Shown here: in pieces, positions 1-64,000 of the stretch | Layout of the letters: every line of letters begins with the position of its first letter | How positions within the stretch are numbered: the first letter of the stretch is position 1 | From: Eledone cirrhosa | Lineage: Eukaryota | Length of the DNA: 64,000 nucleotides | Assembly (NCBI GenBank): GCA_964016885.1 | Contig: OZ024742.1 | Coordinates: 278,008,001-278,072,000 of the forward strand | Direction of reading: 5' to 3' | Program-made: the position numbers and the translations under genes | Notes under the pieces: generated by a model | What the model saw: only the letters and a program-made list of their open reading frames with translations | The model's database searches: none | What the model was told of the DNA's origin: nothing

Positions 1-125
1 ATTGTCAGATTTATCTCTCCTTGTTTGCTGAGATTAAAGTAAGTGAGTCTGTCACTACTCTAAAACAATAGCATAAGGTCTTCAAAATGCTTTTAATTAA
101 GCATAAAGTGAATTGCAAAATGCAC

Positions 126-132
126 TATATAT

Positions 133-208
<76 letters not shown>

Positions 209-471
209 ATATACACGTATATATATGTGTGTATGTGTATGTGTGTATATGTATATGTGTATGTATTTATATATGTATATATATATATTTATATATATAT
301 ATATATATATTTGTCGATGTGTTTTTATGTATATATGTATATATGTGTATATGTGAATATGTGTTTGTATATGTTTGTATATGTGTATATTTTATATATA
401 TATATATATATATACATGTGTTTGTGGTGTGTGTGTGTGTGTGTGTGTGTTGTGTGTGTGTGTATATATAT
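126..471. repeat. Compound (TA)n/(CA)n/(TG)n microsatellite
   Basis: Direct dinucleotide repeats; overlapping ORFs are poly-YI/CV artefacts. Confidence 0.95.
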
Positions 472-475
472 GAAC

Positions 476-961
476 GTGTCGTTTGACACCTGAATATAGC
501 TTAAGAGAAACATGATAATAAGGATAGGCACCCAATATTTGAACTGGTTTATAGAATTCTCTCATCCTTTGTCACTCTAAGTAGAGCTCTAAAGAATTAC
601 CTTTTAACGAATTTCCCTTTTCTTTAAATCCATCAACCATGACTGACACCCAACTATCTTTTAGACACCTGAAATATAGGCATTGTTGGCTTACGAGAAA
701 CCTAAAAATTAGGAGTGCCACCCCAATTTGAACTTGTTTATAGAATTCTTTCTGCCTTTGTCACTCTAAATATAAATTATAGCCTTAAATAATTAGCTTT
801 TAATGAATTCCCTTATCTTTCAACCAATGACCACTCCTCACCCTCTCCTACCACCAGAACATATATAAATACCACAACATTTGTTTTGGACAGCCAGATT
901 ACTGATGATTTCTAAAGAATGAAACAGTTCTAGTCTTGTAGAATCTCATCTAAATTAAAAC
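476..961 (+). mobile_element. Probable Penelope-type terminal (pLTR-like) segment with internal ~180-bp imperfect tandem duplication and hammerhead motif
   Basis: 484-660 and 663-840 share GACACCTGAA...TTTGAACT(G/T)GTTTATAGAATTCT...CCTTTGTCACTCTAA; hammerhead core at 902-930; segment ends on (TA)n. Confidence 0.45.
897..935 (+). ncRNA. Minimal type I hammerhead ribozyme candidate
   Basis: GATTA (stem I) - CTGATGA (902-908) - TTC/TAAA/GAA (stem II) - GAAA (921-924) - short stem III - TTC triplet ending 930 - TAGTC (stem I partner). Confidence 0.55.
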
Positions 962-1011
962 TATATATATATATATATATATCCCCCCCCCCAAACACCA
1001 AACCCCACCAC

Positions 1012-2730
1012 TTGTTGTCACACTACCCCCTGACCTCAGGCAGCTCTGTAACCCCTCTTCTACCGCCCTGTACCCTCCGATCCTCCACCCCCTCTACCAA
1101 CAACAAGTCTCCTCCACCATCAAAGACCTTATCGCCTCTTCCCTCTCCCCCCCACCGCTCCCCACCTCATCGTCCGCACCCCCGCACCCCCACCATCTAC
1201 TCCCTCCCGAAAACTCCACAAACCCGACAACCCCGGCCGCCCCATCGTCTCCGCTTGCAACTGCCCCACCGAACTCATCTCCGCTTTTCTCGACTCCATC
1301 CTCGCCCCCCTTGTCACCACCCTCCCCTCCCACATCTCCGACACCAACCACGCCCTCGCGCCTTTTCGACTCCTTCACCTACCCACCCGGGCCCACAGCC
1401 CTTCCTCTTCACCCTAGACATCAAGTCCCTCTATACCGTCATCCCCCACGCCGACGGCCTACGCGCCCTCAAACACTACCTCGACCTTCGCCCCTCCCTC
1501 ATTCCCTCCACCCCACCCTCCTTCGCCTCGCCGAGCTGGTCCTCACCCTCAATTGTTTCTCCTTCTCGGGTGAGTTTTACCAACAGGTCACGGGGGTAGC
1601 CATGGGTACAAGAATGTGCCCGAACTATGCCAACCTTTTGTTGGCAGTGTTGAGGCCCAAATCTTTGCCCAGTACACCGGCCCCACGCCCGATCTGTACG
1701 GTCGTTACATTGACGACTGTATTGGAGCCACGACCCTCACCCGAGAACAGCTCGACTCCTTTCTCTCCTTCTTCTGCTCCTTCCACCCCTCCCTCCACTT
1801 CACCACCTGTATCTCCACCACCTACGTCCACTTCTTAGACATCTCCGTCGCCTTCGACCCCTCCCACCACTCCCTCGTCACCTCCGCCTTCTTCAAACCC
1901 ACCGACTCCCACTCTTACCTCGACTTCACCTCTTCCCACCCCACCCACACTAAACACTCCATTCCCTACTCCCAACTTCTCAGGATCCGCCGCCTCTGTA
2001 GCCGAGATGCTGACTTCGAGTCCCAGACCCTTTCCCTAGTCATCCATTTCATCCGCAGAGGTTACCCCCCTCTCTCGTCCACACCGCTCTCACCCGCGCC
2101 TGTGTTGTCCCCCGCTCCACCACCCTAACCCCACGCCACCGCACACCCACCCATCGTCTCCCCTTCCCCATCACTTACCACCCCTCCACCTTACCCCTCT
2201 ACCGCACCATCCACTGCCTCTTCCGACGCCTCCAGTCCGACCCCTCCACCTCCCACATCTTCCCAACCCCACCACTCCCCTCCTTCAAACGCGCACGCAA
2301 TCTCCGCACCCTCCTCGTCCACAGCCCCCTACCTCCCAACCCACGCTCTGTTTTTCCCCCCGGTTCCTTTCCCTGTTCTAGGCCCCGCTGCAACACCTGT
2401 CCCCACATCACCAACACCACCACCTTCCAGGGTCCCAACGGCCACTCTCTCTCTGTCCGGCATGCCTTCCGCTGCACCTCCTCCAATCTAGTCTACGGAC
2501 TTATGTCGGACAGACGGGACGTCGCCTGGCGGACCGATTCACTGAGCACCTCCGGGATATTCGTCTCGGTGGTAGTTCCCCCATCGCCCGCCACTTTGGT
2601 GGCCCTGGACATTCCGCACGCCATCTCACAGTCTGTGGCCTACTCCAATGCCACGGAACACCCGCCAATCACCTTAGAGTCGAAAAAAGAACTATCTTCA
2701 TTTTACAGACCCACACTCCCCCCGGCCTGA
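1012..2730 (+). pseudogene. Frameshifted Penelope RT / GIY-YIG endonuclease ORF
   Basis: Motifs across frames: LFTLDIKSLYTVIPH, FSFSGEFYQQVTGVAMGTRMCPNYANL, YGRYIDDC, KPTDSHSYLDFTSSHP, SIPYSQLLRIRRLCS, CSRPRCNTC, CTSSNLVY..YVGQTGRRLADRFTEH. Confidence 0.88.
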
Positions 2731-4246
2731 ACTCCCCACCCTTATTCCTTTAGCCTTCGACCCCCCCACACACTTATCCCCCACTAACACCACTAACACA
2801 CCCCTCCTTTTCACCGCCCACCCCACAACTAACAATACTAACACCTCCACTCCACCCCTCATCCGACCACCCTTCCCCAACTAACATACTAACATCCCTC
2901 CCCTCTTCTCCTCCTCCCCCTCCTTATCACACGCACACACCCACCGGCACATATATACACGCGCTCACACTAAACACACACCCTACTACCACCACTAACC
3001 CTCACCCCCACACCTCTCACCCCCACGCCTCCATCCCACCACCCCGCAACTAACCTCACTAACACCCCCTGACCCCAAGCACACGAACACACGCACCCAC
3101 TTACACCACCCACCCCACACGCAACTAACATCACTAACACCCCCCAACCCCACGCACACGTACCCACACACCCTCGTACACCACCAACTCTACACACCCT
3201 AACACCACTAACCCCCACTCACACCTGCTTTCAACCCCTCCCCCACCTCCCGTATACTAACACCCACTAACACCCCTTCATCAAACTACACACACACCAG
3301 TACACCACACTCCCTCCATAGAACTACACACACCCTTCTCTCCCCGCTCCACCCACACCCTCGCTCCACACTCACTCATCCAACTAACACCTCTACTAAT
3401 ACACACACACACACCCTCCTCACTCCAACTTTCACACCTACCCATCCTCGCCCCTTTACCATTCCACCGACTGCTGCTATGCCCTCTGACCACCTCCCAG
3501 CACAAACAGACACACAGCACTCCCACTGCTTGACCACTTCCTGTTGCGCGCGCACCCCCACATCTCTCCTCTTCCGACCATCTCTTCATGGAATACTCGT
3601 ATGTGGAACTTGACCACCACAGAATCCACTAAACATCATAGGATTTTACCAACTTTTCAACCATCCTCTTACCGAATCACCTATATAACTCCCCCCCCCC
3701 CCACCCACCCCAACATTATTTTCTCCACACGCCACCTACACCCACAACACGCTTAAACCCCACACACACGAGCTTTCCACCACATATTTACACCCTCAGC
3801 CTCCTGATTCCTCTCCCCCCACCCCTCTATCCACACAAGCACAGATACTCCGACCTAAAAAACCCCCACACACACCTCTTCCTGAACATGCAACCCCGTT
3901 CTTCCCCCAAACCTTACTTTCATATACACACACACACACACACACACACGTACACCTACACACACACACCACCTTCCGCCGTCCCCGCTCGGACACCCGT
4001 CTCCCTCTCCCCACTCCACCCGCCACCACCCCTACACACCCCACACCCTTCCACCACCTGTTTTACCCCCTTTTTAATTTCAGTTTATTTTGATCATGCT
4101 TTTATATTTAATTTTATTTCATTCCTTGTATTTTGATCATGCTTTATTTTTATTTTTATTTTTAATTTCATTCGCACCGTTTCCTTTCGCTATATGTCTC
4201 TCCACCACTCCCCTACACACCCTTTGAACTCTGTTCCCACACACTT

Positions 4247-4285
4247 CTCACCTGAGGAAGGGCTTATGCCCGAAACGTCGTTCCC
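4247..4285 (+). ncRNA. Minimal hammerhead ribozyme of the Penelope element
   Basis: CTGAGGA (4252-4258) A GGGC-TTAT-GCCC GAAA (4272-4275) C GTC. The palindromic ACGT stem III is typical of PLE minimal hammerheads; stem I is weak in this copy. Confidence 0.7.
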
Positions 4286-4371
4286 CACCACCACCCAACT
4301 CTCCAGAGCGTGAAATTAATAAACATTCGTTGTACTGCCTCTCTGTTTTGTTCCTGTTCAAATTTTTCCAT

Positions 4372-4403
<32 letters not shown>

Positions 4404-4405
<2 letters not shown>

Positions 4406-4612
4406 ATTGGTGTTGGATGCTTAAAGCGTCCGTATGCGGTAGGCCGTATGAGCACTCGATGCTCTCATAGAGCAGAGTATGATATCACAGAAAAAAAAGA
4501 GATTCAGTGTTGCGACGAATTGAATTTATTGGACATATTACAATCGTTTCTCTGGCGACCAGCTTGAGGCACGATCGATGTGAATCTGAAAATCGCAAGG
4601 TCCTCATCTTCA
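4404..4612. repeat. Dispersed ~210-bp repeat (second copy at 43084), adjacent to (TA)n
   Basis: Near-identical to 43084-43320 (TGGTGTTGGATGCTTAAAGCGTCCGTATGCGGTAGGCCGTATGAGCACTCGATGC...). Confidence 0.85.
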
Positions 4613-4624
4613 TCTTAACATGCT

Positions 4625-4859
4625 AACCATACTCCCACACACAGATAACACACATACACAGACATAGCCCCCCCCACACATATACACAACTCCCTCCCCC
4701 ATTTCTACTAATAGAATCACTCTCCTACACACATATACACACACACAATATATATATATTCTCTCCATCTTAACATACTCTCCCCCCCCACACACCCATA
4801 ACACCCATACACACACACACACAACTCCCTCCCCCATTTCTACAAATAGAATCATCTTC

Positions 4860-4897
<38 letters not shown>

Positions 4898-4900
4898 GCA
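4625..4900. repeat. Imperfect tandem duplication with CA repeats
   Basis: AACTCCCTCCCCCCATTTCTAC.AATAGAATCA occurs at ~4688 and ~4822. Confidence 0.7.
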
Positions 4901-4919
4901 CACAAATAAACATACATAT

Positions 4920-5521
4920 CTTTACTTTCTTTATTTCAATAGAAAATCTGAATTCTGACACCCCAGTGAACTAACCATATTCACTGAACCAGAACAATTC
5001 TCCCATCCCATATCTCTTGACCATTATCTTTTGTTTGTCATAACATTCTCTAAAAGGCTACAAAATAAATTCCCAAATACGGGCGCGAAATTTAATGAAC
5101 TTGTTCACGTGACAGCCATAATTTCATTTATAACCAATCAAATTACATTTATAAAAAAAAGCCTTCGTGAGCCCCCTTTTTTAAGTAAAAAGAAATTCAA
5201 ACACTCATATATGAAAAAACAACCCCCTTGTTTGAAGAACTTTGTAACTTTGTAACGCGAACTGGCGCGAATTTTATTATATTTATTGACCAGCCAATCA
5301 AATTACTTCTCTAAAAAAGAGGGCTTTCGAGCCGCTTTTTTCCATATAAAACAAGTAACATTCAAATACCAAGCAGATGTGAGAAAAACCACAGACCCTC
5401 CATCTCAACTCTACTTTTGAAAAGCAGAAGAACTGCGAAACCGGTAAAGGAACCAAATAAATGTATATATATATTTTTAAAAATAATACTCCAGTTGCAT
5501 TTTCGATTTCCTCTTTTTTTC

Positions 5522-5523
<2 letters not shown>
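4920..5523 (+). mobile_element. Possible Penelope-type terminal segment with ~185-bp tandem duplication and variant hammerhead-like motif
   Basis: GGCGCGAA...CCAATCAAATTAC repeated at ~5082 and ~5264; TTGAAAA GCAG-AAGAA-CTGC GAAA CCGGT at 5417-5445, then AATAAA and (TA)n. Confidence 0.35.
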
Positions 5524-5552
<29 letters not shown>

Positions 5553-5772
5553 AGATAGATAAATAGATAGATAGATAGATAGATATTTAGGGATTGTAAC
5601 GTCTACCTATTGTAGTTTCACCAGAGTGAGCACTCTGGAATCAGAAGACAGACGAGCCTTTGATTCCAGAGTCGGGTAAGATCGATACGGATCGAGCCTT
5701 GAGCTGATCAATCGCGAAACGTGGGTCATACCCCAATAAACGTAATGAAAATCGAACGCTTCCTCCTTTTTA

Positions 5773-5913
<141 letters not shown>

Positions 5914-6087
5914 TAACAGGGGAGTGAGTAAATAAAACATTAAAAAGGAAAAGACTACAAAATGCAGTAACATATACAGACAAATCAACTAACAAAAACA
6001 CAAAATTTCTACAAAATAATAAACAATAACGGAATATTTTATCTGCATCGGTGATTGTATCTTCCATCTGCCGCCATAGTTTCACAC

Positions 6088-6440
6088 CTACTACTACCAT
6101 CACCACCACCAGCGCGAACACCAGCACCAGCACCAGCACCACTAGCATCACCAGCACCACAAGCACCCCCATCAACAGTAACAGTAGCAGCAGCAGCACC
6201 ACCACCATTACGACCACCACCATCAACAACAATAACAAAAACAACAACAGCAACAGCTTTTCTTGTATAATTAAAAGGCACAGAGAAGAAAACGAAGAAA
6301 AATAAAATAAATCGAAATGAAGGAAACCTAACAATAAAATACAACAACAACAAAAACAACTACAAAAATAACAGCAACAACAACAAAACAAACAAAAAGA
6401 ACAGTGAGGAAAAACAAAAACAAACAAAACAACGACGAAC
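6088..6440. repeat. Compound CAN-trinucleotide low-complexity tract
   Basis: (CAC/CAG/CAA)n runs. Confidence 0.85.
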
Positions 6441-6942
6441 AAATCAAAATCCCTAGCAACAAATTCGCTTGACGCCATCTTACTGTCAATTGATCGTTCG
6501 TTCGCAAATGGACGACAATCACGTTAAATTGAGATGTTTATTATTACTAGTTATTATAGAAAGGTGAACCTTCCACCGTATCATATCGATTATCGACAAT
6601 AACATTGAGCTGATTGATTAGTGTTGACTCTCCATTTAAACGAAAAGAATATAAAAATCATAATAAAAACTGTGAATAAAAAATACACTGAAATGAACAT
6701 GTCTGCTCTATTCTTACGGATCGTCTGCTTTCAGTGAAAATATATTGGTGAGGTTTATATTGTAAGATTGGTGGAGGTTGGAGTAGTAAGGGGATAACGA
6801 CTTTGGTTAGCAGTAGGTTGTGTTTTGTATAAATATGGGAGTGTAATGTATGCACACTTACTTTATTCGCTGCGTTGATTGCAACAAATAACTAAATACA
6901 TACGTGTATACACACACTCACACTCACACTCTCACACACACA

Positions 6943-6995
<53 letters not shown>

Positions 6996-7030
6996 GCAGA
7001 CACACACACATACACAGACATACACACACT

Positions 7031-7071
<41 letters not shown>

Positions 7072-7149
7072 CACAGGTGTCCCAAAAAGATGCACACACA
7101 CTTCAACAGTTTTCTAGTGAATATGTGTATACATTATCGGGACACCCTG
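7072..7149. mobile_element. Tiny Tc1/mariner-type MITE in (TA)n
   Basis: Terminal inverted repeats CA(C)AGGTGTCCC...GGGACACCCTG extending ~25 bp imperfectly, flanked by TA. Confidence 0.6.
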
Positions 7150-7416
7150 TATATATATATATATAAATATGTATTATGTTCATATATATATATGTATATA
7201 AACTCTCTATCTACAACACTATCATTATTCAGATATCGATTTCAGTAACTGTTCACGTTCTTACTTTTCGATTTGAAAATTTAGAATGTTTAAGATTCTG
7301 TACTGCTTAAAATTATTTATACACACACACACAAATATATATATATATATGACTACATATACACATACATACGTACATTCATACACACATGCATACATAC
7401 ATACGAATATATCCAT

Positions 7417-7508
<92 letters not shown>

Positions 7509-7936
7509 CTCTTTCATAACCTTACATATACAAATACACTGAAATTTCCATATCAATATTTATAAGTAGTATAGATTGATTATGCCAATAATGCGCATAT
7601 ATGCGTATAAAGTATATATTTGTATGTATAAAAACGTTATATATATACAAACACACACACGCAGACATACACATACACTCACTCACACATACACACATAC
7701 ACGCACACACACACATATATATATATATATGTGTATATATATATATATATATACTGTTCAAAAACTAGAACAATGTACACACCAAGAGATAATTATTCCG
7801 ATAGATTGACTGATTGATTAGTACACACACCTATAGGTGCATAAAACTATGAATCCATATGCATACACACACATACACACGCGCAAACACACACACGTAC
7901 ACACATACACCATTACACAGCAACAACTACACACAC

Positions 7937-8990
<1,054 letters not shown>

Positions 8991-9324
8991 ATCTATGAAG
9001 ATGTATCGATTTGTCTTCTCAACAATATACTTAGCTAAATTTGCATTCTGTTGTGTTTACACATCACGCAAACAAAATATAGATGTATATGAATATACAC
9101 ACATTGCTAACACATTCTCACATATATCCTGAATATATTAACGCATGTACATGTATGTCTATGTATGAATGTGTGTATGTGTGTTTGTGTTTATTTGTGA
9201 ATTTGTATGGAAGTATTTATGTGTACATATGTGTACAGATCTATTTAGGCATATGTATGTGTTTAGATATGCTTCACATATATTTGTACGCATGTAGATG
9301 ATACTCTGAATGTGTTTACGAGGA

Positions 9325-10177
<853 letters not shown>

Positions 10178-10383
10178 GAAAACGAAGAAATTTAGTTTAA
10201 ATATATTTACGCTTTTGTTGTGTATCAGCCAATCCTCATGTTTCACAGAGGATTGGCCCAAGGTCAAACATGGAATTTATAGACCCGACTCCAGTATTGC
10301 TCGGTTCGTTTGACAGGTGATACAACATACACTCTGCCTGTGCATCGAGTGCTCCTTTTGCCACCACTGCCAGTAATTCACAT

Positions 10384-10432
<49 letters not shown>

Positions 10433-10480
10433 GTTAGGGTAAATATTGATGCAATTTAATTCAAGCACTCAACTACTTTT

Positions 10481-10549
<69 letters not shown>

Positions 10550-10555
<6 letters not shown>

Positions 10556-11435
10556 ATCTGTCCATTCTATTATTTGTTATCGTCATATGAAGAGAATGGT
10601 TTTCCAATTTTTTGCTAATACCTATAAAAGAAAATAGACCTCCTCACTGTACACGCCACCTTTCATAGCGGGGAATTTCTTGATTAGTTTGCTAAGTAGG
10701 AACAGACCATCTAAGTCGGTGACCTTCGCAAAGTCACTCTACTCCATAGTAATGTCAAAGTCATCTGGACGATTATTCCGTGTTCATAGACTACCATCAA
10801 TTTTTACTTTGTATGCCTGCGTCAAAGATAATCTTTACTGGGTCTGGGGAGATGTAAGCATAATAATTATCTAAATCAAATCGGACAAAATTTATATCCT
10901 TCTTCCTATCGAGGTGGCTAAATCAATTACTTATTGGATTGGTATTTTTCCACAAGTTAAACGCCACCTTTGTACTAATGGTCGGAATAGGATATTCTTG
11001 TTAATTCTACCCACGTCTGAAGTTGTTGTGCATATTAGTATGATAGATGGGTTATTATTAAAATTATTTTTATGATCTTTAAAAGTGAACATTGAGACTT
11101 TTTTAGGTGTATATGGTTCAAGATCTATTTGTTCAACTAAATTTTTAGCCTGTGGATTGTTCTTTATTAAATTATCCTGGGTTAGTTTTCTACTCCATAT
11201 ATAAGTGTGAAAGCGCATGCTATAAATGTGTTTATCTTTTATCAACAAGGACGTGTGTCATATGGTTTTAAAAAAAATGTTTATAGTAGAGTTCAGTTTC
11301 TTCAAGAATGTCTTAAAATTTAATTATTATTTTTTATAGACATTGACGTATTGCACAAGCTTATGTAGTCTGGCGAAACATATATCGGTCAATTAAATAT
11401 ACAGTTAACAGATTCGGTTAATTTGTTTTCGTTTG
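10550..11435 (-). mobile_element. Degenerate Penelope-like RT fragment between (TA)n tracts
   Basis: Minus-strand MFTFKDHKNNFNNNPSIILICTTTSDVGRINKNIL resembles the PLE RT N-terminal block; DFDITME..FAKVTDLDGLFLL resembles the PLE FDVTMGS...LVGLYLL block; many stops. Confidence 0.65.
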
Positions 11436-11436
11436 G

Positions 11437-11484
<48 letters not shown>

Positions 11485-11714
11485 TGTATATACAATGTAT
11501 TTGAAAAAAAGAGAGTTCGTTGGAATTTGGAGAATAGATGTATAGAATACGATTGATAAGTATAATAGAAGAGAGAGAGAGAGAGGGAGAGAAAGAGAGA
11601 AAGGTGGGGGAGTAGAAATGTGAAGGGGAGAGAAAGAGAGTGAAGGAGAGAGATTAGCTAATAATTAGTTAAACAATGAAATGAATAGTTATAGTTTGTA
11701 ATTAGCAAGAACAT

Positions 11715-12420
11715 ATGATGATAATGATAACGAAATCGATGATGATGATAACGATGATGAAGATGGTGATGATGATGATAGTGATGATAATAACAATAAC
11801 GATACTAACAAAAATGACAAAGGCGACAACGACGACAACGACATAAACAATAATAATAACAACATAATAGTATTTAATTATTAATTGTGAAATATTTATA
11901 TCGGAATTGTATTTGATTGGCTAGTGGCTGCAGAATAATACTGTCATTATTATTCATGTTATTATTACCATAGTAATTATTAATTACGAAAGTAATCAAC
12001 ATCATCGCCCACCACTACCACCACCAACATCACCATCACCATCACCATCACTACAACCAAAACCGACATCATGATCATTGACGTCATCACTACCACTATC
12101 ATCATCATCATCATCACCGTCACCATCACCATCACTACCACCATCGCCATCACCATCACCCGCATCATCACCATCACCACCACTCACCACCCTCACCATC
12201 GCCATCACCATCACCACCTCTACAACCACCACCGACATGATGATCATTGTCGTCAGCACTACCAGTATAATCATCATCACCATCACCATCACCATCACCA
12301 CCGACATCACCATCATCATCACCATCACCGCCACTCTCCATCATTATCATCACCATCAACATCACCACCACTACAACCACCACCGACATGATGATGATGA
12401 TCATCATCATCACCATTAAC
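11715..12420. repeat. (GAT/AAC)n and compound (CAT/CAC)n trinucleotide satellite
   Basis: Direct repeats; ACAACCACCACCGACATGATGAT recurs. Confidence 0.9.
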
Positions 12421-12520
12421 CATACTGTTATTTTTATCTGTAATTGTAATTTTATTAGTGTTGTTGGTGATGGTGATGTTTTGTGTGGTTTTAAAATATG
12501 TTCTATATTATGTAACCTGC

Positions 12521-12537
12521 TATTATTGTTGTTGTTG

Positions 12538-12604
<67 letters not shown>

Positions 12605-12606
12605 TG
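12521..12606. repeat. (TTG/TTA)n tract, left edge of retrotransposon array
   Basis: Direct repeats. Confidence 0.95.
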
Positions 12607-13190
12607 TTCTTTGCGTCTCAGTCATTGATGTTATTTAACTGGAAAGTTTGTTGAAATGAATATAAAGCCGCTACCTGCAGCCTCAGATATTCACGACGTA
12701 TCGGAGGTTTCTTGCTGTTCCCATCAAGCATGCTTTTTGAAGTGTTCCAAAAAGCGGGGCTGGACTAATCTTCTTTAACCATCCTTGGAGACTCTTTGAG
12801 ATAGTATCTAGTGTGCCTATGACAATCGGGACGACCTTGATTGGCAGTTCCAAATCCTTTTAAACTCCCACTTTAAATCCTGGTATCAGTTAATTTTCTC
12901 CCTCTCCTTTTCTTGTACTCTCGTGTCAAATGGGCAGGCTACATCTAAAATCAGGCACGATCTTTTTTCCTTGTCCAAAACCACCCGGTCAGGCCTATTG
13001 TGTTCTAATTTTTTGTCCGTCTGTATCCTAAAATCCCACAGCACCTTCACCTGATCGTTTTCTCTCACCGACTCTGGCTTATGCTCATACCACTTCTCCG
13101 AATGTGGTAAATTGTTTACTTTGCATAGATGCCAGTGGATCACCCTGCCTATCACAACATGTCTCCAGCCTTTATAGTGAGTCTGGGCTA
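12607..13190 (-). mobile_element. R4/Dong-type non-LTR retrotransposon, 5'-truncated copy A
   Basis: RLE motifs VLWDFRIQTD..HNRPD..LDVACP..EKEREK; same 3' UTR as the other copies; flanked by (TTA)n. Confidence 0.9.
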
Positions 13191-13224
13191 TTATTATTAT
13201 TATTATTATTATTGTTATTATTAC

Positions 13225-15904
13225 TCTTTGAGTCTAAGTCATTGATGTTAGTTAACTGGAAAGTTTGTTGAAATGAATATCAAGCCACTACCTGCGGCCT
13301 CTGATATTCAGGACGTATCGGAGGGTTCTTGCTGTTCCCAGCAAGCATGCCTTTTGAAGCGTTCCAAAAAGCGTGAAGGGGCCAATTTTATTTAACCATC
13401 CCTGGAAACCTTTTGAGATAGTACCTAGTGCGCCTATGACAATCGGGACCACTTTGACTTCATGGCAGTTCCAAATCCTTTTTACCTCCCACTTTAAGTC
13501 CTGGTATCGGTTAATTTTCTCCCTCTCCTTCTCTTGCACTCTCGTGTCGAATGGGCAGGCCACATCCACAATCAGGCACGATCTTTTTCTTTGTCCACAA
13601 CCACCACGTCAGGTCTATTGTGTTCCAGTTTCTTGTCCGTCTGTATCCTAAAATCCCACAGCACCTTCACCTGATCGTTTTCCATCACCGACTCTGGCTT
13701 ATGCTCATACCACTTCTCAGAATGTGGTAAATTGTTTACTTTGCATAAGTACCAGTGGATCACCCTGCCCATCACATCATGTCTCCAGCCCTTATAGTGA
13801 GTCTGGGCTAGGTGTTTACACTCGGATACAATGTGAGCCACAGTCTCCTCTCTCTCTCCACAGATCCTGCACAGTGGGCTAGCCTCCTCCTTGTAAATAT
13901 GGTGTTTCAACCACTTCGTTTTGAGGGCCTGCTCCTGCGCAGCCATTAACATTCCTTCTGTAGCCTTTTTAAGGTCTCCTCTTTTCAACCAGTTCCATGT
14001 CTGTGGATCTCTGAATTCAGTTTTCTCAAAGAAGGTACTATGAAGGGATTTTACTTGAAGGCTGCTCTTTCTACTTGATGATATTTCCTCCTTGGACATC
14101 CCCTGGTCTATTGTCCCCTCCTTCAGTACAGTTCTGAGCATTGGCTCCTTACTATCAGTCACGTATTTGTGTAGGTTGTTTTTCTCCATCTGAACACAGT
14201 CCTCTATGCTGATAAGACCTCTTCCACCTTCAGATCTCCTTAAGTAGAGTCTATCGACATCACTCCTCTTGTGGAACATGTAGATAATCAATAGCTTCCT
14301 AGTCTTCCTATCCATTTCTTTTTGCTCAGCAACATTCCATCTCAGAATTCCCGCACTGTACCTAATAATAGACACAGCTCGGGAATTTACTGCACTTATG
14401 GCATTCCTACTGTTCAGATGTGACTTTAGTACGCTCGTTACTCTCCGAATGTATTCAGTTCTTATCAATTCCTTCATTTTTTTTGTTCTTGATGTCATCA
14501 GCCTCCAGAACACCCAAATACTTGTATCCTTTTTCAGAGTCAATTTCCTTTATCATCTCACCTGTTGGTACCTGGATTCCGTTACTTCTGCTCAATGTAG
14601 CCATCTTCATCACAAGGACTCCACACTTACTAATACCAAATTGCATACATATATCATTGCTGAAAATACGGACAGTGTCAACAAGCACATCCAACTCCTT
14701 CTCACTCTTCTCGAAGAGCTTAAGTTCGTCCATGAAGAGGAGGTGACTGATGGTAAGCCCTCCCTTTTCCAACCTGTATCCTGCTCTCACTTTTCGCAGT
14801 ACACTGGTCAGGGCATCAGGGCAAGGACAAACAACAGAGGGGACAGACTATCTCCCTGGAAGATACCTCTCTTGATCTTCACGCTTCCCAAGGGTTCTCC
14901 AGTTGATGTTAACTCTGTTTGCCAGGACTTCATACTTTCGCCCAACAACTGTCTGATGTTATCTGCCACCTTGAAGATCTCCAGGCTTTTGGTGATCCAA
15001 GAATTAGGCACCATGTCAAATGCCTGTTTGTAGTCTATCCATCCCATGGCAAGACCAGTGTGTCTCCTCTTGAAAATCCTCATTACCATCTTATCAATAA
15101 GTATCTGGTCCTTTGTACCACGTGACTTCTTTCGGCATCCTTTCTGTTCGACCGGTAACAAGTTGTTTGTGTGGAGGTGATTATAGATTTCCTCAGACAT
15201 AATGCTTGTCAACAGTTTTCACATTACGGACAGACATGTGATAGGTCTATAGTTGGTAACATCATTACCCTTGATTCGGTCTTTCATTATCAGAACTGTG
15301 GTACCTTTTGTCAACCACTCTGGTACCTCACCGGACATCAAGCAGTCATTGAACATGGTTGTCAGTTTCGGGTGGAGGGATGTTATATTTTTAATCCAAT
15401 ACCCCTGCACACCATCTGGGCCTGGTGATTTCCAGTGGCTTAGTTTTTTGGCCTGCCCCTTAAGAGTTTCAACTGTGATACTCAAATCAGTTTGTTGGTG
15501 TGCCTGTTCACTAATCTCCTTCCGTACTGTCTCAATCCACACTGCCTGTCATTATGTTTAACATCCTGCTCCCATATTCCTCTCCAGAATGTTTTAGTTT
15601 GTTCCGCCTCAGGGATCAAGTCGTTGCCTCTTTCTTTCCCTTCAAGCTGTCCAAACAGCATTTTCTGGTTGTTGTCGAACATGCGGTTCTGTCTATACTG
15701 ACTGACTGTTCTCGTATCGCTTGATTTTTGCACTCTTTGTTACAATGCGTTGCTTCAGTTCCTCAATGATAATATTTAGCTTTTTCCTGCTAGTTTTGTA
15801 CTTTATTTCCAGTCTATTTTTAGTGTCTATGTTTTTTAGTGTCCCATTCAGTAGGGACTCAAGCTTTCCAATGTCATTTCTCATTTCCCTCATTTGACCA
15901 CTCA
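13225..15904 (-). mobile_element. R4/Dong-type LINE, 5'-truncated frameshifted copy B
   Basis: RT ([46 protein letters not shown]), CCHC (CRICGEREETVAHIVSEC), RHD and PD-D/ExK RLE motifs. Confidence 0.92.
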
Positions 15905-15908
15905 TTAT

Positions 15909-16304
15909 TGTTCTTCGAGTCTCAGTCATTGATGTTAATTAACTAGAAAGTTTGTTGAAATGAATATCAAGCCACTACCTGCGGCCTCAGATATTCAGGA
16001 CGTATCGGAGGGTTCTTGCTGTTCCCAGCAAGCATGCCTTTTGATGTGTTCCAAAAAGCGGGGCGGGGCCAATTTTCTTTAACCATCCCTGGAAACCTTT
16101 TGAGATAGTACCTAGTGCGCCTATGACAATCGGGACCACTTTGACTTCATGGCAGTTCCAAATCCTTTTTACCTCCCACTTTAAGTCCTGGTATCGGTTA
16201 ATTTTCTCCCTCTCCTTCTCTTGCACTCTCGTGTCGAATAGGCAGGCTACATCCACAATCAGGCACGATCTTTTTTCCCTTGTCCAAAACCACCAGGTCA
16301 GGTC

Positions 16305-16306
<2 letters not shown>
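15909..16306 (-). mobile_element. R4/Dong-type LINE 3' fragment, copy C
   Basis: RLE C-terminus plus 3' UTR; (TTA)n at its 5' junction. Confidence 0.9.
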
Positions 16307-16335
<29 letters not shown>

Positions 16336-16345
16336 GTTATTGTTA

Positions 16346-17102
16346 TTCCTTGAATCTCAGTCATTGATGTTGGTTAACTGGAAAGTCCGTTGGATTGAAT
16401 ATCAAGCCACTACCTGCAGCCTCAGATATTCAGGACGTATCGGAGGGTTCTTGCCGTTCCAAGCAAGCATGCCTTTTGAAGCGTTCCAAAAAGCGTGAAA
16501 GGGCCGATTTTCTTTAACCATCCCTGGAAACCTTTGGAGATAGTCCCCAGTGCGCCTATGACAATCGGGATCACTTTGACTTCATGGCAGTTCCAAATCC
16601 TTTTCACCTCCCACTTTAGGTCCTGGTATCGGTTAATTTTCTCCCTCTCCTTCTCTTGCACTCTCGTGTCGAACGGGCAGGCCACATCCACAATCAGGCA
16701 CGATCTTTTTTCTTTGTCCACAACCACCAGGTCAGGTCTATTGTGTTCCAGTTTTTTGTCCGTCTGTATCCTAAAATCCCACAGCACCTTCACTTGACTG
16801 TTCTCCATCACCGCCTCTGGCCTATGCTCATACCATTTCTCAGAATGTGGTAGATTGTTTACTTTGCACAGGTGCCAGTGGATCACCCTGCCCATCACAT
16901 CGTGTCTCCAGCCCTTATAGTGGGTCTGGGCTAGGTGTTTACACTCGGACACAATGTGAGCCACAGTCTCCTCTCTCTCTCCGCAGATCCTGCACAGTGG
17001 GCTAGCCTCCTCCTTGTAGATATGGTGCTTCAACCACTTCGTTTTGAGGGCCTGCTCCTGCGCAGCCATTAGCATTCCTTCTGTAGCCTTTTTGAGGTCT
17101 CC

Positions 17103-17103
<1 letters not shown>
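16346..17103 (-). mobile_element. R4/Dong-type LINE 3' fragment, copy D (CCHC + RLE open)
   Basis: ORF 16422-17174 contains CRICGEREETVAHIVSEC, WRHD, HNRPD; flanked by (TTA)n. Confidence 0.92.
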
Positions 17104-17148
<45 letters not shown>

Positions 17149-17155
17149 GTTGTTA

Positions 17156-19607
17156 TTCCTTGAATCTCAGTCATTGATGTTGGTTAACTGGAAAGTCCGT
17201 TGGAATGAATATCAAGCCACTACCTGCAGCCTCAGATATTCAGGACGTATCGGAGGGTTCTTGCTGTTCCAAGCAAGCATGCCTTTTGAAGCGTTCCAAA
17301 AAGCGTGAAAGGGCCGATTTTCTTTAACCATCCCTGGAAACTTTTGGAGATAGTCCCCAGTGCGCCTATGACAATCGGGATAACTTTGACTTCATGGCAG
17401 TTCCAAATCCTTTTCACCTCCCACTTTAGGTCCTGGTATCGGTTAATTTTCTCCCTCTCCTTCTCTTGCACTCTCGTGTCGAAAGGGCAGGCCACATCCA
17501 CAATCAGACACGATCTTTTTTCTTTGTCCACAACCACCAGGTCAGGTCTATTGTGTTCCAGTTTCTTGTCCGTCTGTATCCTAAAATCCCACAGCACCTT
17601 CACCTGATTGTTCTCCATCAACGCCTCTGGCCTATGCTCATACCATTTCTCAGAATGTGGTAAATTGTTTACTTTGCACAGGTGCCAGTGGATCACCCTT
17701 CCCATCACATCGTGTCTCCAGCCCTTATAGTGGGTCTGGGCTAGGTGTTTACACTCGGACACAATATGAGTCACAGTCTCCTCTCTCTCTCCACAGATCC
17801 TGCACAGTGGGCTAGCCTCCTCCTTGTAAATATGGTGCTTCAACCACTTCGTTTTGAGGGCCTGCTCCTGCGCAGCCATTAGCATTCCTTCTGTAGCCTT
17901 TTTGAGGTCTCCTCTTCTCAACCAGTTCCATGTCTGTGGATCTCTAAATTTAGTTTTCTCAAAGAAGGTACTATGAAGGGATTTTCCCCTAAGGCTGCTC
18001 TTTCTCCTTGATGTTATTTCCTCCTTGGACATCCCCTGGCCTACTGTCCCCTCCTTCAGTACAGTTCTGAGCATTGGCTCCTTACTATAGGTCACGTATT
18101 TGTATAGGTTGTTTTTCTCCATCTGAACACAGTCCTCTATGCTGATAAGACCTCTTCCAGCCTCAGATCTCCTTAGGTAGAGTCTATCGACATCACTCCT
18201 CTTGTGGAACATGTTGTAGATAGTCAATAGCTTCCTAGTCTTCCTATCCATTTCTTTTTGTTCAGCAACATTCCATCTCAGAATTCCCGCACTGTACCTA
18301 ATAATAGACACAGCTCGGGAATTTACTGCGCTTATGGCATTTCTGTTGTTCAGATGTGACTTCAATACGCTCCTTACTCTCCGAATGTATTCAGTTCTTA
18401 ACAATTCCTTCATTTTTTTGTTCTTTATGCCATCAGCCTCCAGAACGCCCAAATACTTGTATCCTTCCTCAGAGTCAATTTCCTTTATCATCTCACCTGT
18501 TGGTATCTGGATCCCGTTACTTCTGCTCAACCTACCCCTCCTCATCACAATGACTCCACATTTACTAATACCAAACTACATACATATATCACTGCTGAAA
18601 ATACGGACAGTGTCAACAAGCACATCCAACTCCTTCTCACTTTTCCCGAAGAGCTTAAGATCGTCCATGAAGAGGAGGTGATTGATGGTAAGCTCTCCCT
18701 TTCCCAACTTGTATCCTGCTCTCACTTTTCGCAGCATAATGGTCAAGGGCATCAGGGCAAGGACAAACAACAGAGGGGACAGGCTATCTCCCTGGAAGAT
18801 ACCTCTATTGATCTTCACGCTTCCCAAGGATACTCCAGTTGATGTCAACTCTGTCTCCCAGGACCCCATATTCCTGCCCAGCAACTGTCTGATGTTATCT
18901 GCCACCCTGAAGATCTCCAGGATTTTGGTGATCCAAGAATGAGGCACCATGTCAAATGCCTTTCTGTAGTCTATCCATCCCATGGCAAGATCAGTGTGTC
19001 TCCTCCTGCAATTCCCCATTACCATCTTATCAATAAGTAACTGGTCCTTTGTACCACGTGACTTCTTTCGGTATCCTTTCTGTTCGTCCGGCAACAAGTT
19101 GTTTGTGTGGAGGTGATGGTAGATTTCCTCAGACACAATGCTCGTCAACAGTTTCCACATTACGGACAGACATGTGATAGGTCTATAGTTGGTAACATCA
19201 TTACCCTTGATTCGGTCTTTCATTATCAGAACTGTGGTACCTTTTGTCAACCACTCTGGCACCTCACCCGACACCAAGCAGTCATTGAACATGGCCGTCA
19301 GCTTCGGGTGGAGGGATGTTAAATTTTTAATCCAATACCCCTGCACACCATTTGGGCCTGGTGATTTCCAGTTGGTTAGTTTTTTGGCCTGCCCCTTAAG
19401 AGTTTCAACTGTGATACTCAAATCAGTTTGTTGGTGTGCCTGCTCACCGATCTCCCTCTGTACTGTCTCAATCCACCCTGCCTGGACATTATGTCTAACA
19501 TCCTGCTCCCATATTCCTCTCCAGAATGTTTTAGTTTGCTCCGCCCCAGGGATCAAGTGGTTGCCTCTTTCTTTCCCCTCAAGCTGTCCAAACAGCATCT
19601 TCTGGTT
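17156..19607 (-). mobile_element. R4/Dong-type LINE, 5'-truncated copy E (RT-CCHC-RLE, one nonsense codon)
   Basis: ORFs 18576-19643 and 17232-18548 are in the same frame, separated by a stop at ~18577; FQGDSLSP and LFMDD RT motifs; flanked by (TTA)n. Confidence 0.93.
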
Positions 19608-19847
19608 ATTATTATTATTATTATTATTATTATTGAATGCCATGGTTGACGGAGGCTCGGCTCTGTAAGGTATAGTAATTTTTAACCGTTAAAACAATTG
19701 TAAATTGTTTAAAACTTGAACCAAATTGTTGATAAAGACACCCTCCTCCTCGTGAGAGGGGTCTTTCTGTCCGTTGTTTGGCCCTTCGGGGTTAAATAAC
19801 CAGTTATTGGGGTTTTGTACCCAAAATTTCATTTTAAACAAAAAAAC

Positions 19848-21478
19848 ATGGCTACCAAAAAGAAATTTCATACGTCACTCCCACTCATTCCGTCTTCTTC
19901 TTCCTCAATCATCACTACAGCAGAGAGAAGATTGTCTCTCTCCCTCCCTTCTTTAAATGTGTCTCTCTCCCTCCCTTCTCTTTCGCAAGTGACGAAAGAA
20001 AAGAAAAGTCTCGTGCAAAGCGTGCAAGGTTTCTCCACGACGACGACGACAGCGACGAAACAGGTGTGCGGGAAATACGAAAAGCCTTGGGGTCTGTGTG
20101 GCAGCGGAAAACGCACATCACCCGAGGCAAAAAATATGCCACCGTAGACGTACTTTTTGCCACACCCCAGGAGGCAAAGGCCCAATCAGTAGTGACCCTA
20201 AGGAGCGAGGAAATGGTGTTGGTGCCCTCCTACTGTGGGCAAAAAATTGTGAGGGTCAAACTGACCCACGTCCCCCCCGGAATGACCCCTTCTTGGCTGG
20301 CCGCGTCTGTCCTCGTCGGAATCGAGGACAAAACAACTGTACTGCAAGTACAGAAAAAAGTAAGAGAAGATTGGGTCGGCTCCTCCATTGAGATGCTAAT
20401 CCAAACCAACCAGGAGTGCATCGAAGCTATCCCGGATGTGATAGACTTCGATAACGGCACTCAACTGCCCATAAGTGTTGAGGGCAAACGCCCGAAATGC
20501 TTTCGCTGTGGATCGAAGACTCACCTCAGGGCCTTCTGCAACGAGAAGACCCTGAGAAAGGAGAAAACCCCCCTCCTTCCGAATCCGGCTCCACGGCTAC
20601 CAGCAACAGGACAAGCGGCAACCAGGAACGATAGGCCCGTGGCACCCATACCCACTCCACGGAAATCAAAAACAGCAGCAGCAGTGGAAATACTAACAAC
20701 AACAACAGCAATACCAAATGCAGCTGCAACAGAGACTCCAGTGCAAACATCACCAACAACAACAAGTGAAAGAGTGGAGTTGGTACCCCTCCCCGACCTC
20801 ACAGAATCAGACATGGAGTGTGAGGTGGGAGAGAGATGGCAAAAGGTCGTAAGAAGGCACAAACGCAGAAGCAGCGCATCGTCGCCTTTGAAAAGTGAGG
20901 AAAGAAATGAGAAAAGGGTAAAGTCTACTGCAAAGAGACCCACAGCAGCAACAACACCAACACCATCACCACCCACACTAGCGCCACCATCACCACCGGC
21001 GACAACCCCACCGCCAACAACACCTTCAACACCACCACCACAAGCACCAACATCGCAAACACAACAACAAAACACACACACCCAGCAACAACGACAAGAA
21101 AATAGCAGAACCACACCCCACCCCCAGAAAAACAAATGCACGGCAATAAATACACACAACAAGAAACTAATGACTTACATAATTGAACACACAGACATTT
21201 CACAACAGGACTACATAATACCAGCACCAATCAAAACGCCAACTAACATAAGACTGCTAAAAATAGCACAGAAACAATACACAAATATTAAAACGAAATT
21301 CCCCAACGCAGTTGGTGATTTCAGGGACCTAGGAGGAACCATCAATCGAAGAGTATACTCAGACATTCTCTTAGAAGAGCCGACGACCAGCCGAAGGGAC
21401 GATTCAACGGTCCCTTCACCAGACGATCAAGTGAAAAGGGATGTAAAAACCATCCCTCCTCTACCAAAAGTACGGTAA
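19848..21478 (+). pseudogene. ORF1 (gag-like, CCHC knuckle) of family A copy 1, frameshifted by a ~466-bp internal deletion
   Basis: ATG at 19848 (MATKKKF); the segment present at ~25680-26140 in copy 2 is missing; downstream frame 20066-21478 has CFRCGSKTHLRAFC. Confidence 0.85.
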
Positions 21479-21513
21479 GTGGTCTTTCCCATCTTTTCCA
21501 CTCTATTTTAAAC

Positions 21514-24500
21514 ATGACCTCACTCAGAATAGGCAGCATAAATGCGCGTGGCTTGGGGTCGTCATGGAAGCAGGGTCACCTGCTCAACGACCTCAGGTCA
21601 CTAAACATAGATGTAGTGGCCATCAGCGAGACCAGAATCTCCGAAGCACGGGCCTTCGCACCGATCTTCGGCGGCTTCGATGTGTACGCATCTCCCAGCC
21701 GTCCTGGATCCGGTGGAGGAGTTGCTGTGCTTTTTCGGAGAGGTTTGGATCTCGCCATACGGGCCATCTTCCTGGACCCAGAGGGTAAGCTGGTGGTGCT
21801 GGACGTGACCAGCGGAGACGGGCAAGCTTTCAGGCTAGTGGCCGTCTATGCCCCGACAGGAGCAGGGCGGCCTGATTTCTTCCGGCGTCTGGAGACCTTT
21901 CTTGGAACGTCCCGCTCTTTAGTGTTAGTGGGCGACTGGAACGGGATCTTAGATGCACGCTGGGACTGTGTGGGATTAGCGGATAGGGGTGGAGGGTGCA
22001 AGAGCCTCACCAACCTGCTCAGGCGTTTTGAACTGTCTGACAGGTACCGATTGGATTTCCCGAATGTGCCAATGTGGACTTGGACAAACCGCATAGGGTC
22101 ATCCAGATCATATCTAGATAGAGTATTTTGTAGGGAAATAGATAGGTCTAGCATAGGCTGTCCACAATTCAAGATAGTCAGCTACACGGACCACAAATTC
22201 GTGATCTGTGTGCTTGACTTAGATAGGCTTCATAGACGAGGACCCGGCTACTGGAAGCTAAACGCGTCCTTACCAGCGCGCAAGGCCTACAGAGACCGGA
22301 TTAGCGAACTAGTTAAGCGGGCGTTGACGGGGGCCATCGTCAACAACAAGTGGTGGTTTGCTCTGAAAAGAGCGATTAGAATAGAATCGATTAGGTTTAG
22401 TAAGGCTTTAGCAATAGAGAAAAATAGAGCAGAGGGAGAACTAGTTAGAAAATTAGACGAGGCGCTTAGCAAAGGCATTGCGACCGACGTGCTTGCGGCG
22501 AAATTGGCCCTTGACCAATTCTTCAATGCAAAGCACGAAGGCTGCGTTGTCAGAGCTAGGGTGCGTGCTCTCAGACACGAGGGGACGAAAGCCGTTCAAT
22601 GGGCCCGAGTGGCGGAGGCGCGTCGTGGCAACAAAGCCACGATCCGGTCTTTGGTGGACCACGACGGGCGCATGCTACTCGATCCCGGGCAAATGTGTGA
22701 AGCTTTTCAGCGACACTTCGCTCAGCTGTTCGGGGGCAGCGGGGGGCCGGGTAGAGGGATGGACTTTAGTGTCTACCTCGACGGACTGCCGCGGCTCTCG
22801 GCCACTGAGGCGAAGTGTTGCGAAAAGCCGATAACAGCCGCTGAAGTACGGGAGGCAATGACTGGCTGCACAAGGGGTAAATCGCCTGGTTTGGATGGTC
22901 TGCCCTATGAACTTTACGTACAGATGCCAGACTTGTTCGGAGGCCTCTTGGCGGACGTCTACTGCAACTGGCAACAGAACGGGAGAATTCCCAGTTCTGT
23001 GAGCCGAGGAGCGGTGGCACTGCTGAGAAAGGATCCGAACAAGGGGGATAACATAGACAATTTCCGGCCCATAACTCTGCTAAACACAGAGTTTAAGATT
23101 TTGGCCAAGGTGCTAGCAAAGAGGTTGGCGCTTGTCGTTGGTGGTCTGGTGGGAGAGGCGCAGACATGCGCCATTCCCGACAGATCCATCCACGACAACC
23201 TCCACCTCATGCGATACATCGTAGAGAGGGTAGCTAGGGAACCTGGCACGGGTGGGTCCTTGATCAATTTAGATCAGTCGAAAGCTTTCGATAGGGTCGA
23301 CCATCGTTACCTAGCGGCAGTCCTGAGGGCGGCTGGCTTTGGGCCCGTCTTCAGAGGCTGGATCGCTGCCATGCACAGCGACATCTGCTCTGTGGTGAGA
23401 GTGAACGGTCACCTGTCGGAACCGTTCAACATCATGCGTTCGGTCCGCCAAGGATGTCCCCTCTCGTCCCTCTTGTACGTATTGACTCTCGAGCCATTAC
23501 TGCACAAACTGGAGACGTTGAGGGGAGTCCCGCGCGAACTAGGATGCGGAAGATCCGTGTCAGCATATGCGGACGATGTCACCGTAGTGGTGTCGAACGC
23601 CAAACACATCGAGGCGATCGGCACTACACTAAGAGAATACGAAGCGGTGACAGGAGCAATGATCAACCAGGAAAAGTCAGTGGGCCTGCAGCTCGGCACC
23701 TGGAGAGGCAGGTCCATGCCGTCCAACAGCGTCGTCGGGCGCTGGACGGACGGACCGGTTAAATTGCTAGGGGTCTGGTTCGGTCCGGACCTCCAGACGG
23801 ACAAAAACTGGGACGAGGTGACGAGCAGGGTGGCTTCTCTCACCCAGAAATGGGCGGAGAGGAAGCTATCCCTGAAAGGTCGAGCGGAGGTGGCTAACGC
23901 GTACATCGCGTCTGTCATCTGCTACCGCCTAACCGTCGTACCTTGTCCTAAGCCTCGCCTGACTGCGCTGGAGCGTTTGCTCTTTCGCTTTTTGTGGAAG
24001 GGACGTGCTCCGATGGTCAGGCGGTCCATCTGTTGTCAACACCCGCTACGTGGAGGGCTGGGCATGCCGTGGCTGATGATGCGCAGGCACGCGCTCAGGC
24101 TACGACATCTCCACCTCTTCCTCGACGGTGATCAGGTGTGGTCGCCGTTTGCTAGACGCGTTTTTCCCCAGCTCGTTTCCTTGACGGAGCTGCAGTCCTG
24201 GGTCAAGCGAAGACCGAGAGGGAGCGCCTGGAGACTGGAATGTCTTCAGGCGCTCACAGCCCTCGACCAATCGGGCAATGTGATCGGTGGAAACTCCACC
24301 TCGGCGTTCTATAGAGGATTAGTGGAGGGGAAGAGCGACGACGTACTTGGGGAAACTCTAGGCGTCGACGAAAATCAACTAGCCAATCTCTTCGGAAGAA
24401 CTTTCGGGCCGGGGCCTATGGACAACTTCCAGAAATCTCTGGCCTGGCAGTGCTACCGAGGAGCCTTGCCAGTTCGGGATAAACTCTACAGGCATGGAGG

Positions 24501-24933
24501 TGCCGTCAGCCGGGCATGTCCGAGATGCGCGCAGGGCGACGAAACCGTCCTGCACGCACTCGTCCAGTGTCCGAAAATTGCTGACTTGTGGGTTTATGTC
24601 GAACACCTGCTGTCGCGTTTAGGACGGATCCAGCTATCATCTGAGTCTATCGTGAGGATTGCCCCGCCCTCCTCCTTTAGCCGGGAAGGGCAGGCAGTTT
24701 TTATCTGTCTGGTGGCCATGGCGAAAGAGATAGTATGGTGGACACGTTTGAAAGGGCTGAAGACGAGCACTTACCTCTTCGGTGATGCTCTGATTGACTT
24801 TTTCAAATTTCATTTGAAAAGGAAAATCAGAGTAGAGAAGGAAGTGCTCTCTTCCCAGCATTTTGTTGAAAGATGGGTGAGAGAAGCAAGAATGGCCCGA
24901 GTGAATGGGCCGACTCTGAGTATATATCTGTAA
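21514..24933 (+). CDS. ORF2: APE endonuclease - reverse transcriptase - CCHC, 1139 aa, intact
   Basis: SINARGL, ISET, AVYAP, GDWN, SYLD, TDH (APE); GYWKLN; KSPGLDG, FRPITLLN, LDQSKAFDRV, SVRQGCPLS, AYADD (RT); GGLG; CPRC...HALVQC. Confidence 0.95.
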   Translation: MTSLRIGSINARGLGSSWKQGHLLNDLRSLNIDVVAISETRISEARAFAPIFGGFDVYASPSRPGSGGGVAVLFRRGLDLAIRAIFLDPEGKLVVLDVTSGDGQAFRLVAVYAPTGAGRPDFFRRLETFLGTSRSLVLVGDWNGILDARWDCVGLADRGGGCKSLTNLLRRFELSDRYRLDFPNVPMWTWTNRIGSSRSYLDRVFCREIDRSSIGCPQFKIVSYTDHKFVICVLDLDRLHRRGPGYWKLNASLPARKAYRDRISELVKRALTGAIVNNKWWFALKRAIRIESIRFSKALAIEKNRAEGELVRKLDEALSKGIATDVLAAKLALDQFFNAKHEGCVVRARVRALRHEGTKAVQWARVAEARRGNKATIRSLVDHDGRMLLDPGQMCEAFQRHFAQLFGGSGGPGRGMDFSVYLDGLPRLSATEAKCCEKPITAAEVREAMTGCTRGKSPGLDGLPYELYVQMPDLFGGLLADVYCNWQQNGRIPSSVSRGAVALLRKDPNKGDNIDNFRPITLLNTEFKILAKVLAKRLALVVGGLVGEAQTCAIPDRSIHDNLHLMRYIVERVAREPGTGGSLINLDQSKAFDRVDHRYLAAVLRAAGFGPVFRGWIAAMHSDICSVVRVNGHLSEPFNIMRSVRQGCPLSSLLYVLTLEPLLHKLETLRGVPRELGCGRSVSAYADDVTVVVSNAKHIEAIGTTLREYEAVTGAMINQEKSVGLQLGTWRGRSMPSNSVVGRWTDGPVKLLGVWFGPDLQTDKNWDEVTSRVASLTQKWAERKLSLKGRAEVANAYIASVICYRLTVVPCPKPRLTALERLLFRFLWKGRAPMVRRSICCQHPLRGGLGMPWLMMRRHALRLRHLHLFLDGDQVWSPFARRVFPQLVSLTELQSWVKRRPRGSAWRLECLQALTALDQSGNVIGGNSTSAFYRGLVEGKSDDVLGETLGVDENQLANLFGRTFGPGPMDNFQKSLAWQCYRGALPVRDKLYRHGGAVSRACPRCAQGDETVLHALVQCPKIADLWVYVEHLLSRLGRIQLSSESIVRIAPPSSFSREGQAVFICLVAMAKEIVWWTRLKGLKTSTYLFGDALIDFFKFHLKRKIRVEKEVLSSQHFVERWVREARMARVNGPTLSIYL

Positions 24934-25180
24934 ACTAAAGGTGGAAAACTGGGAGAGGGCACTTGCCTTGGTGGTCAGGGTCATTGTGGCTTTTTACTGG
25001 GCTTTCTCCACAAATGTCCCTCCGAAGTCTCCCCCCTATTGGGGAATTTTTCATTGTTATTTTTGTTACATCCTCTGTTTTTGTTTTTTACACGCAGAAA
25101 TGCCCATTTGTACCGTCCTGCATTGTCCTGCACTGTCCTTAATGTCTACTTTATGTAAACCCTTGTGGTTAATAAAGAAA

Positions 25181-25227
<47 letters not shown>

Positions 25228-25443
25228 GAATGCCATGGTTGACGGAGGCTCGGCTCTGTAAGGTATAGTAATTTTTAACCGTTAAAACAATTGTAAATTG
25301 TTTAAAACTTGAACCAAATTGTTGATAAAGACACCCTCCTCCTCGTGAGAGGGGTCTTTCTGTCCGTTATTTGGCCCTTCGGGGTTAAATAACCAGTTAT
25401 TGGGGTTTTGTACCCAAAATTTCATTTTAAACAAAAAAACAAC

Positions 25444-27541
25444 ATGGCTACGAAAAAGAAATTTCATACGTCACTCCTACTCATTCCGTCTTCTTCTTCC
25501 TCAATCATCACTACAGCAGAGAGAAGATTGTCTCTCTCCCTCCCTTCTTTAAATGTGTCTCTCTCCCCCCCTTCTCTTTCGCAAGTGACGAAAGAAAAGA
25601 AAAGTCTCGTGCAAAGCGTGCAAGGTTTCTCCACGACGACGACGACAGCGACGAAACAAGTGTGCGGGAAATACGAAAACCCAGTTCATTCGTCTGACGT
25701 CAGGAATAATAGCAGTAGCAGCCGTAATAACAACAGCAACAGTGACAATGAAAACAACAGTAGCAGCCGCAACAGCATCACCAGCAGCATAAACAACAAC
25801 AGCATTAGCAGCAGCAACACCAACAACAACCACAGCAACAGCGGCGGAGGCAGTAGTCGTAGTACCTGCAGCAACAACAAAAGTACCAGCAGCTCTGACG
25901 ACAACAACAACAGCAGAGAAAAACCAATATCATTTGCAGGTATTGCGAAAAACTTGGAAACAATCCTCATAACAAATGAGGAATTAGAGGAAGCGAAGAA
26001 GGTGGTGACAAAGAACGGACACCGAGCAATCTGCAAGGCAGCGGAAAAATTTTTCGAAACCCAAGAGCACTGTACGGTCACGTACCGTACAGTAAGTACA
26101 AAATCCCGTAGGGTGGAAAGAGCCACAGAGGCCCAAATACAAAAAGCCTTGGGGTCTGTGTGGCAGCGGAAAACGCACATCACCCGAGGCAAAAAATATG
26201 CCACCGTAGACGTACTTTTTGCCACACCCCAGGAGGCAAAGGCCCAATCAGTAGTGACCCTAAGGAGCGAGGAAATGGTGTTGGTGCCCTCCTACTGTGG
26301 GCAAAAAAATTGTGAGGGTCAAACTGACTCACGTCCCCCCCGGAATGACCCCTTCTTGGCTGGCCGCGTCTGTCCTCGTCGGAATCGAGGACAAAACAAC
26401 TGTACTGCAAGTACAGAAAAAAGTAAGAGAAGATTGGGTCGGCTCCTCCATTGAGATGCTAATCCAAACCAACCAGGAGTGCATCGAAGCTATCCCGGAT
26501 GTGATAGACTTCGATAACGGCACTCAACTGCCCATAAGTGTTGAGGGCAAACGCCCGAAATGCTTTCGCTGTGGATCGAAGACTCACCTCAGGGCCTTCT
26601 GCAACGAGAAGACCCTGAGAAAGGAGAAAACCCCCCTCCTTCCGAATCCGGCTCCACGGCTACCAGCAACAGGACAAGCGGCAACCAGGAACGATAGGCC
26701 CGTGGCACCCATACCCACTCCACGGAAATCAAAAACAGCAGCAGCAGTGGAAATACTAACAACAACAACAGCAATACCAAATGCAGCTGCAACAGAGACT
26801 CCAGTGCAAACATCACCAACAACAACAAGTGAAAGAGTGGAGCTGGTACCCCTCCCCGACCTCACAGAATCAGACATGGAGTGTGAGGTGGGAGAGAGAT
26901 GGCAAAAGGTCGTAAGAAGGCACAAACGCAGAAGCAGCGCATCGTCGCCTTTGAAAAGGGAGGAAAGAAATGAGAAAAGGGTAAAGTCTACTGCAAAGAG
27001 ACCCACAGCAGCAACAACACCAACACCATAACCACCCACACTAGCACCACCATCACCACCGGCGACAACCCCACCGCCAACAACACCTTCAACACCACCA
27101 CCACAAGCACCAACATCGCAAACACAACAACAAAACACACACACCCAGCAACAACGACAAGAAAATAGCAGAACCACACCCCACCCCCAGAAAAACAAAT
27201 GCACGGCAATAAATACACACAACAAGAAACTAATGACTTACATAATTGAACACACAGACATTTCACAACAGGACTACATAATACCAGCACCAATCAAAAC
27301 GCCAACTAACATAAGACTGCTAAAAATAGCACAGAAACAATACACAAATATTAAAACGAAATTCCCCAACGCAGTTGGTGATTTCAGGGACCTAGGAGGA
27401 ACCATCAATCGAAGAGTATACTCAGACATTCTCTTAGAAGAGCCGACGACCAGCCGAAGGGACGATTCAACGGTCCCTTCACCAGACGATCAAGTGAAAA
27501 GGGATGTAAAAACCATCCCTCCTCTACCAAAAGTACGGTAA
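25444..27541 (+). pseudogene. ORF1 of family A copy 2 (~698 aa when repaired)
   Basis: ATG 25444; +1 A at ~26303-26309; TCA>TAA at ~27029; N/S-rich linker, ISFAGIAK, CCHC knuckle. Confidence 0.85.
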
Positions 27542-27576
27542 GTGGTCTTTCCCATCTTTTCCACTCTATTTTAAAC

Positions 27577-30500
27577 ATGACCTCACTCAGAATAGGCAGC
27601 ATAAATGCGCGTGGCTTGGGGTCGTCATGGAAGCAGGGTCACCTGCTCAACGACCTCAGGTCACTAAACATAGATGTAGTGGCCATCAGCGAGACCAGAA
27701 TCTCCGAAGCACGGGCCTTCGCACCGATCTTCGGCGGCTACGATGTGTACGCATCTCCCAGCCGTCCTGGATCGGGTGGAGGAGTTGCTGTGCTTTTTCG
27801 GAGAGGTTTGGATCTCGCCATACGGGCCATCTTCCTGGACCCAGAGGGTAAGCTGGTGGTGCTGGACGTGACCAGCGGAGACGGGCAAGCTTTCAGGCTA
27901 GTGGCCGTCTATGCCCCGACAGGAGCAGGGCGGCCTGATTTCTTCCGGCGTCTGGAGACCTTTCTTGGAACGTCCCGCTCTTTAGTGTTAGTGGGCGACT
28001 GGAACGGGATCTTAGATGCACACTGGGACTGTATGGGATTAGCGGATAGGGGTGGAGGGTGCAAGAGCCTCACCAACCTGCTCAGGCGTTTTGAACTGTC
28101 TGACAGGTACCGATTGGATTTCCCGAATGTGCCAATGTGGACTTGGACAAACCGCATAGGGTCATCCACATCATATCTAGATAGAGTATTTTGTAGGGAA
28201 ATAGATAGGTCTAGCATAGGCTGTCCACAATTCAAGATAGTCAGCTACACGGACCACAAATTCGTGACCTGTGTGCTTGACTTAGATAGGCTTCATAGAC
28301 GAGGACCCGGCTACTGGAAGCTAAACTCGTCCTTACCAGCGCGCAAGGCCTACAGAGACCGGATTAGCGAACTAGTTAAGCGGGCGTTGACGGGGGCCAT
28401 CGTCAACAACAAGTGGTGGTTTGCTCTGAAAAGAGCGATTAGAATAGAATCGATTAGGTTTAGTAAGGCTTTAGCAATAGAGAAAAATAGAGCAGAGGGA
28501 GAACTAGTTAGAAAATTAGACGAGGCGCTTAGCAAAGGCATTGCGACCGACGTGCTTGCGGCGAAATTGGTCCTTGACCAATTCTTCAATACAAAGCACG
28601 AAGGCTGCGTTGTCAGAGCTAGGGTGCGTGCTCTCAGACACGAGGGAACGAAAGCCGTTCAATGGGCCCGAGTGGCGGAGGCGCGTCGTGGCAACAAAGC
28701 CACGATCCGGTCTTTGGTGGACCACGACGGGCGCATGCTACTCGATCCCGGGCAAATGTGTGAAGCTTTTCAGCGACAGTTCGCTCAGCTGTTCGGGGGC
28801 AGCGGGGGGCCGGGTAGAGTGATGGACTTTAGTGTCTACCTCGACGGACTGCCGCGGCTCTCGGCCACTGAGGCGAAGTGTTGCGAAAAGCCGATAACAG
28901 CCGCTGAAGTAAGGGAGGCAATGACTGGCTGCACAAGGGGTAAATCGCCTGGTTTGGATGGTCTGCCCTATGAACTTTACGTACAGATGCCAGACTTGTT
29001 CGGAGGCCTCTTGGCGGACGTCTACTGCAACTGGCAACAGAACGGGAGAATTCCCAGTTCTGTGAGCCGAGGAGCGGTGGCACTGCTGAGAAAGGATCCG
29101 AACAAGGGGGATAACATAGACAATTTCCGGCCCATAACTCTGCTAAACACAGAGTTCAAGATTTTGGCCAAGGTGCTAGCAAAGAGATTGGCGCTTGTCG
29201 TTGGTGGTCTGGTGGGAGAGGCGCAGACATGCGCCATTCCCGACAGATCCATCCACGACAACCTCCACCTCATGCGATACATCATAGAGAGGGTAGCTAA
29301 GGAACCTGGCACGGGTGGGTCCTTGATCAATTTAGATCAGTCGAAAGCTTTCGATAGGGTCGACCATCGTTACCTAGCGGCAGTCCTTTGGGCCCGTCTT
29401 CAGAGGCTGGATCGCTGCCATGCACAGCGACATCTGCTCTGTGGTGAGAGTGAACGGTCACCTGTCGGAACCGTTCAACATCATGCGCTCGGTCCGCCAA
29501 GGATGTCCCATCTCGTCCCTCTTGTACGTATTGACTCTCGAGCCATTACTGCACAAACTGGAGACGTTGAGGGGAGTCCCGCGCGAACTAGGATGCTGAA
29601 GATCCGTGTCAGCATATGCGGACGATGTCACCGTAGTGGTGTCGAACGCCAAACACATCGAGGCGATCGGCACTACACTAAGAGAATACGAAGCGGTGAC
29701 AGGAGCAATGATCAACCAGGAAAAGTCGGTGGGCCTGCAGCTCGGCACCTGGAGAGGCAGGTCCATGCCGTCCAACAGCGTCGTCGGGTGCTGGACGGAC
29801 GGACCGGTTAAATTGCTAGGGGTCTGGTTCGGTCCGGACCTCCAGGCGGACAAAAACTGGGACGAGGTGACGAGCAGGGTGGCTTCTCTCACCCAGAAAT
29901 GGGCCGAGAGGAAGCTATCCCTGAAAGGTCGAGCGGAGGTGGCTAACGCGTACATCGCGTCTGTCATCTGCTACCGCCTAACCGTCGTACCTTGTCCTAA
30001 GCCCCGCCTGACTGCGCTGGAGCGTTTGCTCTTTCGCTTTTTGTGGAAGGGACGTGCTCCGATGGTCAGGCGGTCCATCTGTTGTCAACACCCGCTACGT
30101 GGAGGGCTGGGCATGCCGTGGCTGATGATGCGCAGGCACGCGCTCAGGCTACGACATCTCCACCTCTTCCTCGACGGTAATCAGGTGTGGTCGCCCTTGC
30201 TAGACGCGTTTTTCCCCAGCTCGTTTCCTTGACGGAGCTGCAGTCCTGGGTCAAGCGAAGACCGAGAGGGAGCGCCTGGAGACTGGAATGTCTTCAGGCG
30301 CTCACAGCCCTCGACCAATCGGGCAATGTGATCGGTGGAAACTCCACCTCGGCGTTCTATAGAGGATTAGTGGAGGGGAAGAGCGACGACGTACTTGGGG
30401 AAACTCTAGGCGTCGACGAAAATCAACTAGCCAATCTCTTCGGAAGAACTTACGGGCCAGGGCCTATGGACAACTTCCAGAAATCTCTGGCCTGGCAGTG

Positions 30501-30981
30501 CTACCGAGGAGCCTTGCCAGTTCGGGATAAACTCTACAGGCATGGAGGTGCCGTCAGCCGGGCATGTCCGAGATGCGCGCAGGGCGACGAAACCGTCCTG
30601 CACGCACTCGTCCAGTGTCCGAAAATTGCTGACTTGTGGGTTTATGTCGAACACCTGCTGTCGCGTTTAGGACGGATCCAGCTATCATCTGAGTCCATCG
30701 TGAGGATTGCCCCGCCCTCCTCCTTTAGCCGGGAAGGGCAGGCAGTTTTTATCTGTCTGGTGGCCATGGCGAAAGAGATAGTATGGTGGACACGTTTGAA
30801 AGGGCTGAAGACGAGCACTTACCTCTTCGGTGATGCTCTGATTGACTTTTTCAAATTTCATTTGAAAAGGAAAATCAGAGTAGAGAGGGAAGTGCTCTCT
30901 TCCCAGCATTTTATTGAAAGATGGGTGAGAGAAGCAAGAATGGCCCGAGTGAATGGGCCGACTCTGAGTATATATCTGTAA
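27577..30981 (+). pseudogene. ORF2 of family A copy 2 (APE-RT), frameshifted
   Basis: 14-bp deletion at ~29387, stop at ~29597, 1-bp deletion at ~30196 relative to copy 1. Confidence 0.9.
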
Positions 30982-31240
30982 ACTAAAGGTGGAAAACTGG
31001 GAGAGGGCACTTGCCTTGGTGGTCAGGGTCATTGTGGCTTTTTACTGGGCTTTCTCCACAAATGTCCCTCCGAAGTCTCCCCCCTATTGGGGAATTTTTC
31101 ATTGTTATTTTCATTGTTATTTTTGTTACATCCTCTGTTTTTGTTTTTTTACACGCAGAAATGCCCATTTGTACCGTCCTGCATTGTCCTGCACTGTCCT
31201 TAATGTCTACTTTATGTAAACCCTTGTGGTTAATAAAGAA

Positions 31241-31312
<72 letters not shown>

Positions 31313-31326
31313 GTTATTATTTTTTA

Positions 31327-31542
31327 GGGCGGTGGATTGACAGTATCGGTAGAGGGTCGGACACCATTCTTTGCAGCATAGAGTTACGTCTCTTTAGGAT
31401 CTGTTTTAAAATCCCGCCGAGGTTAACTTTGCCTTTCATACTTACGGGATCGATAACGTAAAGTACCAGTCACGTACTGGGGTCGATTTAATCGACTTTC
31501 TCCTCCCCCAAAATTGCTGGCCTTGTGCCTATATAAGAAACC
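31327..31542 (+). mobile_element. tRNA-derived SINE (octopus OR-like) inserted in (TTA)n
   Basis: Degenerate A/B-box head (GGCGGTGGATTGACAG...TTTTAAAATCCCGCC), central GCCTTTCAT...CGATAA..AAGTACCAGT...ACTGGGGTCGAT, tail CCTTGTGCCTATATAAGAAACC; further copies at 46630, 46955 and 52164. Confidence 0.8.
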
Positions 31543-31569
31543 ATTATTATTATTATTATTATTATTATT

Positions 31570-34500
31570 GAATGCCATGGTTGACGGATGCTTGGCTAGT
31601 AAGGTATAGTAATATTTAACCGCTATAACAATTGTAAGTTGTTTAAAACTTGAACCAAATTGTAGATAAAAACACCCTCCTCATCGTGAGAGGGGTTTTC
31701 TGCCCGTTATTTGGCCCTTCGGGGTTAAATAACCGATTATTGGCGGTTTGTGCCTAATATTCATTTTAAACTGTAAAAAAAAAAACATGGCTACAAAAAG
31801 AATTTTCACAAGTCTTTCCGTCTTCTTCCTCAATCGTTATTACATCAGAGAAAAGATTGTCTCTCTCCCTCCCTTCTCTAAATGTGGTGTCGCCTCTTTC
31901 GCAACCGACGCCATTAAGAAAAAGAAAAATATAGTTTCTGGTAGCTTTCACCAAGAGAACGTGCATACCGTAGAGCATTTCTCAACGACGACGACAACGA
32001 CGAAAAATGAGTGCGGTAAATAAGGAAAGCCATTGCATTCGTCTGACGTCATGAAGAATAGCAGCAGCAGCAGCCGTAATAACAGCAGCAGCAGCAACAG
32101 TGACAAGGAAAACACTAGTAGCAGCCGCAACAACAACAGCAGCAGCATAAAACAACAACAGCAGCAACAGCAACAACAACAGCAGCAACAACGACGGCGG
32201 CGGTCGTAGTACCAGCAGCAACAACAAAAGTAACAGCAGCTCTGACGACAACAACAACAACAACAAGAAAGAAAAACCAATCTCGTTTGCCGGTATCGCA
32301 AAGAACCTGGAAACCATCCTTATAACAAATGAGGAATTACAGGAAGCAAAGAAGATGGTGACGAAAACCGGACACCGAGCAATCTGCAAGGCAGCCGAAA
32401 CATTTTTCGAAACCCAACAACACTGTACGGTCACGTACCGTAAAGCAAGCACAAAATCCCGTAGGGTTGAAAGAGCCACAGAGGCTCAAATACAAAAATC
32501 CTTAGGGTCTGTGTGGCAGTGGAAAACGCATATCACCCGAGGCAAGAAATATGCCACCGTGGAAGTGCTTTTTGCCACACCCCAGGAGGCAAAGTGACCC
32601 TAAGGAGCGAGGAAATAGTGTTGGTACCCTCCTACTGCGGGCAAAAAATTGTGAGGGTCAAACTGACCCACGTCCCCCCCGGGATGGCCCCTTCTTGACT
32701 GGCCGCGTCTGTCCTCGTCGGAATCGAGGACAAAACAACTGTACTGCAAGTACAGAAAAAAGTACGAGAAGATTGGGTCGGCACTTCCATTGAGATGTTA
32801 ATCCAAACCAACCAGGAGTGCATCGAAGCTATCCCGGATGTGATAGACTTCGATAACGGCACTCAACTGCCCATAAGTGTTGAGGGCAAACGCCCGAAAT
32901 GCTTTCGCTGAGGATCGAAGACTCACCTCAGGGCCTTCTGCAATGAGAAGACCCTGAGAAAGAAGAAAACCCCCCTCCTTCCGAAACCGGCTCCACTGCT
33001 ACCAGCAACAGGACAGGCGGCAAGCAGGAAGGATAGGTCCGTGGCACCCATACCCACCCCACGGAAATCAAGAACAGCAACAGCAGTGGAAGTATTAACA
33101 ACAAAAACAGTAATACCAACTTCAGCTGCAACAGAGACTCCACTGCAAACATCACAACAACAATAAATGAAAGAGTGGAGCTGGTACCCCTCCCCGACCT
33201 CGCAGGAATCGGACATGGAGTGTGAGGTGGGAGAGGGATGGGAAAAGGTCGCGAGAAGGCACACACGCAGAAGCAGCGCATCGTCGCGTTCGAAAAGGGA
33301 GGAAAGAAATGAAAAAAGGGTAAAGGCTACTGCAAAGAGACTTACAGCAGCAACACCACCGACACCATCACTACCCACACTAGCACCACCATCACCACCG
33401 GCGGCAACCCCACCGCCAACAACACCTTCAACGCCACCACCACAAGCACCAACATAGCAAACACAACAACAAAACACACACACCAAGCAACAACGACAAG
33501 AAAATAGCAGAACCATACCCCACCCCCAGAAAAAGAAATGCACAGCAATAAATACACACAACAAGAAACTAATGAGTTACATAATTGAACACACAGACAT
33601 TTCACAGCACGACTACATAATACCAGCACCAATCAAAACACCAACGAACATAAGACTGGTAAGAATAGCACAGAAACAATGCACAAACATTAAAACGAAA
33701 TTCCGCAACGCAGTTGGTGATTTCAGAGACCTAGGAGGGACACTCAACCGGAGAGTATATTCGGATATACTCACAGAAGAGCCGACGACCAGCCGAAAGC
33801 AAGATTTAACGGCCCCTTCACCAGACGATTAAGTGAAAAGGGATGGAGAAACCATCCTTCCTCTACGAGAAGTAAGGTAAGTGGTCTTTGCCAACTTTTC
33901 CATTCCATTTCATGACCTCACTCAGAATAGGCAGCATAAATGCGCGTGGCTTGGGGTCGTCATGGAAGCAGGCCACCTGCTCAACGACCTCAGGTCACTA
34001 AACATAGATGTAGTGGCCATCAGCCAGACCAGAATATCCGAAGCACGGGCCTTCGCACCGATCTTCGGCGGCTACGATGTGTACGCACCTCCCAGCCGTC
34101 CGGGATCGGGGGAGGAGTTGCTGTGCTTTTTCGGAGAGGTTTGGATCTCGCCATACGGGCCATCTTCCGGGACCCAGAAGGTAAGTTGGTGGTGCTGGAC
34201 GTGACTAGCGGAGACGGGCAAGCTTTCAGGCTAGTGGCCGTCTATGCCCCGACAGGAGCAGGGCGGCCTGATTTCTTCCGGTGCCTGGAGACCTTTCTAG
34301 GAACGTCCCGCTCTTTAGTGTTAGTGGGCGACTGGAACGGAATCTTAGATGCACACTGGAACTCTGTGGGATTAGCGGATAGGGGAGGAGGGTGCAAGAG
34401 CTCACCAACCTGCTCAGGCGTTTCGAACTGTTTGACAGGTACCGATTGGATTTCCCGAATGTGCCAATGTGAACTTGGACAAACAGCATCGGGTCATCCA

Positions 34501-35856
34501 TATCATATCTAGGTAGAGTATTTTGTAGGGAAATAGATAGGTCTAGCATAGGCTGTCCACAATTCAAGATAGTCAGCTACACGGACCACAAATTTGTGAT
34601 CTGTGTGCTTGACTTAGATATACGTCTTAGACGCGTCCTTACCAGCGCGCAAGGCCTACAGAGACCGGATTAGCGAACTAGTTAAGCGAGCGTTGACGGG
34701 GGCCATCGACAACAACAAGTGGTGGTTTGCTCTGAAAAGAACGATTAGAATAGAGTCCATTAGGTTTAGTAAGGCTTTAGCTATAGAGAAAAATAGAGCA
34801 AAGGGAGAATTAGTTAGAAAATTAGACGAGGCGCTTAGCAAAGGCATCGCGACCGACGTACTTGCGGCGAAATTGGCCCTTGACCAATTCTTCAATGCAA
34901 AGCGCGACAGTTCGCTCAGCTGTTCGGGGGCAGCGGGGGGCCGGGTAGAGTGATGGACTTTAGTGTCTACCTCGACGGACTGCCGCGGCTCTCGGCCACT
35001 GAGGCAGAGTGTTGCGAAAAGCCGATAACAGCCGCTGAAGTACGGGAGGCAATGACGGGCTGCACAATGGGTAATTCGCCTGGTTTGGATGGTCTGCCCT
35101 ATGAACTTTACGTACAGATGCCAGACTTGTTCGGAAGCCTCTTGGCGGACGTCTACTGCAACTGGCAACAAATGGGACGAGGTGGCTTCTCTCACCTAGA
35201 AATGGGCGGAGAAGAAGCTATCCCTGAAAGGTCGAGCGGAGGTGGCCAACGCGTACATCGCGTCCGTCATCTACTACCGCCTGACCGTCGTATCTTGTCC
35301 TAAGCCCCGCCTGACTGCGCTGGAGCGTTTGCTCTTTCGCATTTTGTGGAAGGGACGCGCTCCGATGGTCAGGCGGTCCATCTGCTGTCAACACCCGCTA
35401 CGTGGAGGGCTGGGAATGCCGTGGCTGATGATGCGCAGATACGCGCTCAGGCTACGACATCTCCACCTCTTCCTCGACGGTGATCAGGTGTGGTCACCGT
35501 TTTTTCTAGACGCGTCTTTCCCCAGCTCGTCTCCTTGACGGAGCTGCAGTCCTGGGTCAAGCGAAGACCGAGAGGGAGCACTTGGAGACTGGAATGTCTT
35601 CAGGCGCTCACAGCCCTCGACGAATCGGGCAATGTGATCGGTGGAAACTCCACCTTGGTGTTCTATAGAGGATTAGTGGAGGAGAAGAGCGACGACGTAC
35701 TTGGGGAAACTCTAGGCGTCAAAGAAAATCAACTACCCAATCTCTTCGGAAGAACTTTCGGGCCGGGGCTATGGACAACTTCCAGAAATCCCTGGCCTGG
35801 CAGTGCTACTGAGGAGCTTTGCCAGTTCGGGATAAACTCTACAGGCATGGAGGTGC
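31570..35856 (+). mobile_element. Tx1-like LINE, family A copy 3 (older, multiply deleted, 3' end lost)
   Basis: Same 5' junction (ATT)n-GAATGCCATGG; many stops; internal deletions at ~34620, ~34903 and ~35172. Confidence 0.9.
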
Positions 35857-38077
35857 CCATCACATCATGTCTCCAGCCTTTATAGCGAGTCTGGGCTAGG
35901 TGTTTACACTTGGATACAATGTGAGCCACAGTCTCCTCTCTCTCTCCACAGATCCTACACAGTGGGCTAGCCTCCTCCTTGTAAATATGGTGTTTCACCC
36001 ACTTCGTTTTGAAGGCCTGCTCTTGCGCAGCCATTAGCATTCCTTCTGTAAGGTCTCTTCTTTTCAATCAGTTCCATGTCTGTGGATCTCTAAATTCAGT
36101 TTTCTAAAAGTAGGCACGCTGAAGGGATTTTTCATGAAAGTTGCTCTTTCTCCTTGTTATTTCCTCCTTGGACATCCCCTGGTCTATTGTCCTCTCCTTC
36201 AGTACAATTCTGAGCATTGGCTCCCTACTATCCTTAAGTAGAGTCTATCGACATCACTCCTTTTGTGGAACATATTGTAGATAGTCAATAGCTTCCTAGT
36301 CTTCCTATCCATTTCTTTTTGTTCAGCAACATTCCATCTCAGAATTCCCGCACTGTACCTAATAATAGACACAGCTCGGGAATTTACTGCACTTATGGCA
36401 TTCCTACTGTTCAGATGTGACTTTAGTACGCTCCTTACTCTCCGAATGTATTCAGATCTTATCAATTCCTTCATTTCTTTGTTCTTGATCTCGTCAGCCT
36501 CCAGAACACCTAGATATTTGTATCCTTCTTCAGCATCAATTTCCTTTATCATCTCACCTGTTGATACCTGGATTCCGTTGCTTCTGCTCAATTTACCCCT
36601 CTTCATCACAAGAACTCCACACTTACCAAATTGCATACATATATCATTGCTGAAAATACGGACAGTGTCAACAAGCACATCCAACTCCCTCTCACTCTTC
36701 CCGAAGTGCTTAAGTTCGTCCATGAAGAGGAGGTGACTCCCAAGGAATCTCCGCCCGATGTTAACTCTGTTTTCCAGGACTTCATACTCTTGCTTAACAA
36801 CTGTCTGATGTTATCTGCCACCCTGAAGATCTCTAGGCTTTTGGTTATCCAAGAATGAGGTACCATGTCGAATGCCCTTTTGTAGTCTATCCATCCCATG
36901 GCAAGACCAGTGTGTCTCCTCCTGAAATCCTCATTACCATCTTATCAATAAGTAACTGGTCCTTTGTACCACGGGACTTCTTTCGGCATCGTTTCTGTTC
37001 GTCCGGTAACAAGTTGTTTATGTGGAGGTGATGGTATATTTCCTCAGACACAATGCTTGTTAACAGTTTCCACATTACGGACAGACATTTGATAGGTCTA
37101 TAGTTGGTAACATCATTACCCTTGGTTCGGTCTTTCATTACCAGAACTGTGGTACCTTTTGTCAACTACCCTGGTACCTCACCTGACATCAAGCAGTCAT
37201 TGAACATGGTTGTCAGTTTCGGGTGGAGGGATGTTATATTTTTAATCCAATACCCCTGCACACCATCTGGGCCTGGTGATTTCCAGTTGGTTAGTTTTCT
37301 GGCCTGCCCCTAAAGAGTTTCAATTGTGATACTCAAATCAGTTTGTTCGTGAGCCTGTTCACTAATCTCCTTTTGTACTGTCTCAATCCACACTGCCTGA
37401 TCATTATGTTCAACACCCTGCTCCCATATTCCTCTCCAGAATGCCTTAGTTTGTTCCGCCTCAGGGATCAAGTCGTTGCCTCTTTCTTTCCCTTGAAGCT
37501 GTCCAAACAACATTTTCTGGTTGTTGTCAAACATGCGGTTCTATCTATACTGACTGACTCTGCTCTCGTATCGCCTAATTTTTGCACTCTTTGCTACAAT
37601 GCGTTACTTCAGTTCCTCTATGATAATATTTAGCTTTTTCCTCCTAGTTTTGTACTTTATTTCCAGTCTATTTTTAGTGTCTATGTTTTTTAGTGTCCCA
37701 TTCAGTAGGGACTCAAGCTTTCCAATGTCATTTCTCATTTCCCTGATTTGACCATTCAATCGTTTCTTCCACCAAGGTTCTGATCTTTCTTGTTTGTTGT
37801 TTCCTCTGGCTTTTATGCCAAGTAATTTCCTCACCGCATTTGCTGTTGCTTTGAGGATATTTTTGCACTGGTGAAGGTTCCTCGTCTCAAGGTATGGGAT
37901 GACTTTGTTTACCTTAGCTGTTGTTTCTTTTAACTTTATCCTGTCTACAAATCTTAGGTTCATAGGTTTCCCACTATCATTGTTCATTTCATCTACCACT
38001 AAGTTTAGGATATCAACCAAATATTGTCCTAGCCCGTCAGCATTCATCTCCTCAATGTTCGTATATCTTCCCTTCTC
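35853..38077 (-). mobile_element. R4/Dong-type LINE copy F (extends furthest 5', 3' end deleted)
   Basis: EPWWKKRL, KSPGPDG, WIDYKRAFD, CRICGEREETVAHIVSKC, WRHD; the segment containing QGD is deleted at ~36737. Confidence 0.9.
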
Positions 38078-38109
<32 letters not shown>

Positions 38110-38341
38110 TTATCCCAGGAAACCCGCGTATAGGAGAAATACAAAGGATAGTACTAATGGGAACTGCCCATATACTAAGGAAGATTCTGTCAATATAAGT
38201 ACATCACAAGTCTAAACACTAAAGATGCATGTGTGAGTATGTATGTTCTTCCTTGAACATGGCGGACCTTGTTGTCTCTTGAGGTCACTGGTTGTGACTT
38301 GGTGATAACTCGTATGAACATAAAGCAAGATAAATGCAACT

Positions 38342-38342
<1 letters not shown>
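38110..38342 (+). mobile_element. 3' fragment of a second R4-type RLE LINE family in (TAA)n
   Basis: IPGNPRIGEIQRIVLMGTAHILRKILSI* resembles the RLE C-terminus (LQKACLLGTARTLRYVLNI); different 3' UTR; (TAA)n on both sides. Confidence 0.7.
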
Positions 38343-38373
<31 letters not shown>

Positions 38374-38589
38374 TATTATTATTATTATTGATTTCTGTTT
38401 TCAGTTCGACATTGAGCATCTTAATTCATTTTCTACTTATCACTTTGATTTATATGTTGCTGTTGTTGTTGTTATCCTCGTTGTTTTCTTTATTGTTTAA
38501 ATACGTCATCTTCTGCCTCCTCTTCCTCATAATTATCGTCATTATTGATATTAATACTACTAACCTCAGCATGACCAATATTCATATCA

Positions 38590-38993
<404 letters not shown>

Positions 38994-40087
38994 TCTGTAC
39001 ACTCTATTGACGCTATCTCTTTTATTAATTATTATTGGAAGGTACTAGGTGTAGTGCTTAGTTTTCGGTACACCATAAAACTAATCTTTTTCGTCACGGT
39101 TCGCTGCTTCGCATACGAAATTTGAATAATTCATTTTGAAATTGCTTGGTGAGCCATCAGAAAAGTTCTGCCCTTATGTGGTTAATATACCTGTTGGAGT
39201 CGTTAAATTTACAACTTTAAATTTACAATATAGTTTTTAAATGCCATTGGTCATTAGAGCAGGTTTATAGCCTCGTAGTGTGTTATTGATAACGAGGCTT
39301 TCAATTGTAGTATTTTTGTCATATATTATAAGAGTTAGCTTATGGTTTGGCGCAAGGGATTTTGTGTTCCGTTTTATGAGGTTTTACTAATGTGTTACTA
39401 TTATACAGCTATTATACATTTGATTCATATAATAGACTTTATGTGTGGTTTGTTTATTTTTAATAATTGAAGTAGTGTCTGATGTATTTATTGAAATGTA
39501 TGTGTATTTTGCTCGTTCTATGGTGTACTAATTGGCTTGTTTGAGCGATTCCACCACCGCTTGACGGGGTCAACTGGATCAACCAGGTTCCATAGGGTAT
39601 GTTGGGAATTTGTACTACCTCAAATGATGACCTAAACACTGCATTCACAGATATCGTGAACAGCACGCCTCTTACAGTACCCGGTGAATTCATTCCAAAC
39701 ACGAAATCAGACATTGATGATAAAATGCATCTTGAACAGTTGAGAGACAGTAGGCCATTTACGACCTATCCCAAAGCGCAGTACACCAAAATCTTCTATT
39801 CCAAATGATTTTGAAAAAGTAAAGTTAGGGTTAGGGTTAGTCACATTCTGATGCACCCATATGAAGTGATTCACCCTGGGGACATGTCATTTCAACTTCT
39901 GATGAGAGGACTACAGGACACGGTTTCCATCGAAGCCAGTCCATCGACATCAGCCAATCCCGAGAGTGGCAGTCATCAAATATAGATAATCCTGACGATG
40001 AACAGTGTCCAAAGAACTAATAAACTACACGCGCAGGACAGGAGGTGAGAACACCTTATCGGTTTTCCAATAACAGCCAACATGTCT

Positions 40088-40176
40088 GGTGTGTATGTGT
40101 ATGTGTGTGTATGTGTGTGTGTGTTTGTGTGTGTTTGTGTGTGTGTATGTGTGTGTACTTGTGTGTGTTTGTGTGT

Positions 40177-40226
<50 letters not shown>
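40088..40226. repeat. (TG)n microsatellite
   Basis: Direct repeats. Confidence 0.95.
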
Positions 40227-40228
<2 letters not shown>

Positions 40229-40944
40229 GCTATGTAGAGAATTACTTTCGAACTGTGATTGCATATTCTCTTAAGTGTGTCCATTCACTGCGGACTTAAT
40301 ATTTAACTGTGCAGCAGAGAAATCCCCATAATGTATTGTAATATAATCTTCTCTCTGCAGATAGTTTTTCTTACATCACACAAAGCTTATTCTTCATTAA
40401 CAAATAATGGTTGTGATCAACTTCATTATTTATATAGCTTAAGTAAAGTTATGTTGAAGTTATTCGGAAAAAAAATCATATTATAGACCTTCATTTGTAG
40501 AGGAGAATTTAACTGACTCCTAATTAGGGATTTCATTACCGGCATTTTGCCTATGTGTGGATATTTGCTGTCACCATGTATGTACAGGTGTTTATTTGAG
40601 TAACATGTAATATGGTTGTCTCTTTTTTATATACTGAATTACATTTCTCTAATCATTGCCCAACAAGATTGCTTTCTCCACTAGTATTTACCCACTTTTC
40701 CACGAATTCGTCAACCGATTTGATCTCCCTAATGATAGATAAACCATCATTGCCAGAGATGGCGACCAGTATCCTAATATAAGAGTAAAATAACATAACC
40801 CACTACTACGCAACATTACACGCCACTACATGATGTATAATAGAAGCCACGAATAACATGAGAAGGCGCCAGGCTTACGTTTTTCAAAATTTTATCTTTC
40901 AAATATATTTATTTACGTTCCGCATTATGTAAACACAATCCTAA

Positions 40945-43083
<2,139 letters not shown>

Positions 43084-43463
43084 AATGGTGTTGGATGCTT
43101 AAAGCGTCCGTATGCGGTAGGCCGTATGCGGTAGGCCGTATGCGGTAGGCCGTATGAGCACTCGATGCTCTCATAGAGCAGCGTATGATATCACAGAAAG
43201 AAAGAGAATCAGTGTTGCGACGAATGGAATTTATTGGACATATTACAATCGTGTCTCTGGCGACCAGCTCGAGGCACGATCAATGTGATGATTGAACCTG
43301 ACTCTGAAAATCGCAAGGCACTCAGATACGTCTTGATTCTACGGAGCAGATTTTCCTATAGGAAAATCTGCTTCGTAGAATCAAGACGTCGCCAGAGAAA
43401 CGATTGTAATATGTCCAATAAATTCCATTCGCAGCAACACTGATTCTCTTTTTTTCTGTGATA
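43084..43463. repeat. Second copy of the 4404 repeat with 14-bp triplication and nested inverted repeats
   Basis: GCGGTAGGCCGTAT x3; 43187-43264 inverted at 43388-43464; internal palindrome 43327-43389. Confidence 0.85.
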
Positions 43464-43476
43464 TATATATATATAT

Positions 43477-43630
<154 letters not shown>

Positions 43631-43734
43631 TATACATATATATAGTGTGCGTGTGAATTTAAGTATGTACATGTATAGTGATATAAATATATTTATGTAT
43701 GTATTTGTATATACATGTATGTATCTAGATTTTT

Positions 43735-44935
43735 TAGTAGTCAGCTGTCACCACTGGTCTCCATTCCCCATCAAGTTTAGAACGGCCGTGGTGTTGTGAA
43801 CTGTTCAGTCCTTGATGTTGTCCCTACTTCGTCCTTCTTCAACTGTTACCCAAAGGAGTGTTTCAGACAGGGTGGGTGTGGTGATGGGATATGTGACTGT
43901 ACCAGGCGACGATCTGTCCTTTCACTATTGCAAAGTGTGTTTCCTGTCTGCCAGCATATTTGTTGTCTTGCTGCCTAACAAAGTTATTTGTTCTGAGCTC
44001 TCTATACGGGATGCGTAGCATCCATCTGAAACATTTGCATATATTCCTCTTTCCATGTCAATTGCAGCAATGCCTAGATTCCTCTTTCCATGTCAATTGC
44101 AGCAATGCCTAGATTCCTCTTTCCATGTCAATTGCAAAATTCCACCTCTCAAACCCACACAGAAAAATCGTAGTCACAATAGGCTTGTATAATTTGAGCT
44201 TCGTTGGAAAACTAATTAAGTTACTCTTCTGTATGAACTTCGTCGTGACAGACTTGATTTATCTCCTTTAATGATCCTTGCCGTCCCTTGTCAGATTGGT
44301 TCCTAGGTCCTTGAAGATATCAATTTCTACAAATTTTCTACCATCAAGCGGATGCTGGTTACTGTATTCTGGTTATGTATATTAACCAACATCTTCTTTT
44401 CTGAGCTGATCCCCATTCTGTATTCTCCTGACACGTTTCCCAGTCTGGTGAGAAGCTTCTTGATTTCTGTTTCACTGCCTCCTAAGAGGTTGATAATCAT
44501 TAGCAAAGCACAGGCTAGAAATCTGCCGTCCGCCAATGGAAACGGAGGTGTGAATGTCTTGAATTGTTTCTTACATGTTGTTCTCCAGTAAATTGTTGAA
44601 AAGCTCTGCAGAGTGTAGACATCCTTGTCGAACTCCAACTGTTGTCCTGAAGAATTCTCCGATGTCGTTATTCATGAGAACTCTATTGTTTGGGTTTAGT
44701 ACAGTGTTTGGATTACTCGGATGAGGTTGCTGTCGTGTACAAACACTCATGCCAAACGCAGCGAAGGCCATTTTGACATCAATGAAGTTATGATTCCAGT
44801 CAGGTTGTTGCTGCATATGTTTCTCGGTTAGCTCTCTGATGTTATATATCTGTTCCACAGTACTACTTTTAAGCATAAATCCTGTCTGTTCTGCAATATC
44901 TTCTGTTAACTCCTTAAGTCTGTCTAGAAGCACCC
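43735..44935 (-). mobile_element. Degenerate RTE-clade LINE (RT and C-terminus)
   Basis: EQTGF..SSTVEQIYNIR, HNFIDVKMAF, FRTTVGVRQGCL, YRMGISSEK; 35-bp tandem repeat at 44043-44137. Confidence 0.75.
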
Positions 44936-45029
44936 TTACTTTAATCCCTTATTAAATTATTTTAATTATAACACACACACACACATACACACACACACTC
45001 AGACACACACACACAAATATATATATATC

Positions 45030-45388
45030 CTCCTCTATGCACTAAACTCCGCCAGTTGCAGACTGCGCATCAACATGTGATATCTCTCTCCACAAAGTTC
45101 GATCACCAGCCGCATAGTTCAAAGAGCAAAGATCAAGTTCAATCCATAAACTGACATTATCAGGCCATCGTTTTTGCTGCCGACCTCTGTTTCTCTTACC
45201 AGCCAACCTTCCTTCCAGGCATAACCTACTCACACCACGAGTTGATCTTTTTATATGACCGTATACTTTGATTACGCTTGACATGACAATTGATGTAATT
45301 GGTAGTTGGTAATATTGAGAGCACACTGATAGTCTCATGATGTGGTTCTGGAGTTTGAAGTGAGGAAAAAGCCCTGAACATATACTCA
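45030..45388 (-). mobile_element. RTE-like LINE 3' end
   Basis: YGHIKRS...CLEGRLAGKRNRGRQQKRWPDNV...AAGDRTLWR. Confidence 0.75.
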
Positions 45389-45965
45389 CAATTCATTAAA
45401 GCTGGAGGTGAACCAATTATCAAAGCACTTCAACATCTCTTTAACTGTATCATCACTACAGGAAAAAGCCCAGACATGTTCGAGAAAGCATTAATAGTTG
45501 TACCAAAAAGGTAGTAGATTTGATTGTGGGAACTTCGTCCTATCAGCCAATTGAGTCACATTTACAAGCTTTTCATGAGTATCATTGCAGCACGAATGAA
45601 GTCAGACCTTTACGCCTCATTTGCTGAAATACAAGCTGCGTATCAACCTGGAAGAGGCACCATTGAGCAGATCCTAGTTATTGAATAAATCATTGAGAAA
45701 TCAATAGAATTAAACAATCCTGTGCACATCACCTTCATTGACTACACAAAAATTTTTAACAATGTGAAACTACTCAGCTTGTGGCAACTCTTAAATAAGA
45801 CCTCAATTAACAAAAAATGCATCAACCTACTGAAAGAAACTTACACCAACTCAACAGTATATATCAAAACTAATCTGGGAACTACATGGTGTATAGACAT
45901 CTTGAAGGAAGTTAAGCAGGGGGATGTACTATCAGCACTTCTTTTCTGTACAGTTATAGCTGCAC

Positions 45966-45968
<3 letters not shown>
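45389..45968 (+). mobile_element. RTE-like LINE RT fragment, inverted relative to the adjacent 3' end
   Basis: IKAGGEPIIK, CGNF.PISQLSHIYK, QAAYQPGRGTIEQI, HITFIDYTKIF, VKQGDVLSALLF. Confidence 0.75.
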
Positions 45969-46022
<54 letters not shown>

Positions 46023-46049
46023 TCTCTCTCTCTCTCTCTCTAAATATAT

Positions 46050-46319
46050 ATATATCCAAGGAAAATTCAACTGATAAGGTACGTTTCCTTGGCTATGTCA
46101 AAATTTATAATACACACTTTGTATTTTATCTGATGAAAGCGTACCAAAGTTTTTGGTATCCTTGAAATATTTATAATAGAATAAATATGGTTTTATAAAT
46201 ATAGTTTCCATTTATTTAATATCATTGAATATTTACTCCAGAACACTGTCAGTGCTCTGAATCAGTTATAAACATTTATATTTGTTGAATTTCCAACAAA
46301 TTAAATATCCCTTCTACTT

Positions 46320-46320
<1 letters not shown>
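46050..46320 (+). mobile_element. Short Penelope-type terminus with hammerhead motif between TA tracts
   Basis: Homologous to 47686-48040; TATTTTAT CTGATGA (46130-46136) AAGCGTACCAAA-GTT-TTTGGTATCCTT GAAA (46164-46167) TATTTATA ATAGAATA. Confidence 0.6.
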
Positions 46321-46414
<94 letters not shown>

Positions 46415-46629
46415 CGTATATTCATATATTTATACATTCATACACATTAATTGTAAAGTGAATTTTGCAGCCTTTGTGCTTTTAGATAGATAATATTACT
46501 CTTCCAAGATGTAATTGTTTTAGTTTCAACACAGTCTTGCATCAAGTCATTTGCCAAAATAATATCAAAACAGTATGACACGATATATATTTTGTTGCTG
46601 GATCAAAAACCACTATCTAGTTTTGATAG

Positions 46630-46745
46630 AGCGGTGTATTGACTGTATCAGTAGAATGTCGGACAACATGCTTTGCAGCATATAGTTACGGTGCTTTACA
46701 TTCTGAGTTCAAATCCCGCCGACATTAGCTTTGCCTTTTATCATT
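46630..46745 (+). mobile_element. SINE head fragment (same family as 31327)
   Basis: GCGGTG..TTGAC...GAGTTCAAATCCCGCC B-box...TTTGCCTTTTATC. Confidence 0.7.
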
Positions 46746-46954
46746 ACTGCAATGGCCACTATATCCTCAATGCCTTATGATATGGACTCGTAATGCCTGA
46801 GGGAGTTGTAGGGGCACCATATTGACATACGGCGTATCTAGGGCATTTCTTTAAATCTGGCGCAGCCTATCTCCTCTCCAGGTCTGAATACAGTAGATTT
46901 CTTCCAGAGAAGGAAAGAGAATGAGAGAAAGGAATTGAGAAAGAGATATAGAGG

Positions 46955-47117
46955 AAGAATCGACCCCAGTACTTCACTGGTCATTTTTTTATCGACCATG
47001 AATGGATGAAAGGTAAAACAGACCTCGGCGGGATTTGAACTTAGAGAGCAGAAAGCCGAAATGAATAATACTAAGCATTCTATCCGACATTCTAACGGCT
47101 ATGCCAATTCACCACCT
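46955..47117 (-). mobile_element. SINE copy (same family), minus strand
   Basis: Reverse complement GGTGGTGAATTGGCATAG...AGTTCAAATCCCGCCGAGG...CCTTTCATCCA...ACTGGGGTCGAT. Confidence 0.7.
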
Positions 47118-47685
47118 ATCATGAGTTATACATACAATTAAACAACCATTGACTAATGAAAAATATTGAAGATTTTTTATGCAACATTCGTCTAAATTTT
47201 AGCGCCTAAGGATGGCTGTGGGATTAAGAAGTCTGCTTCATATCTGTTTGTTTGCGGGATGGCAACTATGCCTTATTCTTACAATTAGACCAGGATTTAG
47301 GAAGAACAAATATTTATAGATTATTTGTGCAACAATCTTGCAAATTCATGGGCCCAAATATGACAAAGAAGTTCACTTTGCATCTACATGGTTTCAGGTT
47401 TCTTACTATTAAGAAACATCTCGAGTAAATTTCTTCTACCATAGATTTCGATTGAGCAGAGAGCATTGTGAGTGAAATTTGCGAGACAGAAAATGTGTGG
47501 GGGCTTATCGAAGGGATCACTTCTCATCTTGGGTTGTAGGTTGTAGACTTAATCCAACGCTCGGATTAACAACACTGACTAGCCAACGAATCATTGGTGT
47601 AGCGTCACAGATCTAATAAAATATACATCGCTCTAACCATGTATTTATTTCTCAAATTAGCACCGCCATATATATATATATATGT

Positions 47686-48040
47686 AGAGGTTATATTTAA
47701 TTTGTTGGGATACAACAAGCAAAATATTTTTATACCTGATATAAAGCACCCAACAAATTATTCGAGTAAATATACAATATATTAACAAATGGAAACTATA
47801 TTTATAAAGCCATATTTATTTCATTATACATATCTCAAGGGCCACCAAGGCAAACTATGGAGATTCCAACCAGAATGGTTGCATTTTTTCAGGGTATGTC
47901 AATATTTATTTATAAAACTAACCTATATTATATTTTATCTGATGAAAGCGCACCATAGTTTGCCTTGGTGGCCCTTGAAATATATATAATGAAATAAATA
48001 TGGTTTTATAAATATAGTTTCCATTTGTTAATATATTGTA
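47686..48040. mobile_element. Penelope-type terminus with partial inverted duplication and hammerhead motif
   Basis: 47770-47860 is the inverted repeat of 47953-48040; CTGATGA 47939-47945, stem II CACCA...TGGTG, GAAA 47977-47980, palindromic TATATA stem III; flanked by (TA)n. Confidence 0.65.
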
Positions 48041-48109
48041 TATATATATGTGTGTGGGTGTGTGTGTGTGTGTGTGAGTGTGTGTGTGTTTGTGTCTATG
48101 TAAATCAGC

Positions 48110-48429
48110 AAATAAAAGCTGCTAATATGCAAAAACGCATAAATTATTGTAGATTCAATAAAAAAAGTAGTTCTAAAGATAAATTATATAATATTATTGA
48201 AAGTAAGCTATATGATAATAAAATGAGTCATGGCTGCAACAAGCCTCGTCATCACAATCTTGTTATGACTGACGACTCTTTTACGTTTTATGAAGTAATG
48301 GCAAATAGACGACGGCCACAACTTTAAATGTGATGGCGTCTGAAGAGTACTATAAATATAAGTGTAAAGACTCCTTAACTTTTAACGGCATGGACGATAT
48401 CATATAGAATCTGGATGACTTAATTAATT

Positions 48430-48430
<1 letters not shown>
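48110..48430 (+). mobile_element. Possible degenerate Penelope 3' end
   Basis: Peptide C..KDKLYNII...NK...KPRHHNL resembles a PLE GIY-YIG C-terminal block; decayed CTGAAGA GTAC...GTGT AAAG ACTC at ~48340; ends in (TA)n. Confidence 0.3.
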
Positions 48431-49193
<763 letters not shown>

Positions 49194-49609
49194 ATACCCA
49201 TATCCATATATTACCAATTTAATAACATTTTTTTCTGGTAAAAGAAGTCATTAAAATATATATGAATAAGCAAAGGAAGTCGATAGTACAAATAATGTGT
49301 TACTCATTCTTTAAAAAAATAATAATAACAACAACAAAAACATAAGCCAAACATAAAATAAAAATAAAAACAATTAATAAAAAATATAAAATATAAATCG
49401 AAAATGTTAATTTTATTTGTTGCTTTTGAAAAAAAAAGTTTCTCTCCCTTCTCAACATCACATGATTTGTTAAAATGATTAGAAATATGGTGACATATAG
49501 CAAACACTGGGGCTAATTATTAGTTATTTTCAGAAAAATATGCCAATCATCGCTTGGAAATTTCAAAGATATCACAATAGAAATATATATAGTCTTCTTC
49601 TTCTTGATG

Positions 49610-51275
49610 TTGCTGTGGTGGTGGTGGCGGTGGCTGTGTTGATGGTGGTGGCTGTGGTGGTGGTAACGGTGGCGGTGATGTTGGTGGTGGTGGTGGCTGT
49701 GGTGGTGGTGACGGTGGCGGTGGCGGTGATGGCGGTGGTTGTGGTGATGGTGGCTGTCGTGGTAGTGGTGGCGGTGTTTGTGTTTGTGGTTGTGGTTGTG
49801 GTGGTGGTGGTGACTGTGGTGGTTGTGGTGGCTGTGGTGCTGCTGGATGTGGTGGTGCTGGCTATGATGGTGGTGGTGGTTGTCGTGGTTGTTTGTGGTG
49901 TTGGTGGTGGCTGTGGTGCTGCTGGTTGTGGTGGTGCTGGCTGTGATGGTGGTGGTGGTTGTGGTTGGTTGTGGTGGTGGTGGTGGTGGTGGTGGTGGTG
50001 GTGGTGGTGGTGGTGGTAGTGGCTGTGGTTGTGGTGGTGGTGGCTGTGGTGCTGGTGGTGGTGGTGGTGGTGGTGGTGGTGGTGGTGGCTGTGGTGCTGC
50101 TGGATGTGGTGGTGCTGGCTGTGATGGTGGTGGTGGTTGTCGTGGTTGGTTGTGGTTGTGGTGGTGGCTGTGGTTGTGGTGGTGGTGGCTGTGGTGCTGC
50201 TGGTGGTGGTGGTGGTGGTGGTGGTGGTGGTGGTGGTGGTGGCTGTGGTGCTGCTGGATGTGGTGGTGCTGGCTGTGATGGTGGTGGTGGTTGTCGTGGT
50301 TGGTTGTGGTGGTGGTGGTGGCTGTGGTTGTGGTGGTGGTGGCTGTGGTGCTGGTGGTGGTGGTGGTGGCGGTGGTGGTGGTGGTGGTGGTGGTGGTGGT
50401 GGTGGTGGTGGCTGTGGTGCTGCTGGCTGTGGTGGTGTTGGCTGTGATAGTGGTGGTGGTTGTGGTTGGTTGTGGTGGTGGTGGTGGTGGTGGCTGTGAT
50501 GGTGATGGTGGTGGTGGTGGTGGTGGCTGTGGTGGTGGTAATTGGGGTGGTGGTGGTGGTTCTGGCTGTGATGATGATGGTGGTGGTGGCGGTGGTGGTG
50601 GTGGTGGCTGTGGTGGTGCTGGTAGTGATGGTGCTCGCTGTGATGATGATGGTGGTGGTGGTGGTGGTGGATGTAGTGGTGGTGGTAGTGGTGGTGCTGG
50701 CTGTGATGATGATGGTGGTGGTGGCGGTGGTGGTGGTGGTGGCAGTGGTGGTGGTGGTAGTGGTGGTGCTGGCTGTGATGATGATGGTGGTGGTGGTGGC
50801 GGTAGTGGTGGTGGTGGCTGTGGTGGTGCTGGTAGTGGTGGTGCTGGCTGTGATGATGATGGTGGTGGTGGTGGTGGTTGTGGTGGTGCTGGTAGTGGTG
50901 GTGCTGGCTGTGATGATGATGGTGGTGGTGGTGGTGGTTGTGGTGGTGCTGGTAGTGGTGGTGCTGGCTGTGATGATGATGATGGTGGTGGGCGGTGGTG
51001 ATGGTGCTGGCTGTGGTGGTGTGGTAGTGATGGTGCTGGCTGTGATGATGATGGTGGTGGTGGTGGTGGCTGTAGTGGTGGTGCTGGCTGTGATGATGAT
51101 GGTGGTGGTGGCGGTGGTGGTGGTGGTGGCAGTGTTGGTGCTGGTAGTGGTGGTGCTGGCTGTGATGATGATGGTGGTGGTGGGCGGTGGTTCTGTTGGC
51201 TGTTGTTATGGTGGCTGTGGTGGTGGCTGTGGTGGTCGTCGTCATTGTTGTAGTAGTTGTTGTTGTTGTTGGTGT
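49610..51275. repeat. GGT-based compound satellite with ~154-bp and 60-bp higher-order units
   Basis: GCTGTGGTGCTGCTGGATGTGG at 49831, 50088 and 50242; exact 60-bp tandem units at 50821-50980. Confidence 0.9.
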
Positions 51276-51278
51276 TGA

Positions 51279-51557
51279 TCTTCTTCTTCTTCTTCTTCTT
51301 CTTCTTCTTCTTCTTCTTCTTCTTCTTCTTCTTCTTCTTCTTCTTCTTCTTCTTCTTCTTCTTCTTCTTCTTCTTCTATTTTCATAATATACAAAATACA
51401 GCAACAACAATAATAACAACAACAACAACAAAACGAAAATGAAAATTAAGTTAAAAACATTATTACAAAAGTATAAGCAACTTTATAGACGAAACAACAA
51501 CAACAAAATCCACATCACCTTCCTATGAAAATAGATTATTCAAGTCTGTATTTGAAT

Positions 51558-51617
<60 letters not shown>

Positions 51618-51740
51618 CTTCTCCCTCTCTCTTTCTCTCCTTCCCCTTTCTTTCTCCCCCTCCATCTATTTCTCCCCCTCTCCCCCTCTCTCTTTGTCTC
51701 CCCCTCTCTCCCTCTCACCCTCTCTCTTTCTCTCTCTCTC
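51279..51740. repeat. (CTT)n, (CAA)n and (CT)n tracts
   Basis: Direct repeats. Confidence 0.9.
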
Positions 51741-52163
51741 TGTATTGGCAGCAGCTGAATATGCAGATGTATGTTGTTATGTTATGTGTATTGAGTTGAT
51801 GTTTGCTTTTATGACTTCGTTTTTGCCAACTTAGTTTATTTATATATAATTTTTGATAACGAAGTCTTCCACCCCAGTATAGTTAATATAGCGGAGATGT
51901 GTTTGGTAATTTTGGTAATATTAAAAGTTATTGGCATCGATAATAAATAAAGAGAAAAATTTGATAGGAAATTAAAAAAAATAAATAAACAGCAACAATA
52001 AATCAACAACAACAAATTAAAATTATAGAAAAGATCACAGTTTGAACCAAATGAGATTTGATGTACCATAACACAGTAATGTTTGTTGTTTCAGAAGGAA
52101 GTGAGATGCTGTAATTTCAAATCTACAACGTTGTTGTAATTAAATGAAAGCTATCTCAGTCTA

Positions 52164-52549
52164 ATAATGGTTTCTGATTTAGGCACAAGGCCAGCAATTT
52201 GAGGGGAGAGGAACTGTCATTTAAATCGACCCCAGTACACCTCTGGTGGTTTATTTTATTTATTGACCCCGTAAGGATGAAATATAAAGATAACCCCGGT
52301 GGGAGTTGAACTCAGAACGTAAAGGGCTGATTTCTACTTTAGGCACAATGCCAGTAAGTAATTTGGGGAGAGAGGAAAGTGGATTAAATCGACCCCAGTG
52401 CATTACTGGTGTTATATTTTAACGACCCCGTAAGGATGAAAGGCAAAGTTAACCTCGGCAAGATTTGAAATCAGAACGTAAAGGGTCGTAACTCTATGCC
52501 ACAAAGCATGTTGTCCGACATTGTACCGATATTGCCAATCCACGGCCTT
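52164..52549 (-). mobile_element. Tandem (dimeric) SINE insertion with 14-bp target-site duplication
   Basis: Two SINE bodies (52164-52328 headless, 52329-52549 complete); TSD GCTAT(C/T)TCAGTCTA at 52150-52163 and 52550-52563. Confidence 0.8.
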
Positions 52550-52602
52550 GCTATTTCAGTCTATGAATAACGAACAATAACAACAACAACAAAAGGTAGA
52601 AA

Positions 52603-52757
52603 GGTGCAAGTATGGCTGTGTGGGTAAGGTGATTTCAGTCACACGGTGTAGCACCTCGGGACAGTGCCTTCTACCCTAGCATCGGATTGACCAATTCTTG
52701 TGAGTGCAATTTGGTTGATGGAAACTGCATAGAAGCCCGTCAGAAATACACACACAC

Positions 52758-52791
<34 letters not shown>

Positions 52792-52846
52792 TTGAAGTAC
52801 GCGCCACCTTCACGAACGCATCTACGCGTAAAAGTGGAACACTCTG

Positions 52847-52916
<70 letters not shown>

Positions 52917-52929
52917 TGTGTGTGTGTTT

Positions 52930-52983
<54 letters not shown>

Positions 52984-53170
52984 GTACATGTGAGCGTGAG
53001 TGCCTCCGCGCTCACCGTCTCTCTTTTAAATTTTTCTTTATTCAATTTAACACTTTGATAAAGTACCAGACTTGAAAAACAAATACAGAAGTCGTTATAA
53101 TCGACTAAACACCCTTCAAGGTGATGCCTCAGTATGGCCGCACATCTAATGAATGATACTAGTAAAAGAA
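52603..53170 (+). mobile_element. Second tRNA-derived SINE family (octopus OK-like) with internal microsatellite
   Basis: Head GGTGCAAGTATGGCTGTGTGGGTAAG, body CTTGTGAGTGCAATTTGGTTGATGGAAACTGCATAGAAGCCCGTC, tail CAGTATGGCCGCA...AGTAAAAGA. Family name is from recall and was not searched. Confidence 0.6.
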
Positions 53171-53820
53171 AAAAAAAAAAGAACGAAAGAATAAAATAAT
53201 AAAAGATCATAGTTTAAACAAAAACCTAGAAGGTTTGTTGTTTTTTAAGGAAGCGAGAATCTGCAATTTCAAAACTACAACATTGTAATTGAATAATGCT
53301 ATCTTAGCCTAATAATGTTTTATAAAGATATATTTCCAGTCTATAAATAACTAATTTCCTCGTAAAATGACCACTATGAATGGATAAAAGCAGATTTTCT
53401 TCTATAGTTTAATGACTGTTTCGAGTTTTGAAGACGACATCTCATGCAGTTGTTTAGAAGTAATTGAGTTAAAATGTGTGTATACTGAAAAGTGGAATAG
53501 ATTAAATTTTTGGTTTTATATTATTTAGCTATTCACTTTCTGATGCCGAGATTTTGTTGACTATATCTCTCTATCTATCTATCTATCTATCTCTCTCTAT
53601 CAGACGTGTGTAACTTCGCGGAGAAGTTTCCGTTAATTTATGTAAGAAAAAAACGTGAGTTTTCAGTTAAATTTTATATTATTGTGTAACTTGACCACCC
53701 CGTCTGGACTTTCAGGTGGTGGGTCAACTCATTTTCGCCCCTACAGGGACGAAATATCCGTTTGAAAAATTTTTTCTCCATCGAATCTTGGAAAAAATAT
53801 TGTAAAAGTTTGATTACGTT

Positions 53821-55733
53821 ATGAACGCTGCGTCCAACAATAATGGTGGTGGAGAGGCGGTGAGACTACAAAACTCGCAGTCAACATCGTCTTCTTCACT
53901 AGATACTATAGAGATGGAAAGACGAAATGAAAATGCAAAAACAAATTCATATCCAAACAACACAAATGACACCAAACAGTTCAATGACAACAAAAATAAC
54001 AGCAACACCAATAATGATGATAAAAACAACAATGATAACAACAACAAAGAAAAAAAATAAAGACAACACCAATAACACCAGCATCAAAGACAACAACAAC
54101 ACCAAGGAAAATACGAATAATATGAACATCGGTGACAACAAGAATAACAACAACAATAACAACAATAATGACAACACCACCAACACGGATAATTCCACAA
54201 AGAAACCAAAAATATCCTTTGCAGAGACAGTTCAAAAAAAGGAGGAACTGATATATCTCGACATAACAAATACTGAACAACTTTTAAAGGACGCTAGGAG
54301 ATATGTCACTTTCGGAAAAAATGGTGCTTTCAGCATCAATTCTCCGGTAGAAATTCGCAAGGAAACTGCTCTCAAAACGATAGTTTTTAGGACAGTTTCC
54401 AATTCTACCCGAAAACCAGTCCAATTGTCACAGAAAGAAATTGAACTGGTTTTCAAAATTTCAATGAATGATATTGCATTCATTCAAAGAAGCAAACTTT
54501 TTGGGAGTATTTCGGTACTCATGAAGGATCAATTGACGGCCCAAAATTACTCTGTGTCGCCAATTGTATCCAACCTGTACACCTTTTTCCCTACATACAT
54601 AGGAAAAAGGACACAAAAGATCAAAATCACGAGTGTCACACCAAAGGTGAACATATGGTGGATACTGTGCGGCTTCATCAATTTTGATGAAGACAGAATA
54701 CTGTCAGTAGGAAAGTCCCCCAGAGATGTATTCAATGGGACTAGCATTGAAGTTCTGGTGCAAATGAGCCCAGAGCGAATAGCTATGATCCCACAACGTG
54801 TACTCCTGGACGGACTCACCTACATAAACTTTTCGGTTGAGGGTAGGCGGCCTTCATGTTACCATTGATTTAGCAGGAGTCACCTGAGGGCTTCCTGTCC
54901 TAAATTAATTAATAAAAAAGGCTCTTCTGCCGACACCTATCAAAACAACACAACCACCAACACCATCACAACAACACCAACACACAAAAATAACCACAAC
55001 AAACACAGTCCCACCCAACCCTACTCCACCTAAAACCACTGCAAAATCACATACAGACACAACAGCTCCCCAAGACATACCCCTCCCCAATCACACAGAC
55101 GATACAACAGATGAGGCTATCTCGCCATCACCCAGTGAAGACGAGGGAGAACGCCATCGCTCGAAAAGAAAGAAAAGACATCACAAAAGCAAAAAACCAG
55201 CAAACACTACCACAAACATACAACCACCTACACAAACAACAAAAACATCACAAACAAAACCCCCACCTCCTGAAAACAAAATACCTAAAACAAAACGAAA
55301 GCACACACAAGAACTACAGACAAAAACAAACACAACACAAGAAAATTACACTTACACTTACATAAACACTGAAAACAAAACACTAATGGAGACCATCACG
55401 AACGACCCTTCGGTGAAAACCGAAGGGAAAACTTTCGCCCACTCTATTAAAAATAGCAAAAAACTGAACCTAAAACTGATTAGGGTCCCTATACAAACTT
55501 ATAGGTCCCTAAAAGAAACATTTGAGAAGGATGTGGGGAATTCATGCGTGAAACCACTCAACCGCGTCCTTCTCAAATGTCTCCCCACCCCAGACACCCC
55601 CATCCCACCAGACCCCACCCCACCAAACATCTCCGTCCCCACCCCGCTGGAAACCACCACCCATCCAGACAACCCCTCCAACACCCCCATGGAAATCGTG
55701 CGGCCTGGTCCCCAGGAGACGAAGGGTGAGTGA
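53821..55733 (+). pseudogene. ORF1 of family B (frameshifted)
   Basis: ATG 53821; N-rich linker, KISFAETV, FSVEGRRPSCYH*..SHLRASC knuckle homologous to family A ISVEGKRPKCFRC..HLRAFC. Confidence 0.8.
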
Positions 55734-55766
55734 TCTCTTTTCCTCTTTTAACTTTTCAGCACCAAC

Positions 55767-58700
55767 ATGGCCAATATAAGAGTTGGATGTGTGAACGTAC
55801 GTGCCCTTCGGGATGCCCTGGAAACAGGGCAAACTCTTAAACGACCTCAGGTCGCACAGTATGGATGTGGTAGCCATTGCGAGTCCAGGATCCACAGCGA
55901 GCGACAGCTGGCTCCCATCTTCGATGACTTTGAGATCTACGCATCTCTCTGTCAACCGGGGGGTGGGGGTGGAGTTGCCGTTTTGCTGCGGAAACACCTG
56001 GGCCTCGTAACACAGACGGTACATCTGGACCCGGAGGGTCGACTGGTGGTCCTAGACGTGACGGTAGGGAAGGTGGAGCCTTCAGGCTGGTGGTCGCATG
56101 TGCCCCATCCGGGACACCGCGGCCAGACGTCTTTAAACGTCTAGAGACTTTTCTAGGAACGTCCCGCTCCTTGCTTTTAGTGGGGGACTGGAATGGAATC
56201 CTAGATGCACGTTGGGACTATGTGGGAGCATGTCCCGATAAAGGGGGGTGTAACAGCCTCAAACAGTTAATCGACCGATTTGACCTGGCCGATAGATATC
56301 GACTAGATTTTCCGACTGCGCCACTGTGGACGGGGAGTAATCGTAGCGGAACATCTAGATCGTACCTAGATAGGGTTCTAGTTAGAAATAAGGATAGGGA
56401 CATGTTAAGCTGTCCACAAATGTTCATGGTTGCCTATTCAGATCACAAACTAGTGACCTGCATGGCCAACCTTGATAGAACCCATAGACAAGGACCCGGC
56501 TACTGGAAGCTGAACTTGTCGTTACCAACAAGCAAAGCCTACAGTAGACGGATTAGCACTTTAGTTAAACAGCACTTGACAGGGGCCATTGTCAACAACA
56601 GATGGTGGTACTCTCTCAAGAGGGTAGTTAGATTAGACTCGATAGTTTTTAGTAAAGAATTAGCGTTAGATAGAAATAGAACCGAGAAGGAACTGGTAGA
56701 TAAAGTAGAAGAGGCAATTAGAAGTGGCAACGTAGCCAGCGTGCTAGCAACGAGAACGGCCTTGGACCAGTTCTTCGACGCAAAGCACGAGGGCTGCGTT
56801 GTCAGAAGCAAAATACGTGCTCTGGGAAACGAGGGAGCCAAAGCTGTTTGCTGGGCCCGAGTGACGGAGGCAAAAAGTGGCAACAAGTCCACGATTCGGT
56901 CTTTGAAGGACCAAAACGGACGCGTGATACGTGAGCCGAAGCAGATGTGCGCGGCTTTTCAGCGGCACTTTGCTCAACTGTTCGGGAGGGACGGCGCGCC
57001 GGGAGGGGCTATGGATTTCGGTCCATACCTCGACGGCCTACCGCGACTCTCGGACAGCGAGGCAAAGTTCTGCGAAAAGCCGATTTCAGCCGCTGAGATA
57101 GAGGACGCGCTGAGCCAATGCGGCAAATGCAAATCTCCAGGTCTCGGCGCTCTACCCTACGAATTTTACGTAGCAATGCCGGACTTATTCTCCGGTCTCC
57201 TGGAAGCGGTCTACTGCAACTGGCAACAGAACGGGAGAATTCCCAGTTCTGTAACCGGGGGCGTGGTCACACTAATCAGGAAGGACGAGAATAAGGGGGA
57301 TGACATAGGCAACTTTCGGCCCATAACTCTGATCAACACAGAGTTACAGATTTTGGCCAAGGTGTTGGCAAAGAGGCTGGCGCTTGTCGTCGAGAACCTG
57401 GTGGGAGAAGCGAAGACATGCGCAATACTGACCAGGTCCATACACGACAACCTCCACCTCATGCGATACATAATAGAGAGGGTAGGGTGTAAACCCGGCT
57501 TCGGTGGGGCCCTGATCAACTTGAATCAGTCTAAGGCTTTCGATAGGGTTGACCATCGTTACCTGGATGCGGTGCTCGCGGCGGCAGGCTTCGGACCTGT
57601 GTTCAGGGGCTGGATTGCTGCAATGCACAACAGCAACATCTGCTCAAGGGTCAAGGTGAACGGCTACCTCTCGGAGCCGTTCCATATTACGCGATCCATT
57701 CGACAGGATGCCCTCTCTCCTCCCTTCTGTACGTACTGACTCTAGAGCCACTACTGCGGAAGCTGGAGCTATTGCAGGGCATCCCTCTGGAACCGGGACT
57801 GCGGAAAGCGACGTCGGCCTACGTCGACGACGTGACAGTAATGGTGTCGAGCGCCCCGCAAATAGAGGAAGTCGGCACTTTACTGAAGGAATACGAAAGT
57901 TTCACAGGAGCGAAGCTGAACCGGGACAAGTCCATCGGTTTGCAACTCGGATCGTGGAGAGGCAAACCGATGCCTTCGGATGGCGTCGTCGGACGCTGGA
58001 CGGAAGGACCGGTAAAGCTGCTCGGGGTCTGGTTTGGTCCGGACCTCCAGGTGGAGAAGAACTGGAACGAAGTGACGGCCAAGGTGTTTGCACTCACCCA
58101 GAAGTGGGCCGAGTGCAAACTATCCTTGAAAGGTCGAGCGGAGGTGGCGAACACTTTTATAGCGTCCGCCATCTACTACCGCTTGACCGTCGTGCCTTGT
58201 CCAGCCAAAGCGCTCGCCAAAATGGAGCGCGCGCACTTCCGATTCCTTTGGAAGAGGCGGGCTCCTTTGGTGAGAAGATCCATCTGCTGCCAACACCCTT
58301 CTAACGGAGGGCTGGGGATGCCGTGGTTGACGATGCGCAAACACGCGCTCAGGCTGCGGCATCTCTACGTATTCCTCACCTGACAACCGGTGTGGGCCCC
58401 GTTCGTGAGGCGAGCCTTCCCACGACTCGTCTCGCTGACCGAGCTGCAGTCCTGGGTCAAGCAAAGACCGAGGAAAATGGGCGACTGGCACATCGAATGT
58501 GCTCAGGCGCTCACAGCCCACTGTCAGGCGGACCCGGCGATCAGTGGAGACTCCACTTCGTCATTCTATAGAGGATTGATCTGCAGCAAGTGCGACGACG
58601 CGCTCGGTGAAACTCTAGGCGTAGAGGAAGATGAACTGGCCAGTCTGTTCGGTAGGACCTTCCGCCCGGGACCGATGGACAACTTCCAAAAGTCCCTGGC

Positions 58701-59201
58701 CTGGCAGTGCTACCGAGGAGCTCTACCAGTTCGAGACAAGCTCTACAGACATGGGCGCCCGGGCAGGACCCTGCAAAAAAGATCTGTCCGAGGTGCGTGC
58801 GAGACGAAGAAACCGCCGCGCACGCATTCATACACTGCCCGGGAGACACTGACCTGTGGGGATATGTAGAACGACTATTGTCGCGGGTGGGACCAATCCG
58901 GTTGACCACCGAGTCCATTGTCATGATCAAACCGCCACCCTCCTTCAAAAACGAAGGAGAGGCGGTTTTCCTTTGTGTGATAGCTATGGCGAAAGAGGTT
59001 GTATGGTGGACAAGGTTGAAAGGGCTGAGGTCAGACACCTTTCTCTCCGGCCAACAACTGATTCTTTTTTTCAAATACCACTTTGGAAGAAGAATCAGGA
59101 TGGAGAGAGAGGTGCTGTACCCCAGCAAGTTTTATGAAAGGTGGGTGAAAGTGGCGAGAATGGCTAGAGTGAATGGGCCTTCTCTCTATATCAGCCTGTA
59201 A
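55767..59201 (+). pseudogene. ORF2 of family B (APE-RT-CCHC), several frameshifts
   Basis: CVNVRAL, GDWN, SYLD, SDH, GYWKLN, FRPITLIN, QSKAFDRV, AYVDD, CPRC...HAFIHC. Confidence 0.9.
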
Positions 59202-59503
59202 GTTGAGGAAAAGGAGTACAAACTTTTCGTACTCCTGGAGATGAGGGTTGCACATTTTTTCGGGGGTATGTGTTACTCATATAAACTGTCTCACCCTATT
59301 GGGGAAAATCGACTTTTTAAATTGCATTTGTGATAACATTTTACACGTTTTTTATTGTATGTAAACTTCCCCCTTTTTATTTGTCCCCTTCTTTTGTGCC
59401 CTTGTGGCTAATAAAGAAACATATCTATCTCTCTCTCTATCTCTCTATCTATCTATCTATCTATTTATCTATCCATCTATCTATTTATATATCTATCTAT
59501 CTC

Positions 59504-60632
59504 GGATAGTGTTGGCCTGCACTGGTAAGTTTTTTGTTAATTTTGCATGCAAAAAACCGAAATCATTTGTTGAAAAATATATTATTTCATAAATTAACTC
59601 CCCGGCTGATAATTCGACCGGTGGGTAATCTTATTCCACAGGGGCGGAAATTTTATTTGAAAAACTTTTGAAAAAAGAAAAATTATTCTACTATCAACAA
59701 TAGCAAACGAAGAAGGAACGCTAGTCTCCGCTAAATCTAGTGGAGAGTGAAAGGCAACAGTTAACGTTTCCAAGCCGTCTGCCTGCATAGACTCCACTAT
59801 GGTTACAAATAGTAACAACATAGTTTTTCTCGCCAAGAAGGCGAAACATGTGACTCACAAAATAGAACACACAGCAAAAACCATAGATAATGAGACAAGT
59901 TCCTCAACCATAATCCAAAATTGACAACCACAATAACAACAACAATACCAAAAAAATATCTTTCGCTGAAACAGTAACAAAAAAACAAGATTTTAAAAAT
60001 CTAGATATCTCCAATGCTAGCGAAAGGCTGAATGAAGGAAAACAACTTGTGCCTTTCGAAGAAAAGGGTGGGTTTAAAATAAACTCACCTCCCGAAATCC
60101 GCTTTGAAACTCTCCGAAGGACTGTTAGTTTCAGAACTGTCGCAAATGCTACAAGGAAGCCGGCATTCCTCAGTCAAGGGGAAATAGAAGCGATATTGAA
60201 GGAGGCTTTGCCGGATATAGATTTCATGCAGAGGGTCAGACAGTATGGAAGCATATCGGTGCTTCTCAAAAGCAAGGCCCTCGTACAAAAATATTCTGTG
60301 ACTACGGTCACATCTGCCAACTATACCTTCTTCCCTACTTACCTGGAAAAAAGAAGTCAGAAAATAAAAATCTCCAATAAATATTTGGTGGATTTTGGCA
60401 GGATTTTTAGAGGAGAGAGAGGACACCATCTTCTCGATCAAAAGATCAACCAGACACACGTGGTCTGGTACAAATTTGGAAGTTTTGGTACAAATGAGGC
60501 CGGAGAGAATCTCCAAGATCCCGGAGAGGGTACTAGTGGACAATAACAGCCACATCAATATTTCTACTGAAGAGGGGATGCCGCACTGCTTTCGACGTTC
60601 CAGCACATCTCATTTAAAGGTATCCCGCCTTT
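59504..60632 (+). mobile_element. 5' part (5' UTR + ORF1) of a further family-B-like Tx1 element, again following (TATC)n
   Basis: ISFAETV, FKINSPPEIRFETL, YTFFPTYL, EVLVQMRPERI homologous to family B ORF1; truncated by an RTE fragment. Confidence 0.8.
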
Positions 60633-60634
60633 AA

Positions 60635-60910
60635 ATGCGAAGTGTAAAGGCCAAGCTCGCTGTATTCGTGCCAAACCTTACCTATGGTCATGAATCTTGG
60701 GAAATGACTGAATAAATATGATCGCGAATACAAGCGGCCGAAATGGGGTTCCTCCGAAGGGTTTTTTGAGTAACGATATTGTGTGTAGCTCGGAGATCTG
60801 GCAGTTACTCCAGGCAGATCCGCTACTTCTCCGAATTGAGAGATCACAGCTCCGATACTATGGACAGATTTTACAGAGAAAACCAACCGAGAGGAGACGC
60901 AGGGATGCGT
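60635..60910 (+). mobile_element. RTE-clade LINE C-terminal fragment
   Basis: PNLTYGHESWEMT...IQAAEMGFLRRV...DPLLLRIERSQLRYYG. Confidence 0.75.
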
Positions 60911-62035
60911 AAAAGATGTTATTTCTTGGTTTTGGCTAGGGAATTAGAGGATGTTATTTATTATAACTTAAATGGTAATGGAACCTGTAAGCTGCTGTCA
61001 CAAAACCTAGCTTTCAGACAGAAACTTAGGTGTTTCTTTTAAGAAAAGGAATGTCTTTATGGCTAGAGTAAGGTATAACGGGTGCACTCGTGGAACAAAT
61101 GTTAAACACAAACAAGCTGTCGGATTTTAATAGATAATGCTTATGATATATTTGCGGGTAGTCTGTTCAAGAGGGTATACCAATGGACGAGAAATGTAGT
61201 TTGCGTGTGGCGAATTTGTATTTATCCTCTTGTGAGTTCGTCTAACTGATAGGATTATGGAAATTAAGGAGGATAAGCCTGATTAATAAGCTGGATTGAT
61301 ACTGTAGATACATAGATGATGTATTAGTTCCAAACTACGGGTATTTCGAAGGCTTATTACATGAAATTTGTCCGGATAAGTAAGAGGTTAAAAGGAATGG
61401 TTACGACATAAACAAAGTTAATAATTTAGATGTCCCGATCGAAAGAATCGATGAGTGGATCGTGACGAGAGTTTACGATAAACTAGAGATTTTAGTTTTA
61501 AGGTAGCTTTGATGCCTCAAAAAGAATAATCATGTTGATGGGCATACCTATGTTAATGGGTTACAACGTGTTTTCTAGTCACGTATGGTAGAATAAGTAA
61601 CCAGGTAAAATGTTTTATTGAAGAGGTTAGGAGACTATTTATACACATGGTTGCACAAGAATTTGATGGTAAATCATTGATACGGTGTTTTCATCATACC
61701 TTTCGTATGAAAGACGATATTTTAAACAGGCTTGGGGATATTATAAGTTTGCAGTTAGCTAACGGGAATCATAGATGAGTTTGGGGTTTTCCATTGAAAT
61801 GTTATTGCAGCTTATATCGGCGAGAAACGATAAATGGGCGTCTTATGGTTTGAGGATTTCCATAGAAACGTTTATTCTGCTAATATGGGTGTTGTTCAAG
61901 TTAGGGCAGGGCAGATTTGGCTTTCCCATAGAAGCATTAATACTGTATTTGTCCGGGAGTTTCGTGTCTTGTGACATGCAAATCCTTCGATGATATGAAT
62001 TTGCTACACGTGATAGTTCGATTTGATTGTATATC

Positions 62036-62040
<5 letters not shown>
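60910..62040 (-). mobile_element. Highly decayed Penelope-like RT/GIY-YIG fragment
   Basis: Minus-strand remnants resembling PLE blocks (ILKP, YNIP, SLVYRK, IPF); bounded by (TA)n. Confidence 0.45.
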
Positions 62041-62104
<64 letters not shown>

Positions 62105-62362
62105 GAGCGTCGGTGGAAAAGTTCATAGAATGACCAAATTTTCAACATAGTTGTTATTAATAAGAAGAGTTGAAATTAATGCACGCTCGTTTCACAGCTC
62201 TAGCATCACTCCTTCATAGTCAGCCTATGAACTTTTCGGCCGACCCTCATATATATATATATATATATAACCAAAGATTAATATGGTTCATTGATTACTC
62301 AATTAATATAGTTTTACAATATATTAAAAGCACTCTACAAAGAAGTTTTCTGGAGTTATTAA

Positions 62363-62698
62363 TATTATTCAGAATATTAATAAATGAAGACATTCACATA
62401 ATCAAAATATGTTTTATTATATATATTTCGAAGGTACAGTGCTGTTTTTCGGTACGTCCTCGTCAGGTAAAATACATAATTGATGTATGACATACGTCAA
62501 CGGTCTTCATGGTTCAATTCATCTGGAATTGAACCATCAAGACCGTTGAGGTATGTCATACATCAATTATGTATTTTACCTGACGAGGACGTACCGAAAA
62601 ACAGCACTGTACCTTCGAAATATATATAATAAAACATATTTTGATTATGTGAATGTCTTCATTTATTAAATATATATGTATATATATTCTGAATAATA
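62363..62698. repeat. ~290-bp near-perfect palindrome with a hammerhead motif in each arm
   Basis: 62377-62520 is the reverse complement of 62526-62669 (two mismatches, loop ATCTG); plus-strand CTGACGA 62580-62586 ... GAAA 62617-62620. Confidence 0.85.
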
Positions 62699-62718
62699 TA
62701 TATATATATATATATATA

Positions 62719-62802
<84 letters not shown>

Positions 62803-63539
62803 TATGTATATATATTTTATACCAGCGAAATACAATCTGAAGATCTGTTAAATATTAACATATTAACCTTGGTTTTCATTTAACTGTTATTATATAAATA
62901 AACAAAGAAAAAGGCAACAGTGTTAGGAACAAATAACGTTTCCCTAATCCCGGATGGAGAAAATGTTAAATTTGCCATAGTTGGTGTTTGAAATCCAAAA
63001 GTAAGGAGCCATAATCTAACTATAGAAAACTATCTCAAGATCTGTTAAATATCAACATATTTACATAAAAAAAACTAAAATAAACACCCCAAACAAACAA
63101 AGAAACACATTATGGACACCAAAATGAACGAGTCAAAAAAAATCATACATGTATCTGTTATTTTGTCATATCCTGTACATGAAGTGTATATAAAAAGAAA
63201 AGTAAAATTATTTCCCATAAACTCTATTTCGGTTATAAGAAGTAATAGAAAAAAATATATGAACTGAGTGAAAAGTTAAACAAATTAGATCCTTCTAAGA
63301 AATACAAACATTTTACAAAGATTTTTCATAGCACAGATGAATTTTTAAAGTAAAATATAAGCAAACACACGAAAAGTTGTCATGAAAAATTTTTTAAAAG
63401 CGAAGAGAAAACTTTGTTTTTAAGTGAAAATAAATAATAAGAAGAGTATATACCTCCAGTTTGCATATACATGTAATTTGTGTATACAGTTTTTAGACAT
63501 TTTAATCTGTAATATAATATATATATATATTAAATAGAC

Positions 63540-63797
63540 GTACATACAAATATACTTATATACATACAAACACAATTATATATATACAGGCATACATACA
63601 TATACACATACATATATAAATACAAGCGTATATGTGTATGCGTACTCCTATTTGTGTATATACGCGCATACAGAAACAGACACAAAATAAACACAGACAC
63701 ATATATGCATTATATATATACATATGCATTATACACACACACCTATATATATACATACATATACATACATACGTATATGCATATATCTATATATCTA

Positions 63798-63887
<90 letters not shown>

Positions 63888-63900
63888 TACACATCTATAC
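63540..63900. repeat. (TA)n/(CA)n/(CT)n microsatellite block
   Basis: Direct repeats. Confidence 0.9.
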
Positions 63901-64000
63901 TACTATACATATGAAAGTATAAATTTACACGTTCACGTGATATCCATACCAAAATAAAAGCCAGTCTGTATTTTCAGATGAAAATAAACTTCAACAGTAA

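What the first reader, a model, noticed from the sequence alone, without database searches (positions are those of the whole stretch)
12521..38390. 26-kb self-amplifying retrotransposon array inside one (TTA/TAA)n microsatellite, with two LINE clades on opposite strands
Seen: six RLE-type copies (minus), three APE-type copies (plus), one SINE and one other RLE fragment, almost all separated only by (TTA)n or (TAA)n. RLE elements have (TAA)n on their sense strand (except the 5' flank of copy F), while Tx1-like copies and the SINE have (TTA)n. Established: Dong (R4 clade) targets TAA repeats, and some Tx1 families (Kibi, Koshi) target microsatellites. Inference: two unrelated endonucleases converged on the same target from opposite strands, and each insertion regenerates target sequence, so the array keeps growing.
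Basis: partly seen in the sequence, partly recalled or inferred. Interest (0 to 1): 0.75.

Follow-up and report, generated by a model that had tools for sequence, protein, structure and literature searches.

The report
Two LINE kinds share one microsatellite
This 26-kb stretch is a real stack of eleven jumping-gene copies joined mostly by TTA/TAA repeats, with two unrelated kinds facing opposite ways; such stacks are common in this genome, likely because both kinds home to the same scarce repeat from opposite strands, a new variant of a known habit.

Summary
The stack is real: six RLE-type LINE copies on the minus strand, three APE-type LINE copies on plus, one SINE and one fragment of a second RLE family. 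Nine of 11 boundaries carry a long TTA/TAA run. It is not unique. Genome-wide, 1,657 of 1,720 APE-family 5' motifs directly follow (ATT)4 and 1 follows TAA. On contig C1, 23 of 100 APE 3' ends sit tail-to-tail with an RLE end and none lies on the same strand (0.08 expected). Each window copy tested has an equal or closer relative on another contig, which favours serial insertion over local duplication. The SINE shares the APE tail, and its duplications start at ATT, pointing to the likely nick. Three claims are not shown. 'Self-amplifying': cluster sizes fit fixed scarce targets equally well. 'One microsatellite': the right end switches polarity and no empty allele was found. The assembly: the available reads were uninformative. 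TAA-targeting Dong, microsatellite-targeting Tx1 and antiparallel sharing (TRAS1/SART1) are in print; I found no ATT-targeting Tx1-like family in print. This scan already reported the pattern at eight or more other loci of this genome.

The parts
12521..12605 (.). Left flank repeat (TTG)4(TTA)20; also the 3' flank of RLE copy A
12607..13190 (-). RLE LINE copy A, 3' 590 bp, the most diverged copy (93% to its nearest sampled relative)
13189..13223 (.). (TTA)n spacer
13225..15904 (-). RLE copy B, 5'-truncated (2.7 kb); only 8 bp of repeat separate it from C
15911..16308 (-). RLE copy C, 3' 400 bp
16305..16347 (.). (TTA)n spacer
16346..17106 (-). RLE copy D, 3' 760 bp, young (99.5% to copies on C1)
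17103..17157 (.). (TTA)n spacer
17156..19610 (-). RLE copy E, 5'-truncated (2.45 kb): RT, CCHC and PD..D-type C-terminal region, one frameshift
19606..19634 (.). (TTA)9 between two 5' ends (head-to-head), so it is the 3' tail of neither neighbour
19635..25182 (+). APE LINE copy 1 (Tx1-like): both ends present; ORF1 has a ~450-bp deletion with frameshift; ORF2 21514-24933 is open (1139 aa; endonuclease, RT, zf-RVT)
25183..25227 (.). (ATT)15 spacer
25228..31241 (+). APE LINE copy 2, full length 6.0 kb, frameshifts in ORF1 and ORF2
31241..31321 (.). (ATT)n spacer, 81 bp
31328..31543 (+). SINE of a family with 107,307 exact motif matches; 3' tail resembles the APE LINE tail
31543..31569 (.). (ATT)9 spacer
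31570..35857 (+). APE LINE copy 3, older (92.6% to its nearest sampled relative), internally deleted, 3' end missing
35854..38068 (-). RLE copy F: 5'-truncated, two internal deletions, 3' end missing; joined to APE copy 3 without repeat (4-bp overlap TGCC)
38078..38113 (.). (TAA)10: polarity switch, between the 5' ends of F and G
38114..38342 (+). 3' fragment G of a second RLE family (C-terminal peptide resembles the main RLE C-terminus), TAA on both sides
38343..38389 (.). Right flank compound repeat (TAA)10(TTA)5

Best explanation
The stretch is a stack of eleven retroelement copies, likely built by serial independent insertion into a (TTA/TAA)n site that two unrelated LINE groups both target from opposite strands. 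Shown: the RLE family carries TAA on its sense strand and the APE family ATT, genome-wide, so neighbours are antiparallel. Inferred from target-primed reverse transcription: the RLE protein primes from a nick in the TTA strand and the APE protein from a nick in the AAT strand, just before ATTAT on its sense strand, as the SINE duplications suggest. Inferred: the SINE borrows the APE machinery. Each insertion splits the run and leaves repeat on both sides through duplication, tail addition or slippage (partly shown). Long ATT runs are scarce (about 10-25 per Mb) and guild elements are of similar abundance, so insertions pile up. Later deletions fused APE-3 to F.
For: APE 5' ends: 1,657 of 1,720 exact motifs follow (ATT)4 in register; 1 of 1,720 follows TAA, and that one is a head-to-head APE pair; background 6e-5. 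In 6 of 30 sampled loci the ATT run lies head-to-head with an RLE 5' end and in 3 more against non-element DNA, so it is not just a neighbour's tail. A second APE subfamily with a different 5' half: 24 of 25 full-length copies follow 4 or more ATT. RLE: 30 of 30 3' ends are followed by (AAT)3 and none by (ATT)3; 23 of 30 5' ends, at many truncation points, follow TAA, 1 follows a compound TAA/TTA run and 6 neither (read by eye). C1: 23 of 100 APE 3' ends have an RLE 3' end within 150 bp, all tail-to-tail, 0 same-strand, null mean 0.08; cross pairs within 7 kb are 40 opposite and 3 same. Copies A-E and APE 1-3 each have an equal or closer relative on C1 than in the array. APE 1 and 2 share 0 private bases and D and E share 1. 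SINE: 16 of 30 have a duplication of 10 bp or more, 15 starting with ATT; null mean 1.1, max 5. The SINE tail matches the APE tails (shuffle p 0.007 and <0.0005) and not the RLE tails (p 0.96, 0.98). Protein groups: APE ORF2 is closest to L1 ORF2p (E 3.5e-52); the RLE ORF is closest to R2 (E 2.6e-30).
Against: Cluster sizes on C1 do not separate growth from fixed targets: -lnL Poisson 122.7 vs geometric 124.0 at a 7-kb link, and 132.1 vs 130.9 at 12 kb. Only 7 of 26 truly truncated APE copies have 4 or more ATT units at the 5' side, 11 of 26 counting short ATT-type duplications (re-sorted by hand). Two full-length APE copies (L162, L213) have only one ATT at the 3' side and no duplication of what follows, so the SINE's duplication rule does not hold for all LINE insertions. 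Four of 50 multi-element clusters mix polarity. Local duplication does occur elsewhere: L002/L003 are each other's closest pair at 99.79%, and a LINE+G unit is repeated at C1:55.44 Mb. Samples are the first hits on one contig and are biased to young copies. No nuclease was assayed.
Confidence: 0.85

Rival explanations
1. Targeting is real, but stacking reflects saturation of a small, fixed and unequal set of long ATT runs; extra runs left by insertions add little, so 'self-amplifying' is not needed.
For: A zero-truncated Poisson fits cluster sizes as well as a geometric. Only 5 runs of 6 or more units in 400 kb, 2 of them beside a LINE, against about 19,000 exact 3' motifs in 3 Gb.
Against: The Poisson fit implies 21-71 empty sites in 44.6 Mb, whereas the sample suggests about 335, though from only 3 free runs. 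The array holds 491 bp of repeat in 11 stretches. Several of the youngest copies (D, E, APE 1, APE 2) lie in the middle, between older ones.
Confidence: 0.35
2. Polarity is set by pairing of the RNA's repeat tail, (AUU)n or (UAA)n, with whichever strand is nicked, and by repeat carried in read-through transcripts, rather than by strand-specific endonucleases.
For: Full-length APE copies almost always have 5' (ATT)n while truncated ones mostly do not, and L162 and L213 lack the expected duplication; both fit repeat delivered with the cDNA. RNA-target annealing is proposed for SART1 and R1 (PMC7265360, passages).
Against: A sister APE family about 70% identical in ORF2 sits in (TATC)n in 20 of 20 loci and differs in the endonuclease loop region. 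Endonuclease swaps change target in TRAS1/SART1 (PMC7265360 passages). The two ideas are not exclusive.
Confidence: 0.3
3. The array is a local tandem or segmental duplication, or an assembly error.
For: APE 1 and 2 are 98.7% identical and D and E 97.6%. No read or contig bridging the junctions was seen (inconclusive). Duplication is seen in another array.
Against: Copies have different truncation points and deletions, belong to different subfamilies, are as close or closer to copies on C1 and share 0-1 private bases. Both flanks are single-copy.
Confidence: 0.05
4. The repeats are only 3' tails of the elements, and the copies accumulated passively in a neutral region.
For: Both families end in the repeat; the SINE usually has only 1-3 ATT units and lies outside long runs.
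Against: Head-to-head junctions at 19606-19634 and 38078-38113, and in 6 of 30 sampled loci, carry repeat that is no neighbour's tail. RLE 5' truncation points lie in TAA in most copies. Passive accumulation predicts no 23:0 polarity bias.
Confidence: 0.04

Closest known systems
Dong (R4 clade, RLE): Bombyx Dong, DongAg, DongBg, Darwinula Dong1/2 (PMC3812793, PMC7998251, PMC3774820; passages read)
   Same: Single ORF with RT, CCHC and C-terminal PD..D-type region; (TAA)n target, stated for most insects, molluscs and cnidarians; TAA on the sense strand as in the Bombyx 5' junction primer. Dong-R4 is listed as abundant and recently active in Octopus vulgaris (PMC13282606, first third of the text).
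   Different: Here it shares the target with an antiparallel APE family and forms mixed stacks. No Rfam ribozyme was found at the 5' end. Clade placement by tree was not tested.
Tx1-clade microsatellite families: Kibi (TC)n, Koshi (TTC)n, crocodilian (TTCC)n/(TTTC)n families (PMC4494074; passages read)
   Same: L1-group APE-RT-CCHC architecture, microsatellite preference, tandem insertions, a SINE with a related target.
   Different: The target is (ATT)n, with a sister family in (TATC)n; neither is listed in the passages read. The 3' end is a repeat tail, and the SINE has a short shared tail.
TRAS1 and SART1 in Bombyx telomeric repeats (PMC7265360; passages read)
   Same: Two LINE families insert into one repeat in opposite directions.
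   Different: Both are APE elements of the R1 clade (recalled) at telomeres; here one RLE and one APE family share dispersed microsatellites.
Utopia (RLE) and Keno (Tx1, APE) at U2 snRNA genes (PMC4640811; passages read)
   Same: RLE and APE elements evolved specificity for the same target in parallel.
   Different: They share the same 3' flank in a gene, so the same orientation; here the target is a microsatellite used from opposite strands.

Membership tests
R4/Dong clade | RT of the R2 group with a C-terminal CCHC and restriction-like endonuclease, no APE | tested here: met
   RVT_1 and zf-RVT, no Exo_endo_phos; best PDB hits are R2 proteins; RPDL..D motif aligns weakly to the R2 endonuclease, E 0.005
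R4/Dong clade | (TAA)n target on the sense strand | tested here: met
   30 of 30 3' ends; 23 of 30 5' ends
R4/Dong clade | Placement with Dong/R4 in an RT tree | not testable with these tools
   No named Dong or R4 reference was returned; the 120 listed homologues are unnamed or 'hypothetical'
R4/Dong clade | N-terminal SANT/Myb-like domain (PMC7998251) | tested here: inconclusive
   No Pfam hit in the N-terminus of L065; the paper needed profile-profile search, which I did not run
R4/Dong clade | HDV-like ribozyme at the 5' end (PMC3774820) | tested here: inconclusive
   No Rfam match in 6 long loci; no custom model was built
Tx1 clade | Two ORFs; ORF2 with APE, RT and C-terminal CCHC of the L1 group | tested here: met
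   Pfam Exo_endo_phos, RVT_1, zf-RVT; L1 ORF2p E 3.5e-52 vs R2 1e-21
Tx1 clade | CCHC zinc knuckle in ORF1 (feature recalled, not from a call) | tested here: met
   CFRCGSKTHLRAFC read by eye from 20498-20539; Pfam did not report it
Tx1 clade | Target preference (over 20% of flanks in one sequence type, criterion of PMC4494074) | tested here: met
   1,657 of 1,720 5' motifs; 7 of 26 truncated copies
Tx1 clade | Placement with Tx1L, Kibi and Koshi in an RT tree | not testable with these tools
   No named Tx1 reference; 'Tx1-like' rests on architecture and behaviour
SINE partnered with the APE family | Shared 3' tail with the LINE | tested here: met
   About 20 nt; p 0.007 and <0.0005 vs the APE tails, 0.96-0.98 vs the RLE tails; short, and one SINE copy tested
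SINE partnered with the APE family | Same insertion signature as the LINE | tested here: inconclusive
   SINE duplications start with ATT (15 of 16); LINE copies L193, L100 and L216 agree, L162 and L213 do not
SINE partnered with the APE family | tRNA-derived head with pol III boxes | not tested
   Rfam scan of the array found nothing above chance; SINE status rests on size, copy number and tail

The most novel reading that the evidence does not exclude
A Tx1-like lineage has radiated by switching microsatellite target (ATT in one family, TATC in a sister about 70% identical in ORF2). Its ATT family, a partner SINE with over 100,000 copies, and Dong-like RLE elements form a guild that divides the two strands of one repeat and grows arrays by making new target with each insertion: a natural series for mapping how endonuclease loops and RNA tails choose strand and repeat.
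Probability: 0.5. Interest if true: 0.6.

Novelty: new variant of a known kind. Interest (0 to 1): 0.42.

Why it matters
How microsatellite-targeting LINEs choose their site is described as not well understood (PMC3812793, passage). Here one genome offers thousands of young copies, two opposite polarities on one repeat, a sister family with another repeat, and SINE duplications that mark the likely nick, so strand and register are directly testable. It would also explain where a share of the LINE load sits in this probably octopod genome (host guessed from SINE and repeat make-up, recalled). Each ingredient has a precedent, and this locus adds one more example to a pattern the scan has already recorded.

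Tried and rejected
DNA search of the own genome with the APE 5' end returned nothing, even the window's own copy, because common words are skipped; exact patterns were used instead. first scored 26 copies as truncated at position 2266; they share one upstream sequence and are a second subfamily with another 5' half, 25 of them full length. Before the 7-of-26 count I dropped those 25, three rows of other families (L159, L196, L206), one duplicate (L186), one internally deleted copy (L187), the 14 full-length rows and 2 rows that ran off. Reads: three contig sets of one sample and one RAD-seq run gave no record bridging the left junction (repeats are skipped) or the APE-3/F junction (list cut), so they are inconclusive either way. 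No paralogous or haplotype empty site exists in the assembly. Rfam found only chance hits. Protein searches gave no informative names. The test of self-amplification by cluster size was not decisive. Literature: 7 searches found no ATT-targeting Tx1 family and no mixed Dong/Tx1 microsatellite array; Kojima and Fujiwara 2004, the original Dong paper (not held) and Repbase entries could not be read and may hold it. No supplementary files were opened; the target figures of PMC4494074 and PMC4640811 may bear on novelty. PMC9115989 was seen only as a search listing. No structure prediction was run.
Full report
Observation. Self-comparison and annotation give eleven elements between 12607 and 38342: RLE copies A-E on the minus strand, APE copies 1 and 2, a SINE and APE copy 3 on plus, RLE copy F on minus, and fragment G of a second RLE family on plus. 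Eleven stretches of TTA/TAA, 491 bp in all, border them. The B/C stretch is only 8 bp. The APE-3/F boundary has no repeat: both elements lack their 3' ends there and overlap by 4 bp, which reads as a later deletion. At the right end the repeat changes to (TAA)10 around G and ends in (TTA)5. No such run of 4 or more units lies elsewhere in the window.

What the elements are. APE copy 1 has an open 1139-aa ORF2 with Exo_endo_phos, RVT_1 and zf-RVT, closest to L1 ORF2p among solved structures; its ORF1 is deleted and frameshifted, and copies 2 and 3 carry frameshifts. ORF1 has a CCHC knuckle (read by eye). The RLE family has RT, CCHC and a PD..D-type C-terminus and is closest to R2 proteins. Full-length copies elsewhere are about 4.95 kb; all six window copies are 5'-truncated. 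The names Tx1-like and Dong-like rest on architecture and target; no named reference was available for a tree.

Genome-wide test of flanks. Exact motif counts are 1,720 APE 5' ends, 9,501 APE 3' ends, 9,850 RLE 3' ends and 107,307 SINE cores. Of the 1,720, 1,657 follow (ATT)4 in register and 1 follows TAA, against a background of 6e-5. A second APE subfamily with another 5' half has 4 or more ATT before 24 of 25 full-length copies. APE 3' ends are followed by (ATT)3 in 24 of 30 and 51 of 60 overlapping samples. RLE 3' ends are followed by (AAT)3 in 30 of 30 and by (ATT)3 in none; their 5' ends follow TAA in 23 of 30, a compound TAA/TTA run in 1 (L075, an exception like F) and neither in 6 (read by eye). 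Against a strict rule, only 7 of 26 truncated APE copies have 4 or more ATT units at the 5' side (re-sorted as listed under Tried and rejected). Samples are the first hits on contig C1 and favour young copies.

Polarity and stacking. In C1 up to 44.6 Mb, 23 of 100 APE 3' ends have an RLE 3' end within 150 bp, all tail-to-tail and none on the same strand; uniform placement gives 0.08. Of 50 clusters with two or more ends, 46 keep one polarity and 30 are mixed. Four regions chosen for their clustering hold stacks of similar make-up, one of about 32 kb, so this locus is typical.

Serial insertion or duplication. Copies A-E and APE 1-3 each have an equal or closer relative on C1 than in the array; APE 1 and 2 share no private base among 26-30 others, D and E share one among 19. 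Nearest identities run from 93% (A, APE 3) to 99% or more (D, E, APE 1, APE 2), so young copies lie between old ones; G at the right edge (97-99% to others) is an exception. In other arrays the neighbour was the closest relative in 1 of 9 pairs, and one LINE+G unit is repeated, so duplication happens but is the minority. Reads could not confirm the assembly, and no empty site exists in the assembly.

Mechanism. In target-primed reverse transcription (established knowledge) the nicked strand is complementary to the RNA. The RLE family would therefore prime from the TTA strand and the APE family from the AAT strand; this is inferred, not assayed. The SINE gives the register: 16 of 30 copies have a duplication of 10-18 bp, 15 beginning with ATT (null mean 1.1), and only 2 of 30 lie in runs of 4 or more units. 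Its tail matches the APE tails and not the RLE tails. The APE machinery thus likely needs only a short ATTAT, while full-length LINE copies end up in long runs. LINE copies L193, L100 and L216 show such duplications; L162 and L213 do not, which leaves room for repeat carried by the RNA. A sister APE family in this window (53597-59421, about 70% ORF2 identity) has 311 5' motifs, and 20 of 20 sampled follow (TATC)n-type repeat.

Is it self-amplifying? Insertions do leave repeat on both sides. Whether that speeds further insertion is not shown: Poisson and geometric models fit cluster sizes equally. Long runs are scarce, 5 of 6 or more units in 400 kb, so saturation alone predicts stacks. The Poisson fit implies fewer empty sites (21-71) than the sample suggests (about 335, from 3 runs), a weak lean towards growth or unequal targets.

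Comparison with what is known. Dong targets (TAA)n, including in molluscs (PMC3812793 and PMC7998251, passages), with TAA on the sense strand (PMC3774820, passages). Kibi, Koshi and crocodilian Tx1 families target other microsatellites (PMC4494074, passages). TRAS1 and SART1 share a repeat in opposite directions (PMC7265360, passages). Utopia and Keno show RLE/APE convergence on one site (PMC4640811, passages). Octopus papers list Dong-R4 and L1-Tx1 as abundant without target analysis in what I read (PMC13282606, first third and passages; PMC8967140, passages). Passages of PMC3747384, PMC4758252 and PMC5786205 named no Tx1-SINE pair in cephalopods. Seven searches found no ATT-targeting Tx1; Repbase and the 2004 survey were not readable. 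Eight earlier notes of this scan describe the same pattern elsewhere in this genome; they are not independent support.

Verdict. Real, and a new variant of a known kind: the ATT target for a Tx1-like family and the antiparallel RLE/APE sharing of a microsatellite appear unreported, each ingredient has precedent, and the locus itself is one of many. Interest 0.42.

Noticed in passing
window 53597-59421 (+): Full-length sister Tx1-like LINE inside (TATC)n; 311 5' motifs genome-wide, 20 of 20 sampled follow TATC-type repeat.
   Followed up: yes
window 59503-60600 (+): 5' part of a further LINE-like element directly after the TATC tail of the sister copy; its ORF1 start resembles the Tx1-like ORF1 by eye.
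   Followed up: no
window 61000-62000: Degraded RT-like stretch with a YIDD motif, possibly Penelope-like (by eye).
   Followed up: no
window 62361-62688: About 330-bp palindrome at 94% identity, possibly a MITE or foldback.
   Followed up: no
L160 and 25 other loci on C1: A second APE subfamily shares ORF2 and the 3' end (about 95%) but has an unrelated 5' 2.2 kb, which suggests an ORF1/promoter swap that kept the ATT target.
   Followed up: partly
L276:1420-1560 (G000:C4): The only APE 5' end after TAA is a head-to-head pair of APE copies sharing one short run.
   Followed up: partly
L177, L180, L004, L008, L013, L169, L213: APE copies often sit at compound (CTT)n(ATT)n repeats; two truncated copies abut (CTT)n directly.
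   Followed up: no
L201: A truncated APE copy follows a short (CCCTAA) telomere-like stretch.
   Followed up: no
G000:C1:55,441,800-55,455,600 (L219-L220): A unit of APE LINE, 590 bp unassigned and G fragment occurs twice in tandem: local duplication or 3' transduction.
   Followed up: partly
window 46631-47039 and 52168-52547: Four older SINE copies outside long TTA runs.
   Followed up: partly
window 934-4136: C-rich stretch with several long open frames; four were scanned and had no Pfam hit.
   Followed up: partly
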